Program-made: the position numbers and the translations under genes | Shown: in pieces, positions 1 to 64,000 of the stretch | How the letters are laid out: the number at the start of each line of letters is the position of its first letter | Numbering within the stretch: position 1 is the stretch's first letter | The notes under the pieces: model-generated | What the model saw: only the letters and a program-made list of their open reading frames with translations | What the model was told of the DNA's origin: nothing | Databases searched by the model: none | Source of the DNA: Octopus sinensis | Lineage: Eukaryota | Assembly: GCF_006345805.1 (NCBI RefSeq) | Contig: NC_043014.1 | Location: 52,700,001 to 52,764,000 of the forward strand | Length of the DNA: 64,000 nucleotides | Reading direction: 5' to 3'

Positions 1-1727
1 GTTTTAGCATTGGTTTCAGAGCCAAATCCAAAACAAAGCTCATAACATTTTCTGAAGAACTCTTTGCTACAGTCAGGTTCTGTTTCTGTGAAATGCTTTC
101 CTAAATTTACATAAATTTGTTTCATTAGCTTTACATCAACTTCATGGGGCTTAACTTCTGAAAACCTAAGACAAAGAAAAGCTTTAAAATATTGCTTATT
201 TTTACAAAGTTTTCGTAACTTTCGTGATAATTCACTTTTATCACAATCCACGAGAAGTTTATTATAAAGTTCTTCATCATCACGGAGTTCCTCTACTGAC
301 TCAATTAATTCCAACAGTTTTTCATTATACTCAATATACCCATGCTTATACACATCAGTCATAATATCCTTTATTCCCCAAATGTCTTTCAGCTTCTTCT
401 GGAAAGGAAGAAATTCTATAGCAGATTTAATAGCAAGGAAGAACCTATCTGTTCCATCGTCTCTAAATTCTCGTTTCAACTCTTCATCATTTTCTTCTTC
501 TGCTAGTATGAAATATAATCTTCCATACAAAATGTTAAAACTAATGTCTTGTATTTTAATATTTGTTTTAAATTGTTCACAACACTCCTGGGCATTTTCG
601 TATTCTTTCAAAGCCAAATATAACAAAATCAAATCGTAGAGAACAGCTCCATTTTCTGGAGAAAGTTTAAGAGCTTCTTTAAAGTGATATTCTATTTTGC
701 CAATGAATTCATTCCTTTCCAATTCAGGAATAGTTCTAGGATATTTAATAAGTTTTCCAAGTGTATTTTCTTCCACAGAAAACTCCTTCTTTGCAGTGAA
801 ACATGTGAATTCTGGAATATGTATTTTTTGATAAGTTAATCCAAGATGATGATGAGAAAATGCTGTTGCATTTATTTCGATTGCTTTTACAAACAATTCT
901 TTTGCTTTATCAAACTTATATAAAGTCTTATAAAAGTTAGCACACTTTTCCAAAACAAAACGGTCATCAGGGGCAAAATGAAGAGCTCTTTGAACATATT
1001 TTTCACTGAATTCCTGATTCTTATGACTATTACATTTCCTTGAAGGTCTCACTTTAAACAAAGCTAATAATGCTAACGTTTTCCCCATTAGGATCTTGTC
1101 AATACAGCGAGGAAAAGCACATCGTATTTTCTCTAAGTACTGTACTGCCTCTGTACTAATTGTGTTTTTTTTATCTTCATCAGAGATCTTTCTTAAACAA
1201 CGATACTGTAACAAAGCTACACCAAATAGACATGAATAATTGCCCGGACAAAAATTGGAAGCCTCTTTGTAAAGTTTGATAGCCCTCTCATAATCATTGA
1301 ATGATATTCGACTTAAACAATAAGCAACATTCATTTTACCTTCTGCTTCTATCTGTTGGAAATCTTCTCTTTTTTCAAGATTGTTAAGATAAACCATAAC
1401 CTCTTTTAACTTATTCATATTTTCATTGTACAGATGAATGAATGCAAGATTGGTTAATGCCAAGAGGTTGTCTGGATTAGTTTCTTGAACTTCATTGGCT
1501 AATCTTTCAGCTTCAATATTCTTATTTAGCTCCCACTGAATAAACACCAAGGTATTCTTGTGGCGAATCTCATCTTCTAAACCAGACACAGTATCGTTAC
1601 TTAATGAATTTTCCAGTTTTTTGTAAAGAGACAACCAATGATCTTTGGTGTAGTGAAAATATTCTCCCATTAAATTCGGAAATCTCTGAATTTTTTCTCT
1701 GTACAATTCTCTTCTGCTTTCGTCATC
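1..1727 (-). CDS. Copy A, large exon 2 of IFIT-like TPR-TIR gene; runs off the window start, so the TIR part is outside the window
   Basis: Colinear with 27505-29231 (offset 27504) with no indels or stops seen by eye. Acceptor ...ttttctttcag|GATGAC at 1728/1727. Absent from the ORF track, presumably because its stop is outside the window. Confidence 0.9.
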
Positions 1728-2719
1728 CTGAAAGAAAAACAAAATAGTGAATATGTATAAAATGTGTATTAAAAAAAGCATCACCATTATCGTTGGCAAG
1801 ATTCCAGGTTACTGAGACAAGGCTAAACCCTCCAAGTTAGATAAGGCTGATGCAGTGGAAGTTCATTTGGGGTTCCAGAGTTTGATGCCTTTCAAAAAAA
1901 AATACTGTCACCAGAAATGGAATTCCAGATGATAGCAGTTTTGTGGAAGAAGGATTGGTTTAGTACTCACTAACGTCTGTGTGTGTGCATGCATGATTGC
2001 TACATGGCTCTGTATGTATGTAGGTCAGGGGGTCATTGAGTAGCGGAGTCTTGTAGAGGGTCAGCAACTATTACCATCATTTTTCATCAAACTGATGCAA
2101 CACTAGAAATACTTTCAATGGGATTCCAGAAAACCTTCTCTCATGTTTAAGAGACATGTTTTCTTTTTGGTTTTTCATCCAAAAATGTTATAGCTCCTCT
2201 TGCCATTCCTCATTACACTCTTGTTTTCAGTTTTCATATAATTCAAGGCTCTCTCTTTACCACTACTACTACTACTGCCACCACCACTGAGACCTCTGCT
2301 CTTCCATGCTTGTTATTTCTATCCATGCCCACCTGACTTACACATCTCTCCTCCTCCTCCTCACTTCATCATACTCTCTCTCTACAAAGAAACTTATCTA
2401 TTTCTTACAATACATACCAATCTATACATCAAAATCAAATTTTTTTCAGGGGTCCTTAAAATATTATTGTGAATTCCAAATTTACTATTTTATTACGTGG
2501 ACCCCCCCAAAATTCTTCTATGGACTCTCAGGGACCACATGGACCCCAGTTGAGAAGCACTACTCTAGACCATCATACAAAATCTTTACTTAGAAAGCAT
2601 AGCCCCAGTCAAAGAGTCTGCCAAAGCAATGGATTAAACATAATTAGAACGAATATGAAGGATTCTCCCTGAAATTATTTTATGATCCTTCAGATTAACC
2701 ATCAGTTTTTTTAGTTTCT

Positions 2720-3040
2720 TCAAATGTCCACCAGGAAATAGATGTCTGACCAAAAACATTGTATAGAAATGTAATGTTAAAACTAATCTACACACGTTCA
2801 CTTATGTAGATACCACTTCTTCCAACTTTAAATTGTAATCGTCTTCATACATTTAGAAAGTGGGAATAAAACGATAACAACTCCCACAAAAGTCTGGGAG
2901 TTAAATGCTAAACCTTTTGTCAGTGATAGACATGACTGCAATCTTTACTGTTTGGAAATGTGGGAAATCTTAAAATCATTTAAATTAAAATCTAGTCTAG
3001 ATTGGCTGCATTAAGAATCAAATGCCTACGTTTTATCTTT
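2720..3040 (+). mobile_element. Degenerate Penelope-like GIY-YIG endonuclease fragment (also ~30235-30555 and ~57300-57615)
   Basis: Translates with stops as CPPGNRCLTKNIV*KCNVKTNLHTFTYVDTTSSNFKL...CNLYCLE, the Penelope GIY-YIG pattern. Confidence 0.7.
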
Positions 3041-3639
3041 ATAATTTCCTTATACTTTAAACCAGTTCTATAAACCAGTTTTGAGCACTATGTACATATC
3101 TATAATACTACAATATAGACTTTAATTAATATTAATAAGATTCATGGATTATATTCAAGTAGTCAAGCATATTTTAATACTATTAATACTAATAACTGAT
3201 CCTATTTAAGCTACTTTCGTGCACCCTTAGTCCTGACACCAAATACTGATGATTGTAATTTGATATGATTTATAACTTAATAACTTCATTCAATTTCCTA
3301 CTAATCTTAGGTGGTCTCTTTATAATGTTTGCTTTTTCCTCCCTAGTTATGCCCTTTCTAATTCTTTATAATTTGTTATAATCCTTAAAATTCATTTACC
3401 ATTTTTTAACGTTTACGGTCCCCATAATTTTTCATTATTAGTGACCTGACCCATCTTCTTGCAGGATTTCAATTCAGTTGCTTTATTCTCCACAATTCTA
3501 TGACAAAACTGGTTAATAGAAATGTTGGGAGGGTAACCAATGGGTCTCAATCCTCAGTGAGATTGGCAGACTGGGCGGAGGAGACTGTTACTGAGGTCCC
3601 ACGGTGAGGAAGGCAGTACCAGTAGGCATTGTGGAGTGC

Positions 3640-4960
3640 CTAGAACATGACGACACGCTATGGAACAAAGGAGCCAAATCAAACTGGGAATTCCAGGGGA
3701 ATTTCCCTGCTTTCCGTTGATGGAAAAATCCTGGCCCACATCTTTTTCAATATTCTCATCAACAACATCTCCAAGAGCGACTCGCCTGAAGCCCAGTGTG
3801 GCTTCTGCCCAGGCCACAGCACCATGGACATGGTGTTTGCTGTGCGTCAAGTTAAGGAGAAATGTATTGAACAACGGATGGATTTATACTCTGTGTTCAT
3901 AGACCTGACCAAAGCTTTTTGGATCATGCTAACCAAGCATGGCTGCCCACACAAGTTCACCACACTGATAAGACTCTTTCATGGCAATATGAGCAGTGAA
4001 GTTTTTTTGCAATGGTGACCACACCAACTCTTGACATTGGGGCACGAAACAGGGCTGAGTGCTCACCCCCATCTTGTTCAATTTGTTCTTCACACAGGTC
4101 CTGCTTTACACAGTGAAAGACCTAAACCTGGGCATATACATCAAAATATCATTCAGACTGGTCTGTTTTTCCTCCTCCACTCACTCTCTGCTTGAACCAA
4201 GACACTGGAAAAGCTCATCACAGAAGCCCTATTTACAAATGACAGTGTACTTAGGGCACACAAGGAAAATCACCTGCAGACCATTGTTGATCACTTTGCA
4301 GAAGCATGAAAGCTTTTTGGACAGATCATCAGCCTTGACAAAACGGAGACCCTAGTCCAAGCAGCACCAAACACATTTCACTCCAGCCAAACACCACCAT
4401 TGAGGGAGTCCAGCTTAAGTGTGTGGAGAGTTTCAGGTACCTTGGTAGCACAGTCTCAGCCGATGGATCATTGAACAGTGAAACATTATCCAGAATCCGC
4501 AATGCCAGTTAAGAAGCACTTGGAAGACTGAAAATGAAAGTCGTCCAGCAGAAAGGCATCAGACGATCGACAAAGCTCAAGATCTACAAGGCTGTAGTCA
4601 TTTCTACACAATTCTATAGAGGGCAAGCATGGGCCCCCTGGCATCAGCACATCAAACAGCTGGAACAGTTTCACACAAGAGCATTCACTGGTAGGACAGT
4701 GTGACAAACCAACAAAAGTTTGTTCAACAAGCATTCAGTTAATGTTGCTGAAGGCTCAGTTATACTGGACTGACCATGTCATCAGAATGGCTGACAACTG
4801 TGTACTCAGACAGCTGTTCTACAGTGATTTCATGCAGGGCTCATACAAACCAGGAAGGCCTAAACTGAGGTACCAAGGCACCCTGAAAAGTAACCTAATT
4901 ATCTTGAGACTAGCAAGAGAAAGACATCATAGGACAGTATCCAGCTCAATTCAGTCAATA
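3640..4960 (+). mobile_element. RTE-clade LINE reverse transcriptase remnant, frameshifted
   Basis: RGISLLSVDGKIL, PEAQCGF, DMVFAVRQVKEKCIEQ..VFIDLTKAF, LQWTDHV-like and QLFY motifs across split ORFs. Confidence 0.9.
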
Positions 4961-6229
4961 GACTACTGATGTGATATCTGTGTGCTTCCAGTTTGGGATT
5001 GTGAAGTCACATGTGCTCTCATCACTGTGAACACAGACTTTGTCATCATTAGATACCTATGGACTGCCTTTCATAAATTATTTTGTTTTCCTTTCCTCTG
5101 AAATTTTGCAGAGACTTTCACTATTCCTTGCATTCTTTTTGCTAAAGTTATTTTCCCTGTGTAATAATTAGCTGGATTGGCCTTAATTAAAGTTAATATT
5201 TTGTTAGTTCTCCAATAATTAACCAGAGCACTTTAATCATGAGGAATTGATTAAAAGAATAAGTCAAACTGGAATTTATTAACCATATCATTCTGGTGCC
5301 CTAAACAATCTCACTCAGTAGAGGACTAATTTTGTCTTTTTGAGAACATCAGCAACTGGCTTCGAAAATGTTACGAGAGGGTCAAACGTCATGCTTTTGG
5401 TACCTGCTATCTGTTGGGCTATAAGCCTGATGTGACCAGTACCAGCTTTTAGGAGTAATGCTGCAACATTTAATGACACCTTTAGAACTGATCTGTCATT
5501 TAGCTATTCTATAATTGACAACTTCTTTCTATTCTTCACTCGTGGAATTGACTGATTGTAGTACCATCCACTTTAAGGTAAGATCAACAACAAAAGTGTT
5601 CCATCGTGTGAGAGCTAAATATCACTTAATGTACACAGGTAAATGTACATTCTAGTTTTATATCTGTATACCAAAATACATTAAATAATACACACACACA
5701 CAACAACTTTACCCATAGAAAGAGTGGCAAAATTACTTGAGTTTATGTGAAACTGGATCAACGTGTGGTGTTGTCCCAATTTCAGCCAGCCTCCAAGTGT
5801 GCACATCTGGAAGCCATTACACAAAAGTATATGAGATGTGAATATCGATCTATTTAACCATGTGACTTCCATATGATTCTGACCATTTCTCAATCTTCTT
5901 TATTTAGTATTAATTCCAGTATTCAAGACATTACGTGTGCATGATTGCAGTAATATGTATGTTATGCATTGTACAAGAGAAATGTACATTCCCAACTGAA
6001 AGTAAAGAAAGAAAGCTAGCTCATCAGATCAGCAGAACATCATGGTTACAGCATAGTTCTATCAGCAGTTCAACTCTAAATACACACACGGAACTCATTC
6101 ATTTAGAATTCTTACAAAAACTGGTATTGCAAATAGAGATGCTATAGAAACAATTTTAACTTTTAATTAGAGACAGGTAAAAGAATTGTCTCTATCTTCT
6201 TCTTTTCATTGGTATATATATATATATAT

Positions 6230-6390
6230 CATCATCATCATCATCATTTAGCATCCGCTTCCATGCTAGCATGGGTTGGACGGTTCAACTGGGGTCTGTG
6301 AAGCCAGGAGGCTGCATCAGGCCCAGTCTGATCTGGCAGTGTTTCTACGGCTGGATGCCCTTCCTAATGCCAACCACTCCGTGAGTGTGG
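6230..6390 (-). mobile_element. Short interspersed repeat with (CAT)n tail (also ~33735-33915; truncated at ~57756-57810; related piece ~23055-23150)
   Basis: catcatcatcatttagcatccgc...gtttctacggctggatgcccttcctaatgccaaccac; related sequence recurs at a non-orthologous site. Family not identified. Confidence 0.5.
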
Positions 6391-6618
6391 TATCATCATC
6401 ATCATCATGATGATGATGATGATACCATATATATATATATATATATATTGCCCTCTAAAGAAACTGTCCAACATTTGAGTCGGTGTTTGAAGTATAAGGA
6501 CACAGCTGTGTGCTGGAAGCCAGCTGAAAAATATGTTTTCCTGGGGATAAAAAAAGGTAGTAATATTGTCCTAATTGGGACTGCCAATTTACGTTGACAA
6601 ATAGATTTCACTCCCTCC

Positions 6619-6649
<31 letters not shown>

Positions 6650-6959
6650 CTTCTCTCTCTCTCTCTTTCTCTATATATATATATATCAATATGGAACAAA
6701 TAATTCCCCAGGAATTTTCACACTGGTGACTGCCATGATTCGGTGCAAAACAAATCATGATGGGTTGGGGCTCTATATCATGGTAACGTATGCTGAGGAA
6801 GGTGAGACTATAATGCCAGTCTAGAAACCAGTCCATGTGAGTTCAAATACTTGAATGCATGCTGAGATTGTCTTAGCCCGTTTGCCTTTGGATGGTTGAT
6901 TTCTGTAGTTGTTATCAGCAGGTAGACATACTTAGTATGTCCTTTGATTAATTTTAATA

Positions 6960-6963
6960 CATG

Positions 6964-7035
<72 letters not shown>
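6960..7035. repeat. (TA)n microsatellite, representative of many length-variable (TA)n, (CA)n and (CT)n tracts
   Basis: Seen directly; others at e.g. 9667, 10490, 11570, 24470 and 25130. Confidence 0.95.
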
Positions 7036-7039
<4 letters not shown>

Positions 7040-7459
7040 TACAAATATGGAGATAAAGATTTTCAAGCACAGAATAATGCATGAAAAGTATCGTATCCTT
7101 ATATTGCAGAAAAATTTGTCAGCAGCCAGCCATGAGACTTGAACACTCATCTCTGTGATTACCAGTCAAGCACTTTATCTTTAAGCTAAGCTGCCCAGTG
7201 ACAAATTTTTCTGCAATTTTTAAACTTATAAACTTAGCTTTTTTATAGACGCTGCATGTGAAATTCAGATTACATTATATGTAAACAAAGTTTGCTTTAT
7301 TGGAAGTGTTGAGATGTATTGAGACAGACACATATGGAGAGAAATATTTTCAAGTGCAGAATAAAGCATGAACAGTGTTAATAGCATAATATCGCTGTTC
7401 AAGCATTATTCTTAAAGGTAAAGCAAATAACTTTCACCCCTCTCTGTTCCCTTAATATA

Positions 7460-7990
7460 AAACTAACATTGGTTAAGGATTCCTATCATTCCTAGACAAA
7501 CACTTTTCAGCCACTCACAGATACAGGAAAATATTTAATAGGCTTTCTGTGAAATTATCATATAGCCCCAACTGCAACTGTCACGACCCAGGATCCTCTC
7601 CACTTAACCAACGCTGTGCGACTAAACCTATCTTATATGAGGCAGAAGTTTCTGCAACCCGAAACAATAATACAACTGATGAGAAGACGTCTACTGGATT
7701 ATGTGAAAGAATTTAGAAATCACTCATGCCAGTCATATAGCCTCCTCCTCCTCCTGACATAGGGACAAAATGAAAACTACAAAGTTCGCTAGCTACGTAT
7801 GGACTTTGAAAGATATTGAAACACTTCATGTGATTAAATGGAAAGTAATCCATACTTGATGTGAAGGGATCGAATGAATGTAGACTTTGTTTGGCTGAAA
7901 GAGCACAGATCCTGTTCTGATCTAAGATCCTAACTCTCTATTGAACTCCAGGTCAGGAATTTTCACTGCTTGCATGCATATGTATAAATA
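7460..7990 (+). mobile_element. Penelope-like RT C-terminus and GIY-YIG remnant (also ~34958-35488 and ~58806-59336)
   Basis: Reads FLDKHF..HRYRKIFNR.SVKLSYS...YVWTLKD..IKWK..CRLCLAERAQIL..LLNSRSGIFTACMH across frames. Confidence 0.8.
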
Positions 7991-8225
7991 CATTTTAAAG
8001 AATTGGAAAATTCTGCCTATTCCTGACCGACTTGATATCTTTCCAGCCTTATCCTTTAAGGTCAAAGGAGGAGGTTTGCTCTTTTACCTTTTTACTTTTT
8101 ATTTTGGACATTTTAGTTTCAGTTTTTCTCTTTTCCTTTTTCTCTCATTTACTGTCTGTGTTTTCTATAAGCTGCCTTCTCAGTTTATTTTGCATTTCTT
8201 CTATCATTCAATTTCTTTAGTTCGT

Positions 8226-8282
8226 TTGTGCCTGAAGGATATGTTTGAGTTCTCTCCACATATGAAACTATTAGTAGGGTTT
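8226..8282 (+). ncRNA. Degenerate hammerhead downstream of a Penelope remnant (also from 35730 and 59578)
   Basis: CTGAAGG (A9 to G) atatgt..acatat GAA ACT att AGT A; helix I poorly paired. Confidence 0.45.
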
Positions 8283-8396
8283 TAATGCATCTATTGTGAC
8301 CTTTAAATAAATAATATTTATCTCTCACCAGATGAAGTACTTTTTTTTGTTGAATTTTCTTCACGGATCAGTACATTATATATATATATATATATA

Positions 8397-9666
8397 CGAG
8401 GGGCGTTCAATAAGTAATGCCCCTGACCCACTTGCAGTTGTTTGATCTAGCTGAAATTTTGCATGAGCACTTATTTATACCTCTATAGATTAAGTGGCGA
8501 ATTACAGCTCTGAACTAATTGTGGTTTCTGATTTACAGGTGTTTGAACTGAGTCAAGTGTGAAATGGAGCCTGTTGAGTGTTGAGCAGTAATCTGGTTTT
8601 TGTATTTGAAAGGACGCACACCACGGGAGACTTTTGATGAAATGGAAGTAACTTATGGTGATGATGCCCCATCATATGACCTTGTAAAACGCTGGCATTG
8701 TGAATTCAAACATAGTCGGAACTCTGTGGAAACAGCTCCCAGATCTGGTCGCCCCCTTCTGCCGTTGATGAGACGTCTGTCCGTCAAGTTGAGGCTGCCA
8801 TTTTGGAAGGTCAATGCATAACTATTCGCCAAATAGCCCATAAGGTCAAGATTAGTACCGGGTCTGTGGAAACTATCATTCATGACCATTTGCATATGCA
8901 AAAGGTGTCTGCCAGATGGATTTCCAGGTTGCTCACATCTTTCCAGAAGCAAGAATGCGTTGAGTGCTCGAGGATGAATTTGGAGATGTGCCAAGAAGAT
9001 GAGTCAAAATTTTTCAAAAGACTGATCACACAGGATAAAACCTGGGTCCATCACTATGACCCATAGACCAAAGCCCAGTCAATGCAGTGAAAGCACCGTG
9101 ACTCACCTCCTCCAAAGAAGGCAAGGGTGCAGCCCTCCGCTGACAAGGTTATGCTCACAGTCTTCTGGGACCAGGACGGAGTAGTGATGACAGATTTCCT
9201 GGCAAAGGGTACCACAATTACAGGAGCCTATTATGCTTCACTTTTGAGGAAATTAAGAGAAGCTATCAAAATCAAGAGGCGGAGCTAGATCAGCAAAGGC
9301 ATCCTCCTCCTGCAGGACAACGCTCCGGTCCACAACTCGCGTGTCGCCAGATCAGAAGCACAGGCGTGCAGCTATGAACTCCTCCCCTTGCACCCTCTGA
9401 TTTTCACCTCTTCCCAGCCATGAAGTTGATTTTGAAAGGAAAGCGTTTCCCAGATGATGCAGCCTTGATTTCTGAAGTCACGTCATGGTTGGAGGACCAT
9501 GCTGGGGTCTTCTACAAAAACGGTCTCCAGAGCTGTATCAAACGATGGGAGAAATGCATAACTCTGGGTAGTTCCTATGTAGGAAAAGACTAATAACTGT
9601 GCCAAGTTTTGTTGCTCTACTGCTATGGGAAGTGGGTCAGGGGCATTACTTATTGAACGCCCCTCG
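8397..9666 (+). mobile_element. Full-length 1270-bp mariner (irritans/Hsmar2-like) with a decayed transposase
   Basis: Perfect 37-bp TIRs (8397-8433 and 9630-9666), TA flanks within (TA)n; RAVIWFLYLKG, WISRLL and TWVHHYDP motifs; frameshifts and stops. Confidence 0.95.
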
Positions 9667-9702
<36 letters not shown>

Positions 9703-9789
9703 TAATTACAACAAATATATTACATCTTGGACACAGAGTCTTCAATAACGTTTTTTGTTACTCCCCTGAATCAGAGGGTAAAATAAACC

Positions 9790-10482
9790 CTTATAGACCC
9801 AACGAGGCCTAACTAGGAAATGGAGAGATCCAATTTTCCAGTAAGCAGCACATGAAGTGGATGCGTTTAGAAAACACTTCTTTACAGCTAGTTAATGTGC
9901 CAGGTTTCTTATAGTCCTTAAGAATTTTGGCTCTCTCTGCAACGACCACTTCCATTAATATACAGGCCCCAGATGATTGATTAATTTCCACCTGATGTCA
10001 CATGGCGTCCCTTGTTCTTTGAGGTGCCAATGACGTGACAAACCGTCTTTCTGGGACTCTGATGGTGGTTAAGAAAACATTGCTTGAACAAAGTACTAGC
10101 AGAACCAATATACTATTCACACCCTTGGTAATATATGGCATGGGTCTGGTCATCCCATCAGTGTCAAAGATAAATATTTGGTCATCTTCTGAGGTGGCAA
10201 AACTGGGAAAGGGGGATACCTCCTCCAAGCTGCTGGTCCTGAATAGGTCATTATTTCTAGGTGTGGTGTTTGTACTGGTGGTAACATACATTGTGGGCCT
10301 CGAGTTCTGAGCGTTTTCTCACGTCTGCGACATAGATATTTTAAATTTTGTATTTATGTAGAGTCTGACGAGCTGTCCACAAGGCTTTGCTTTGTGGATG
10401 CAAAACCTTGCGTAAGTCTATGTCCAAGATATAAAATTTCTGCTGTAACAATTACTGCTCTATTCTTTAAAGTGTGCTTCTT

Positions 10483-10534
<52 letters not shown>

Positions 10535-10760
10535 TAACTATATAATCAATAAAAACATATATCAGAAAAGAAGCACATTCTAAAGAATGGAGCAGTAATT
10601 ATGACGACAAATATTTTAATTTTAGACAAAGAGTTACCAAAGGCTGCTTATCCACAAAGCCAAAGCCTTGTGGACAGCTCATCAGACTAGACAAAGGCAA
10701 AAAACATTTAACTTTCTACGTGGCGGACGTTAAGGAAAAGCTCAGAAATCGAGATTTAAG
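9790..10760 (-). mobile_element. Penelope-like GIY-YIG remnant with inverted pseudo-LTR pair (also ~37290-38290 and ~59760-60985)
   Basis: KYIGSASTLFKQCFLNHQS, WHLKEQG..IRWK and ERAKIL..KEVFSKC-H across frames; ~190-bp degenerate inverted repeat (10300-10490 vs 10555-10755) around (TA)n. Confidence 0.8.
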
Positions 10761-10823
10761 TCTTAACATCTCAAAATGGTAATGAGGAAGGGTTGTCTCC
10801 CCTGAAGCAGAGGATTAAAAACA

Positions 10824-10903
10824 CCCTTACAGACCCGGAAAAGCCCTTAAAGACCCGAAAACGCCCTTACAGACTCGAAAACGCCCTTACAGACCCGAAA
10901 AGG
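10824..10903. repeat. 20-bp minisatellite, 4 units (copy A intron)
   Basis: Units CCCTTACAGACCCGAAAACR and CCCTTACAGACCCGGAAAAG. Confidence 0.95.
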
Positions 10904-11576
10904 CCCAATCAGACAAACGGGGATCTCTAATTTTCCAGTTGTTTACACTTGAAGTGGACACATTTAAAGAAAACTTATTCTAAATAAATGTGTGTAAAGT
11001 GGATGGATTCTCTTCTCTTCCTTGTTGTTGACTTTGCTTTTGTCAAGTGTCAGATATTTTTTCGTCTTCCTCGGCAATTCTAATGAGAATTTTATGACCA
11101 GCTCCGATAGTAAACTTTCGGGAACTTTATTCATTCATGTTTGTTTTTTCTTGGGGAGTTTCTGTCTACTAATTACTTCGATAATCTCAACAGACCAAAG
11201 GTTTCGTGCGTTCGAATGCGCAAAGGATGTGGATTGGTTATTTTGACATTTCAAACTTTTCTATGGCACTAATCCTGTTCGAAACACACGATTATTTCTT
11301 CCCACATACTTACACGCACCACATGTCTAGACATGCAAGTGTTATGCACAAAGATGCATACAAATGCCAAATCGGCACAATTTCCAGGTAGAATATTTTA
11401 TCTGTCATTGCTTCGCAGCTGTTTTGATGGCGTGTTTTATGTGTTTCTTTCTTGTTTTCATCTGCCACGCACACTTTGATATCCAAGACCGACTTTCATT
11501 CTGTTCACAGCTTCCGTCACCGACACACACACACACACACACAGTCATTCACACACGTACACAGATATACATATAT

Positions 11577-11635
<59 letters not shown>

Positions 11636-11836
11636 AATCTGTTTTATGCTTTATATGTTTTTGTTAGTATTGTTATATTTAAAGAATTATTGAAATAAAC
11701 TTGTTATACATACATATCTATACACACATACATAGCTGCCTACTTACATACATACACACGTACATATACATACCTACACACTAAACAACACAGAGTTAAT
11801 ATTTGTTCATGTTTGTAAATATGTTGATATACTTAC

Positions 11837-11887
11837 AAGTAGAATTCCATCCAATTTTTCAATAATTTCCTCGATTTCTTCAGCCAT
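11837..11887 (-). CDS. Copy A first coding exon, MAEEIEEIIEKLDGILL
   Basis: Minus strand reads cagaaaATGGCT...CTACTT|GTAAGT: good start context, consensus donor, phase 0 matching the phase-0 acceptor at 1727. Confidence 0.75.
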
Positions 11888-12238
11888 TTTCTGTCTCTCT
11901 CTTTTTTTTATCCTTTAAAGCAAATTTATAAAACTAAACAAAATAGTTTTCTTTCCTTGTTGTCGACTTTTTTTCTGGTATATTTTGCCAAAATGAAAAT
12001 GTAAATTTCTATAAATGATATATTATATATAAAAATGTTCAATGCAGTTGAATGTGTCCGATCAACAAATATTTTCTAACAACACAGTGAGTGTCTCTTC
12101 CCAGAAACGAAACCCGATTGCAATATTGGATACTGTGAACGGATTCGAAAAATATAGTTGGACTGAAGAAGTGAGACAACTGAAGAATTAGTAAAAACTG
12201 TTTTAACGAAACTTAGAGAATGGCAGAAGTAAACGATG

Positions 12239-12284
12239 TGAAAGTGTGAAAGTGAAAGTTTTGTAGAAAAGAAAATCACTTCCG
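12239..12284. promoter_or_regulatory. ISRE/IRF-E-like element (TGAAAGTGTGAAAGTGAAAGT) plus ETS-like CACTTCCG upstream of copy A
   Basis: GAAAGTGAAAGT at 12248-12259 and CACTTCCG at 12277-12284, about 360-400 nt upstream of the ATG. Confidence 0.55.
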
Positions 12285-13406
12285 CAAAAAACAATCCGGA
12301 TATCAAATGGCTAAGAGTCACTAAAATGAAATTCAAGATTCAAAATAAAACAGAAGTTCTTACAACAAGCATTAAGTATATTAAAACAAATTTATTTCTT
12401 TGGTTTTACTTAAATTTTAAATAAACACAATTTGACCCGTACGAGGATATAGTAACTGGAATAAACCATTTCGTTCAGCGCCCGACCTGTCAGGTGAAAT
12501 ATTTAGACATGAAACAGCACAGATAGTATATCTGTAAGTCAGGTAGGGTAGCATAGTTTAGGCTCAACTGAAGTCCGAATACTTAGGCAGCAGCTTAACA
12601 CTACCGTCTCGTACCTGGCTGCATGGCATTTATTGTGGTCAGGCCTCACTACGATTGCAGGTGTAACATTCTAGTTTAACGGTAAGCACTTTGATCATAA
12701 ATGCATGTAATGTAGACAGGTTTAAATAAATTTGTACTTTTCTCATAACACACACACACACATGTATGTATATTGCTTCAAGCTTCTGTTTTTTGTAGGC
12801 CAGCCCAACCTCCTTTCGGTTACATGCGACAGTTGTATTCTCAGAGTATCTACACAGTAGTTCTTCTCCAACACTGAAGGTGTTGCTCTTATTTTTGAGT
12901 ATGTGATGGAATGTACACATTTCTTTCTTTACAGTTCAGCAGATGTTGTCTGAGTGATAGAATGCCATGTTCAACGGCCGCCTCGACTGACCTTATGCTC
13001 TATTGCTATCACTTTGTTTCGCAAATGTATTTATGTATAGTGGTATATATGGATCCTTGCCCGGATTGGCCTCACCAGCCACCTCCGGTCTCATAGCGGC
13101 AGTTCCACCAGATGATGTCAGTGGTCATCTTCGAACCCGAAGGACGAACATTATTATTATTATTATATATGGATGTATGTGTTTAAGTATGTATGCATGT
13201 ATATATGTCATTATTCAGTTTTATTTTAAGATTTCTTGCCAACAGAGAAACAGCCAGTTTCTAAACTAGATCCAACGCTCTTTCATTAGAATTTCAACAT
13301 CAACAAGATATGTGTGTGTGTGTGTGTGTGTGTGCAAATTTCTGTGTCTCTTTTTATGTTTGTTGCCTCAAACATTTACTTGCATATCTAGACATGCTCA
13401 TATATA

Positions 13407-14690
13407 TTGGGTCATTCGATAAATAATGCAGTTTTTTTTTCAATTGCTTGAGCTAAAAGTTGGATGGAGATAGGATAAACTACTTGCATCAACTTGCTGT
13501 AAAAGCAGGTAGTGATTTTACCTTGGTTTTATTCTTAGTGCAAGTTTTGAGGAGTGCAATTCGATTTTAACAGTTATTTTTTCAAAACTATAATGGAAGT
13601 GACAAAGGTGGTTATTTTGCTTTATGAGTTCAATAAAGGCAACAACGCAACAGAAAGTGCGAGGAATATTAATGCAGTATATGGGGGTCGGATGATAAGT
13701 GTAAGCCAGTGTCAACAGTGGTTCCAGAAATTCCAAGTCGGAAACTACAGCCTAGAAGATGAGCCTCATCCTGGAAGATCTGTAGAATTCAGCAAGGACA
13801 CCTTGTAAATCCTTGTGGAACAAAATCCCATCGTGACTGTTGAGGAACTAATAGAGAAGCTTGGATTTGGTCATTCAACCATTCATTGACTCCTGCATGC
13901 CATCAGAAAAGTCAGCAAATTGGGTCAATGGGTTCCTCACCAACTTTCCAAGTCTAATTGCACACAGAGAGTGAATGTGTGCTCTTCTTTGCTGTCACAT
14001 CTCACGAATGAACTTTTTCTGGACCAAATAGTGACTGGTGGCAAGAAATGGGTTCTCTAAAAAATGTCAAGTGCCAAAGACAGTGGGTAGGGAAAGGAGA
14101 AACGCCAGCGGCCCAGGTTAAAGAAGGTCTTCACCCATGGAAGGTTTTGTTATCTGTTTGGTGGGATATGAAAGGTTTAGTCCACTTTAAACTTTTAAAT
14201 CCAAACCAAATGATAACAAAGGAAATCTACTGGGAGCAGCTTGAGTGGACTCAATTCAGTGCAAGAAGAAAAACAACCATCTTTGGTTTCAAGATGAAAG
14301 GTGTTCTTCCATTGGGATAATTATTGGCCACATACAGTGAGGATGATATTTCATAGGCTGGAGCAGTTTGAATGGGAACCAATGTCCCACCCACCATATT
14401 CGGCAGACATTGTCCCATCTGATTATCATTTATTCTGCAGTCTTCAAAATCATTTGGACAGAAAAATGTGTATTCTGTAGACAAGATCAGAACAGTACTA
14501 GAGGAGTATTTTTCAGCACTGACAAAGTGAATTTCTGGACAGGGGCCTTGCAAGTCTACTAGATAGATGGAAGAGCATTGTAGAAAATGAAGGAGAGTAT
14601 ATTTTAGATTAAACAAAAGAACTTTGTTTATCTTAATTTTGAAAAATAAAAGAAGTATTTAAAAAATGCCTTATTTATGGAATGACCCAA
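13407..14690 (+). mobile_element. Older full-length mariner (Hsmar1/cecropia- or mellifera-like), decayed
   Basis: Imperfect TIRs ttgggtcattc.../...gaatgacccaa with TA flanks; LEDEPHPGR, WVPH and LLSVWWDMKG motifs. Confidence 0.85.
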
Positions 14691-14699
14691 TACCTAAAC

Positions 14700-15170
14700 G
14701 ATAAACTTCTAGAAAGTTTTACAGATTTTTAGTTTCAGTGATGGCTTAGATCTGTACTTTCTCCTTTCTGGTTTTGAGAAACCTAATTTCTTGAGATTGT
14801 TATTTTGGTAGTGTGTTACATATCTCAGTGCTCCATTAATTACATATATAAACCTGAGCTTGTAATCTGGATAGAGTAACTGCTGATTTCTCAATAGTTT
14901 ACCATAGGTATTCTCGTTTTTCACTGATCTTCAGCTTTATGTTAACATCCTCAGGGCAGCTAATTTCCACAAATGTACAGTTTCTCTTCTCTATCCCAAA
15001 TCATTATATCAGGTCTATTGTGTTTATATTCTATTAAGTTTTCACTAGGACATGTATGTATAGCACCTTCACATTTGTTTTGAAGAACTATGAGGGAATA
15101 CCAACTCTCTTCATTATATTTATGTAACATATGATTTGAAGCCTTCCATAACTGTTTGTCCATCATTTAC
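14700..15170 (-). mobile_element. 3' end of an R4/Dong-like non-LTR element, restriction-like endonuclease (also ~41577-42049)
   Basis: HNRPDIMIWDREEKLCTFVEISCP..NIKLKISEK and LKICKTF. Confidence 0.8.
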
Positions 15171-15379
15171 CTTTATTATATGTACACACATACACTCAGG
15201 TACATACATACACTTACATGCACACACACACACACACACACATGCATACATACATATATACTCTCAAGGAGAGAGAGTATTCTCTATGAAAGTAAGTAAA
15301 AAAATCCACCAGATATGGTACTAAAAGTTGTTAAGGAAATTGGAGAGGTGCATTTAGAGCAGCGTAATGAAGCCATAGT

Positions 15380-17650
15380 CTGGCAGATTAATTCTGCCAG
15401 TCTCTATGCCTTGCCTACTATTGCAAAATAGTACATGAATGACTTTAAAATAGTGAACAAAACCAAAACAACGAAGAAAGTGCCGCCATGAGTTCTGAAG
15501 ACAGAGAGATAGTAGTTGATTTACGGAAGAGCGTCAGCCATGTGATGATGCTTCTTGCGTGCAAACAAGCAAATCACTATACAGCTCACCAACAAAAAGT
15601 GAAGAAGGAAATACAAGCTTAAAGTTGTTAGAATCAGAAGATTCCGACATCAGAAGAGAATAACCAAGAAAAAAATGATAAACAAAGAATTTAAACAGAA
15701 CAGGTAGCAGTATAGAGATGAGAGGAGAAGCAGTGAACATCACAGAAGCTCCTTCACGAGAAGACATGGACACCTTCTGAAGGAACATCTGGAGTGTAGA
15801 GAAGGAATTTAACCGTTCTGTATTTGGAAGGAATTCAAAGAAGTTATTGTTCCTGCATTACACCCAGGACACACAGCATTGATAGTGATACCCTTGTAGC
15901 TGTGATCCAGTTTCTGTGAGCATAGTCAAAGCTATAGCTGACCTGACTTCATCGTGGACCACCATCTTGAAGGATGGTGGTTCATGATGCAAGGAGTAGT
16001 TGTATTATCACTGATAGAATCCAGTATTGCAGAGGTGTATTCCAAAGGGACAGCCTTTCTGTGATGTTGTTTATACTTTCTGTAAACCCCTGGTCATTCA
16101 TGTTAAGGAAGTCTGAAGGTTATCTCACCGGTTCACAAAGAAACAGAAAGACCAAAATTACAAACGGTTTCTTTGTGGATGACTTGAAACTATCTGCAAA
16201 AATTATGCATGAGATGAAAAGAGCCTTATCCAGGTTACAACATTTTCAAAGGATAGAGGTTGAAGTTTGGTCAGAATAATTTTTGCTATATGGTTGTGAA
16301 AAGGGGGAAAAGAGTAAACCAGGCTAACAACACCATCAATGACTTAACTGTTTCCCCTGTATCTGACGAGGAATGTTACAGGTACATTGCGGTGGATGAA
16401 AACATATCTTACAATGGCACCTGAAACAAGACACATGTCACTAAAGAATATTACAGCCAGATAAGGAAAATATGGACCTTGGAACTCTCTGCATTCAATA
16501 AAACTGGCCCACAATGTGTTTGCAGTGCCAGGTGGAATACCAGCATTTGGGCTACTTGATTGGACACTTGATGAGATTCAAGCCATTCCTGTGAAAATAC
16601 AGAAGATACAAACCAGCACACATAACTTCCACATCAACAGCAACATAGACTGCCTCTACCTAAACTGAAAACAAGGTAGCAAAGACTTAACATCGAACCA
16701 GACTGGCTTTGAATGTTCTATCATATCCCTTTGGCAACATCTTTTAACCATCAAGTGTCGAAGTGCATCCCTTGACCAAGTTCGCATATATAAGGCTGAT
16801 AACATCACAAGATTTGTAAAGCAGCTCCTTGAGCAGCATTCCTTGTCTGATAACCTTAAATATATAGCCAAAAGAGTTGCACGACATATCATCAGATGAG
16901 AGGATGAGCATATATCAGCAGAACATACATGGATATTTTTGAAGAAAGCTCTGAGATGATAATAATATTGATCATCAAAACAGTCTATCATAGAGCAACA
17001 ACTGGATTACTACTCCCACCTTGAAAGGTATGCATTAGCAGTCCAGGAAGAGGAAATATCAACCAAATACCTGATGCACAAAATGGACAGAGACATGGGG
17101 AAAGCAGCAAAATGTGACAACCGAAGCAAACCTTGTGGAGTTAACACCAAAGATATCACCCACGTCATAAGCAGTTGTCTGAAAATGTCTTCACAGTATT
17201 ATCTTCCAATGAGAAATGGTGTGGCTAAGACACTGTATAATGAGATCCATCTTCAGGATAACCCTGAAGCCAAAGAAATAAGAACCCACATTACAGTGGA
17301 AGCAATAGCCACTCATAATGAGGAGTGCTGGTAGAATGTCCTAGTGGAAACCTCAATAAAATGTGAACATAATAGACCTGACATAAGGATATGGGATAGA
17401 GAAGACAAACCGTGTACAGTTGGGGAAATCAGCTGCCCAGTGGATGTTAGCATAAAGATTAGTGAAAAAGAAACTGTTGGGGAGTTAGTTACTCTACCCA
17501 AATTACAAGTTCAGGCTTAAACCTGTATTTATTGGGGCACTGGAATAAGTAACACACTGCCTAACTACCAATCCTGAGAAATTAGGCTTCTCAAAACTAG
17601 AAAGGAGAAAACCATCCCTCGAACTATAGAAATCTGTAAATCTTTCCAGA
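15380..17650 (+). mobile_element. R4/Dong-like non-LTR retrotransposon remnant with RT, CCHC and RLE (also ~42259-44529)
   Basis: GVFQRDSLSVMLFILSVNP..FFVDDLKL, C..C..ITHVISSC, HNRPDIRIWDRE. Confidence 0.85.
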
Positions 17651-18229
17651 AGTTTAGCATTGAAGTCTATATGAACATGTCTAGACATGCAACTATATGC
17701 ATGAGAATATGTACTTAAAGCAAAACATACAAATCTACATATATGTATATATATATATATATATATACATACATACATGCATGCAAGCATACATACATAA
17801 ATACATATCCTGTTGATATTGTTGAAAGTCCAATGAAGGAGCCCTGGATCTTTCGGCATGAAATCTTGAAAAAATAAAACTAAATAACGGCATACATATA
17901 TACATACGTACAGTGTGGCTCTCAACACACAGATGAGGATGACCATCACTGAGAAATTATCTTGTCCTAGATGCTTCAGTCAATGTCTATCAGCTTGAAA
18001 TGCTACTGTTACCATCACTGTAGCCGCTATTATTGTTGTCATTGCTGTTATCAGCTGTACTGCTGCTCTTTAGGCTGTTACTCTGGCTACCAGTGGCAGT
18101 TACTACCTCAGCCTCATATACGACCACCACATCGATCCCCACCCCACCCCACCCCACTGGGTAGTCATTGTACACCCTACATGAACAACCTGCAGCTTAC
18201 GGATGCTCACTAAAATTTTCTTAATGTTG

Positions 18230-19330
18230 GGCGTGCACGTAGTCTCTCTAATGCTTTGACGGCCTAACCTTCAGCAAACTCGAATGCTTGATCAAGGTCA
18301 GACTCTCTCCAGAATCCCACAACCAGGCCGCTTTGCTCAAATTGCTTGGGGGTCTAGGTCTGCACAAGTGCTTGTCTCTATCTCTTCTCTGTTTTCTTTC
18401 CTCCACCCACATTTGATCCCCTTTAGTAAGCAACATACTCTCCTCTCTAACATGGACTAGTTCCTACAGGGAGATGGATAAAGCTTTGTTGCAATGGAGA
18501 GAATTAGGTTTCTCAGTTCTTGTTACAGTTGATGATAGACAGAAACAGAGAGTATGGCGCAACCTGCACTCGGGTGCTACTTTTTAAACTCTCTCCTTGA
18601 TCAATCTAATCAATTTTCAAGGTGTCACCTACTTTCTGCTACTGCAAAATTTCCAGGGGACTTGATTGATGCTCTGTCTGTGGCCAACATTGGAGATCTA
18701 TCCAGTCTAGATGAGCTCCACATCTCCATCACACTCAGAATGGGAGCTGCTGTCTGTAGGGGACAGAGATGTCATTGTGGTAGGTTCCTCAATTTCACAA
18801 GTCTTCACAGTCTGTCTTGCCATGTAAATGCTGGCCATTTTGCACATCACACCATGCTAAACTTAATCATTCAGTGGGTCCTAGCTTGGGTTACTATCCC
18901 ATTAGTTCTAGAGCTGGCTGGATTATCCAGAAGTGATGAGAAAAGTCCAAATGGTCTTACTCTCTGTCCCTGGGTAAAATGTAGGTGTCTCAATTGGGAC
19001 GCCATAGTCTGACTCCTTTGCTTCCTCCCACATCCTGGATGCTGCAGTAAATGGGACGATCACTGCTTCCATAGCTGAATGGAAGAAAATCCTTAAGTGT
19101 AGCGACCTATCGGTGAACTGTCTCTTCCAGCTTGTAGTGTTGGAGACATTTGGAGGGTCTGGGCTGCTAATGGCAAAGTTCTTGTCATCGTTCGCAGCTT
19201 GCCTTACCAAGGTATCAGATGATGCCTGTGAGGGTGCTTGGCTGTTCCAACGCCTTATCCTCGCCATCGCCTGTGGTAATGCTGCAAGTATGTTGGCTCG
19301 CTTCAATAGGTTCCTTTGAACCTTGTGGTG
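18230..19330 (+). mobile_element. CRE-clade non-LTR retrotransposon 3' remnant (also ~45111-46211)
   Basis: LHISITLRMGAAVC..CHCG..HSLSC, LELAGLSRSDEKSPNGLT, LNWDA, VVLETFG, WLFQRLILAIACGNAASML. Confidence 0.8.
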
Positions 19331-19599
19331 TGAGACCAATTGAAGCACTTGGCATTGCATTGGTGTTTTTCTTCTTGTTTTCTCTCTTTTTTGTTTTTCT
19401 TTTGTAAAATATATTCCTTTTCACTGAATTATTGCAAAAGTGTAACAAACAGAATATATATATTTCCAGATATTTCTTCCTTTCTATTGATATGTATATA
19501 GACCTGCTTTTTCAAGTCCCTGGATATGTGTTATTTATTTATAAGCAATTAAACTGAAGTTGCATTAACTAAACAAAACGTCTGCATCTGGGTGACTGT

Positions 19600-20480
19600 G
19601 TGAAGTGTTTGTCCACCAATGTAAGGAATATTCTTCTCACACAGGTTTTAACATTTAGAGACAAGGGTAGGGGTGCCAGGGCCTGGCATATAGATGTGTT
19701 CCTGAAACCCACTGGAAGCTAGAGCGTTTTTGTATTATGGGGCTGCAGCATCGAAAATCTCTTGACTTGAGGACAAATTCGAGATTCCCTTGCCAACATC
19801 CTTCACTAGGTTGTTGAACACGATAGGCAGGTGACAGGAGTTTGTTTTAATGGAGCACAGCATCTCATTTGTTTTATGGTAGGGTTTGTAAGAACAGGAG
19901 CTCAGATCTAATGTAGCGTCTAAAAAGTTTACAATGGTGAGTTTGGTCTCTAGTGTTATCTTGAGCCCCATGGAGCTAAGGGTGCTAGTTAGGTCCTTCC
20001 TAATCCTATCAAGAGTATGCCCATTAGCTCCTCTAGAGCATCATCTCTATAGAGACCAAAGAGAATGGATAGGAAGCTTTTCTTTAAGGTGTCTAAAATA
20101 TATAGCCCTATAATGTTGCATATGTCCACGCTGTCATAGGCTCCCATCACTACATCAAAAGAGTCCCCTGAATCAATTTTTTAAACAGCTGTGCTTCTCT
20201 GGCCTGCATAACTGCACCAATGTCCCTATCATTAATGTCAATGAAGCCCTTAGCAAAAGTAAATACCTTTACCAGCCGCCTTTTCAATATAGACAAGTAA
20301 AAATTGACTGTATCGAATTGGGTGAACCTTGCCCTGCCTCTAGCCTGGTTGGTTTTATCCCATGAAATTACTTCATTGGTGCTCCGCCATAAGGAGAGAT
20401 TGGAAGCCCCACCTTGTGTGATCGTTGAGTTTTCTTAGTATGTGTTTGCACACCAGACCAACCTCTAATTTGGCTGGGTT
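19600..20480 (-). mobile_element. Penelope-like RT remnant (also ~46481-47361)
   Basis: QFDTVNFY..VFTFAKGFIDI and GLKITLETKLTIVNFLDATLDL..YKPYHK..ISNLSSSQEIF. Confidence 0.85.
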
Positions 20481-21039
20481 GATCAGGTGGCACTTGCTGT
20501 GAGAGACAAAGTCTGGTTTATGGTGTATAATGGTGATAAAAGCATTCTTCTTGGTTTTAACTTTCTACCATGTCAGCTGTACCCAGATTGTTAGCTGTTT
20601 GGCTTCACTGTTAATGCTGTTGTATGTGTGTGTGTGTGTGTGTGTGGCTTCCCCCCCACACACACACCAAGATCCTTATCCAGAAAGTTATCTCTTTTTT
20701 ATATGCAGGCTTATATGGGAAACAAACCACTTTTATAAACAAAAAAATCAAATTAAGGGAGAAGGAACTAAAGTATAAGGAATAACTACCTGAAACGGGA
20801 AACGAAATCTCGTATATTTCACCAGAAAACCCCCATCTAAATGGCTTTGACTTAATATATACATATATATAACCACACATACACATACATGTGTATGTGT
20901 GTGCGTGTGTGTGTGTGTGTGTGTGTACTCCTTTTCTCTTAATTTTTAGTTTAATTGTCACCAGTGACAAGGGTAGTAAAGAAAAGGAAATTGTTGTCGT
21001 CTCTTGTGTAAATGGTCATCGTTTGTATCATCAGAATGT

Positions 21040-21280
21040 TTAACAAATTTTGAAGGTTCCAGATATCGCAGTCTTTTGAAGCTTATGAATTAAGGAGCCA
21101 TGTTCCTCCTTCACGAATCCAAGTGATACTTTGGTCCAGTCTGGTTGCGATATAACCTGGAGCACCGACAATAACAGGTACGAAGTTAAACGTGTATCTT
21201 GGATACCAGATTTCCAAACTTCACATCAACGATCCATATGAATCCTTTTCTTGTATTTTTCTTACCACATGTAAGGAATG
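21040..21280 (-). mobile_element. Diverged R4-like 3' fragment (also ~47917-48157)
   Basis: KDSYGSLM*SLEIWYPRYTFNFVPVIVGAPGY resembles the RLE tail at 14700-15170. Confidence 0.55.
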
Positions 21281-22199
21281 GTATGGAAGCAGTCGGCTCG
21301 TTAACCGTGTATAACTTTTCTCAACTTCAGTAAGCACTGACAACAGAGTATATACAAATGGGGCATTAAACTAGTTAAGACTAACGACAATCCTCGGGTC
21401 TAATCTCAAAGGTGTCTAATATACCAAATTTGAACATTTTCACTTAATTTTAAAATTTCAAAAAGTGAAGGGAAACAGAAAAGGTCCAAGCCGGGTTTTT
21501 TTTTTTTTTCAAATAAATTCACGAGCGAAATACGTGGGCAGAACTAAGTACATTCAAATAAAAACAGCATTTGTCTGTCACCTACTTTTACTTTTTCTTA
21601 TTTTAAATATTTGTCATGTTTAACAAAAGGCACCAATCTTCCATTGTTCCATTGTATCACAAACACATTACTTACGTAAAATAGTTTAAACACTTTCTAC
21701 GTATTTCCTCTTCAATAACTATGAACCACTTTCTTTATATTATGTACTAAGTTATATTACAGAAGATCTCTAACCACCAAGCTCCTTGCTTCATGTTATT
21801 GCATTCAATTATTTCCATGAAGACATTTAATCACTAACGATGCTGGCGATGTAAAAAATATATGAAAACTGAAAAATATTAATATTTGGTCCCACTTGTC
21901 TTCACATGCAGCCAGCCAAACTACTGGGAAATTCCAACGAAGTGTTAATTATCAAAGCCCGCACACTTAACCTCCATTCATGCACATATAGCTAATTGAA
22001 GTACGTGTAGTGTACATTTGTAACGAGTTTTGACATGGTCAGTTACTGTAGCAGTTCAATACTGTTTAGAACGAACAAATAATACTTTTTAAATGTACCA
22101 GTTTCACTTTCTCAAACGAACAAGTGTGGACGGGTCAATAGCTTCTGTGCTCCCACTGCAGTAGGCATCCGTTGATTTCAAGGGACCACGGATGTGTGC

Positions 22200-22460
22200 C
22201 TGAGAATTTGTGTTAGCTGTGGTGGCTGTACAGGCTTACATGCGAGTGGCAGTCACACAGACAATGGCTGCATTCGAAGAAGCCCTCTGCCATCACTATT
22301 GATCCGTTGTGGTAAGTTCCAGGTTCTCTTCCCCTCACTTCATTCTCTTTTTGCAGTTTTTGGCTCCAGTATGGGCAGTCATTTGCAACCTCCTCCCATT
22401 TCTGGATGTCCACATCTATTAACTTCATCTCTCTCTCTCTTGCTGATGTCCTTGTCCGAA
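22200..22460 (-). mobile_element. RTE LINE 3' terminal fragment (also ~49075-49350)
   Basis: MKLIDVDIQKWEEVAND..W and C..C..DCHS.VSLYSH..RC, typical of RTE C-termini. Confidence 0.65.
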
Positions 22461-24220
22461 GAAAAGCTAGTTTTGTGTGTGTGTGTGCGCGCTTTGTGTT
22501 ATCTATTAACTAATATCAGTGTAGTCCTTCGTTATTTGAAGTTGAGAATAAACCCCTAATTTATTGATAATTCAAATGTTTTATTACTAAAGATGGAATG
22601 GATACAGTTAGTTTACCAAATCAAAACCATTTTTTGCACATTTTTAAATTCCTGATTTCAAGGCAGATGACTCATATGGCACAGTATCGTTTCTAACTCA
22701 TTTGTTCTGTGGCACATCCTTAATGCCACAGCAGAGATGATGGATGGAGTTACTGCAACAGTAAATAAATGAAGTGAAACACTGAAATATTTTGTAGAAT
22801 CTGCTAGATTGTATTTTCCAATCTGTGGCTTTTGAGACATTCTAGGGTCTGCGGATAACAGACAAGGTCTTTGACTTTGTTAGTGACCTACTTCAAACAT
22901 CAGATGGTGTTTGGGAAGTCACCTGGTTGTTTCTAGCATGTGTTATATTTGAGTGGGGTGTCTGTATACCCCTGGTTATTCACTGATTTCTTTTCTCTTT
23001 CTCATTCTTCTTACTATTTGCTTTTGTCAGTTATGTTCTTTTCCACTGGAGGAAAGTCGTCATCATTTAACACCTGTTTTCCATACTGGCATGGGTTAAA
23101 CGGTTAGACAGGAACTGCTAACACCAACCACTTTGTAGAGTGTAGTGGGTGCTTTTGTTATTGCACCGGTAACCGCGAGGCCACTATCTAACTTGCAAAA
23201 TTGGTTAAGTGTACCCCTAATTCATGTTGTAGACATACAGGCAATCCTCAACATTGTTTCATTATAACATTCATGTGAAGTAATATAGAATAGTGTGAAA
23301 TATAAATCCACCTAGGGTACCTAAAGTACATACCACAAAAATGAACTGTTGTTTACTATAATTTTTCCTTTCTTTTGGAACTTGTTTTCAATTCAGTAAA
23401 GTAGAAAGAAATATATAAACGAGATTGAACAACAATACAAATCATTTTCTTTTTTTGTTTAGTTTTGTTTATCAATATTTAGCAAACAACATCAACATAT
23501 TCATCATATACACAGGTTGGCTGCCTTGAAACCAGCAGGCAGTGGTACCTACATGGTATCAGATTAAGGGCTTTATCAAAGGACACAGTATTTCAGTTTG
23601 AATACACTTAACACACCACATCTTCACTTCAAAATATTCCCTGTAAATCAATACAAATTGGTTAATGGAGAAAGAATAAACATTAATTGAAATATCCTCT
23701 GAAATTTTAATGGCTTTTGCACAAAAATTACGTCACTGCTACTTGCAAAGAACTGGAATTTACAATTAAACACATTCACGTGTCTTGAGGTGATGGGTTG
23801 TCGAGATTGTCATTTTCTGGAGGTAAAGGACCATGAGAATCCTTATTTTCATTTTGAAAGGTAATTACAATATCAAGAACTGGTGCAGATGATGATGATG
23901 CTGACGACAACATTCCAAAACATTGCTGCCTTGTCTACACAATAGACATAGAAGTTCAATTCCATCTGAGGCCAATGAGTCAAACGTTGTCCAGGGAATG
24001 CTTTTCTCCACACACTACATGAAACTTTAAACTATGTCAATCTTTGAAACTGGGAAGCCAAACCTTACTATAACCACAATATAAAATATATTTAAACATA
24101 TATTAGAACTATATAAAGTGTGTGCATTTTCCTTCTTTTATTTTATATACACACACATATATATACATACATATATACATACATATATATATATAAATAT
24201 ATATATGTGTGTGTATATAC

Positions 24221-24383
24221 TTTATTAAAAAGCAGCAAAAATATCACAAAAACTGTTACTCAGAGTTTCACGTTACCATTCATCAGACAGTTTTGTTTAC
24301 ATTCTAAACAAAACAATCCAGCAAACAGGAACATGAAACTCCTAGTGACAGTTTTTGTGATATTTTTGCTGCTTTTTAATAAA
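24221..24383. repeat. Fold-back element with perfect 36-bp arms
   Basis: tttattaaaaagcagcaaaaatatcacaaaaactgt (24221-24256) vs acagtttttgtgatatttttgctgctttttaataaa. Confidence 0.9.
24249..24294 (-). ncRNA. Minimal type I hammerhead ribozyme with intact core
   Basis: Minus strand: aaaactgt CTGATGA atg-gtaa-cgt GAA ACT-ctg-AGT A acagtttt. Helix I is a perfect 8 bp; helix III is palindromic. Confidence 0.7.
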
Positions 24384-24466
24384 GCATATTCCTCAACCTC
24401 TGGTACTCGAGTACTATTTTTTCCACCTTCTTTCACATTTATGTGCTTACTCTGGTATATATATAT

Positions 24467-24532
<66 letters not shown>

Positions 24533-25126
24533 GGTTAAGTAATTGAGATTCTAGTGAATTCTAAAGAATTCATATGAATATGGTCCTTAACTAGGATGCA
24601 CCGGATATCTATATGGTGTTAACCATACGACAAGTGGGGTGATTACAAATAGGAAAAAAGCAACAAGAATGGATTAAAATCTCGGTACGATCGTTTCGTA
24701 CGAGGACATCTTTAATAAGCTACAAAAAATGCAGTGAATACAGATGGCTCGTACTCGTCAGCCGAAAAAATATCAGAGAATTCCCAAACATCAAAAGGGG
24801 TAGATACAAAAGAGGTTGTAAGATTAACTGCATTGAAGAAAGTTCGATTCATGGAGATCCGATGAAAGGTTTTAAACCTATAGAATTTATGCATGTCTAC
24901 ATATAGCTCATATTGGATATTTGATCAAGTTGTGTGAAGGAATTTTCGGATACAGTCATGCAAAATTTCTGAAAATCCGAGTAAGAGGCAAAGTGACTGC
25001 CACATCATGTAGAGGAAAGTCTGAGTAAAAACATAGTGACTGTCATATCGTGTAGAGGAACAGATTGTTATTGAAATTTACAAGAATCGCAGATAAGTTC
25101 GATTTTTTGGAGATCCGATGAAAAAG

Positions 25127-25176
<50 letters not shown>

Positions 25177-26249
25177 TATATAGATAGATAGATAGATATG
25201 CACATATAGGTACAGGACATCACAAAACATAAACAACATGAAATACAAAGGCAAGCCTGGTATGCGAACAATGAAACAAACAAATGGAAGACAAGATAAC
25301 TAACATACAGAACGACCCTTCATCAGTTGTTGGGTGTTTATCTCCACTCCATATTTCGAGCAATTCAGAATACTATGTGTCTTCGTTGTTTCATTTCGTT
25401 TGTTGTATGTCCAGTTTTTGTTACCAAATTTCACCTTCAGCAAAAACCAAATTTTATTTCGGTTTCCAGGAGCAACTCTTTCTCGAAGAAACATATTGTC
25501 ATGAATTGCTTGAAATATATGTATTATTATTATTATATATATTGGCATTCTTTAAATTATTTCTAGACTCAGCTTTTTATTCGGTTGCTACATTTAGAAT
25601 TCTGCAATCATGCACTGTATAGACATTTATGCTGCATTTCAGGATTTTTAGTATAAACGATTGCATATCTACAATTTTCTTCATTTCAAGGAATATACTA
25701 CCAACCTCTGCCAGCACTTTATCTGGAGAATGGATTTTCGAGTATTTCCTTTGAAATAGTCTCAGTTTTGTTGTGAATTTGACAGTATTATGAGGACATC
25801 ATCGCTGGGGAAAATAATCTAGGCAATTGCAAACAAATGTCTTCCAACGGTTAAGCCTGATCTCTTCTGTTCTTTGGAATATTCATTGGCTCTACGCCCT
25901 TAATTTTTTACAAATTTATCACGTTTGTAATTTACCCCTGGATGTCTTTTTTAATCCATTTACAACTCCCAAGGCCAACACTATTTTTTCACTCTGGTAC
26001 AGCAATTTCTTTTGGCATTTAAGTTCTTTTGGTGTCTTTAATAACTTTGAGGTTTTTACTACTTTCACAATCGTAGCACCCTTGCTATAACTCATGAGGA
26101 CAACTGGGGATAAGTCTGATATAGAAGTTTCAAACGATGTCCCCAGAACAAAAACTAGTCCCCTCTATGGAAACCTGCAGAATGGTTAACCGTTCATTGC
26201 ATGCAGGTATGTAAATATTGGAAAGGTACTGAGGTAAGGGTGCATCGGT

Positions 26250-27000
26250 AGTAGAAACAAGATTTCTGTCAGTGAGGAAATTAAAAAAAACCATTCACCA
26301 TGTTTCTGACAATATGGTGGTCACAAATTTCATGGAATATTGTTGTGTGGCCATCTTTGTCAAGTCCAAATACATCCCTTCTACTTTTGATTGGTAAAGT
26401 AGCTGTTTTCACATCCAATTCTAATGTGGCAGTATTTGTTCTTGGACAGAATCTATATTGGGTTTCACACAAGTTATTTTACTCTTGGAACAGAATCAAT
26501 TTGTGTTTGATGCTGAATTCTGTGATTTAACTGGTAGATGAAGTCAAAGATGCATGTCTATAATGTTTTGTGTTTGTCCTGCATCCTCATTTATGGCAAG
26601 AATATACAACAGCTTTTTTATTGCTAATGGGAATTTTAATGTTCTCCAGAAGATTTTGGAAAGAAACTAAAGGACTTTGGTTAGAGGATTTTTACATATT
26701 TTTAGGAGAATTGTTGGGAAGCAATCAGGGTCCGGTGCTGAGTTTATATGTATTTTGTCTGAAACAGTTATTCCATCGATTTCTTCTACGTCAACGTAAG
26801 GCCATGCTATTGAAAGTCTTTGTTGGCTTAGTTGTGTACCAGGAAAATGGTGAAGATATTAGAAGAGTCAGATATGCCATTCAGTTCTTTATTCTTTTGA
26901 AATTTAGCTGTATTAACATTATCAAGACATGTCACTGATGTTCAACTTCATCAGAGACACAGAAACCACCACAATAACAGCAGTAACTATCAGGTGGGAC
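26250..27000 (-). mobile_element. Old CR1-group LINE RT fragment just 3' of the gene stop (also ~53072-53822)
   Basis: Across frames: NSAPDPDCFPTILLKICKNPLTKVL, KAVVYSCHK.G..HYRHASLTS, LFQE*NNLCETQYRF, resembling SAPGPD..PIHKGG..NYRPISLTS..QHGFR. Confidence 0.65.
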
Positions 27001-27056
27001 ACTGCCAAAATGCAGCTGACACAGGAAAATGTTCTTCACAATTATGAAAAAACAAA

Positions 27057-29231
27057 CTAAGATAGACTGCAAAGAAAATTAAAAATATTCACAATGTCAT
27101 CTCTGTGTCCACTTTGGCATTTCAACTGAGGAAAACTTTCTAAATGTTTTGGAATTTCTATATCTTCATGGTTCCTGATCATAAAAATTTGACCAATTTT
27201 AGGTTGTCGATCTTCCATGATTTGTTTGGCATATTCAGTGTGGGTTAAAAACTCTGGTGATATAGTCTTTGAATGTTCTAAATAAATTCCAATATTGCAA
27301 CTGTTTTCTAATATGGTACGAAGGTTTACAGTTTTATATTTTCCCAATATATAGTCACGATTACCAAATGTAACTTTTAACCCAAAGTATTTGTCTAGAT
27401 TCATTCCAATGTTTTCAGCCAGTTCTTCAGAGTTTGGGGATGTTAAAATATAGATATCATAATGAAAGTTAGTTACGATGTCATTCTTTGAACATGCTAA
27501 CCCCGTTTTAGCATTGGTTTCAGAGCCAAATCCAAAACAAAGCTCATAACATTTTCTGAAGAACTCTTTGCTACAGTCAGGTTCTGTTTCTGTGAAATGC
27601 TTTCCTAAATTTACATAAATTTGTTTCATTAGCTTTACATCAACTTCATGGGGCTTAACTTCTGAAAACCTAAGACAAAGAAAAGCTTTAAAATATTGCT
27701 TATTTTTACAAAGGCTTCGTAACTTTCGTGATAATTCACTTTTATCACAATCCACGAGAAGTTTATTATAAAGTTCTTTATTATCACGGAGTTCCTCTAC
27801 TGACTCAATTAATTCCAACAGTTTTTCATTATACTCAATATACCCATGCTCATACACATCAGTCATAATATCCTTTATTCCCCAAATGTCTTTCAGCTTC
27901 TTCTGGAAAGGAAGAAATTCTATAGCAGATTTAATAGCAAGGAAGAACCTATCTGTTCCCTCGTCTCTAAATTCTCTTTTTAAGTCTTCATCATTTTCTT
28001 CGTCTGCTAGTATGAAATATAATCTTCCATACAAAATATGAAAACTAACGTCTCGTATTTTAATATTTGTTTTAAATTGTTCACAACACTCCTGGGCATT
28101 TTCGTATTCTTTCAAAGCCAAATATAACAAAATCAAATCGTAGAGAACAGCTGCATTTTCTGGAGAAAGTTTAAGAGCTTCTTTAAAGTGATATTCTATT
28201 TTGCCAATGAATTCATTCCTTTCCAATTCAGGAATAGTTCTAGGACATTTAATAAGTTTTCCAAGTGTATTTTCTTCCACAGAAAACTCCTTCTTTGCAG
28301 TGAAACATGTGAATTCTGGAATATGTATTTTTTGATAAGTTAATCCAAGATGATGATGAGAAAATGCTGTTGCATTTATTTCGATTGCTTTTACAAACAA
28401 TTCTTTTGCTTTATTAAACTTATATAAAGTCTTATAAAATTTAGCACACTTTTCCAAAACAAAACGGTCATCAGGGGAAAAATGAAGAGCTCTTTGAACA
28501 TATTTTTCACTGAATTCCTGATTCTTCAGAATATTACATTTCCTTGAAGGTCTCAATTTAAACAAAGCTAATAATGCTAACGTTTTCCCCATTAGGATCT
28601 TGTCAATACAGCGAGGAAAAGCACATCGTATTTTCTCTAAGTACTGTACTGCCTCTGTACTAATTTTGCGTTTTTTTTCTTCATCAGAGATCTTTCTTAA
28701 ACAACGATACTGTAACAAAGCTACACCAAATAGACATGAATAATTGTCTGGACAAACATTAGAAGCCTCTTTGTAAAGTAGGATAGCCCTCTCATAATCA
28801 TTGAATGATATTCTTCTTAAACAATAAGCAACATTCATTTTACCTTCTGCTTCTATCTGTTGGAAATCTTCTCTTTTTTCAAGATTGTTAAGATAAACCA
28901 TAACCTCTTTTAACTTATTCATATTTTTATTGTACAGATGAATGAATGCAAGATTGGTTAATGCCAAGAGGTTGTCTGGATTAGTTTCTCGAACTTCATT
29001 GGCTAATCTTTCAGCTTCAATATTCTTATTTAGCTCCCACTGAACAAACACCAAGGTATTCTTGTGGTGAATCTCATCTTCTAAACCAGACACAGTATCG
29101 TTACTTAATGAATTTTCCAGTTTTTTGTAAAGAGACAACCAATGATCTTTGGTGTAGTGAAAATATTCTCCCATTAAATTCGGAAATCTCTGAATTTTTT
29201 CTCTGTACAATTCTCTACTGCTTTCGTCATG
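27057..29231 (-). CDS. Copy B exon 2 (724 aa + stop): IFIT/TTC22-like TPR repeats plus C-terminal TIR-like domain (~27057-27467)
   Basis: IFIT-like motifs: NLLALTNLAFI, DYERAILLYKEA..CPDN..FGVALLQYR, AKFY, FSHHHLGLTY, YHFKEAL, FHILYGR. TIR-like motifs: FHYDIYIL, FGLKVTFGNRDYILG, ILENS. Polypyrimidine tract and CAG acceptor at 29232. Confidence 0.9.
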   Translation of the reverse strand, partial: HDESSRELYREKIQRFPNLMGEYFHYTKDHWLSLYKKLENSLSNDTVSGLEDEIHHKNTLVFVQWELNKNIEAERLANEVRETNPDNLLALTNLAFIHLYNKNMNKLKEVMVYLNNLEKREDFQQIEAEGKMNVAYCLRRISFNDYERAILLYKEASNVCPDNYSCLFGVALLQYRCLRKISDEEKKRKISTEAVQYLEKIRCAFPRCIDKILMGKTLALLALFKLRPSRKCNILKNQEFSEKYVQRALHFSPDDRFVLEKCAKFYKTLYKFNKAKELFVKAIEINATAFSHHHLGLTYQKIHIPEFTCFTAKKEFSVEENTLGKLIKCPRTIPELERNEFIGKIEYHFKEALKLSPENAAVLYDLILLYLALKEYENAQECCEQFKTNIKIRDVSFHILYGRLYFILADEENDEDLKREFRDEGTDRFFLAIKSAIEFLPFQKKLKDIWGIKDIMTDVYEHGYIEYNEKLLELIESVEELRDNKELYNKLLVDCDKSELSRKLRSLCKNKQYFKAFLCLRFSEVKPHEVDVKLMKQIYVNLGKHFTETEPDCSKEFFRKCYELCFGFGSETNAKTGLACSKNDIVTNFHYDIYILTSPNSEELAENIGMNLDKYFGLKVTFGNRDYILGKYKTVNLRTILENSCNIGIYLEHSKTISPEFLTHTEYAKQIMEDRQPKIGQIFMIRNHEDIEIPKHLESFPQLKCQSGHRDDIVNIFNFLCSLS

Positions 29232-31154
29232 CTGAAAGAAAAACAAAATAGTGAATATGTATAAAATGTGTATTAAAAAAAGCATCACCATTATCGTTGG
29301 CAAGATTCCAGGTTACTGAGACAAGGCTAAACCCTCCAAGTTAGATAAGGCTGATGCAGTGGAAGTTCATTTGGGGTTCCAGAGTTTGATGCCTTTCAAA
29401 AAAAAATACTGTCACCAGAAATGGAATTCCAGATGATAGCAGTTTTGTGGAAGAAGGATTGGTTTAGTACTCACTAACGTCTGTGTGTGTGCATGCATGA
29501 TTGCTACATGGCTCTGTATGTATGTAGGTCAGGGGGTCATTGAGTAGCGGAGTCTTGTAGAGGGTCAGCAACTATTACCATCATTTTTCATCAAACTGAT
29601 GCAACACTAGAAATACTTTCAATGGGATTCCAGAAAACCTTCTCTCATGTTTAAGAGACATGTTTTCTTTTTGGTCTTTCATCCAAAAATGTTATAGCTC
29701 CTCTCCCTTCTCCTCTTGCCATTCCTCATTACACTCTTGTTTTCAGTTTTCATATAATTCAAGGCTCTCACTTTACCACTACTACTACTACTGCCACCAC
29801 CACTGAGACCTCTGCTCTTCCATGCTTGTTATTTCTATCCATGCCCACCTGACTTACACATCTCTCCTCCTCCTCCTCACTTCATCATACTCTCTCTCTA
29901 CAAAGAAACTTATCTATTTCTTACAATACTTACCAATCTATACATCAAAATCAAAATTTTTTCAGTGGTCCTTAAAATATTATTGTGAATTCCAAATTTA
30001 CTATTTTATTACGTGGACCCCCCAAAATTCTTCTATGGACTCTCAGGGACCACATGGACCCCAGTTGAGAAGCACTACTCTAGACCATCATACAAAATCT
30101 TTACTTAGAAAGCATAGCCCCAGTCAAAGAGTCTGCCAAAGCAATGGATTAAACATAATTAGAACGAATATGAAGGATTCTCCCTGAAATTATTTTATGA
30201 TCCTTCAGATTAACCATCAGTTTTTTTAGTTTCTTCAAATGTCCACCAGGAAATAGATGTCTGACCAAAAACATTGTATAGAAATGTAATGTTAAAACTA
30301 ATCTACACACGTTCACTTATGTAGATACCACTTCTTCCAACTTTAAATTGTAATCGTCTTCATACATTTAGAAAGTGGGAATAAAACGATAACAACTCCC
30401 ACAAAAGTCTGGGAGTTAAATGCTAAACCTTTTGTCAGTGATAGACATGACTGCAATCTTTACTGTTTGGAAATGTGGGAAATCTTAAAATCATTTAAAT
30501 TAAAATCTAGTCTAGATTGGCTGCATTAAGAATCAAATGCCTACGTTTTATCTTTATAATTTCCTTATACTTTAAACCAGTTCTATAAACCAGTTTTGAG
30601 CACTATGTACATATCTATAATACTACAATATAGACTTTAATTAATATTAATAAGATTCATGGATTATATTCAAGTAGTCAAGCATATTTTAATACTATTA
30701 ATACTAATAACTGATCCTATTTAAGCTACTTTCGTGCACCCTTAGTCCTGACACCAAATACTGATGATTGTAATTTGATATGATTTATAACTTAATAACT
30801 TCATTCAATTTCCTACTAATCTTAGGTGGTCTCTTTATAATGTTTGCTTTTTCCTCCCTAGTTATGCCCTTTCTAATTCTTTATAATTTGTTATAATCCT
30901 TAAAATTCATTTACCATTTTTTAACGTTTACGGTCCCCATAATTTTTCATTATTAGTGACCTGACCCATCTTCTTGCAGGATTTCAATTCAGTTGCTTTA
31001 TTCTCCACAATTCTATGACAAAACTGGTTAATAGAAATGTTGGGAGGGTAACCAATGGGTCTCAATCCTCAGTGAGATTGGCAGACTGGGCGGAGGAGAC
31101 TGTTACTGAGGTCCCACGGTGAGGAAGGCAGTACCAGTAGGCATTGTGGAGTGC

Positions 31155-32475
31155 CTAGAACATGACGACACGCTATGGAACAAAGGAGCCAAATCAAACT
31201 GGGAATTCCAGGGGAATTTCCCTGCTTTCCGTTGATGGAAAAATCCTGGCCCACATCTTTTTCAATATTCTCATCAACAACATCTCCAAGAGCGACTCGC
31301 CTGAAGCCCAGTGTGGCTTCTGCCCAGGCCACAGCACCATGGACATGGTGTTTGCTGTGCGTCAAGTTAAGGAGAAATGTATTGAACAACGGATGGATTT
31401 ATACTCTGTGTTCATAGACCTGACCAAAGCTTTTTGGATCATGCTAACCAAGCATGGCTGCCCACACAAGTTCACCACACTGATAAGACTCTTTCATGGC
31501 AATATGAGCAGTGAAGTTTTTTTGCAATGGTGACCACACCAACTCTTGACATTGGGGCACGAAACAGGGCTGAGTGCTCACCCCCATCTTGTTCAATTTG
31601 TTCTTCACACAGGTCCTGCTTTACACAGTGAAAGACCTAAACCTGGGCATATACATCAAAATATCATTCAGACTGGTCTGTTTTTCCTCCTCCACTCACT
31701 CTCTGCTTGAACCAAGACACTGGAAAAGCTCATCACAGAAGCCCTATTTACAAATGACAGTGTACTTAGGGCACACAAGGAAAATCACCTGCAGACCATT
31801 GTTGATCACTTTGCAGAAGCATGAAAGCTTTTTGGACAGATCATCAGCCTTGACAAAACGGAGACCCTAGTCCAAGCAGCACCAAACACATTTCACTCCA
31901 GCCAAACACCACCATTGAGGGAGTCCAGCTTAAGTGTGTGGAGAGTTTCAGGTACCTTGGTAGCACAGTCTCAGCCGATGGATCATTGAACAGTGAAACA
32001 TTATCCAGAATCCGCAATGCCAGTTAAGAAGCACTTGGAAGACTGAAAATGAAAGTCGTCCAGCAGAAAGGCATCAGACGATCGACAAAGCTCAAGATCT
32101 ACAAGGCTGTAGTCATTTCTACACAATTCTATAGAGGGCAAGCATGGGCCCCCTGGCATCAGCACATCAAACAGCTGGAACAGTTTCACACAAGAGCATT
32201 CACTGGTAGGACAGTGTGACAAACCAACAAAAGTTTGTTCAACAAGCATTCAGTTAATGTTGCTGAAGGCTCAGTTATACTGGACTGACCATGTCATCAG
32301 AATGGCTGACAACTGTGTACTCAGACAGCTGTTCTACAGTGATTTCATGCAGGGCTCATACAAACCAGGAAGGCCTAAACTGAGGTACCAAGGCACCCTG
32401 AAAAGTAACCTAATTATCTTGAGACTAGCAAGAGAAAGACATCATAGGACAGTATCCAGCTCAATTCAGTCAATA
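31155..32475 (+). mobile_element. RTE-clade LINE remnant (unit 2 copy)
   Basis: Track translations identical to 3647-4969. Confidence 0.9.
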
Positions 32476-34113
32476 GACTACTGATGTGATATCTGTGTGC
32501 TTCCAGTTTGGGATTGTGAAGTCACATGTGCTCTCATCACTGTGAACACAGACTTTGTCATCATTAGATACCTATGGACTGCCTTTCATAAATTATTTTG
32601 TTTTCCTTTCCTCTGAAATTTTGCAGAGACTTTCACTATTCCTTGCATTCTTTTTGCTAAAGTTATTTTCCCTGTGTAATAATTAGCTGGATTGGCCTTA
32701 ATTAAAGTTAATAGTTTGTTAGTTCTCCAATAATTAACCAGAGCACTTTAATCATGAGGAATTAATTAAAAGAATAAGTCAAACTGGAATTTATTAACCA
32801 TATCATTCTGGTGCCCTAAACAATCTCACTCAGTAAAGGACTAATTTTGTCTTTTTGAGAACATCAGCAACTGGCTTTGAAAATGTTACGAGAGGGTCAA
32901 ACGTCATGCTTTTGGTACCTGATATATGTTGGGCTATAAGCCTGATGTGACCAGTACCAGCTTTTAGGAGTAATGCTGCAACATTTAATGACACCTTTAG
33001 AACTGATCTGCCATTTAGCTATTCTATAATTGACAACTTCTTTCTATTCTTCACTCGTGGAATTGACTGATTGTAGTACCATCCACTTTAAGGTAAGATC
33101 AACAACAAAAGTGTTCCATCGTGTGAGAGCTAAATATCACTTAATGTACACAGGTAAATGTACATTCTAGTTTTATATCTGTATACCAAAATACATTAAA
33201 TAATACACACACACACACACACAACAACAACTTTACCCATAGAAAGAGTGGCAAAATTACTTGAGTTTATGTGAAACTGGATCAACGTGTGGTGTTGTCC
33301 CAATTTCAGCCAGCCTCCAAGTGTGCACATCTGGAAGCCATTACACAAAAGTATATGAGATGTGAATATCGATCTATTTAACCATGTGACTTCCATATGA
33401 TTCTGACCATTTCTCAATCTTCTTTATTTAGTATTAATTCCAGTATTCAAGACATTACGTGTGCATGATTGCAGTAATATGTATGTTATGCATTGTACAA
33501 GAGAAATGTACATTCCCAACTGAAAGTAAAGAAAGAAAGCTAGCTCATCAGATCAGCAGAACATCATGGTTACAGCATAGTTCTATCAGCAGTTCAACTC
33601 TAAATACACACACGGAACTCATTCATTTAGAATTCTTACAAAAACTGGTATTGCAAATAGAGATGCTATAGAAACAATTCTAACTTTTAATTAGAGACAG
33701 GTAAAAGAATTGTCTCTGTCTTCTTCTTTTCATTGGTATATATATATATATATCATCATCATCATCATCATTTAGCGTCCGCTTTCCATGCTAGCATGGG
33801 TTGGACGGTTCAACTGGGGTCTGTGAAGCCAGGAGGCTGCATCAGGCCCAGTCTGATCTGGCAGTGTTTCTACGGCTGGATGCCCTTCCTAACGCCAACC
33901 ACTCCGTGAGTGTGGTATATATATATATATATATATATATTGCCCTCTAAAGAAACTGTCCAACATTTGAGTCGGTGTTTGAGGTATAAGGACACAGCTG
34001 TGTGCCGGAAGCCAGCTGAAAAACATGTTTTCCTGGGGATAAAAAAAGGTAGTAATATTGTCCTAATTGGGACTGCCAATTTACGTTGACAAATAGATTT
34101 CACTCCCTCCCTC

Positions 34114-34186
<73 letters not shown>

Positions 34187-34461
34187 ATATGGAACAAATA
34201 ATTCCCCAGGAATTTTCACACTGGTGACTGCCATGATTCGGTGCAAAACAAATCATGATGGGTTGGGGCTCTATATCATGGTAACGTATGCTGAGGAAGG
34301 TGAGACTATAATGCCAGTCTAGAAACCAGTCCATGTGAGTTCAAATACTTGAATGCATGCTGAGATTGTCTTAGCCCGTTTGCCTTTGGATGGTTGATTT
34401 CTGTAGTTGTTATCAGCAGGTAGACATACTTAGTATGTCCTTTGATTAATTTTAATACATG

Positions 34462-34537
<76 letters not shown>

Positions 34538-35896
34538 TACAAATATGGAGATAAAGGTTTTCAAGCACAGAATAATGCATGAAAAGTATCGTATCCTTAT
34601 ATTGCAGAAAAATTTGTCAGCAGCCAGCCATGAGACTTGAACACTCATCTCTGTGATTACCAGTCAAGCACTTTATCTTTAAGCTAAGATGCCCAGTGAC
34701 AAATTTTTCTGCAATTTTTAAACTTATAAACTTAGCTTTTTTATAGACGCTGCATGTGAAATTCAGATTACATTATATGTAAACAAAGTTTGCTTTATTG
34801 GAAGTGTTGAGATGTATTGAGACAGACACATATGGAGAGAAATATTTTCAAGTGCAGAATAAAGCATGAACAGTGTTAATAGCATAATATCGCTGTTCAA
34901 GCATTATTCTTAAAGGTAAAGCAAATAACTTTCACCCCTCTCTGTTCCCTTAATATAAAACTAACATTGGTTAAGGATTCCTATCATTCCTAGACAAACA
35001 CTTTTCAGCCACTCACAGATACAGGAAAATATTTAATAGGCTTTCTGTGAAATTATCATATAGCCCCAACTGCAACTGTCACGACCCAGGATCCTCTCCA
35101 CTTAACCAACGCTGTGCGACTAAACCTATCTTATATGAGGCAGAAGTTTCTGCAACCCGAAACAATAATACAACTGATGAGAAGACGTCTACTGGATTAT
35201 GTGAAAGAATTTAGAAATCACTCATGCCAGTCATATAGCCTCCTCCTCCTCCTGACATAGGGACAAAATGAAAACTACAAAGTTCGCTAGCTACGTATGG
35301 ACTTTGAAAGATATTGAAACACTTCATGTGATTAAATGGAAAGTAATCCATACTTGATGTGAAGGGATCGAATGAATGTAGACTTTGTTTGGCTGAAAGA
35401 GCACAGATCCTGTTCTGATCTAAGATCCTAACTCTCTATTGAACTCCAGGTCAGGAATTTTCACTGCTTGCATGCATATGTATAAATACATTTTAAAGAA
35501 TTGGAAAATTCTGCCTATTCCTGACCGACTTGATATCTTTCCAGCCTTATCCTTTAAGGTCAAAGGAGGAGGTTTGCTCTTTTACCTTTTTACTTTTTAT
35601 TTTGGACATTTTAGTTTCAGTTTTTCTCTTTTCCTTTTTCTCTCGTTTACTGTCTGTGTTTTCTATAAGCTGCCTTCTCAGTTTATTTTGCATTTCTTCT
35701 ATCATTCAATTTCTTTAGTTCGTTTGTGCCTGAAGGATATGTTTGAGTTCTCTCCACATATGAAACTATTAGTAGGGTTTTAATGCATCTATTGTGACCT
35801 TTAAATAAATAATATTTATCTCTCACCAGATGAAGTACTTTTTTTTGTTGAATTTTCTTCACGGATCAGTACATTATATATATATATATATATATA

Positions 35897-37166
35897 CGAG
35901 GGGCGTTCAATAAGTAATGCCCCTGACCCACTTGCAGTTGTTTGATCTAGCTGAAATTTTGCATGAGCACTTATTTATACCTCTATAGATTAAGTGGCGA
36001 ATTACAGCTCTGAACTAATTGTGGTTTCTGATTTACAGGTGTTTGAACTGAGTCAAGTGTGAAATGGAGCCTGTTGAGTGTCGAGCAGTAATCTGGTTTT
36101 TGTATTTGAAAGGACGCACACCACGGGAGACTTTTGATGAAATGGAAGTAACTTATGGTGATGATGCCCCATCATATGACCTTGTAAAACGCTGGCATTG
36201 TGAATTCAAACATAGTCGGAACTCTGTGGAAACAGCTCCCAGATCTGGTCGCCCCCTTCTGCCGTTGATGAGACGTCTGTCCGTCAAGTTGAGGCTGCCA
36301 TTTTGGAAGGCCAATGCATAACTATTCGCCAAATAGCCCATAAGGTCAAGATTAGTACCGGGTCTGTGGAAACTATCATTCATGACCATTTGCATATGCA
36401 AAAGGTGTCTGCCAGATGGATTTCCAGGTTGCTCACATCTTTCCAGAAGCAAGAATGCGTTGAGTGCTCGAGGATGAATTTGGAGATGTGCCAAGAAGAT
36501 GAGTCAAAATTTTTCAAAAGACTGATCACACAGGATAAAACCTGGGTCCATCACTATGACCCATAGACCAAAGCCCAGTCAATGCAGTGAAAGCACCGTG
36601 ACTCACCTCCTCCAAAGAAGGCAAGGGTGCAGCCCTCCGCTGACAAGGTTATGCTCACAGTCTTCTGGGACCAGGACGGAGTAGTGATGACAGATTTCCT
36701 GGCAAAGGGTACCACAATTACAGGAGCCTATTATGCTTCACTTTTGAGGAAATTAAGAGAAGCTATCAAAATCAAGAGGCGGAGCTAGATCAGCAAAGGC
36801 ATCCTCCTCCTGCAGGACAACGCTCCGGTCCACAACTCGCGTGTCGCCAGATCAGAAGCACAGGCGTGCAGCTATGAACTCCTCCCCTTGCACCCTCTGA
36901 TTTTCACCTCTTCCCAGCCATGAAGTTGATTTTGAAAGGAAAGCGTTTCCCAGATGATGCAGCCTTGATTTCTGAAGTCACGTCATGGTTGGAGGACCAT
37001 GCTGGGGTCTTCTACAAAAACGGTCTCCAGAGCTGTATCAAACGATGGGAGAAATGCATAACTCTGGGTAGTTCCTATGTAGGAAAAGACTAATAACTGT
37101 GCCAAGTTTTGTTGCTCTACTGCTATGGGAAGTGGGTCAGGGGCATTACTTATTGAACGCCCCTCG
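35897..37166 (+). mobile_element. Same mariner in unit 2
   Basis: Same TIRs and length; only two substitutions noticed versus 8397-9666. Confidence 0.95.
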
Positions 37167-37202
<36 letters not shown>

Positions 37203-38004
37203 TAATTACAACAAATATATTACATCTTGGACACAGAGTCTTCAATAACGTTTTTTGTTACTCCCCTGAATCAGAGGGTAAAATAAACCCTTATAGACCC
37301 AACGAGGCCTAACTAGGAAATGGAGAGATCCAATTTTCCAGTAAGCAGCACATGAAGTGGATGCGTTTAGAAAACACTTCTTTACAGCTAGTTAATGTGC
37401 CAGGTTTCTTATAGTCCTTAAGAATTTTGGCTCTCTCTGCAACGACCACTTCCATTAATATACAGGCCCCAGATGATTGATTAATTTCCACCTGATGTCA
37501 CATGGCGTCCCTTGTTCTTTGAGGTGCCAATGACGTGACAAACCGTCTTTCTGGGACTCTGATGGTGGTTAAGAAAACATTGCTTGAACAAAGTACTAGC
37601 AGAACCAATATATTTACACACATGGGGTGTAGTACTATTCACACCCTTGGTAATATATGGCATGGGTCTGGTCATCCCATCAGTGTCAAAGATAAATATT
37701 TGGTCATCTTCTGAGGTGGCAAAACTGGGAAAGGGGGATACCTCCTCCAAGCTGCTGGTCCTGAATAGGTCATTATTTCTAGGTGTGGTGTTTGTACTGG
37801 TGGTAACATACATTGTGGGCCTCGAGTTCTGAGCGTTTTCTCACGTCTGCGACATAGATATTTTAAATTTTGTATTTATGTAGAGTCTGACGAGCTGTCC
37901 ACAAGGCTTTGCTTTGTGGATGCAAAACCTTGCGTAAGTCTATGTCCAAGATATAAAATTTCTGCTGTAACAATTACTGCTCTATTCTTTAAAGTGTGCT
38001 TCTT

Positions 38005-38062
<58 letters not shown>

Positions 38063-38351
38063 TAACTATATAATCAATAAAAACATATATCAGAAAAGAA
38101 GCACATTCTAAAGAATGGAGCAGTAATTATGACGACAAATATTTTAATTTTAGACAAAGAGTTACCAAAGGCTGCTTATCCACAAAGCCAAAGCCTTGTG
38201 GACAGCTCATCAGACTAGACAAAGGCAAAAAACATTTAACTTTCTACGTGGCGGACGTTAAGGAAAAGCTCAGAAATCGAGATTTAAGTCTTAACATCTC
38301 AAAATGGTAATGAGGAAGGGTTGTCTCCCCTGAAGCAGAGGATTAAAAACA

Positions 38352-38471
38352 CCCTTACAGACCCGGAAAAGCCCTTAAAGACCCGAAAACGCCCTTACAG
38401 ACTCGAAAACGCCCTTACAGACTCGAAAACGCCCTTACAGACCCGAAAACACCCTTACAGACCCGAAAAGG
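38352..38471. repeat. 20-bp minisatellite, 6 units (copy B intron)
   Basis: Same unit as at 10824. Confidence 0.95.
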
Positions 38472-39165
38472 CCCAATCAGACAAACGGGGATCTCTAATT
38501 TTCCAGTTGTTTACACTTGAAGTGGACACATTTAAAGAAAACTTATTCTAAATAAATGTGTGTAAAGTGGATGGATTCTCTTCTCTTCCTTGTTGTTGAC
38601 TTTGCTTTTGTCAAGTGTCAGATATTTTTTCGTCTTCCTCGGCAATTCTAATGAGAATTTTATGACCAGCTCCGATAGTAAACTTTCGGGAACTTTATTC
38701 ATTCATGTTTGTTTTTTCTTGGTTAAAGTCAGTTAGGTGCAGTTGTTTCCTTCTTGGGGAGTTTCTGTCTACTAATTACTTCGATAATCTCAACAGACCA
38801 AAGGTTTCGTGCGTTCGAATGCGCAAAGGATGTGGATTGGTTATTTTGACATTTCAAACTTTTCTATGGCACTAATCCTGTTAGAAACACACGATTATTT
38901 CTTCCCACATACTTACACGCACCACATGTCTAGACATGCAAGTGTTATGCACAAAGATGCATACAAATGCCAAATCGGCACAATTTCCAGGTAGAATATT
39001 TTATCTGTCATTGCTTCGCAGCTGTTTTGATGGCGTGTTTTATGTGTTTCTTTCTTGTTTTCATCTGCCACGCACACTTTGATATCCAAGACCGACTTTC
39101 ATTCTGTTCACAGCTTCCGTCACCGACACACACACACACACACAGTCATTCACACACGTACACAG

Positions 39166-39234
<69 letters not shown>

Positions 39235-39435
39235 AATCTGTTTTATGCTTTATATGTTTTTGTTAGTATTGTTATATTTAAAGAATTATTGAAATAAACT
39301 TGTTATACATACATATCTATACACACATACATAGCTGCCTACTTACATACATACACACGTACATATACATACCTACACACTAAACAACACAGAGTTAATA
39401 TTTGTTCATGTTTGTAAATATGTTGATATACTTAC

Positions 39436-39486
39436 AAGTAGAATTCCATCAAATTTTTCAATAATTTCCTCGATTTCTTCAGCCAT
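39436..39486 (-). CDS. Copy B first coding exon, MAEEIEEIIEKFDGILL
   Basis: ATG at 39486-39484, GTAAGT donor at 39435-39430, phase 0; one L/F difference from A and C. Confidence 0.75.
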
Positions 39487-39837
39487 TTTCTGTCTCTCTC
39501 TTTTTTTTATCCTTTAAAGCAAATTTATAAAACTAAACAAAATAGTTTTCTTTCCTTGTTGTCGACTTTTTTTCTGGTATATTTTGCCAAAAAGAAAATG
39601 TAAATTTCTATAAATGATATATTATATATAAAAATGTTCAATGCAGTTGAATGTGTCCGATCAACAAATATTTTCTAACAACACAGTGAGTGTCTCTTCC
39701 CAGAAACGAAACCCGATTGCAATATTGGATACTGTGAACGGATTCGAAAAATATAGTTGGACTGAAGAAGTGAGACAACTGAAGAATTAGTAAAAACTGT
39801 TTTAACGAAACTTAGAGAATGGCAGAAGTAAACGATG

Positions 39838-39883
39838 TGAAAGTGTGAAAGTGAAAGTTTTGTAGAAAAGAAAATCACTTCCG
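39838..39883. promoter_or_regulatory. ISRE/IRF-E-like plus ETS-like motifs upstream of copy B
   Basis: GAAAGTGAAAGT at 39847-39858; CACTTCCG at 39876-39883. Confidence 0.55.
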
Positions 39884-40717
39884 CAAAAAACAATCCGGAT
39901 ATCAAATGGCTAAGAGTCACTAAAATGATAGTATATCTGTAAGTCAGGTAGGGTAGCATAGTTTAGGCTCAACTGAAGTCCGAATACTTAGGCAGCAGCT
40001 TAACACTACCGTCTCGTACCTGGCTGCATGGCATTTATTGTGGTCAGGCCTCACTACGGTTGCAGGTGTAACATTCTAGTTTAACGGTAAGCACTTTGAT
40101 CATAAATGCATGTAATGTAGACAGGTTTAAATAAATTTGTACTTTTCTCATAACACACACACACACACATGTATGTATATTGCTTCAAGCTTCTGTTTTT
40201 TGTAGGCCAGCCCAACCTCCTTTCGGTTACATGCGACAGTTGTATTCTCAGAGTATCTACACAGTAGTTCTTCTCCAACACTGAAGGTGTTGCTCTTATT
40301 TTTGAGTATGTGATGGAATGTACACATTTCTTTCTTTACAGTTCAGCAGATGTTGTCTGAGTGATAGAATGCCATGTTCAACGGCCGCCTCGACTGACCT
40401 TATGCTCTATTGCTATCACTTTGTTTCGCAAATGTATTTATGTATAGTGGTATATATGGATCCTTGCCCGGATTGGCCTCACCAGCCACCTCCGGTCTCA
40501 TAGCGGCAGTTCCACCAGATGATGTCAGTGGTCATCTTCGAACCCGAAGGACGAACATTATTATTATTATTATATATGGATGTATGTGTTTAAGTATGTA
40601 TGCATGTATATATGTCATTATTCAGTTTTATTTTAAGATTTCTTGCCAACAGAGAAACAGCCAGTTTCTAAACTAGATCCAACGCTCTTTCATTAGAATT
40701 TCAACATCAACAAGATA

Positions 40718-40756
<39 letters not shown>

Positions 40757-40827
40757 AAATTTCTGTGTCTCTTTTTATGTTTGTTGCCTCAAACATTTAC
40801 TTGCATATCTAGACATGCTCATATATA

Positions 40828-41567
40828 TTGGGTCATTCGATAAATAATGCAGTTTTTTTCCAATTGCTTGAGCTAAAAGTTGGATGGAGATAGGATAAAC
40901 TACTTGCATCAACTTGCTGTAAAAGCAGGTAGTGATTTTACCTTGAATTTATTCTTAGTGCAAGTTTTGAGGAGTGCAATTCGATTAAAGAAGGTTAAAG
41001 AAGGTCTTCACCCATGGAAGGTTTTGTTATCTGTTTGGTGGGATATGAAAGGTTTAGTCCACTTTAAACTTTTAAATCCAAACCAAATGATAACAAAGGA
41101 AATCTACTGGGAGCAGCTTGAGTGGACTCAATTCAGTGCAAGAAGAAAAACAACCATCTTTGGTTTCAAGATGAAAGGTGTTCTTCCATTGGGATAATTC
41201 TTGGCCACATACAGTGAGGATGATATTTCATAGGCTGGAGCAGTTTGAATGGGAACCAATGTTCCACCCACCATATTCGCCAGACATTGTCCCATCTGAT
41301 TATCATTTATTCTGCAGTCTTCAAAATCATTTGGACAGAAAAATGTGTATTCTGTAGACAAGATCAGAACAGTACTAGAGGAGTATTTTTCAGCACTGAC
41401 AAAGTGAATTTCTGGACAGGGGCCTTGCAAGTCTACTAGATAGATGGAAGAGCATTGTAGAAAATGAAGGAGAGTATATTTTAGATTAAACAAAAGAACT
41501 TTGTTTATCTTAATTTTGAAAAATAAAAGAAGTATTTAAAAAATGCCTTATTTATGGAATGACCCAA
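40828..41567 (+). mobile_element. Same mariner with ~550-bp internal deletion
   Basis: Both TIRs retained; junction at ~40986. Confidence 0.85.
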
Positions 41568-44500
41568 TACCTAAACGATAAACTTCTAGAAAGTTTTACA
41601 GATTTTTAGTTTCAGTGATGGCTTAGATCTGTACTTTCTCCTTTCTGGTTTTGAGAAGCCTAATTTCTTGAGATTGTTATTTTGGTAGTGTGTTACATAT
41701 CTCAGTGCTCCATTAATTACATATATAAACCTGAGCTTGTAATCTGGATAGAGTAACTGCTGATTTCTCAATAGTTTACCATAGGTATTCTCGTTTTTCA
41801 CTGATCTTCAGCTTTATGTTAACATCCTCAGGGCAGCTAATTTCCACAAATGTACAGAGTTTCTCTTCTCTATCCCAAATCATTATATCAGGTCTATTGT
41901 GTTTATATTCTATTAAGTTTTCACTAGGACATGTATGTATAGCACCTTCACATTTGTTTTGAAGAACTATGAGGGAATACCAACTCTCTTCATTATATTT
42001 ATGTAACATATGATTTGAAGCCTTCCATAACTGTTTGTCCATCATTTACCTTTATTATATGTACACACATACACTCAGGTACATACATACACTTACATGC
42101 ACACACACACACACACACACATGCATACATACATATATACTCTCAAGGAGAGAGAGTATTCTCTATGAAAGTAAGTAAAAAAATCCACCAGATATGGTAC
42201 TAAAAGTTGTTAAGGAAATTGGAGAGGTGCATTTAGAGCAGCGTAATGAAGCCATAGTCTGGCAGATTAATTCTGCCAGTCTCTATGCCTTGCCTACTAT
42301 TGCAAAATAGTACATGAATGACTTTAAAATAGTGAACAAAACCAAAACAACGAAGAAAGTGCCGCCATGAGTTCTGAAGACAGAGAGATAGTAGTTGATT
42401 TACGGAAGAGCGTCAGCCATGTGATGATGCTTCTTGCGTGCAAACAAGCAAATCACTATACAGCTCACCAACAAAAAGTGAAGAAGGAAATACAAGCTTA
42501 AAGTTGTTAGAATCAGAAGATTCCGACATCAGAAGAGAATAACCAAGAAAAAAATGATAAACAAAGAATTTAAACAGAACAGGTAGCAGTATAGAGATGA
42601 GAGGAGAAGCAGTGAACATCACAGAAGCTCCTTCACGAGAAGACATGGACACCTTCTGAAGGAACATCTGGAGTGTAGAGAAGGAATTTAACCGTTCTGT
42701 ATTTGGAAGGAATTCAAAGAAGTTATTGTTCCTGCATTACACCCAGGACACACAGCATTGATAGTGATACCCTTGTAGCTGTGATCCAGTTTCTGTGAGC
42801 ATAGTCAAAGCTATAGCTGACCTGACTTCATCGTGGACCACCATCTTGAAGGATGGTGGTTCATGATGCAAGGAGTAGTTGTATTATCACTGATAGAATC
42901 CAGTATTGCAGAGGTGTATTCCAAAGGGACAGCCTTTCTGTGATGTTGTTTATACTTTCTGTAAACCCCTGGTCATTCATGTTAAGGAAGTCTGAAGGTT
43001 ATCTCACCGGTTCACAAAGAAACAGAAAGACCAAAATTACAAACGGTTTCTTTGTGGATGACTTGAAACTATCTGCAAAAATTATGCATGAGATGAAAAG
43101 AGCCTTATCCAGGTTACAACATTTTCAAAGGATAGAGGTTGAAGTTTGGTCAGAATAATTTTTGCTATATGGTTGTGAAAAGGGGGAAAAGAGTAAACCA
43201 GGCTAACAACACCATCAATGACTTAACTGTTTCCCCTGTATCTGACGAGGAATGTTACAGGTACATTGCGGTGGATGAAAACATATCTTACAATGGCACC
43301 TGAAACAAGACACATGTCACTAAAGAATATTACAGCCAGATAAGGAAAATATGGACCTTGGAACTCTCTGCATTCAATAAAACTGGCCCACAATGTGTTT
43401 GCAGTGCCAGGTGGAATACCAGCATTTGGGCTACTTGATTGGACACTTGATGAGATTCAAGCCATTCCTGTGAAAATACAGAAGATACAAACCAGCACAC
43501 ATAACTTCCACATCAACAGCAACATAGACTGCCTCTACCTAAACTGAAAACAAGGTAGCAAAGACTTAACATCGAACCAGACTGGCTTTGAATGTTCTAT
43601 CATATCCCTTTGGCAACATCTTTTAACCATCAAGTGTCGAAGTGCATCCCTTGACCAAGTTCGCATATATAAGGCTGATAACATCACAAGATTTGTAAAG
43701 CAGCTCCTTGAGCAGCATTCCTTGTCTGATAACCTTAAATATATAGCCAAAAGAGTTGCACGACATATCATCAGATGAGAGGATGAGCATATATCAGCAG
43801 AACATACATGGATATTTTTGAAGAAAGCTCTGAGATGATAATAATATTGATCATCAAAACAGTCTATCATAGAGCAACAACTGGATTACTACTCCCACCT
43901 TGAAAGGTATGCATTAGCAGTCCAGGAAGAGGAAATATCAACCAAATACCTGATGCACAAAATGGACAGAGACATGGGGAAAGCAGCAAAATGTGACAAC
44001 CGAAGCAAACCTTGTGGAGTTAACACCAAAGATATCACCCACGTCATAAGCAGTTGTCTGAAAATGTCTTCACAGTATTATCTTCCAATGAGAAATGGTG
44101 TGGCTAAGACACTGTATAATGAGATCCATCTTCAGGATAACCCTGAAGCCAAAGAAATAAGAACCCACATTACAGTGGAAGCAATAGCCACTCATAATGA
44201 GGAGTGCTGGTAGAATGTCCTAGTGGAAACCTCAATAAAATGTGAACATAATAGACCTGACATAAGGATATGGGATAGAGAAGACAAACCGTGTACAGTT
44301 GGGGAAATCAGCTGCCCAGTGGATGTTAGCATAAAGATTAGTGAAAAAGAAACTGTTGGGGAGTTAGTTACTCTACCCAAATTACAAGTTCAGGCTTAAA
44401 CCTGTATTTATTGGGGCACTGGAATAAGTAACACACTGCCTAACTACCAATCCTGAGAAATTAGGCTTCTCAAAACTAGAAAGGAGAAAACCATCCCTCG

Positions 44501-47500
44501 AACTATAGAAATCTGTAAATCTTTCCAGAAGTTTAGCATTGAAGTCTATATGAACATGTCTAGACATGCAACTATATGCATGAGAATATGTACTTAAAGC
44601 AAAACATACAAATCTACATATATGTATATATATATATATATATATATACATACATGCATGCATGCAAGCATACATACATAAATACATATCCTGTTGATAT
44701 TGTTGAAAGTCCAATGAAGGAGCCCTGGATCTTTCGGCATGAAATCTTGAAAAAATAAAACTAAATAACGGCATACATATATACATACGTACAGTGTGGC
44801 TCTCAACACACAGATGAGGATGACCATCACTGAGAAATTATCTTGTCCTAGATGCTTCAGTCAATGTCTATCAGCTTGAAATGCTACTGTTACCATCACT
44901 GTAGCCGCTATTATTGTTGTCATTGCTGTTATCAGCTGTACTGCTGCTCTTTAGGCTGTTACTCTGGCTACCAGTGGCAGTTACTACCTCAGCCTCATAT
45001 ACGACCACCACATCGATCCCCACCCCACCCCACCCCACTGGGTAGTCATTGTACACCCTACATGAACAACCTGCAGCTTACGGATGCTCACTAAAATTTT
45101 CTTAATGTTGGGCGTGCACGTAGTCTCTCTAATGCTTTGACGGCCTAACCTTCAGCAAACTCGAATGCTTGATCAAGGTCAGACTCTCTCCAGAATCCCA
45201 CAACCAGGCCGCTTTGCTCAAATTGCTTGGGGGTCTAGGTCTGCACAAGTGCTTGTCTCTATCTCTTCTCTGTTTTCTTTCCTCCACCCACATTTGATCC
45301 CCTTTAGTAAGCAACATACTCTCCTCTCTAACATGGACTAGTTCCTACAGGGAGATGGATAAAGCTTTGTTGCAATGGAGAGAATTAGGTTTCTCAGTTC
45401 TTGTTACAGTTGATGATAGACAGAAACAGAGAGTATGGCGCAACCTGCACTCGGGTGCTACTTTTTAAACTCTCTCCTTGATCAATCTAATCAATTTTCA
45501 AGGTGTCACCTACTTTCTGCTACTGCAAAATTTCCAGGGGACTTGATTGATGCTCTGTCTGTGGCCAACATTGGAGATCTATCCAGTCTAGATGAGCTCC
45601 ACATCTCCATCACACTCAGAATGGGAGCTGCTGTCTGTAGGGGACAGAGATGTCATTGTGGTAGGTTCCTCAATTTCACAAGTCTTCACAGTCTGTCTTG
45701 CCATGTAAATGCTGGCCATTTTGCACATCACACCATGCTAAACTTAATCATTCAGTGGGTCCTAGCTTGGGTTACTATCCCATTAGTTCTAGAGCTGGCT
45801 GGATTATCCAGAAGTGATGAGAAAAGTCCAAATGGTCTTACTCTCTGTCCCTGGGTAAAATGTAGGTGTCTCAATTGGGACGCCATAGTCTGACTCCTTT
45901 GCTTCCTCCCACATCCTGGATGCTGCAGTAAATGGGACGATCACTGCTTCCATAGCTGAATGGAAGAAAATCCTTAAGTGTAGCGACCTATCGGTGAACT
46001 GTCTCTTCCAGCTTGTAGTGTTGGAGACATTTGGAGGGTCTGGGCTGCTAATGGCAAAGTTCTTGTCATCGTTCGCAGCTTGCCTTACCAAGGTATCAGA
46101 TGATGCCTGTGAGGGTGCTTGGCTGTTCCAACGCCTTATCCTCGCCATCGCCTGTGGTAATGCTGCAAGTATGTTGGCTCGCTTCAATAGGTTCCTTTGA
46201 ACCTTGTGGTGTGAGACCAATTGAAGCACTTGGCATTGCATTGGTGTTTTTCTTCTTGTTTTCTCTCTTTTTTGTTTTTCTTTTGTAAAATATATTCCTT
46301 TTCACTGAATTATTGCAAAAGTGTAACAAACAGAATATATATATTTCCAGATATTTCTTCCTTTCTATTGATATGTATATAGACCTGCTTTTTCAAGTCC
46401 CTGGATATGTGTTATTTATTTATAAGCAATTAAACTGAAGTTGCATTAACTAAACAAAACGTCTGCATCTGGGTGACTGTGTGAAGTGTTTGTCCACCAA
46501 TGTAAGGAATATTCTTCTCACACAGGTTTTAACATTTAGAGACAAGGGTAGGGGTGCCAGGGCCTGGCATATAGATGTGTTCCTGAAACCCACTGGAAGC
46601 TAGAGCGTTTTTGTATTATGGGGCTGCAGCATCGAAAATCTCTTGACTTGAGGACAAATTCGAGATTCCCTTGCCAACATCCTTCACTAGGTTGTTGAAC
46701 ACGATAGGCAGGTGACAGGAGTTTGTTTTAATGGAGCACAGCATCTCATTTGTTTTATGGTAGGGTTTGTAAGAACAGGAGCTCAGATCTAATGTAGCGT
46801 CTAAAAAGTTTACAATGGTGAGTTTGGTCTCTAGTGTTATCTTGAGCCCCATGGAGCTAAGGGTGCTAGTTAGGTCCTTCCTAATCCTATCAAGAGTATG
46901 CCCATTAGCTCCTCTAGAGCATCATCTCTATAGAGACCAAAGAGAATGGATAGGAAGCTTTTCTTTAAGGTGTCTAAAATATATAGCCCTATAATGTTGC
47001 ATATGTCCACGCTGTCATAGGCTCCCATCACTACATCAAAAGAGTCCCCTGAATCAATTTTTTAAACAGCTGTGCTTCTCTGGCCTGCATAACTGCACCA
47101 ATGTCCCTATCATTAATGTCAATGAAGCCCTTAGCAAAAGTAAATACCTTTACCAGCCGCCTTTTCAATATAGACAAGTAAAAATTGACTGTATCGAATT
47201 GGGTGAACCTTGCCCTGCCTCTAGCCTGGTTGGTTTTATCCCATGAAATTACTTCATTGGTGCTCCGCCATAAGGAGAGATTGGAAGCCCCACCTTGTGT
47301 GATCGTTGAGTTTTCTTAGTATGTGTTTGCACACCAGACCAACCTCTAATTTGGCTGGGTTGATCAGGTGGCACTTGCTGTGAGAGACAAAGTCTGGTTT
47401 ATGGTGTATAATAGAGATAAAAGCATTCTTCTTGGTTTTAACTTTCTACCATGTCAGCTGTACCCAGATTGTTAGCTGTTTGGCTTCACTGTTAATGCTG

Positions 47501-50500
47501 TTGTATGTGTGTGTGTGTGTGTGGCTTCCCCCCCACACACACACCAAGATCCTTATCCAGAAAGTTATCTCTTTTTTATATGCAGGCTTATATGGGAAAC
47601 AAACCACTTTTATAAACAAAAAAATCAAATTAAGGGAGAAGGAACTAAAGTATAAGGAATAACTACCTGAAACGGGAAATGAAATCTCGTATATTTCACC
47701 AGAAAACCCCCATCTAAATGGCTTTGACTTAATATATACATATATATAACCACACATACACATACATGTGTATGTGTGTGCGTGTGTGTGTGTGTGTGTG
47801 TGTACTCCTTTTCTCTTAATTTTTAGTTTAATTGTCACCAGTGACAAGGGTAGTAAAGAAAAGGAAATTGTTGTCGTCTCTTGTGTAAATGGTCATCGTT
47901 TGTATCATCAGAATGTTTAACAAATTTTGAAGGTTCCAGATATCGCAGTCTTTTGAAGCTTATGAATTAAGGAGCCATGTTCCTCCTTCACGAATCCAAG
48001 TGATACTTTGGTCCAGTCTGGTTGCGATATAACCTGGAGCACCGACAATAACAGGTACGAAGTTAAACGTGTATCTTGGATACCAGATTTCCAAACTTCA
48101 CATCAACGATCCATATGAATCCTTTTCTTGTATTTTTCTTACCACATGTAAGGAATGGTATGGAAGCAGTCGGCTCGTTAACCGTGTATAACTTTTCTCA
48201 ACTTCAGTAAGCACTGACAACAGAGTATATACAAATGGGGCATTAAACTAGTTAAGACTAACGACAATCCTCGGGTCTAATCTCAAAGGTGTCTAATATA
48301 CCAAATTTGAACATTTTCACTTAATTTTAAAATTTCAAAAAGTGAAGGGAAACAGAAAAGGTCCAAGCCGGGTTTTTCTTTTTTTCAAATAAATTCACGA
48401 GCGAAATACGTGGGCAGAACTAATATACATTCAAATAAAAACAGCATTTGTCTGTCACCTACTTTTACTTTTTCTTATTTTAAATATTTGTCATGTTTAA
48501 CAAAAGGCACCAATCTTCCATTGTTACGTTGTATCACAAACACATTACTTACGTAAAATAGTTTAAACACTTTCTACGTATTTCCTCTTCAATAACTATG
48601 AACCACTTTCTTTATATTATGTACTAAGTTATATTACAGAAGATCTCTAACCACCAAGCTCCTTGCTTCATGTTATTGCATTCAATTATTTCCATGAAGA
48701 CATTTAATCACTAACGATGCTGGCGATGTAAAAAATATATGAAAACTGAAATATATTAATATTTGGTCCCTCTTGTCTTCACATGCAGCCAGCCAAACTA
48801 CTGGGAAATTCCAACGAAGTGTTAATTATCAAAGCCCGCACACTTAACCTCCATTCATGCACATATAACTAATTGAAGTACGTGTAGTGTACATTTGTAA
48901 CGAGTTTTGACATGGTCAGTTACTGTAGCAGTTCAATACTGTTTAGAACGAACAAATAATACTTTTTAAATGTACCAGTTTCACTTTCTCAAACTAACAA
49001 GTGTGGACGGGTCAATAGCTTCTGTGCTCCCACTGCAGTAGGCATCCGTTGATTTCAAGGGACCACGGATGTGTGCCTGAGAATTTGTGTTAGCTGTTGA
49101 TAGTGGTGCCACATCTGCTGTGGTGGCTGTACAGGCTTACATGCGAGTGGCAGTCACACAGACAATGGCTGCATTCGAAGAAGCCCTCTGCCATCACTAT
49201 TGATCCGTTGTGGTAAGTTCCAGGTTCTCTTCCCCTCACTTCATTCTCTTTTTGCAGTTTTTGGCTCCAGTATGGGCAGTCATTTGCAACCTCCTCCCAT
49301 TTCTGGATGTCCACATCTATTAACTTCATCTCTCTCTCTCTTGCTGATGTCCTTGTCCGAAGAAAAGCTAGTTTTGTGTGTGTGTGTGCGCGCTTTGTGT
49401 TATCTATTAACTAATATCAGTGTAGTCCTTCGTTATTTGAAGTTGAGAATAAACCCCTAATTTATTGATAATTCAAATGTTTTATTACTAAAGATGGAAT
49501 GGATACAGTTAGTTTACCAAATCAAAACCATTTTTTGCACATTTTTAAATTCCTGATTTCAAGGCAGATGACTCATATGGCACAGTATCGTTTCTAACTC
49601 ATTTGTTCTGTGGCACATCCTTAATGCCACAGCAGAGATGATGGATGGAGTTACTGCAACAGTAAATAAATGAAGTGAAACACTGAAATATTTTGTAGAA
49701 TCTGCTAGATTGTATTTTCCAATCTGTGGCTTTTGAGACATTCTAGGGTCTGCGGATAACAGACAAGGTCTTTGACTTTGTTAGTGACCTACTTCAAACA
49801 TCAGATGGTGTTTGGGAAGTCACCTGGTTGTTTCTAGCATGTGTTATATTTGAGTGGGGTGTCTGTATACCCCTGGTTATTCACTGATTTCTTTTCTCTT
49901 TCTCATTCTTCTTACTATTTGCTTTTGTCAGTTATGTTCTTTTCCACTGGAGGAAAGTCGTCATCATTTAACACCTGTTTTCCATACTGGCATGGGTTAA
50001 ACGGTTAGACAGGAACTGCTAACACCAACCACTTTGTAGAGTGTAGTGGGTGCTTTTGTTATTGCACCGGTAACCGCGAGGCCACTATCTAACTTGCAAA
50101 ATTGGTTAAGTGTACCCCTAATTCATGTTGTAGACATACAGGCAATCCTCAACATTGTTTCATTATAACATTCATGTGAAGTAATATAGAATAGTGTGAA
50201 ATATAAATCCACCTAGGGTACCTAAAGTACATACCACAAAAATGAACTGTTGTTTACTATAATTTTTCCTTTCTTTTGGAACTTGTTTTCAATTCAGTAA
50301 AATAGAAAGAAATATATAAACGAGATTGAACAACAATACAAATCATTTTCTTTTTTTGTTTAGTTTTGTTTATCAATATTTAGCAAACAACATCAACATA
50401 TTCATCATATACACAGGTTGGCTGCCTTGAAACCAGCAGGCAGTGGTACCTACATGGTATCAGATTAAGGGCTTTATCAAAGGACACAGTATTTCAGTTT

Positions 50501-51286
50501 GAATACACTTAACACACCACATCTTCACTTCAAAATATTCCCTGTAAATCAATACAAATTGGTTAATGGAGAAAGAATAAACATTAATTGAAATATCCTG
50601 TGAAATTTTAAAGGCTTTTGCACAAAAATTACGTCACTGCTACTTGCAAAGAACTGGAATTTACAATTAAACACATTCACGTGTCTTGAGGTGAAGGGTT
50701 GTCGAGATTGTCATTTTCTGGAGGTAAAGGACCATGAGAATCCTTATTTTCATTTTGAAAGGTAATTACAATATCAAGAACTGGTGCAGATGATGATGAT
50801 GCTGACAACAACATTCCAAAACATTGCTGCATTGTCTACACAATAGACATAGAAGTTCAATTCCATCTGAGGCCAATGAGTCAAACGTTGTCCAGGGAAT
50901 GCTTTTCTCCACACACTACATGAAACTTTAAACTATGTCAATCTTTGAAACTGGGAAGCCAAACCTTACTATAACCACAATATAAAATATATTTAAACAT
51001 ATATTAGAACTATATAAAGTGTGTGCATTTTCCTTCTTTTATTTTATATACACACACATATATATACATACATATATATATATAAATATATATATGTGTG
51101 TGTATATACTTTATTCTAAACAAAACAATCCAGCAAACAGGAACATGAAACTCCTAGTGACAGTTTTTGGGATATTTTTGCTGCTTTTTAATAAAGCATA
51201 TTCCTCAACCTCTGGTACTCGAGTACTATTTTTTCCACCTTCTTTCACATTTATGTGCTTACTCTGGTATATATATATATATATAT

Positions 51287-51356
<70 letters not shown>

Positions 51357-51950
51357 GGTTAAGTAATTGAGATTCTAGTGAATTCTAAAGAATTCACATG
51401 AATATGGTCCTTAACTAGGATGCACCGGATATCTATATGGTGTTAACCATACGACAAGTGGGGTGATTACAAATAGGAAAAAAGCAACAAGAATGGATTA
51501 AAATCTCGGTACGATCGTTTCGTACGAGGACATCTTTAATAAGCTACAAAAAATGCAGTGAATACAGATGGCTCGTACTCGTCAGCCGAAAAAATATCAG
51601 AGAATTCCCAAACATCAAAAGGGGTAGATACAAAAGAGGTTGTAAGATTAACTGCATTGAAGAAAGTTCGATTCATGGAGATCCAATTAAAGGTTTTAAA
51701 CCTATAGAATTTATGCATGTCTACATATAGCTCATATTGGATATTTGATCAAGTTGTATGAAGAAATTTTCGGATACAGACATGCAAAATTTCTGAAAAT
51801 CCGAGTAAGAGGCAAAGTGACTGCCACATCATGTAGAGGAAAGTCTGAGTAAAAACATAGTGACTGTCATATCGTGTAGAGGAACAGATTGTTATTGAAA
51901 TTTACAAGAATCGCAGATAAGTTCGATTTTTTGGAGATCCGATGAAAAAG

Positions 51951-51991
<41 letters not shown>

Positions 51992-53878
51992 TATATATAT
52001 AGATAGATAGATAGATATGCACATATAGGTACAGGACATCACAAAACATAAACAACATGAAATACAAAGGCAAGCCTGGTATGCGAACAATGAAACAAAC
52101 AAATGGAAGACAAGACAACTAACATACAGAACGACCCTTCATCAGTTGTTGGGTGTTTATCTCCACTCCATATTTCGAGCAATTCAGAACACTATGTGTC
52201 TTCGTTGTTTCATTTCGTTTGTTGTATGTCCAGTTTTTGTTACCAACTTTCACCTTCAGCAAAAACCAAATTTTATTTCGGTTTCCAGGAGCAACTCTTT
52301 CTCGAAGAAACATATTGTCATGAATTGCTTGAAATATATGTATTATTATTATTATAATATATATTGGCATTCTTTAAATTATTTCTAGACTCAGCTTTTT
52401 ATTCGGTTGCTACATTTAGAATTCTGCAATCATGCACTGTATAGACATTTATGCTGCATTTCAGGATTTTTAGTATAAACGATTGCATATCTACAATTTT
52501 CTTCATTTCAAGGAATATACTACCAACCTCTGCCAGCACTTTATCTGGAGAATGGATTTTCGAGTATTTCCTTTGAAATAGTCTCAGTTTTGTTGTGAAT
52601 TTGACAGTATTATGAGGACATCATCGCTGGGGAAAATAATCTAGGCAATTGCAAACAAATGTCTTCCAACGGTTAAGCCTGATCTCTTCTGTTCTTTGGA
52701 ATATTCATTGGCTCTACGCCCTTAATTTTTTACAAATTTATCACGTTTGTAATTTACCCCTGGATGTCTTTTTTAATCCATTTACAACTCCCAAGGCCAA
52801 CACTATTTTTTCACTCTGGTACAGCAATTTCTTTTGGCATTTAAGTTCTTTTGGTGTCTTTAATAACTTTGAGGTTTTTACTACTTTCACAATCGTAGCA
52901 CCCTTGCTATAACTCATGAGGACAACTGGGGATAAGTCTGATATAGAAGTTTCAAACGATGTCCCCAGAACAAAAGCTAGTCCCCTCTATGGAAACCTGC
53001 AGAATGGTTAACCGTTCATTGCATGCAGGTATGTAAATATTGGAAAGGTACTGAGGTAAGGGTGCATCGGTAGTAGAAACAAGATTTCTGTCAGTGAGGA
53101 AATTAAAAAAAACCATTCACCATGTTTCTGACAATATGGTGGTCACAAATTTCATGGAATATTGTTGTGTGGCCATCTTTGTCAAGTCCAAATACATCCC
53201 TTCTACTTTTGATTGGTAAAGTAGCTGTTTTCACATCCAATTCTAATGTGGCAGTATTTGTTCTTGGACAGAATCTATATTGGGTTTCACACAAGTTATT
53301 TTACTCTTGGAACAGAATCAATTTGTGTTTGATGCTGAATTCTGTGATTTAACTGGTAGATGAAGTCAAAGATGCATGTCTATAATGTTTTGTGTTTGTC
53401 CTGCATCCTCATTTATGGCAAGAATATACAACAGCTTTTTTATTGCTAATGGGAATTTTAATGTTCTCCAGAAGATTTTGGAAAGAAACTAAAGGACTTT
53501 GGTTAGAGGATTTTTACATATTTTTAGGAGAATTGTTGGGAAGCAATCAGGGTCCGGTGCTGAGTTTATATGTATTTTGTCTGAAACAGTTATTCCATCG
53601 ATTTCTTCTACGTCCACGTAAGGCCATGCTATTGAAAGTCTTTGTTGGCTTAGTTGTGTACCAGGAAAATGGTGAAGATATTAGAAGAGTCAGATATGCC
53701 ATTCAGTTCTTTATTCTTTTGAAATTTAGCTGTATTAACATTATCAAGACATATCACTGATGTTCAACTTCATCAGAGACACAGAAACCACCACAATAAC
53801 AGCAGTAACTATCAGGTGGGACACTGCCAAAATACAGCAGACACAGGAAAATGTTCTTCACAATTATGAAAAAACAAA

Positions 53879-56053
53879 CTAAGATAGACTGCAAAGAAAA
53901 TTAAAAATATTCACAATGTCATCTCTGTGTCCACTTTGGCATTTCAACTGAGGAAAACTTTCTAAATGTTTTGGAATTTCTATATCTTCATGGTTCCTGA
54001 TCATAAAAATTTGACCAATGTTAGGTTGTCGATCTTCCATGATTTGTTTGGCATATTCAGTGTGGGTTAAAAACTCTGGTGATATAGTCTTTGAATGTTC
54101 TAAATAAATTCCAATATTGCAACTGTTTTCTAATATGGTACGAAGGTTTACAGTTTTATATTTTCCCAATATATAGTCACGATTACCAAATGTAACTTTT
54201 AACCCAAAGTATTTGTCTAGATTCATTCCAATGTTTTCAGCCAGTTCTTCAGAGTTTGGGGATGTTAAAATATAGATATCATAATGAAAGTTAGTTACGA
54301 TGTCATTCTTTGAACATGCTAACCCCGTTTTAGCATTGGTTTCAGAGCCAAATCCAAAACAAAGCTCATAACATTTTCTGAAGAACTCTTTGCTACAGTC
54401 AGGTTCTGTTTCTGTGAAATGCTTTCCTAAATTTACATAAATTTGTTTCATTAGCTTTACATCAACTTCATGGGGCTTAACTTCTGAAAACCTAAGACAA
54501 AGAAAAGCTTTAAAATATTGCTTATTTTTACAAAGTTTTCGTAACTTTCGTGATAATTCACTTTTATCACAATCCACGAGAAGTTTATTATAAAGTTCTT
54601 TATTATCACGGAGTTCCTCTACTGACTCAATTAATTCCAACAGTTTTTCATTATACTCAATATACCCATGCTCATACACATCAGTCATAATATCCTTTAT
54701 TCCCCAAATGTCTTTCAGCTTCTTCTGGAAAGGAAGAAATTCTATAGCAGATTTAATAGCAAGGAAGAACCTATCTGTTCCATCGTCTCTAAATTCTCGT
54801 TTCAACTCTTCATCATTTTCTTCTTCTGCTAGTATGAAATATAATCTTCCATACAAAATGTGAAAACTAACGTCTTGTATTTTAATATTTGTTTTAAATT
54901 GTTCACAACACTCCTGGGCATTTTCGTATTCTTTCAAAGCCAAATATAACAAAATCAAATCGTAGAGAACAGCTGCATTTTCTGGAGAAAGTTTAAGAGC
55001 TTCTTTAAAGTGATATTCTATTTTGCCAATGAATTCATTCCTTTCCAATTCAGGAATAGTTCTAGGATATTTAATAAGTTTTCCAAGTATATTTTCTTTC
55101 AGAGAAAACTTCTTCTTTGCAGTGAAATATGTGAATCCTGGAATATGTATTTTTAGATAAGTTATTCCAAGATGATGATGAGAAAATGCTGTTGCATTTA
55201 TTTCGATTGCTTTTACAAACAATTCTTTTGCTTTATCAAACTTATATAAAGTCTTATAAAAGTTAGCACACTTTTCCAAAACAAAACGGTCATCAGGGGC
55301 AAAATGAAGAGCTCTTTGAACATATTTTTCACTGAATTCCTGATTCTTCAGAATATTACATTTCCTTGAAGGTTCCAATTTAAACAAAGCTAATAATGCT
55401 AACGTTTGCCCCATTAGGATCTTGTCAATACAGCGAGGAAAAGCACATCGTATTTTCTCTAAGTACTGTACTGCCTCTGTACTAATTTTGCGTTTTTTTT
55501 CTTCATCAGAGATCTTTCTTAAACAACGATACTGTAACAAAGCTACACCAAATAGACATGAATAATTGCCCGGACAAACACTGGAAGCCTCTTTGTAAAG
55601 TTTGATAGCCCTCTCATAATCATTGAATGATATTCTTCTTAAACAATAAGCAACATTCATTTTACCTTCTGCTTCTATCTGTTGGAAATCTTCTCTTTTT
55701 TCAAGATTGTTAAGATAAACCATAACCTCTTTTAACTTATTTATATTTTCATTGTACAGATGAATGAATGCAAGATTGGTTAATGCTAAGAGGTTGTCTG
55801 GATTAGTTTCTCGAACTTCATTGGCTAATCTTTCAGCTTCAATATTCTTATTTAGCTCCCACTGAATAAACACCAAGGTATTCTTGTGGTGAATCTCATC
55901 TTCTAAACCAGACACAGTATCATTACTTAATGAATTTTCCAGTTTTTTGTAAAGAGACAACCAATGATCTTTGGTGTAGTGAAAATATTCTCCCATTAAA
56001 TTCGGAAATCTCTGAATTTTTTCTCTGTACAATTCTCTTCTGCTTTCGTCATC
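53879..56053 (-). CDS. Copy C exon 2 (724 aa + stop): IFIT-like TPR plus TIR-like domain (~53879-54289)
   Basis: Open ORF with 28 aa differences from copy B by hand count; acceptor ttttctttcag|GAT at 56054/56053. Confidence 0.9.
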   Translation of the reverse strand, partial: DDESRRELYREKIQRFPNLMGEYFHYTKDHWLSLYKKLENSLSNDTVSGLEDEIHHKNTLVFIQWELNKNIEAERLANEVRETNPDNLLALTNLAFIHLYNENINKLKEVMVYLNNLEKREDFQQIEAEGKMNVAYCLRRISFNDYERAIKLYKEASSVCPGNYSCLFGVALLQYRCLRKISDEEKKRKISTEAVQYLEKIRCAFPRCIDKILMGQTLALLALFKLEPSRKCNILKNQEFSEKYVQRALHFAPDDRFVLEKCANFYKTLYKFDKAKELFVKAIEINATAFSHHHLGITYLKIHIPGFTYFTAKKKFSLKENILGKLIKYPRTIPELERNEFIGKIEYHFKEALKLSPENAAVLYDLILLYLALKEYENAQECCEQFKTNIKIQDVSFHILYGRLYFILAEEENDEELKREFRDDGTDRFFLAIKSAIEFLPFQKKLKDIWGIKDIMTDVYEHGYIEYNEKLLELIESVEELRDNKELYNKLLVDCDKSELSRKLRKLCKNKQYFKAFLCLRFSEVKPHEVDVKLMKQIYVNLGKHFTETEPDCSKEFFRKCYELCFGFGSETNAKTGLACSKNDIVTNFHYDIYILTSPNSEELAENIGMNLDKYFGLKVTFGNRDYILGKYKTVNLRTILENSCNIGIYLEHSKTISPEFLTHTEYAKQIMEDRQPNIGQIFMIRNHEDIEIPKHLESFPQLKCQSGHRDDIVNIFNFLCSLS

Positions 56054-57810
56054 CTGAAAGAAAAACAAAATAGTGAATATGTATAAAATGTGTATTAAAA
56101 AAAGCATCACCATTATCGTTGGCAAGATTCCAGGTTACTGAGACAAGGCTAAACCCTCCAAGTTAGATAAGGCTGATGCAGTGGAAGTTCATTTGGGGTT
56201 CCAGAGTTTGATGCCTTTCAAAAAAAATACTGTCACCAGAAATGGAATTCCAGATGATAGCAGTTTTGTGGAAGAAGGATTGGTTTAGTACTCACTAACG
56301 TCTGTGTGTGTGCATGCATGATTGCTACATGGCTCTGTATGTATGTAGGTCAGGGGGTCATTGAGTAGCGGAGTCTTGTAGAGGGTCAGCAACTATTACC
56401 ATCATTTTTCATCAAACTGATGCAACACTAGAAATACTTTCAATGAGATTCCAGAAAACCTTCTCTCATGTTTAAGAGACATGTTTTCTTTTTGGTCTTT
56501 CATCCAAAAATGTTATAGCTCCTCTCCCTTCTCCTCTTGCCATTCCTCATTACACTCTTGTTTTCAGTTTTCATATAATTCAAGGCTCTCTCTATACTAC
56601 TACTACTACTACTGCCACCACCACTGAGACCTCTACTCTTCCATGCTTGTTATTTCTATCCATGCCCACCTGACTTACACATGTCTCCCCCTCCTCCTCC
56701 TCCTCACTTCGTCATACTCTCTCTCTATATATATCTAAGTCCTACACTGACTATGCCCAGCCTCCCTCCCTCTCTAGAACATCAATCCTCTAGACCAGGA
56801 GTTCTCAACCATATTTTATGTATGGACCCCTTTCATTACTATTCTATTCTGGTGGAGCCTCATAGCCATTCGATGTTTAGAATTATAGAAACTTCTTTCA
56901 AAATTCCTATTTTGGTTTTCACATAAACTTGTGTAAGTGGAACTATGTAAAATGTTAGAGAAAGAAACTTATCTATTTCTTACAATACATACCAATCTAT
57001 ACATCAAAATCAAAATTTTTTCAGGGGTCCTTAAAATATTATTGTGAATTCCAAATTTACTATTTTATTATGTGGACACCCCCCCCCCCAAATTCTTCTA
57101 TGGACTCTCAGGGACCACATGGACCCCAGTTGAGAAGCACTACTCTAGACCATCATACAAAATCTTTACTTAGAAAGCATAGCCCCAGTCAAAGAGTCTG
57201 CCAAAGCAATGGATTAAACATAATTAGAACGAATATGAAGGATTCTCCCTGAAATTATTTTATGATCCTTCAGATTAACCATCAGTTTTTTTAGTTTCTT
57301 CAAATGTCCACCAGGAAATAGATATCTGACCAAAAACATTGTATAGAAATGTAATGTTAAAACTAATCTACACACTTATGTAGATACCACTTCTTCCAAC
57401 TTTAAATTGTAATCGTCTTCATACATTTAGAAAGTGGGAATAAAACGATAACAACTCCCACAAAAGTCTGGGAGTTAAATGCTAAACCTTTTGTCAGTGA
57501 TAGACATGACTGCAATCTTTACTGTTTGGAAATGTGGGAAATCTTAAAATCATTTAAATTAAAATCTAGTCTAGATTGGCTGCATTAAGAATCAAATGCC
57601 TACGTTTTATCTTTATAATTTCCTTATACTTTAAACCAGTTCTATAAACCAGTTTTGAGCACTATGTACATATCTATAACACTACAATATAGACTTTAAT
57701 TAATATTAATAAGATTCATGGATTATATTCAAGTAGTCAAGCATATTTTAATACTGGCAGTGTTTCTACGGCTGGATGCCCTTCCTAACACCAACCACTC
57801 CGTGAGTGTA

Positions 57811-57846
<36 letters not shown>

Positions 57847-58340
57847 CCCTCTAAAGAAACTGTCCAACATTTGAGTCGGTGTTTGAGGTATAAGGACACA
57901 GCTGTGTGCCGGAAGCCAGCTGAAAAACATGTTTTCCGGGGGATAAAAAAAGGTAGTAATATTGTGCTAATTGGGACTGCCAATTTACAAATAGATTTTA
58001 CTCCCTCCCTCTTTCTCTCTCTCTCTCTCTCTCCTTCTCTCTCTCTCTCTTTCTCTATATATATATATATCAATATGGAACAAATAATTCCCCAGGAATT
58101 TTCACACTGGTGACTGCCATGATTCGGTGCAAAACAAATCATGATGGGTTGGGGCTCTATATCATGGTAACGTATGCTGAGGAAGGTGAGACTATAATGC
58201 CAGTCTAGAAACCAGTCCATGTGAGTTCAAATACTTGAATGCATGCTGAGATTGTCTTAGCCCGTTTGCCTTTGGATGGTTGATTTCTGTAGTTGTTATC
58301 AGCAGGTAGACATACTTAGTATGTCCTTTGATTAATTTTA

Positions 58341-58385
<45 letters not shown>

Positions 58386-59783
58386 TACAAATATGGAGAT
58401 AAAGATTTTCAAGCACAGAATAATGCATGAAAAGTATCGTATCCTTATATTGCAGAAAAATTTGTCAGCAGCCAGCCATGAGACTTGAACACTCATCTCT
58501 GTGATTACCAGTCAAGCACTTTATCTTTAAGCTAAGATGCCCAGTGACAAATTTTTCTGCAATTTTTAAACTTATAAACTTAGCTTTTTCATAGACGCTG
58601 CATGTGAAATTCAGATTACATTATATGTAAACAAAGTTTGCTTTATTGGAAGTGTTGAGATGTATTGAGACAGACACATATGGAGAGAAATATTTTCAAG
58701 TGCAGAATAAAGCATGAACAGTGTTAATAGCATAATATCGCTGTTCAAGCATTATTCTTAAAGGTAAAGCAAATAACTTTCACCCCTCTCTGTTCCCTTA
58801 ATATAAAACTAACATTGGTTAAGGATTCCTATCATTCCTAGACAAACACTTTTCAGCCACTCACAGATACAGGAAAATATTTAATAGGCTTTCTGAGAAA
58901 TTATCATATAGCCCCAACTGCAACTGTCACGACCCAGGATCCTCTCCACTTAACCAACGCTGTGCGACTAAACCTATCTTATATGAGGCAGAAGTTTCTG
59001 CAACCCGAAACAATAATACAACTGATGAGAAGACGTCTACTGGATTATGTGAAAGAATTTAGAAATCACTCATGCCAGTCATATAGCCTCCTCCTCCTCC
59101 TGACATAGGGACAAAATGAAAACTACAAAGTTCGCTAGCTACGTATGGACTTTGAAAGATATTGAAACACTTCATGTGATTAAATGGAAAGTAATCCATA
59201 CTTGATGTGAAGGGATCGAATGAATGTAGACTTTGTTTGGCTGAAAGAGCACAGATCCTGTTCTGATCTAAGATCCTAACTCTCTATTGAACTCCAGGTC
59301 AGGAATTTTCACTGCTTGCATGCATATGTATAAATACATTTTAAAGAATTGGAAAATTCTGCCTATTCCTGACCGACTTGATATCTTTCCAGCCTTATCC
59401 TTTAAGGTCAAAGGAGGAGGTTTGCTCTTTTACCTTTTTACTTTTTATTTTGGACATTTTAGTTTCAGTTTTTCTCTTTTCCTTTTTCTCTCGTTTACTG
59501 TCTGTGTTTTCTATAAGCTGCCTTCTCAGTTTATTTTGCATTTCTTCTATCATTCAATTTCTTTAGTTCGTTTGTGCCTGAAGGATATGTTTGAGTTCTC
59601 TCCACATATGAAACTATTAGTAGGGTTTTAATGCATCTATTGTGACCTTTAAATAAATAATATTTATCTCTCACCAGATGAAGTACTTTTTTTGTTGAAT
59701 TTTCTTCACGGATCAGTACATTATATATATATACATATATATATAAACACATATATAATTACAACAAATATATTACATCTTGG

Positions 59784-59852
59784 ACACAGAGTTACCCAAG
59801 GTTTCGTATCCACAAAGGAAAGCATTGTGGACAGCTCCTCAGATTCTATATA
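59784..59852 (-). ncRNA. Type I hammerhead ribozyme with intact core (Penelope pseudo-LTR), copy C only
   Basis: Minus strand: tatatagaat CTGAGGA gctgTCCACAA-N9-TTGTGGAtac GAA ACC ttg GGT A actctgtgt. Helix I has one A.C mismatch and G-U pairs. Confidence 0.65.
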
Positions 59853-60699
59853 AATACAAAATTTAAAATATCTACGTCACAGACATGACTAACCACTCAG
59901 ACCTTGAGGAATATAGCTTAACCCATCTTCAATAACGTTTTTTGTTACTCCCCTGAATCAGAGGGCAAAATAAACCCTTATAGACCCAACGAGTCCTGAC
60001 TAGGAAATGGAGAGATCCAATTTTCCAGTAAGCAGCACTTGAAGTGGATGCATTTAGAAAACACTTCTTTACAGCTAGTTAATGTGCCAGGTTTCTTATA
60101 GTCCTTAAGAATTTTGGCTCTCTCTGCAACGACCACTTCCATTAATATACAGGCCCCAGATGATTGATTAATTTCCACCTGATGTCACATGGCGTCCCTT
60201 GTTCTTTGAGGTGCCAATGACATGACAAGCCGTCTTTCTGGGACTATGATGGCTGACTGGTGGTTAAGAAAACATTGCTTGAACAAAGTACTAGCAGAAC
60301 CAATATATTTACACACATGGGGTGTAGTACTATTCACACCCTTGGTAATATATGGCATGGGTCTGGTCATCCCATCAGTGTCAAAGATAAATATTTGGTC
60401 ATCTTCTGAGGTGGCAAAACTGGGAAAGGGGGATACCTCCTCCAAGCTGCTGGTCCTGAATAGGTCATTATTTCTAGGTGTGGTGTTTGTACTGGTGGTA
60501 ACATACATTGTGGGCCTCGAGTTCTGAGCGTTTTCTCACGTCTGCGACATAGATATTTTAAATTTTGTATTTATGTAGAGTCTGACGAGCTGTCCACAAG
60601 GCTTTGCTTTGTGGATGCAAAACCTTGCGTAAGTCTATGTCCAAGATATAACATTTCTGCTGTAACAATTACTGCTCTATTCTTTAAAGTGTGCTTCTT

Positions 60700-60761
<62 letters not shown>

Positions 60762-61050
60762 TAACTATATAATCAATAAAAACATATATCAGAAAAGAAG
60801 CACATTCTAAAGAATGGAGCAGTAATTATGACGACAAATATTTTAATTTTAGACAAAGAGTTACCAAAGGCTGCTTATCCACAAAGCCAAAGCCTTGTGG
60901 ACAGCTCATCAGACTAGACAAAGGCAAAAAACATTTAACTTTCTACGTGGCGGACGTTAAGGAAAAGCTCAGAAATCGAGATTTAAGTCTTAACATCTCA
61001 AAATGGTAATGAGGAAGGGTTGTCTCCCCTGAAGCAGAGGATTAAAAACA

Positions 61051-61790
61051 CCCTTACAGACCCGGAAGAGCCCTTAAAGACCCGAAAACGCCCTTACAGA
61101 CCCGAAAACACCCTTACAGACCCGGAAAAGCCCTTACAGATCCGAAAACACCCTTACAGACCCGGAAAAGCCCTTACAGACCCGAAAACACCCTTACAGA
61201 CCCGGAAAAGCCCTTACAGACCCGAAAACACCCTTACAGACCCGGAAAAGCCCTTACAGACACGAAAACACCCTTACAGACCCGGAAAAGCCCTTACAGA
61301 CCCGAAAACACCCTTACAGACCCGAAAACACCCTTACAGACCCGGAAAAGCCCTTACAGACAAGGAAAAGCCCTTACAGACACGAAAACACCCTTACAGA
61401 CAAGGAAAAGCCCTTACAGACCCGAAAATACCCTTACAGACCCGGAAAAGCCCTTACAGACCCGAAAACACCCTTACAGACCCGGAAAAGCCCTTACAGA
61501 CCCGAAAACACCCTTACACACCCGAAAACACCCTTACACACCCGGAAAAGCCCTTACAGACCCGAAAACACCCTTACAGACCCGAAAACACCCTTACAGA
61601 CCCGGAAAAGCCCTTACAGATCCGAAAACACCCTTACAGACCCGGAAAAGCCCTTACAGGCCCGAAAACAACCTTACAGACAGGGAAAAGCCCTTACAGA
61701 ACCGAAAACACCCTTACAGACCCGAAAACACCCTTACAGACCCGGAAAAGCCCTTACAGACCCGAAAACACCCTTACAGACCCGAAAAGG
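61051..61790. repeat. 20-bp minisatellite, 37 units (copy C intron)
   Basis: Exact 20-nt register maintained over 740 bp. Confidence 0.97.
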
Positions 61791-62483
61791 CCCTATTAGA
61801 CAAACGGGAGATCTAATTTTCCAGTTGTTTACACTTGAAGTGGACACATTTAAAGAAAACTTGTTCTAAATAAATGTGTGTAAAGTGGATGGATTCTCTT
61901 CTCTTCCTTGTTGTTGACTTTGCTTTTGTCAAGTGTCAGATATTTTTTCGTCTTCCTCGGCAATTCTAATGAGAATTTTATGACCAGCTCCGATAGTAAA
62001 CTTTCGGGAACTTTATTCATTCATGTTTGTTTTTTCTTGGTTAAAGTCAGTTAGGTGCAGTTGTTTCCTTCTTGGGGAGTTTCTGTCTACTAATTACTTC
62101 GATAATCTCAACAGACCAAAGGTTTCGTGCGTTCGAATGCGCAAAGGATGTGGATTGGTTATTTTGACATTTCAAACTTTTCTATGGCACTAATCCTGTT
62201 AGAAACACACGATTATTTCTTCCCACATACTTACACGCACCACATGTCTAGACATGCAAGTGTTATGCACAAAGATGCATACAAATGCCAAATCGGCACA
62301 ATTTCCAGGTAGAATATTTTATCTGTCATTGCTTCGCAGCTGTTTTGATGGCGTGTTTTATGTGTTTCTTTCTTGTTTTCATCTGCCACGCACACTTTGA
62401 TATCCAAGACCGACTTTCATTCTGTTCACAGCTTCCGTCACCGACACACACACACACACACAGTCATTCACACACGTACACAG

Positions 62484-62546
<63 letters not shown>

Positions 62547-62747
62547 AATCTGTTTTATGCTTTATATGTTTTTGTTAGTATTGTTATATTTAAAGAATTA
62601 TTGAAATAAACTTGTTATACATACATATCTATACACACATACATAGCTGCCTACTTACATACATACACACGTACATATACATACCTACACACTAAACAAC
62701 ACAGAGTTAATATTTGTTCATGTTTGTAAATATGTTGATATACTTAC

Positions 62748-62798
62748 AAGTAGAATTCCATCCAATTTTTCAATAATTTCCTCGATTTCTTCAGCCAT
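62748..62798 (-). CDS. Copy C first coding exon, MAEEIEEIIEKLDGILL
   Basis: ATG at 62798-62796, GTAAGT donor at 62747-62742, phase 0. Confidence 0.75.
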
Positions 62799-63148
62799 TT
62801 TCTGTCTCTCTCTTTTTTTATCCTTTAAAGCAAATTTATAAAACTAAACAAAATAGTTTTCTTTCCTTGTTGTCGACTTTTTTTCTGGTATATTTTGCCA
62901 AAAAGAAAATGTAAATTTCTATAAATGATATATTATATATAAAAATGTTCAATGCAGTTGAATGTGTCCGATCAACAAATATTTTCTAACAACACAGTGA
63001 GTGTCTCTTCCCAGAAACGAAACCCGATTGCAATATTGGATACTGTGAACGGATTCGAAAAATATAGTTGGACTGAAGAAGTGAGACAACTGAAGAATTA
63101 GTAAAAACTGTTTTAACGAAACTTAGAGAATGGCAGAAGTAAACGATG

Positions 63149-63194
63149 TGAAAGTGTGAAAGTGAAAGTTTTGTAGAAAAGAAAATCACTTCCG
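63149..63194. promoter_or_regulatory. ISRE/IRF-E-like plus ETS-like motifs upstream of copy C
   Basis: GAAAGTGAAAGT at 63158-63169; CACTTCCG at 63187-63194. Confidence 0.55.
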
Positions 63195-64000
63195 CAAAAA
63201 ACAATCCGGATATCAAATGGCTAAGAGTCACTAAAATGAAATTCAAGATTCAAAATAAAACAGAAGTTCTTACAACAAGCATTAAGTATATTAAAACAAA
63301 TTTATTTCTTTGGTTTTACTTAAATTTTAAATAAACACAATTTGACCCGTACGAGGATATAGTAACTGGAATAAACCATTTCGTTCAGCGCCCGACCTGT
63401 CAGGTGAAATATTTAGACATGAAACAGCACAGATACTATACCTGTAAGTCAGGTAGGGTAGCATAGTTTAGGCTCAACTGAAGTCCGAATACTAAGGCAG
63501 CAGCTTAACACTACCGTCTCGTACCTGGCTGCATGGCATTTATTGTGGTCAGGCCTCACTACGGTTGCAGGTGTAACATTCTAGTTTAACGGTAAGCACT
63601 TTGATCATAAATGCATGTAATGTAGACAGGTTTTAATAAATTTGTACTTTTCTCATAACACACACACACTCACACACACACACACACACATTCATGTTTG
63701 TATATTGCTTTCTTTGAGTCTAATTTAAGTTCTTGAAAAAGTGCCGGTTGCTAACAAAGCAACAAGTGCGTGTGTGTATGTGAGAATAGGGCGAGTATGT
63801 GACTAAGAATGTGTGAGGCTAACGTGTGTGTTGTGTGTAGCAATTGATGTGTGCTTGTTCAGGTGGTGTGTCTACGTGCTTGCGTGTGTGTGTGTATCTG
63901 TGGTCAAATGGTGTGCATGTATATTGCATGTATATTGTATGTTTGTGGATGAAAATGATGTGTCTATGCACGTGTGTATTTTATTGTCTGTGTTCAGATA

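Follow-up and report, generated by a model that had tools for sequence, protein, structure and literature searches.

A candidate IRF/ETS module in the 5' flank of an IFIT-like, TIR domain-containing gene of Octopus sinensis

According to the usual account, IFIT genes under ISRE control are an innovation of jawed vertebrates and evolved in step with interferon, the IFITs being dated to jawed vertebrates and the invertebrate TPR matches lying outside the IFIT clade (PMC3688568). A stretch of contig NC_043014.1 of Octopus sinensis carries an IFIT-like gene with a cluster of GAAAGT units in its 5' flank, for which an ISRE/IRF-type promoter with interferon-like inducibility had been predicted. This locus raises the question of whether an IFIT-like gene may be controlled by IRFs in cephalopods, animals in which we know of no interferon or ISGF3. 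Literature searches on cephalopod IFIT-like genes, the LOC identifiers and octopus interferon-induced genes returned nothing relevant.

Gene organisation and the predicted product

The window (the whole 64,000-nt stretch of DNA that was analysed) contains a 27.5 kb tandem duplication, by which the IFIT-like gene is present in three copies (A, B and C), with two coding exons on the minus strand and start codons at 11887 (A), 39486 (B) and 62798 (C). The exons are as follows.

11837..11887, minus strand: exon 1 of copy A, 17 codons (MAEEIEEIIEKLDGILL), donor GTAAGT
1..1727, minus strand: exon 2 of copy A, its open frame continuing beyond the window start
39436..39486, minus strand: exon 1 of copy B
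27057..29231, minus strand: exon 2 of copy B, including the stop codon; IFIT-like TPRs, linker and C-terminal TIR domain (~27060-27485)
62748..62798, minus strand: exon 1 of copy C
53879..56053, minus strand: exon 2 of copy C, with the 724-codon frame intact

Exon 1 (51 nt, donor GTAAGT) is joined in phase to the 2175-nt exon 2 to give a protein of 741 aa that is identical to one already on record, and the ATG deduced in the original prediction was thus the right one. The three copies are ~99-100 % identical, which bears out the earlier caution that recent copies do not furnish independent evidence, and they are therefore counted here as one observation. A second host gene on the same promoter was considered and rejected, the intergenic open reading frames being either transposable element debris (RVT_1, mariner-type transposase) or without a family.

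Comparison of the family profile with the PDB identified IFIT5 (3zgq, E 1.4e-10; profile positions 102-424 against residues 94-394), followed by IFIT1, as the best solved relatives of the product over ~320 collinear residues, with other TPR proteins matching over ~70 residues only. The HHxxGLxY motif is represented in the product by SHHRLGLLY, aligned to HHQMGLCY. The names 'IFIT5-like' and 'IFIT1B-like' used by NCBI are automatic. The designation of the gene as IFIT-like is supported by this collinear match with IFIT5 and IFIT1; the product is not a plain IFIT, however, since it carries a C-terminal TIR domain that the original prediction had missed. The 741-aa protein adds a linker and the TIR domain to its TPRs and so departs from a TPR-only architecture, which is found in the short paralogues of 474-510 aa.

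The TIR domain was revealed by a profile of eight C-terminal sequences alone, which matched the TIR domains of IL-1RAcP (7fcc, E 1.2e-5) and of TLR15/TLR2 (7ylf, E 4.5e-4), with ~20 further TIRs below threshold in the same search; as a single sequence, the C-terminal domain had no match in Pfam or the PDB, and its single-sequence AlphaFold (AF2) model was unusable (pLDDT 38). A weak TIR_2 match was obtained on the sequence P0022, and P0161 is a 'TIR domain-containing protein' in the UniRef naming. On these similarities, the predicted product is an immune-type protein in which an IFIT5/IFIT1-like region is combined with a TIR domain, an architecture that suggests a sensor-plus-signalling (or NADase) protein and not a plain RNA binder.

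The motif cluster and its background frequency

All four motifs named in the original prediction are present on the plus strand and recur in the three copies, at -217 to -398 from the start codon, in agreement with the 220-400 nt that had been given. Since the gene lies on the minus strand, the sense strand reads ACTTTCACTTTCACACTTTCA for the IRF element and GCGGAAGTG for the ETS site. The features of the 5' flank are as follows.

12239-12259, minus strand: IRF-E/ISRE-like element of copy A (-352..-372), TGAAAGTGTGAAAGTGAAAGT on the plus strand and ACTTTCACTTTCACACTTTCA in sense, with the conserved core CTTTCACTTT
12277-12285, minus strand: ETS-type site of copy A (-390..-398), CACTTCCGC on the plus strand and GCGGAAGTG in sense, conserved in the orthologue and the paralogue
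12205-12213, minus strand: AACGAAACT of copy A (-318..-326), not a canonical AANNGAAA site
12104-12113, minus strand: GAAACGAAAC of copy A (-217..-226), with a non-canonical 1-nt spacing; it overlaps a GAS-like TTCTGGGAA (-219) that is not conserved
39838-39858, minus strand: IRF-E/ISRE-like element of copy B
39703-39712: GAAACGAAAC motif of copy B
39876-39884, minus strand: ETS-type site of copy B
63149-63169, minus strand: IRF-E/ISRE-like element of copy C
63014-63023: GAAACGAAAC motif of copy C
63187-63195, minus strand: ETS-type site of copy C
11888..12371, minus strand: zone free of ATG on the sense strand (nearest upstream ATG at -485), putative long 5'UTR and core promoter
Candidate start signals within this zone: TCAGT at -296 and -279, TATATATAA at 12023-12031 and TATAAAT at ~11924-11930 (-43)

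The string GAAAGTGAAAGT at 12248-12259, which is found also in the other two copies, fits the IRF-E consensus GAAA[GC][TC]GAAA[GC][TC] exactly; the element contains AANNGAAA, and the 8-mer AAGTGAAA is located at -370. The element is also one base away from GAAAGTGAAACT. This closeness would favour a control of the vertebrate style, in which a secreted interferon-like cytokine signals through JAK-STAT to an ISGF3-like STAT/IRF9 complex that binds the element, as would the string AAAAGTGAAACT of a third octopus lineage (see below) and the oyster interferon-like protein and cGAS/STING-TBK1-IRF axis that are described in PMC8218723. However, the window element ends in AGT and not in ACT, by which one mismatch it departs from the ISGF3-type ISRE GAAANNGAAACT; the sole GAS-like site (TTCTGGGAA) is not conserved; and the literature searched gave no evidence of a cephalopod interferon, IRF9 or STAT2. 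In this, its strongest form, the predicted 'interferon-like' inducibility is not supported, and an ISGF3-type control is considered highly improbable.

Examination of the background motif frequency, which had been proposed as a check, placed the cluster beyond chance. When the 27.5 kb unit was simulated with Markov models of order 1-3, at most 0.3 % of the simulations produced three GAAAGT units in 26 nt; the exact IRF-E consensus has two matches in this unit against 0.1 expected, the other one lying in a LINE tail, and with at most one mismatch to the pattern 8 matches were observed against 0.82 expected. Scored for GAAA[CG], GAAA[CG]T and AANNGAAA[CG] on both strands, 12060-12300 is the highest-ranking interval of the unit. 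Such a rank, attained within the 5' flank of the gene, argues against a neutral origin of the cluster, according to which the GAAAGT repeats arose by chance or by hexamer slippage in an AT-/GAAA-rich flank and were spread by the recent 27.5 kb duplications, their retention reflecting shared descent and not constraint, while other elements drive the gene. A neutral origin is nevertheless consistent with the ability of replication slippage to create a hexamer repeat, with the near identity of the copies, with the presence of perfect ISRE strings in transposable element debris (GAAAGTGAAACT at 22100 in a LINE tail; 4530 in an RT open reading frame) and with the enrichment of the core 8-mer AAGTGAAA, which is only ~twofold over composition-matched permutations in 108 kb of these loci.

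The ISRE-type matches elsewhere in the window were attributed to chance, those at 22100/48977 lying in the LINE 3' tail, those at 4530/32045 in the RT open reading frame and that at 52246 being isolated. In ~142 kb of related loci, ACTTTCACTTT is confined to the IFIT-like regulatory modules except for L006:4609, which was set aside as a background match adjoining a SINE. The abundant octopus SINE has a different string, CTTTCAGTTTCC, and most of the GAAACTGAAA matches in the paralogue loci were discounted as part of the SINE (CTTCTTTCAGTTTCCGTCTACC).

The zone free of ATG on the sense strand measures 440-506 nt in three lineages and suggests that the 5'UTR is long and that transcription may begin at the element or upstream of it. 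The element may therefore be transcribed or lie at the start, and not 220-400 nt upstream of it. On the sense strand it precedes TATATATAA (12023-12031) by ~208-228 nt and the TCAGT at -296 by 56-76 nt; GAAACGAAAC lies probably in the 5'UTR.

This arrangement bears on a further alternative, in which the element is functional but its reader is not an activating IRF: it may be the site of a PRDM1/Blimp-1 repressor, or a start-proximal or 5'UTR element that acts at the DNA or RNA level for basal or tissue-specific, and not infection-induced, expression. The ATG-free zone suggests that the element may be transcribed or overlap the start, and constitutive promoters without a TATA box typically have ETS sites close to where transcription begins. 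AAGTGAAAGTT fits the PRDM1 consensus, (A/C)AG(T/C)GAAAG(T/C)(G/T), which occurs in its strict form at -373 in O. sinensis and at -385 in O. bimaculoides. However, neither the paralogue nor the third lineage has the strict consensus, whereas all of them carry the IRF core AAGTGAAA; and since PRDM1 and IRFs share such sites in vertebrates, binding by PRDM1 would be compatible with IRF control. A reader other than an activating IRF is regarded as improbable, though less so than an ISGF3-type complex.

Conservation in octopus relatives and in a gastropod

The O. bimaculoides orthologue was rejected as a footprinting partner because it is too close to be informative, its promoter (90 % identical) barely exceeding the intron baseline (86.5-87.5 %), as a neutral origin of the cluster would predict. 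The core CTTTCACTTT is kept in this species, GAAACGAAAC reads GAAACGATAC, and AACGAAACT is changed.

A more distant comparison is provided by the paralogue L004, with a promoter that is 69 % identical and proteins that are 52-55 % identical. The prediction had proposed to examine conservation of the motifs at orthologues; in this paralogue both the IRF core CTTTCACTTT and the ETS-type site GCGGAAGT, named before the comparison, are intact, whereas GAAACGAAAC is absent and AACGAAACT lost. By our own estimate, the chance of finding a motif intact at 69 % identity is ~3 % for each motif and ~0.5 % for two of the four, which counts against neutrality. Among the non-coding blocks that survive intact, TGCGGAAGT, CTTTCACTTT, AAAACAGTTTTTA and TATATCATTT are the longest; a uniform identity of 69 % would by itself yield ~3 perfect runs of 10 nt or more over the 460 aligned positions, and conservation of a 10-mer alone is therefore weak evidence. 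Together with this expectation, the lack of conservation of two of the four motifs and of the third GAAAGT unit, which occurs in O. sinensis only, speaks for the neutral account. GAAACGAAAC and AACGAAACT lie probably outside the putative functional module, and AACGAAACT is probably not functional.

Only one canonical IRF site, AAGTGAAA, is conserved among the octopus relatives; each of the four octopus promoters that were examined has it, although its 5' half-site begins variously with G, C or A. In the paralogue another core precedes the ETS site, and the ISRE+ETS module forms a tandem array of 356-nt period, reaching at least 4.2 copies in L003; L004 carries additional module copies in intron 1 and an inverted copy, and a homologous intronic module cluster is found in O. 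bimaculoides (L005). In a third lineage, represented by O. vulgaris P0014 (37 % identical), AAAAGTGAAACT occurs at -316 and is common to O. bimaculoides (L007:824); it is the sole element ending in ACT, and the background of AAANNGAAA[CG]T, ~0.09 per kb, corresponds to p ~0.04 for a 500-nt promoter. No such motif was found within 500 nt upstream of the annotated exon 1 of O. bimaculoides P0004, and the 10 kb that precede exon 2 of O. vulgaris L006 yielded no module. For the 474-aa paralogues (O. vulgaris, O. sinensis), exon 1 was not found in the 5-10 kb flanks, and that of L007 is probably hidden in an assembly gap. Neither AP-1 nor conserved GAS sites were found in the octopus promoters.

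In the homologue of the gastropod Babylonia (L008), the first exon is non-coding, with the acceptor 18 nt before the ATG, and IRF and kappa-B sites lie upstream of the non-coding first exon region, GAAACCGAAAC being 30 nt from the perfect kappa-B site GGGGATTCCCC. The duplicated core and amplified module of the paralogue loci, and the independent IRF-type elements of the 37 %-identical lineage and of the gastropod, where the element adjoins a kappa-B site, tell against chance and shared descent; a neutral origin is held to be unlikely, although it retains a substantial share of our confidence.

Putative IRF-direct control and its known counterparts

The reading preferred here, in which our confidence is evenly divided, is that the interval is a 5' regulatory region with a plausible IRF/ETS module and that virus-inducible control of the gene is plausible. 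The proposed module would be compact, with the ETS-type site GCGGAAGTG followed ~20-25 nt downstream (in sense) by the IRF-type element with its conserved core AAAGTGAAAG, which in O. sinensis would have been expanded to a perfect IRF-E (GAAAGTGAAAGT) and a third GAAAGT unit. An ETS factor would hold the promoter competent; upon nucleic-acid or pathogen sensing, an octopus IRF (IRF1/2/8-like) would act on the AANNGAAA repeats near the transcription start, ACTTTCACTTTC being a putative target of the octopus IRF DNA-binding domains, and its occupancy would raise transcription. What the analysis establishes is the motifs, the gene model, a product that is IFIT-like and carries a TIR domain, and the survival of the core and the ETS site in paralogues; that an IRF binds, that the gene is inducible and where transcription begins are inferences. 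Control of this kind would represent an IRF-direct, interferon-independent version of vertebrate IFIT regulation.

If the promoter is IRF-responsive, the regulatory link from IRF to IFIT-like genes would predate interferon. It may be proposed, tentatively and with rather less than even confidence, that IFIT-like effectors came under the transcriptional control of IRF (and NF-kappaB or ETS) sites before vertebrate interferon arose, and that molluscs possess a family of IFIT-like TPR-TIR fusions (octopods, gastropods; tandemly amplified in Octopus), whose promoters carry IRF-type elements, even as 356-nt enhancer repeats, and would be switched on directly by IRFs after nucleic-acid sensing. To our knowledge, almost no antiviral effectors or promoters have been defined in cephalopod immunology, to which an IRF-responsive gene would offer a specific inducible promoter together with a family of marker genes.

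The trans-acting system that the octopus element would need is known from the same phylum. In Crassostrea gigas (CgIRF1/2/8) and Chlamys farreri (CfIRF1/2), poly(I:C) or virus induces the IRFs (PMC5557890, PMC13524488), those of oyster drive human ISRE and IFN-beta reporters (PMC5557890), the IRFs of oyster, scallop, shrimp and amphioxus are reported as ISRE binders (PMC13524488), and an octopod expresses IRF2 (PMC10778463). The oyster and scallop work, however, employed human ISRE/IFN-beta reporters or the CgIFNLP promoter, and not a native IFIT-like target or a cephalopod.

The pairing of GAAACCGAAAC with GGGGATTCCCC, 30 nt apart, in the Babylonia homologue resembles virus-inducible enhancers in which IRF and NF-kappaB sites are combined, of the IFN-beta PRDI/III and PRDII type, whereas the octopus partner site is of the ETS type and a search of the 700 nt preceding each octopus family member examined found no kappa-B site. 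The PRDM1/Blimp-1 (PRDI-BF1) sites are alike in that AAGTGAAAGTT fits their consensus, which overlaps the vertebrate IRF sites, and unlike in that, among the four octopus promoters, the strict form is confined to those of the window gene and of its orthologue.

A further close comparison is with the vertebrate IFIT genes. The ISRE of ISG54/IFIT2 is of the GGGAAAGTGAAACT type; the octopus promoter shares with vertebrate IFIT promoters the tandem GAAANNGAAA motif, with several units in one orientation, whereas its element ends in AGT and not in ACT, only one AANNGAAA site is conserved among the octopus relatives and the element may fall within the 5'UTR or at its start. In vertebrates, an IFIT gene consists of two exons, with 2-3 ISREs close to the TATA box (PMC3688568). 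The octopus gene likewise has two coding exons, the first of them short, encodes an IFIT-like TPR protein and is arranged in a tandem cluster; it differs in that its exon 1 comprises 17 codons, that of vertebrates consisting of the 5'UTR, the ATG and 2 nt, and in that its protein carries the additional TIR domain.

The triplicated gene and its product

The window derives from Octopus sinensis chromosome CM016876.1 at ~52.7 Mb and carries, over positions 1-64000, a tandem segmental duplication in which a unit of ~27.5 kb containing the whole gene is present three times (copies A, B and C, identity 97-100 %). A short first exon joins a 2.2 kb exon in phase 0 (acceptor ...ttttctttcag).

11887 to 11837, minus strand: exon 1 of copy A, ATG plus 16 codons, donor GTAAGT
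27060-27485, minus strand: TIR domain of copy B, C-terminal ~140 residues, profile match
~53882-54307, minus strand: the same TIR domain in copy C, profile match

Copy B, when spliced (39486-39436 plus 29231-27057), yields 741 aa, identical (100 %, full length) to a protein recorded for CM016876.1, and the gene span on record runs exactly from ATG to stop; the ATG independently inferred in the original prediction is thus right. The frames of copies B and C are intact and that of copy A is still open at the window edge. Copy B differs from the others in residues at the exon 1/2 junction (F12; HDESS vs DDESR), and intron 1 is shorter in copy C (6.7 kb) than in A and B (~10 kb each). This intron carries a minisatellite with the 20-nt unit AAAACNCCCTTACAGACCCG at 10818-10906 (copy A, 4.4 units) and 61045-61794 (copy C, ~37 units). 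The remainder of the unit is transposon debris, including an RVT_1 fragment (in the intron), a mariner-type transposase, LINE tails and SINEs.

Pfam recognised only TPRs in the protein. The best solved relatives of a profile of nine octopus family members were IFIT5 (E 1.4e-10) and then IFIT1, matched over a single collinear stretch of ~320 residues including the HHxxGLxY segment; other TPR proteins were matched over ~70 residues. HMMER searches of 1.8 billion representatives identified many relatives, 750-900 aa long, that share both this N-terminal region and a C-terminal domain. A profile of eight of these C-termini matched the TIRs of IL-1RAcP (E 1.2e-5) and TLR15/TLR2 (4.5e-4), followed by a long tail of further TIRs, so the product is an IFIT-like TPR-TIR fusion. 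A word-indexed search, its alignment including these distant relatives, gave named members from two gastropods, Nucella and Babylonia, and the architecture is common to the octopus protein, the gastropod proteins and many unnamed 750-900-aa proteins. The fusion strengthens the immune context and also sets the gene apart from a plain IFIT. TIR coding remnants (SEEVAENIGMNLEI) follow the stop codon of short (451-474 aa) octopus paralogues, which on this evidence appear to descend by truncation from a TPR-TIR ancestor, with loss of the TIR.

L003:6747-6788, octopus family locus: TIR remnant downstream of stop
L004:12823-12864, paralogue locus: TIR remnant downstream of stop
L006:11736-11777, octopus family locus: TIR remnant downstream of stop

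Motif cluster and leader upstream of the start codon

The four motifs named in the original prediction, an ISRE-like triple GAAAGT element, an ETS-like site and two outlying motifs, were found where it had placed them (within 1-2 nt) in 3/3 copies. Its warning that the copies are not independent holds, as the promoter is ~99-100 % identical in all three and amounts to one observation. Copy B lacks 192 nt (copy A 12330-12521, -443..-634) and still has the IRF/ETS module.

-390..-398, sense strand: ETS site, GCGGAAGTG
-352..-372, sense strand: IRF-E/ISRE-like element, ACTTTCACTTTCACACTTTCA
-318..-326, sense strand: outlying motif, AGTTTCGTT
-217..-226, sense strand: outlying motif, GTTTCGTTTC

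The IRF-E consensus is matched exactly by GAAAGTGAAAGT. Markov simulations of the unit (order 1-3) gave three GAAAGT within 26 nt in no more than 0.3 % of cases, strict IRF-E matches number 2 in the unit vs 0.1 expected, and 12060-12300 is its first-ranked 200-nt window, both strands considered, by three related motif definitions. Composition does not explain the clustering. The remaining ISRE-like strings of the window lie in the LINE tail and RT ORF; thus, single perfect matches arise by chance and local transposable elements carry such strings. A perfect vertebrate-type ISRE string, GAAAGTGAAACT, occurs at 22100-22111 and 48977-48988 (both minus strand) in the LINE-like 3' tail, directly following the C-terminal zinc-knuckle ORF of the element, and is probably a chance match.

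Table. Upstream ATGs in four loci (CAT, antisense ATG; the zones of L002, L004 and L009 lie upstream of position 5001)
O. sinensis window gene (zone 11888-12371, minus strand): nearest upstream ATG -485; last 440 nt, ATG 0, CAT 9
O. bimaculoides orthologue (L002): nearest upstream ATG -506; last 440 nt, ATG 0, CAT 7
O. sinensis paralogue (L004): nearest upstream ATG -440; last 440 nt, ATG 1 (boundary), CAT 8
O. vulgaris third lineage (L009): nearest upstream ATG -451; last 440 nt, ATG 0, CAT 4

In three paralogue lineages the 440-506 nt before the start codon are, unexpectedly, free of sense ATG; the first-order expectation is 3.3-5.6 per zone and the far-upstream density 8-14 per 440 nt. Selection against upstream AUGs would produce such a strand-specific depletion. 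It suggests that transcripts begin at least ~300-440 nt upstream of the ATG, with an unusually long 5'UTR, or at dispersed sites. The IRF/ETS module would then lie at or beside the transcription start or just within the 5'UTR, GAAACGAAAC (~-220) would most likely fall in the 5'UTR, and the TATA-like strings (-144, -43) would not be the main start signals. The IRF-type element lies 56-76 nt upstream of TCAGT at -296, and with a start there its position would be classical proximal.

The best reading, in which our confidence is evenly divided, is that a compact ETS and IRF-type module near the transcription start would allow IRFs to switch on this gene family, with interferon not needed.

Conservation and amplification of the module

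The O. bimaculoides orthologue (P0002, protein identity 84 %) has an alignable promoter, which cannot discriminate since its identity is 90 % vs 86.5-87.5 % for introns and downstream sequence. The changes in it are informative nonetheless: mutations have hit the G that opens each of the first two GAAAGT units, as well as AACGAAAC and the second GAAA of GAAACGAAAC, and have left AAAGTGAAAGT and GCGGAAGTG unchanged. The paralogue lineage of P0009 (IFIT5-like, L004; proteins 52-55 % identical, promoter alignment 69 %) is more useful for comparison. Of the four motifs named beforehand, the core of the IRF-type element and the ETS site are intact in it (2/4 perfect), and the two flanking motifs are lost (5/9 and 6/10 identical). 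At a uniform 69 % identity an intact 9-10-mer has a chance of ~3 % each and 2/4 intact ~0.5 %; ~3 intact 10-mers are expected by chance anywhere in the alignment, so that the retention is moderate, not strong, evidence. Neutral sequence inherited by descent is an unlikely explanation that still carries some weight. The longest unbroken non-coding blocks shared by the two promoters are TGCGGAAGT, CTTTCACTTT, AAAACAGTTTTTA and TATATCATTT. The longest kept, AAAACAGTTTTTA, lies ~40-55 nt downstream of the ISRE core.

12187-12199, minus strand: block AAAACAGTTTTTA in the window
L002:4673-4686: the block in the orthologue
L004:4644-4656: the block in the paralogue

The paralogue has an additional core, TTTTACTTTCACTTTTGACAC, upstream of the ETS site, and an ISRE-ETS-ISRE module is amplified in its cluster. 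The tandem modules sit 3.5-5 kb upstream of exon 2 or within intron 1.

L003:1-1491: tandem modules, period 356 nt, at least 4.2 copies, 98 % identity
L004:6884-7563 and 4330-4600: amplified stretches, with more copies in intron 1
L004:3150-3700: inverted copy, further upstream
L005:6540-6760: homologous intronic cluster in O. bimaculoides, ~8 ISRE-like units

Two results point the other way. The core 8-mer is enriched only ~2x over composition-matched permutations (108 kb of these loci), and in O. bimaculoides P0004 the 500 nt next to the annotated exon 1 on its upstream side contain no such motif.

In a third lineage, which is deeper (37 % identical) and comprises O. vulgaris P0014 and O. 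bimaculoides P0161, AAAAGTGAAACT occurs at -316, with GAAA on the sense strand, unlike the window gene, and a GAAA-rich cluster lies at -100..-160; the background of AAANNGAAA[CG]T, ~0.09 per kb outside modules, gives p ~0.04 for this match. Directly downstream of P0161, an IFIT-like/TIR paralogue, lies an HD-domain gene (L007:8721-10076, Pfam PF01966), possibly SAMHD1-like, with TTTCGTTTCC, ACTTCC, CACTTTCAGTTTAAGCGGAAA and TATATAA ~650-730 nt before its ATG (L007:7990-8100). In the gastropod Babylonia areolata, the IFIT-like/TIR homologue P0163 (24 % identical) has a single coding exon, whose acceptor precedes the ATG by 18 nt. At L008:2700-2870, 2.2 kb before that ATG, GAAACCGAAAC is separated by 30 nt from the perfect kappa-B palindrome GGGGATTCCCC. 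A TCAGT initiator-like site and a GT donor come next, and the first exon modelled from these would include an upstream ATG.

It is improbable that the element works but is bound by PRDM1 or some other factor, or that it serves as a start-site or 5'UTR element. The strict PRDM1 consensus occurs only in the window gene and the O. bimaculoides orthologue, while AAGTGAAA is found in 4/4 lineages.

Candidate IRF control and known systems

Oyster IRFs activate human ISRE and IFN-beta reporters (PMC5557890), ISRE binding is reported for oyster, scallop, shrimp and amphioxus IRFs (PMC13524488), and IRF2 ranks among the immune hub genes of Amphioctopus (PMC10778463), which makes the trans-acting side of IRF control plausible in octopus. 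The original interpretation is partly supported: its IRF-E at the centre and its ETS site stand up, the two flanking motifs do not, and the proposed 'interferon-like' inducibility is not supported. A true ISGF3-type interferon ISRE is highly improbable. The IRF-ISRE axis is already established in molluscs, to which the octopus promoter adds a candidate native IRF target in a cephalopod; a literature search for cephalopod IFIT-like genes or these loci found no publication. The by-products of greater interest are the joining of TPR and TIR in one protein, the enhancer modules that are amplified in the paralogue cluster, the gastropod pairing of ISRE and kappa-B, and the ATG-free leader.

Vertebrate IFITs have two exons and 2-3 ISREs close to a TATA box (PMC3688568). 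The cis-architecture of the octopus gene appears to parallel this arrangement. Its protein differs from theirs by the extra TIR domain.

What the first reader, a model, noticed from the sequence alone, without database searches (positions are those of the whole stretch)
27057..62798. Tandem array of IFIT-like TPR-TIR fusion genes: a candidate one-protein RNA sensor-effector
Seen: three near-identical minus-strand genes whose exon 2 encodes about 590 aa of TPR-like repeats followed by a ~136-aa TIR-like domain. Established knowledge: vertebrate IFIT1/5 are TPR-only proteins that bind 5'-ppp or cap0 RNA and have no signalling domain. From memory, their motifs (NYERAK..F.K.LE..P.NP, YAAKFYRRK, LHHQ.GLCY, HF..A, HYGRF) occur here in the same order as DYERAI..YKEA..CPDN, CAKFYKTL, HHHLGLTY, HFKEA and LYGRLY. 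TIR domains act as signalling scaffolds or NADases. Inference: a nucleic-acid-recognising solenoid wired directly to a TIR output, conceptually like bacterial TPR-sensor/TIR-effector defences, expanded in tandem in a probable cephalopod. I do not recall a characterised IFIT-TIR fusion, but could not search.
Basis: partly seen in the sequence, partly recalled or inferred. Interest (0 to 1): 0.92.

Follow-up and report, generated by a model that had tools for sequence, protein, structure and literature searches.

The report
Octopus IFIT-like genes with TIR-like tail
Three tandem octopus genes encode a protein whose front part clearly resembles vertebrate antiviral IFIT RNA-binding proteins and whose conserved tail weakly resembles a TIR immune-signalling domain, so it may be a one-piece sensor-plus-signaller, but the TIR identity is not proven.

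Summary
The window is Octopus sinensis chromosome CM016876.1. It carries three minus-strand, two-exon genes that are 96-98% identical, lying in a ~27-kb tandem segmental duplication. Copy A lies outside the stated coordinates and is cut by the window start.

The IFIT reading is supported. IFIT5, IFIT1 and IFIT2 are the best PDB sequence hits (E down to 1e-8, about 270-310 colinear residues). The 13 best Foldseek hits to the confident part of an AlphaFold model are all IFIT1 or IFIT5.

The TIR reading is suggestive only:
- Pfam, PADLOC, NCBIfam and PDB sequence searches find nothing for the tail.
- An exhaustive search of 1.84 billion proteins finds only the O. bimaculoides orthologue.
- AlphaFold gives pLDDT below 50 there, and Foldseek finds nothing.
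- An animal-TIR profile does align TIR box 1 through box 2 (YDIYIL...RDYILGK), at about 13 bits. Only 1 of 20,000 shuffles reaches that score.

New finding: the TPR-only octopus "IFIT-like" paralogues carry a decayed copy of this tail after their stop codon. The fusion is therefore ancestral. The tail also evolves three times more slowly than the TPR part. An ISRE-like element lies about 360 bp upstream of each gene. I found no publication describing this architecture.

The parts
27057..29231 (-). Copy B, exon 2 (aa 18-741 plus stop); product = P0001, 741 aa
   Evidence: ORF; acceptor cag|CAT at 29231; exact match to P0001
39436..39486 (-). Copy B, coding exon 1 (MAEEIEEIIEKFDGILL), donor GTAAGT; intron of about 10.2 kb
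27732..29231 (-). Copy B, IFIT-like TPR clamp (aa 18-517)
   Evidence: phmmer against PDB hits IFIT5/1/2; AF2 pLDDT about 80; Foldseek top 13 hits are IFIT1/5; Pfam finds TPR_19/14/11 only
27483..27731 (-). Copy B, extra helical linker (aa 518-600); starts where the TPR-only paralogues stop
   Evidence: alignment A1; AF2 predicts helices but pLDDT is below 50
27060..27482 (-). Copy B, C-terminal alpha/beta domain (aa 601-741), TIR-like: box 1 YDIYIL, box 2 RDYILGK
   Evidence: animal-TIR HMM 12.9 bits, 1 of 20,000 shuffles as high; hhalign in register with TLR2/MyD88/TLR1/TLR4/TLR3; no curated-library hit; AF2 gives alternating beta/alpha at pLDDT 42.6
53879..56053 (-). Copy C, exon 2; product = P0014 (29 aa differences from B, 27 of them in aa 1-441)
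62748..62798 (-). Copy C, coding exon 1; intron of about 6.7 kb (shorter through deletions)
53882..54304 (-). Copy C, TIR-like C-terminal domain
   Evidence: same as copy B; 1 aa difference (K695N)
1..1727 (-). Copy A, exon 2, only aa 18-592 inside the window (tail is off the window); product = P0017/P0012
11837..11887 (-). Copy A, coding exon 1
39847..39858 (+). ISRE/IRF-E-like element GAAAGTGAAAGT (part of GTGAAAGTGTGAAAGTGAAAGTTT), about 360 bp upstream of copy B ATG; same element at 12248-12259 (A) and 63158-63169 (C)
   Evidence: also in O. vulgaris, one mismatch in O. bimaculoides
39622..39630 (-). TATA-like TATATATAA about 140 bp upstream of copy B ATG (candidate only)
   Evidence: read
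26888..26893 (-). AATAAA polyadenylation signal about 165 nt after copy B stop
   Evidence: read
24301..51095 (.). Middle unit of the ~27-kb tandem segmental duplication (units about 1-24200, 24301-51095, 51113-64000+)
   Evidence: self-blastn, 98-99.4% identity

Best explanation
These are three recently duplicated paralogues of an Octopus-lineage gene for a cytosolic innate-immune protein built from two modules encoded in a single exon.

Module 1 (aa 18-517) is a genuine relative of the vertebrate IFIT clamp. This is shown by sequence and by fold.

Module 2 (aa about 518-741) is a helical linker plus a ~140-aa alpha/beta domain. This domain is the most constrained part of the protein. It is most likely a very divergent TIR domain of the animal TLR/MyD88 type; that is inferred from a weak but colinear box 1 to box 2 match.

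Inferred mechanism:
1. The IFIT-like solenoid binds a ligand. By analogy this is the 5' end of non-self RNA, though with altered specificity, because the pocket is only partly conserved.
2. Ligand-driven closure or oligomerisation brings the TIR-like tails together.
3. The tails then signal through homotypic TIR assembly. A scaffold type seems more likely than an NADase, because no catalytic Glu could be placed.

An IRF/ISRE-like promoter element suggests virus- or IRF-inducible expression. The fast-evolving TPR part (dN/dS about 1) and the tandem copies fit an arms-race sensor. The fused form is ancestral in the octopus family, and the TPR-only 'IFIT5-like' paralogues lost the tail through a shared stop codon.
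For: **IFIT relationship**
- phmmer against PDB: IFIT5 1.2e-8 (272 colinear residues), IFIT1 4e-6 (about 310 residues), IFIT2 1e-3. Other natural TPR proteins score much weaker and only over short stretches.
- AF2 gives pLDDT about 80 for aa 20-510. The 13 best Foldseek hits are IFIT1/IFIT5, with target-normalised TM 0.53-0.60.
- The gene has two coding exons with a very short first one, and the genes are in tandem, as in vertebrate IFITs (PMC3688568).

**Tail is real and constrained**
- The ORF is intact in all copies in three species.
- Nonsynonymous divergence is 3-fold lower than in the TPR part (0.033 vs 0.099, Fisher P=1e-4), with similar dS.
- The homologous stretch after the stop of the TPR-only paralogues is decayed: 71.6% nt identity, at least 7 stops, frameshifts.

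**TIR-likeness**
- HMMs of animal TIRs score 10-12.9 bits, reached by 1-4 of 20,000 composition-matched shuffles. This holds for three subsets, two of them sharing no sequences.
- Five of seven animal TIRs align in one register in hhalign.
- The six fused-gene ORFs are the six best of 2,562 six-frame pieces.
- AF2 secondary structure is beta-alpha-beta-alpha-beta-alpha-beta...alpha.

**Promoter**
- GAAAGTGAAAGT lies upstream of all three copies.
Against: - No TIR hit in Pfam, PADLOC or NCBIfam even at E<=10, and none in PDB by sequence or by profile.
- Plant and SARM1 TIR profiles, and a 120-sequence real TIR profile, give no signal.
- hhalign P-values (0.006-0.016) are matched by one unrelated control (flavodoxin, P=0.02, over a short stretch).
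- Both AF2 models of the tail are unreliable (pLDDT about 30 and 42.6), and Foldseek found no TIR.
- The second half of the domain and TIR box 3 do not align, and the BB-loop Pro is Leu.
- dN/dS of the tail (about 0.5) is not significantly below 1 on its own (P=0.19).
- Six of 13 mapped IFIT5 RNA-contact residues are non-conservative, including R253E (PMC9677429).
- There is no expression evidence: all nine members of the 90% cluster carry only protein-database sources (NCBI, UniRef, nr), each seen on one chromosome-scale contig, so none points to a transcript.
- The ISRE-like site has a mismatch in O. bimaculoides and is no better conserved than its surroundings.
Confidence: 0.5

Rival explanations
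1. The TPR part is IFIT-like, but the tail is a lineage-specific alpha/beta domain that is not a TIR. It could be an oligomerisation, localisation or enzymatic module found only in Octopus. On this reading the protein is an IFIT-type binder with an accessory domain, not a sensor wired to TIR signalling.
For: An exhaustive phmmer search of 1.84 billion representatives finds only the O. bimaculoides orthologue. All curated libraries and PDB searches are negative. AF2 cannot fold the tail, and Foldseek finds nothing. The TIR signal covers only the first ~60 residues, and the hhalign P-values overlap those of a control.
Against: The box 1/box 2 match is colinear and has TIR-like spacing: 26 residues from beta-A to beta-B and 28 from beta-B to beta-C. 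It recurs with independent TIR subsets at about 1e-4 against shuffles. It also picks out exactly these ORFs in a six-frame scan.
Confidence: 0.3
2. The solenoid does not bind RNA. It is a protein-protein scaffold (as IFIT3 or ordinary TPR adaptors are), so the protein is a TIR-pathway adaptor or regulator rather than a nucleic-acid sensor.
For: Six of 13 mapped IFIT5 RNA-contact residues are changed non-conservatively. These include the charge reversal R253E and loss of F337 and F339 (PMC9677429). TIR-TPR and many other TIR-domain architectures with proposed adaptor roles are known in molluscs and other invertebrates (PMC9334734, PMC6321704).
Against: R186, Y156, H287 and L291 are identical, and K150, Y250 and R260 are conservatively replaced. 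The best fold matches are RNA-bound IFIT1 and IFIT5 over the full clamp.
Confidence: 0.25
3. The tail is not functional: a recent stop-codon loss lets translation run into a former 3' UTR, or it is an annotation artefact.
For: The homologous sequence is untranslated and decayed in the TPR-only paralogues. dN/dS of the tail is not significantly below 1. There is no transcript evidence.
Against: A 224-codon open frame in 34% GC DNA is kept in at least 6 gene copies in 3 species, while the paralogous copy has at least 7 stops and frameshifts. The tail has the lowest nonsynonymous rate in the protein (P=1e-4). It shows alpha/beta periodicity and TIR-like motifs. The TPR-only stop is shared by O. 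sinensis and O. bimaculoides paralogues, which fits a single loss event.
Confidence: 0.03

Closest known systems
[quoted passage not shown]
   Same: The TPR clamp is colinear over about 300-500 residues and gives the best sequence and fold matches. Several RNA-pocket residues are shared. The gene has two coding exons with a tiny first one, the genes are in tandem clusters, and there is an ISRE-like promoter motif (PMC3688568 for the vertebrate features).
   Different: Identity is only about 16-21%. Six of 13 mapped RNA-contact residues are changed. The first coding exon has 17 codons rather than 1.7. The host has no known interferon. A ~225-aa C-terminal extension is absent from IFITs. The literature places the origin of IFIT in jawed vertebrates (PMC3688568).
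Octopus TPR-only 'IFIT5-like / IFIT1B-like' paralogues (P0003-P0009, 474-510 aa)
   Same: They share 51-56% identity over the whole TPR part, the same exon structure, and the same chromosome in O. sinensis (49.1 Mb vs 52.7 Mb).
   Different: They stop after ...KSEL and carry only a decayed remnant of the tail in the 3' flank. The equivalent of IFIT5 K150 is Thr, not Arg.
Animal TIR domains of the TLR/MyD88 type
   Same: Box 1-like YDIYIL, box 2-like RDYILGK, similar strand spacing, and predicted alternating beta/alpha elements.
   Different: The match is below the threshold of every curated model. The BB-loop Pro is Leu, there is no recognisable box 3 (FW), and the domain is about 10-15 residues shorter. 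The second half cannot be aligned, and the position of a catalytic Glu cannot be placed.
Invertebrate TIR-domain-containing proteins with repeat modules (e.g. TIR-TPR of Aplysia, ecTIR-DC families, oyster TIR-STING)
   Same: The theme is a TIR fused to a sensor or repeat module, expanded in marine invertebrates (PMC9334734, PMC6321704; PDB 6wt6 listed).
   Different: In the texts I could read, those TPR parts are not reported as IFIT-like, and their TIR domains are recognisable by standard profiles. I could not compare sequences directly.
Prokaryotic conflict systems pairing TPR repeats with TIR or other NAD+-targeting effectors
   Same: The logic is conceptually the same: a repeat-based sensor or platform joined to a swappable effector (PMC8195603).
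   Different: No homology was shown. Those are bacterial, multi-gene or STAND-containing systems. The resemblance is by analogy only.

Membership tests
IFIT family | Significant, long colinear sequence similarity to IFIT1/2/3/5, better than to other TPR proteins | tested here: met
   IFIT5 E=1.2e-8 (272 residues), IFIT1 4e-6 (about 310 residues), IFIT2 1e-3. With the family profile, IFIT5 scores 1.1e-9 and IFIT1 2.8e-8. The next natural protein, CDC27, scores 2e-6 over about 70 residues.
IFIT family | Clamp-shaped all-helical TPR fold of about 470-490 residues | tested here: met
   AF2 model of aa 20-510 at pLDDT about 80. Foldseek ranks 1-13 are all IFIT1/IFIT5, with 500-554 aligned columns and TM (target) 0.53-0.60. 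The rmsd of 7-9 A means subdomain orientation is not settled.
IFIT family | Conserved 5'-end RNA-binding pocket (IFIT5 K150, Y156, R186, Y250, R253, Y254, R260, H287, Q288, L291, D334, F337, F339) | tested here: inconclusive
   Identical: Y163, R193, H310, L314. Conservative: R157, F274, K284. Changed: E277, K278, H311, S373, N376, A378 (mapping; residue list from PMC9677429 table 5). The N-terminal contacts E33/T37/Q41 could not be aligned.
IFIT family | Two-exon gene with a minimal first coding exon; tandem gene cluster | tested here: met
   A 17-codon exon 1 plus one large exon; three tandem copies. Vertebrate pattern per PMC3688568.
IFIT family | ISRE-driven, interferon- or virus-inducible expression | not testable with these tools
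   An ISRE/IRF-E-like GAAAGTGAAAGT lies about 360 bp upstream of each ATG, but there are no expression data. The transcription start is unknown.
IFIT family | Phylogenetic grouping with vertebrate IFITs rather than TTC22 or other TPR families | not tested
No TTC22 or other invertebrate TPR sequences were in hand.
TIR domain (Pfam TIR/TIR_2 superfamily) | Match to a curated TIR profile | tested here: not met
   No Pfam, PADLOC or NCBIfam hit at E<=10. No PDB sequence or profile hit.
TIR domain (Pfam TIR/TIR_2 superfamily) | Box 1 and box 2 motifs with correct spacing; similarity beyond chance to TIR profiles | tested here: inconclusive
   The animal-TIR HMM scores 12.9 bits over HMM positions 2-63, reached by 1 of 20,000 shuffles. 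Other subsets score 10.0-10.2 bits, reached by 1-4 of 20,000. The six-frame scan supports this. Plant and SARM1 profiles are negative, and one control reached hhalign P=0.02.
TIR domain (Pfam TIR/TIR_2 superfamily) | Flavodoxin-like five-stranded parallel beta-sheet fold | tested here: inconclusive
   AF2 gives alternating beta/alpha elements, but pLDDT is 42.6 (tail alone) and about 30 (full length). Foldseek finds no match at E<=0.001.
TIR NADases (SARM1, plant and bacterial TIRs) | Catalytic glutamate in the alpha-C region; NAD+ cleavage | tested here: inconclusive
   The alpha-C region (SPEFLTHTEYAKQ) contains Glu residues. The only alignment reaching it puts Gln at the catalytic column, at low confidence. 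There is no similarity to SARM1 or plant TIR profiles. Activity is not testable here.

The most novel reading that the evidence does not exclude
The IFIT clamp predates vertebrates. In the cephalopod lineage it began as a single-chain cytosolic pattern-recognition receptor: an IRF-inducible RNA 5'-end sensor with a built-in TIR output domain. The effector-only (TPR-only) form arose later by loss of the tail. That would make this the first IFIT-family protein that signals rather than only sequesters RNA, in an animal without interferon.
Probability: 0.2. Interest if true: 0.85.

Novelty: new variant of a known kind. Interest (0 to 1): 0.62.

Why it matters
IFITs are described as a jawed-vertebrate, interferon-linked invention (PMC3688568). 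A bona fide IFIT-type clamp in octopus, with an ISRE-like promoter motif, would push the origin of this antiviral module much deeper, or else point to convergence or gene transfer.

If the conserved tail is a TIR, the protein would join ligand recognition and signalling in one chain. That logic is known from bacterial and plant immunity but not for IFITs. The decayed tail behind the TPR-only paralogues also gives a clear natural experiment in gain and loss of an output domain.

It would offer a tractable entry point into cephalopod antiviral immunity, which is almost unstudied.

Tried and rejected
**Tail: searches that found nothing**
- Pfam, PADLOC and NCBIfam scans of the tail, alone and with the linker.
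- PDB phmmer and PDB profile search of the tail.
- Word-index homologue search with the tail: no scored candidate, not even the protein itself, so I treat that search as uninformative.
- Exhaustive phmmer of the last 200 aa: only the O. bimaculoides orthologue.

**Tail: structure attempts that failed**
- AF2 of the full protein and of the tail alone gave an unusable tail.
- Foldseek with the tail model gave only noise.

**Tail: TIR profile comparisons**
- hhalign against a 120-sequence real TIR alignment (mostly plant and MyD88), and against plant, RPS4 and SARM1 subsets, gave no signal.
- hmmsearch with those profiles gave no signal.
- I deliberately did not feed AF2 an alignment of the tail with real TIRs, because that would be circular.

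**Readings rejected**
- Read-through into a 3' UTR or an annotation artefact. The tail's open frame is kept in every fused-gene copy examined in three species, whereas the homologous stretch behind the TPR-only paralogues is decayed, and the tail has the lowest dN.
- Other genes in the introns or intergenic DNA. Only transposon-like fragments and repeat-derived ORFs are present.

**Other checks**
- Rfam scan: no RNA family.
- ISRE conservation in O. bimaculoides and in the paralogue promoters: not convincingly conserved.
- Extent of the array beyond the window: no further copy within 10 kb on either side, but the spacing is 14 kb, so this stays open.

Full report
**1. What is in the sequence**

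ORF listing finds two 748-codon minus-strand ORFs at 27057-29303 and 53879-56125. tblastn with one of them finds a third copy at 3-1799, cut by the window start.

Each ORF starts with an intronic read-in that ends in a canonical acceptor, ttgtttttctttcag|CAT, at 29231. A 17-codon first coding exon (MAEEIEEIIEK[F/L]DGILL, donor GTAAGT) lies at 39436-39486, 62748-62798 and 11837-11887. An AATAAA follows the stop of copy B by about 165 nt.

The spliced products are 741 aa. They are identical to database proteins P0001 (copy B), P0014 (copy C) and, over the part inside the window, P0017 (copy A).

Look-ups place the window at Octopus sinensis CM016876.1:52,700,001-52,764,000. The three genes lie in tandem ~27-kb units that are 98-99.4% identical. 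Copy C has a shortened intron.

The rest of the unit contains only transposon-like fragments and repeat-derived ORFs, and no Rfam family.

**2. The TPR part is IFIT-like**

- Pfam sees only generic TPR families.
- Against all PDB sequences the best hits are IFIT5 (E=1.2e-8, 272 colinear residues), IFIT1 (4e-6, about 310 residues) and IFIT2 (1e-3).
- A profile of 16 octopus proteins keeps IFIT5 and IFIT1 on top. The next natural protein, CDC27, is about 1000-fold weaker and matches only two repeats.
- AlphaFold2 on that alignment gives pLDDT about 80 for aa 20-510.
- Foldseek against the PDB returns IFIT1 and IFIT5 as ranks 1-13, with 500-554 aligned columns and target-normalised TM 0.53-0.60.
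- The gene structure (tiny first coding exon plus one large exon) and the tandem arrangement parallel vertebrate IFIT loci (PMC3688568).

I mapped the IFIT5 residues whose mutation affects RNA binding (table 5 of PMC9677429) through the phmmer alignment:
- Identical: Y156, R186, H287 and L291 (Y163, R193, H310, L314 here).
- Conservative: K150, Y250 and R260 (R157, F274, K284).
- Changed: R253, Y254, Q288, D334, F337 and F339 (E277, K278, H311, S373, N376, A378).

RNA 5'-end binding is therefore plausible but not implied. The specificity would probably differ.

**3. The tail**

The TPR-only octopus paralogues (P0003-P0009, 474-510 aa, named IFIT5-like or IFIT1B-like by NCBI) end at ...KSEL. 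That corresponds to aa 517 of the fused protein. The fused proteins continue for 224 residues: predicted helices (aa 518-600), then an alpha/beta region (aa 601-741).

Nothing curated recognises this tail:
- Pfam, PADLOC and NCBIfam find nothing at E<=10.
- PDB by sequence and by profile finds nothing.
- An exhaustive phmmer search of 1.84 billion representative proteins returns only the O. bimaculoides orthologue.
- AlphaFold fails on it, with pLDDT about 30 in the full-length model and 42.6 for the tail alone.
- Foldseek with the tail model gives only noise.

The low-confidence model does show alternating strand and helix: E20-25, H27-35, E46-50, H62-71, E76-80, H87-103, E110-113, H138-150.

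**4. Testing the TIR idea directly**

MyD88, L6 and RPS4 were validated by the database hits they retrieved, and TLR2 by 1FYW at E=8e-101. SARM1 was not separately validated (no listed hit is named SARM1).

Negative results:
- A broad profile of 120 real TIRs (mostly plant and MyD88) shows nothing.
- Plant and SARM1 profiles show nothing.

Positive but weak results:
- hhalign against TLR2 or MyD88 alone gives P=0.006 and 0.016 over 58 columns. TLR1, TLR4 and TLR3 (from memory) give their best alignment in the same register.
- One unrelated control (flavodoxin) reached P=0.02 on an 8-column stretch. hhalign alone is therefore not decisive.
- An HMM of eight animal TIRs scores the tail at 12.9 bits. 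It aligns HYDIYILTSPNSEELAEN-IGMNLD-KYFGLKVTFGNRDYILGKYKTVNLRTILENSCNIGI to TIR positions 2-63, which run from box 1 through the box 2 RDxxPG motif to beta-C.
- Only 1 of 20,000 composition-matched shuffles reaches that score.
- The TLR2+MyD88+SARM1 subset gives 10.0 bits (3 of 20,000 shuffles). An independent five-sequence subset without TLR2 or MyD88 gives 10.1 bits (1 of 20,000).
- I scanned all 2,562 stop-to-stop pieces of the window and six related loci. The six best hits are the six fused-gene exon-2 ORFs (10.2-12.0 bits; the next scores 8.4).

The BB-loop proline is Leu, box 3 is not recognisable, the second half does not align, and no catalytic Glu can be placed.

My reading is that a divergent TIR is the best single hypothesis, at roughly two chances in three. 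It fails the curated-profile membership test and lacks structural confirmation.

**5. The tail is functional and ancestral**

The DNA immediately after the stop codon of two O. sinensis TPR-only paralogues (locus L001, 3.6 Mb away on the same chromosome) is homologous to the whole tail-coding region:
- 497 of 694 aligned nucleotides are identical (71.6%). This equals the 72.0% identity of the TPR-coding parts.
- It is broken by at least 7 in-frame stops, 4-, 14- and 2-nt deletions and frameshifts, and it ends in a (GA)n run.
- One NCBI model (P0009) even splices part of this remnant.

The O. bimaculoides TPR-only paralogue has the same stop and keeps only the start of the remnant.

The fused architecture is therefore ancestral for the octopus family. 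The TPR-only genes arose by a truncating mutation that predates the species split.

In the fused genes the tail is intact in every copy examined in three species. Between O. sinensis and O. bimaculoides:
- Nonsynonymous divergence is 0.033 in the tail against 0.099 in the TPR part (Fisher P=1e-4).
- Synonymous divergence does not differ (P=0.5).
- dN/dS is about 0.5 in the tail and about 0.85-1.06 in the TPR part.
- The tail's value is not significantly below 1 on its own (P=0.19).

Between copies B and C, 27 of 29 amino-acid differences fall in aa 1-441. Nine of them lie in the poorly modelled loop at aa 314-346.

**6. Regulation**

GAAAGTGAAAGT, within three GAAAGT-type repeats, lies about 360 bp upstream of the ATG of each copy. 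This is about 220 bp upstream of a TATA-like run. It is present in O. vulgaris and has one mismatch in O. bimaculoides. The whole promoter is about 88% conserved, so conservation adds little. It matches the ISRE/IRF-E consensus that drives vertebrate IFITs (PMC3688568). Its function here is untested.

**7. Comparison with what is known, and novelty**

The published view is that IFITs arose in jawed vertebrates (PMC3688568). I found no paper on invertebrate IFIT-like proteins fused to a TIR. TIR proteins with many partner modules, including TIR-TPR, are known in molluscs and other invertebrates (PMC9334734, PMC6321704). TPR-plus-effector logic is common in prokaryotic conflict systems (PMC8195603).

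The proteins themselves already sit in RefSeq as uncharacterised models. I therefore class this as a new variant of known kinds, not a new category.

**8. Verdict**

- The TIR part is plausible but unproven.
- The sensor-effector mechanism is an inference.
- The most useful new result is the decayed tail behind the TPR-only paralogues. It shows that the fusion is old, selected and repeatedly dispensable.

Noticed in passing
L001:17499-18130 and L001:2090-2720 (O. sinensis CM016876.1, about 49.13 Mb); L004:10118-10300 (O. bimaculoides): The TPR-only 'IFIT5-like' paralogues carry a decayed copy of the fused genes' C-terminal coding region directly after their stop codon. It is 71.6% identical at nucleotide level, has at least 7 stops and several frameshifts, and ends in (GA)n. 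The stop position is shared between species.
   Followed up: yes
window 12248-12259, 39847-39858, 63158-63169 (also 4530/32045, 17464/44343, 22100/48977): ISRE/IRF-E-like GAAANNGAAA(C/G)T motifs: 9 hits against 0.63 expected, which reduce to 4 unique sites multiplied by the duplication. One site lies about 360 bp upstream of each gene's ATG, one in intron 1 and two in the intergenic DNA.
   Followed up: partly
window 61045-61794 (and 38346-38474): A 20-bp minisatellite (AAAACGCCCTTACAGACCCG) in intron 1 has about 6 copies in gene B and about 37 copies in gene C. It creates the spurious 259-aa repeat ORF at 61020-61799.
   Followed up: partly
window aa positions 314-346 of copies B and C (about 28245-28343 and 55067-55165): Nine of the 29 amino-acid differences between copies B and C cluster in a 33-residue loop that AlphaFold models poorly. 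This loop aligns to the indel-rich IFIT5 294-314 region near the pivot. It may be a hot spot of diversification.
   Followed up: no
window 31162-31533, 40880-41197, 42853-43158: Degenerate transposon fragments lie in intron 1 and the intergenic DNA: reverse-transcriptase-like and mariner/Tc1-transposase-like ORF pieces. They were identified by eye from the translations only.
   Followed up: no
P0011 (O. vulgaris, 600 aa) and P0012/P0015/P0018 (O. sinensis isoform models): One O. vulgaris model ends at aa about 600 (…ETNAKPGVSMFKE), just before the TIR-like domain. This could be a tail-less isoform or a copy with a frameshift. The other models start inside intron 1 or at Met37.
   Followed up: no
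L001:6895-7469 and 22258-22832: A cluster of three same-strand ISRE-core motifs (CTTTCnGTTTC) lies within about 570 bp, 2.5-3.1 kb upstream of the ATG exon of each TPR-only paralogue. It could mark an upstream promoter or a non-coding first exon.
   Followed up: no

Follow-up and report, generated by a model that had tools for sequence, protein, structure and literature searches.

Old divergence in the TPR-clamp exon of concertedly evolving IFIT-like tandem genes in Octopus sinensis

The large coding exon of a tandemly repeated gene in Octopus sinensis is more diverged between copies than the non-coding DNA around it. This is mainly the signature of an old island in young flanks, the exon's TPR-clamp portion having largely escaped homogenisation. 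The triplication that produced the three copies, here called A, B and C, pre-dates the split between O. sinensis and O. vulgaris. Since that split, homogenisation within each species has extended over nearly the whole repeat unit, comprising the intron, 3' flank, linker and C-terminal domain. Largely spared are ~1.1-1.5 kb that encode the TPR clamp and still carry paralogue-specific haplotypes; both species have these haplotypes in common, and their age is about double that of the species split. We regard it as probable that these units evolve in concert and that the clamp persists as an island of old divergence, its escape upheld by selection on ligand-binding surfaces.

Tandem units and the divergence island

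The window, a 64-kb stretch of the Octopus genome, holds ~2.3 tandem units of ~27 kb, each containing a single two-exon gene on the minus strand. The encoded protein begins with an IFIT-like TPR clamp, which a helical linker connects to a small alpha/beta C-terminal domain. The second and last coding exon of copy B (27057-29231, minus strand, as are all features below) was defined from its open reading frame and translation as 724 codons plus stop; it corresponds to residues 18-741 of protein P0001 and is preceded by the splice acceptor TTTCTTTCAG, directly followed by CAT. The coding part of exon 1 (39436-39486) reads MAEEIEEIIEKFDGILL and is followed by a GTAAGT donor. Between them lies a 10.2-kb intron (29232-39435) that is homogenised with that of copy A, as judged from the A-B comparison and from the quartet sites described below. 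The 3' flank (25621-27056) had served as the neutral yardstick in the first-pass annotation. Within the large exon the divergence island proper spans 27714-29231 (codons 1-506) and covers the IFIT-like clamp and the first helices of the extension, with a TPR core at 27960-29068 (codons 55-424) in which the paralogue lineages are common to both species. The helical linker (27468-27713, codons 507-588) shows low divergence, and the C-terminal domain (27057-27467, 137 codons plus stop) is conserved and weakly TIR-like. Copy C, identified by translation and carrying the oldest TPR lineage, has its large exon at 53879-56053 and the coding part of exon 1 at 62748-62798. For copy A the first 575 codons of the large exon lie at 1-1727, with the remainder beyond the window start, and the coding part of exon 1 lies at 11837-11887; the full protein is P0017, and DNA comparisons with this copy cover its in-window part, upstream of the C-terminal part and 3' flank. 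Kilobase-scale indels distinguish the units, and the same indels are present in O. vulgaris. Other genes in the unit were rejected as a cause of the pattern, as no further long open reading frame is found there.

Substitution counts made by hand in the first-pass annotation proved exact. Copies B and C differ by 37 substitutions in the 1764 nt of 27468-29231 (2.1%), by a single substitution in the 411 nt of the C-terminal part (27057-27467) and by five in the 1436 nt downstream (25621-27056; 0.35%), with the exon substitutions dividing into 31 non-synonymous and 7 synonymous. The ~16 changes that had been called private to copy A are likewise borne out by 16 codons at which it is unlike both B and C. 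The reported excess of about 5-fold holds against the quietest adjacent 1.44 kb only, and its size varies with the yardstick chosen. With the unit's entire cleanly aligned non-coding DNA as the reference, TPR divergence is 2.14% vs 0.65% for B-C (Fisher p=4e-8), 2.38% vs 0.22% for A-B (p=2.5e-19) and 1.97% vs 0.69% for A-C (p=2e-5), which gives an excess of 3.3-fold for B-C and 10.7-fold for A-B; further B-C flanks diverge by 0.9-1.05%. Sliding-window identity shows that divergence is not uniform across the unit, the island being the only cleanly aligned peak present in all three within-species pairs. Additional peaks near 34000, 35500 and 40000 fall in gappy or deletion-edge stretches, and the A-B intron exhibits no differences in 30000-32500 and 0.22% over 9.4 kb. 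Divergence had been described as confined to the whole TPR part. The C-terminal part is indeed quiet, but the island stops at codon 506 (27714): all 37 B-C differences lie in 27714-29231, the sole difference beyond codon 506 is at codon 678, and the last ~250 nt that had been assigned to the TPR part (the linker) are as quiet as the C-terminal domain.

Synonymous sites are also elevated, as had been suspected. Synonymous and non-synonymous divergence between B and C are equal (dS 0.021, dN 0.021), and TPR synonymous sites exceed non-coding DNA both for B-C (7 of 342 sites vs 0.65%, p=0.009) and for A-B (p=2e-4), so that TPR synonymous divergence amounts to 3-9 times the non-coding level.

Island history across Octopus species

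The tandem spacing in O. vulgaris is also 27 kb and the gene order is the same, with copy A corresponding to Ov3 and copy B to Ov1. These positional orthologues diverge evenly: the TPR portion of the exon differs by 1.04% vs 0.79% for non-coding DNA in B-Ov1, and by 0.81% vs 0.98% in A-Ov3. Since positional orthologues show no exon excess, the exon-flank contrast seen among paralogues arises mostly from homogenised flanks, and simple positive selection following recent duplication fails as the main cause. The grouping of sites in a quartet of A, B, Ov3 and Ov1 is equally distinct, with 17 sites of the TPR core grouping by orthology and 1 by species, as opposed to 0 and 38, respectively, in the intron and 0 and 15 in the downstream region. 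Non-coding divergence of 0.22% for A-B vs 0.79% for B-Ov1 similarly places paralogues closer to each other within a species. Taken together, the raised synonymous sites, the even divergence of orthologues and the ratios of 17:1 vs 0:38 establish that the flanks have been homogenised and that the TPR core lineages pre-date the species split, which matches the first-pass suggestion of patchy conversion among older paralogues. The homogenising process would be non-allelic gene conversion, unequal crossing-over or both.

Derived states within the island are shared by B-type sequences and C at 4 sites, by A-type sequences and C at 2-3, and by A-type and B-type sequences at 5. Copy C alone retains the O. 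bimaculoides state at codons 44, 306, 309, 318 and 319, and it also carries further private changes. The island is not immune to conversion. For example, Ov2 combines a B-type TPR with a C-type intron structure, including intron deletions common to C and Ov2, and Ov1 is identical to Ov3 from ~codon 425 onward. Over the longer distance to O. bimaculoides the C-terminal part has diverged by 3.4% and the TPR part by 8.4%, a 2.4-fold slower rate that agrees with the earlier description of a conserved partner domain.

Predicted nature of the clamp and the C-terminal domain

The protein's closest relatives in the database come from Octopus and carry the names IFIT5-like or IFIT1B-like. The O. bimaculoides orthologue shares 84% identity, and the remaining Octopus IFIT-like genes share just 50-56% protein identity. 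A phmmer search of PDB sequences returned human IFIT5 (E=1.8e-9) and IFIT1 (E ~1e-6), and Pfam assigned the TPR part to generic TPR families only. TPR residues 20-450 of an AF2 model have a pLDDT of 75-95, and the top 14 Foldseek matches to this model in the PDB are all IFIT1 or IFIT5 (E ~1e-11), with target TM-scores of 0.62-0.67 and one of 0.56; E-values for generic TPR proteins are ~1000-fold worse. The TPR part is therefore IFIT-like in both sequence homology and predicted clamp fold, which fits the earlier idea of a variable sensor joined to a conserved partner domain. A literature search gave nothing specific on IFIT in Octopus or molluscs or on IFIT-TIR fusions.

Roles have been described for the IFIT5 RNA-tunnel residues K150, R186, R253, K257, R260, H287 and Q288 (PMC3950709, PMC9677429), with K257 being required for RNA binding (PMC3950709). 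In a HMMER alignment to IFIT5, which leaves out the N-terminal contacts E33, T37 and Q41, K150 corresponds to R140, R186 to R176, R260 to K267 and H287 to H293, while E stands at R253, K at Y254 and H at Q288. K257 aligns to codon 264, where the copies carry K, N or T. Codons 185-191 form a variable cluster that lines up with the loop following IFIT5 R186, the loop that includes the rapidly evolving residue 193 of primate IFIT1 (PMC12543323). A comparison of helices with loops revealed no enrichment of variable sites in loops. By analogy with IFIT1 and IFIT5 the TPR tunnel may bind a non-self ligand such as RNA 5' ends.

The linker has 39% identity to the C-terminal helices of the O. vulgaris IFIT1B-like protein P0019. 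For the C-terminal domain there is no match in Pfam even at E<=10 and none in PADLOC or NCBIfam, and a search of PDB sequences, again at E<=10, brought up no TIR domain. A phmmer search with the last 244 residues against 1.8 billion representative proteins recovered the O. bimaculoides orthologue and, through the linker only, P0019; no homologue of the domain was detected outside Octopus in this set. Thus the TIR label given in the first-pass annotation finds no match in these databases, and what speaks for it is a weak profile-profile match above controls. Comparison by hhalign with five Pfam-validated TIR domains gave E=4.5e-4, a probability of 33% and 71 aligned columns, in a register that places YDIYILT on Box 1 and RDYILGK on RDFIPGK of Box 2 and the BB-loop. 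None of 300 column shuffles reached the real score (23.7 vs 12.2 +/- 2.1, maximum 19.4), and four of the five single TIR domains aligned in register with scores of 14.7-22.6, as compared to 8.5-13.1 for six decoy alpha/beta proteins. The glutamate of THTEYAKQ sits about where the alphaC glutamate, catalytic in NADase TIRs, would be expected, at a point beyond the end of the hhalign alignment. Residues 514-741 fall below pLDDT 50 in the full-length AF2 model. A domain-only model (pLDDT 51) shows the expected alternation of beta and alpha elements and is too poor to decide the fold, and a Foldseek search with this poor model gave no match with an E-value under 0.06 and no TIR structure among the top 50. 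Overall the sequence profile weakly suggests a TIR-like domain, which could conceivably pass a signal on or act as an effector.

Selection, alternative explanations and known systems

Codon analyses of seven sequences from three species, taken from assemblies alone, indicate that the reading frame is clearly maintained within the island. The probability of no stop codon after 166 neutral substitutions is 0.0006 in simulation, and the exon has one indel, in-frame, vs ~21 expected from the flanks; on these two grounds pseudogene drift was rejected. Model M0 gives an omega of 1.00. Site models, as had been recommended, do recover a class well above 1: M2a is favored over M1a with 2dl=38 for the seven sequences and 17.6-24.7 in star triplets, which a wrong topology cannot mislead, and the positive class has an omega of 7-15 with ~45% of codons at omega ~0. 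No class with omega>1 appears at codons 507-724. However, the class rests on multi-hit codons, as masking the 30 codons that differ at two or more nucleotides abolishes it and leaves the rest at 0.83-0.94. This masking neither confirms nor refutes selection because it removes the class partly by construction, and in several of the multi-hit codons two neighbouring nucleotides changed on a single branch, which may reflect multinucleotide mutations. Lineage-private derived changes number 23 non-synonymous to 1 synonymous (p=0.038). An MK-type contrast is non-significant (p=0.125), and the overall N:S ratio of the copies does not significantly exceed the neutral one (p=0.15). Even columns that are invariant in seven further IFIT-like proteins of Octopus have an omega of ~1, a result more suggestive of general relaxation than of targeted selection. 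A partition into constrained and selected sites by conservation in other IFIT-like proteins was rejected, with omega ~1 in both sets.

The probable reading of concerted evolution with a selectively upheld island envisions selection for differing ligand-binding surfaces among copies as what would maintain the escape, with recurrent amino-acid replacement at perhaps ~5-13% of codons, one of them the equivalent of the RNA-phosphate contact K257 of IFIT5. The TPR island is the only part of this concertedly evolving family that keeps its history and is therefore the probable target of selection. The main competing account, in which constraint on the TPR is relaxed and homogenisation was avoided by chance or by the island's own mismatches with no selection for diversity, strikes us as unlikely, though it accommodates several results: omega is ~1 throughout, including at columns conserved in other IFIT-like proteins, the positive class is lost without multi-hit codons, the MK-type test is non-significant, and conversion did reach into the island in O. 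vulgaris. It fares less well with the fact that all three pairs and both species show the same 1.1-1.5 kb spared amid >20 kb of homogenised DNA on either side, and with the strongly maintained frame, the ~45% of codons at omega ~0 and the 23 to 1 ratio of private derived changes. Moreover, a divergence of ~2% is a weak barrier to conversion.

We give little credence to recent copies whose flanks record their true age and whose exon was accelerated by adaptive substitutions alone. The B-C ratio of 31 to 7 and the M2a class are as expected from such a history, yet synonymous divergence in the TPR at 3-9 times the non-coding level, orthologue pairs with no exon excess, 17 paralogue-distinguishing sites found also in O. 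vulgaris and the retention of O. bimaculoides states by copy C are not. Very little credence attaches to independent duplications in each species, with the shared TPR variants supplied by introgression or by conversion from unsampled older paralogues. The flanks do group strictly by species and sampling covers annotated copies only, but parallel events with the same 27-kb spacing and order, identical intron deletions in C and Ov2 and parallel imports of matching donors would all be required; the other IFIT-like genes, at 50-56% protein identity, are too distant to have been donors. An assembly or consensus artefact, with mis-polished repeats or haplotypes set out as tandem copies, is hardly credible even though 27-kb tandem units at ~99% identity are hard to polish and the evidence comes from assemblies alone. 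At half of the differences (18 of 37 for B-C, 24 of 41 for A-B) both alleles recur in other Octopus species that were assembled independently, which excludes consensus errors as their source; the kilobase-scale indels and the 27-kb spacing recur in O. vulgaris, and the differences leave the frame open.

As an overall picture, we tentatively entertain a genus-restricted IFIT-type clamp for RNA 5' ends joined to a highly diverged TIR-like effector, with copies kept distinct by diversifying selection against ongoing conversion. If so, this would be a sensor and effector in one protein, in contrast to vertebrate IFITs, where an effector domain is lacking, and the copies would differ functionally at RNA-contact positions such as the K257 equivalent. 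They would form a small germline repertoire of RNA-recognition specificities; to our knowledge no interferon system has been described in cephalopods. The joining of an IFIT-like clamp to a conserved C-terminal alpha/beta domain is apparently an undescribed architecture, seen only in Octopus among 1.8 billion representative proteins, and offers a candidate direct nucleic-acid sensor-effector for the antiviral immunity of invertebrates, one for which natural variants exist at a known RNA-contact position. More generally, these genes show how an exon that is more diverged than its introns is to be read.

The pattern is real but of an already known kind, with its closest precedents in IFIT1/IFIT1B and in exon 5 of the red/green opsins. 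The octopus array shares a variable solenoid with a conserved alpha/beta domain, as well as tandem arrays with conversion and diversification, with plant TIR-NLRs and with conflict systems that couple TPR/LRR sensors to TIR effectors (PMC8195603), but it has no NTPase switch module, its repeats are IFIT-type TPR and its TIR nature is weakly supported. In human red/green opsins, as in octopus, tandem duplicates ~24-27 kb apart have near-identical introns and a divergence peak in one exon. Such peaks in duplicates under gene conversion, treated in theory by Teshima & Innan 2008 and for opsin exon 5 in PMC3924837, are read as selection limiting conversion at functionally important sites, although in the opsins two known spectral-tuning residues lie at the centre of the peak, whereas the octopus island has ~50 variable codons over 500. 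Recurrent gene conversion has acted on mammalian IFIT1/IFIT1B, whose orthologues have diverged evenly (Daugherty et al. 2016, PMC4887208). The octopus genes belong by sequence and fold to the same protein family, their adjacent paralogues are likewise homogenised in part and diverged elsewhere, the unevenness extends to synonymous sites, and divergence between orthologues is again even. Signs of rapid amino-acid evolution, among other places in the loop following R186/R187, are a further point in common with mammalian IFIT1 (PMC12543323). Homogenisation in mammals covers the 5' two-thirds of the coding sequence and leaves the 3' third at ~62% identity, while in octopus the whole 27-kb unit is homogenised except for most of the TPR clamp, divergence there is only ~2%, and the protein bears an extra helical linker and C-terminal alpha/beta domain absent from vertebrate IFITs. 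The combination of gene conversion and rapid evolution seen in mammalian IFIT1/IFIT1B thus extends to a cephalopod.

Array structure and divergence of the large exon

The window holds about 2.3 tandem units of ~27 kb each, in a register where position 1 corresponds to 27505 and 54327, and each unit carries one minus-strand gene with two coding exons. Exon 1 contributes 17 codons (11837-11887, 39436-39486 and 62748-62798 in copies A, B and C, respectively) followed by a GTAAGT donor. The large second exon, which is preceded by the splice acceptor TTTCTTTCAG, occupies 27057-29231 in B, 53879-56053 in C and, truncated by the window start, 1-1727 in A. The first base of this exon, directly after the AG acceptor (29231), is C (His) in B and G (Asp) in A, C and all other copies, a difference that might affect splicing. 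The gene product has 741 residues and its database matches are proteins from Octopus chromosomes, with three genes on one 55-Mb O. sinensis-type chromosome, three (Ov1, Ov2 and Ov3) on O. vulgaris chromosome OX597833.1, and a single orthologue, 84% identical, in O. bimaculoides. Between genes, overlapping ORFs of 145-152 aa occur on both strands of a locally GC-richer (44%) stretch at 18554-19360 that may be a transposon remnant. The intron of copy C contains a 20-nt minisatellite (CCCTTACAGACCCGAAAAC-like unit, ~37 copies, 61045-61794) that is expanded by ~0.7 kb relative to its homologues at ~10906-11141 in A and 38474-38742 in B, and that also yields a spurious 259-aa ORF (61020-61799). Introns of all three copies share an imperfect palindrome of ~465 nt, ~77% similar to its own reverse complement (10299-10753 in A, 37821-38281 in B and 60516-60980 in C).

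The first-pass annotation had claimed that the large exon is more diverged between paralogues than adjacent non-coding DNA, and alignment of B with C exactly recovered its numbers: 37 substitutions in the 1764 nt of the TPR part (27468-29231; 2.1%), one in the 411 nt of the C-terminal part (27057-27467; 0.24%) and five in the 1436 nt of the 3' flank (25621-27056; 0.35%), with coding differences comprising 31 non-synonymous and 7 synonymous changes. Copy A is unlike both B and C at 16 codons. With all non-coding DNA of the unit that aligns cleanly as the reference, TPR divergence is 2.14% versus 0.65% for B-C (ratio 3.3, Fisher p=4e-8), 2.38% versus 0.22% for A-B (ratio 10.7, p=2.5e-19) and 1.97% versus 0.69% for A-C (ratio 2.9, p=2e-5). 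In 500-nt windows, the sole cleanly aligned peak common to all three pairs lies at 28000-29000; spikes near 34000, 35500 and 40000 are gappy or deletion-edge stretches, and A and B show no differences across 30000-32500. The resulting island of divergence ends at codon 506 (27714), with the linker (codons 507-588) and the C-terminal domain being quiet. Errors in the consensus do not account for the exon differences, since both alleles are found in independent assemblies of other species for 18 of the 37 B-C and 24 of the 41 A-B differences. The excess of exon divergence is real and highly significant.

Age of the island and of its flanks

The contrast between exon and flanks is mainly one of age and not of rate, as shown by raised synonymous sites, evenly diverged orthologues and a switch in site grouping at the island edges. 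For B-C, dS and dN are both 0.021, and divergence at synonymous sites of the TPR part is higher than in non-coding DNA (p=0.009 for B-C, p=2e-4 for A-B). No exon excess was found between the positional orthologues, with TPR and non-coding divergence being 1.04% versus 0.79% for B-Ov1 and 0.81% versus 0.98% for A-Ov3. Divergence from O. bimaculoides is 8.4% in the TPR part, 8.9% in the intron and 7.6% in the 3' flank. The annotation's cautious interpretation, which allowed for older paralogues and patchy conversion as well as simple positive selection, was largely right in that synonymous sites are raised too, but simple positive selection is not the main cause, given that orthologues are evenly diverged.

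Informative sites switch grouping at the island edges. Among A, B, Ov3 and Ov1, 17 sites in the TPR core (codons 55-424) join A with Ov3 and B with Ov1 and one site groups by species, versus 38 sites by species and none by orthology in the 11.6-kb intron plus 5' region. For B, C, Ov1 and Ov2, the region downstream of the gene has 15 species sites and no orthology sites. From these results we conclude that the array predates the split of O. sinensis and O. vulgaris, that the flanks were homogenised within each species after the split, and that the TPR core retained three lineages (A/Ov3, B/Ov1/Ov2 and C). Copy C is the oldest lineage, being the only one to have kept the state of O. bimaculoides at codons 44, 306, 309, 318 and 319. 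Each of the three pairings of the A, B and C lineages shares derived states, and the island is thus a mosaic.

The island is only partly shielded from conversion. In the region 56727-59926, the copy C intron lacks ~3.2 kb and ~1.3 kb present in B at 30697-33857 and 35897-37238, and Ov2 carries both deletions, which makes C and Ov2 structural orthologues. Yet the TPR part of Ov2 is B-type (13 differences from Ov1, 36 from C), implying TPR conversion in O. vulgaris, and Ov1 equals Ov3 from about codon 425 onward. At the extreme end of the OX597833.1 record, Ov1 and Ov3 lie next to each other in tandem with a spacing of 27 kb. Ov2 lies ~250 kb from them in opposite orientation, which is either a real rearrangement or a chromosome-end assembly issue. 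The large exon of Ov3 has a 1-nt insertion (A), homologous to just after window position 27502, and this frameshift causes its annotated product (P0011, 600 aa) to stop before the C-terminal domain; the copy may be genuinely TPR-only or a pseudogene, or the assembly may have a homopolymer error here.

The IFIT-like TPR part and the C-terminal domain

Pfam assigns only generic TPR families to the TPR part, and phmmer matches it to human IFIT5 (E=1.8e-9) and IFIT1. AF2 models residues 20-450 with confidence (pLDDT 75-95), and the 14 PDB structures closest to this model in fold are without exception IFIT1 or IFIT5. In the HMMER alignment IFIT5 K150, R186, R260 and H287 have conserved counterparts in R140, R176, K267 and H293.

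The C-terminal 137 residues, called TIR in the annotation, have no match in Pfam, NCBIfam, PADLOC or PDB sequences. A search of 1.8 billion representatives found homologues only within Octopus, and structure modelling gave no usable model. Profile-profile comparison with five Pfam-validated TIR domains gave a weak match (E=4.5e-4) that spans 71 columns, places Box 1 and Box 2 in register and scores above all 300 column shuffles and six decoy alpha/beta proteins. Given these results we tentatively label the domain TIR-like.

Probable selection on the island and comparison with known systems

Diversifying selection on the island is probable, as judged from codon models and their caveats. Average omega is ~1, with values of 0.8-1.0 against the outgroup and ~1.0-2.1 among copies by NG86, and 1.00 by ML M0. 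With site models in a GY94 implementation written for this analysis, M2a is favored over M1a for seven sequences (2dl=38; a class of omega ~7 takes in 13% of codons), and likewise on three-taxon star trees, where topology cannot be misled by recombination (2dl=17.6-24.7, p=1.5e-4 to 4e-6). The same models find no class with omega>1 in codons 507-724, and private derived changes by lineage number 23 non-synonymous and 1 synonymous (p=0.038). However, the M2a signal is gone once 30 multi-hit codons are masked. These include independent hits in different lineages (codons 5, 55, 151, 159, 188, 189, 235, 264 and 318) and pairs of neighbouring changes on a single branch (codons 227, 228, 241 and 506), the latter of a kind that inflates codon-model tests. 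An MK-type test is not significant, even the columns that other IFIT-like proteins conserve have omega ~1, and no loop enrichment of variable sites was found.

The four adjacent double-nucleotide changes, at B codon 506 (27714-27715), C codon 227 (28552-28553 in B coordinates) and Ov2 codons 228 and 241, fall on single short terminal branches and are all radical amino-acid replacements (K>S, R>E, P>F and S>K); either multinucleotide mutation or selection in two steps could have produced them. A drifting pseudogene is rejected, as the probability of no premature stop given 166 neutral substitutions is 0.0006, and the exon has one in-frame indel versus ~21 predicted from the flanks.

Two variable positions are suggestive with respect to ligand. 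Codon 264 (K in B, Ov1 and Ov2, N in A, C and Ov3, T in O. bimaculoides) is aligned with IFIT5 K257, a residue needed for binding that contacts an RNA phosphate through a salt bridge (PMC3950709). Codons 185-191, a cluster of variable sites, align to the loop that follows IFIT5 R186; this loop contains the rapidly evolving residue 193 of primate IFIT1 (PMC12543323).

The finding follows an already known pattern, in which an immune-type gene family evolves in concert and leaves behind an island of divergence, either selected or spared. In mammalian IFIT1/IFIT1B, recurrent gene conversion homogenises one part and another stays diverged, with the unevenness present also at synonymous sites and with orthologues evenly diverged (PMC4887208). 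Theory and exon 5 of the red/green opsins indicate that a peak of exon divergence between near-identical introns is a mark of selection resisting conversion (PMC3924837), and the octopus island is likewise such a peak beside near-identical introns. The octopus case differs in its cephalopod host, in a divergence scale of ~2% and, relative to IFIT1/IFIT1B, in which part is spared (most of the TPR clamp, not the 3' third). Unlike the known cases, the octopus protein also has an additional linker and, at its C-terminus, an alpha/beta domain. No paper on this clamp, linker and C-terminal domain architecture was found in a literature search, and the fusion of IFIT-like and putative TIR-like parts, possibly novel, is a more interesting lead than the island pattern.
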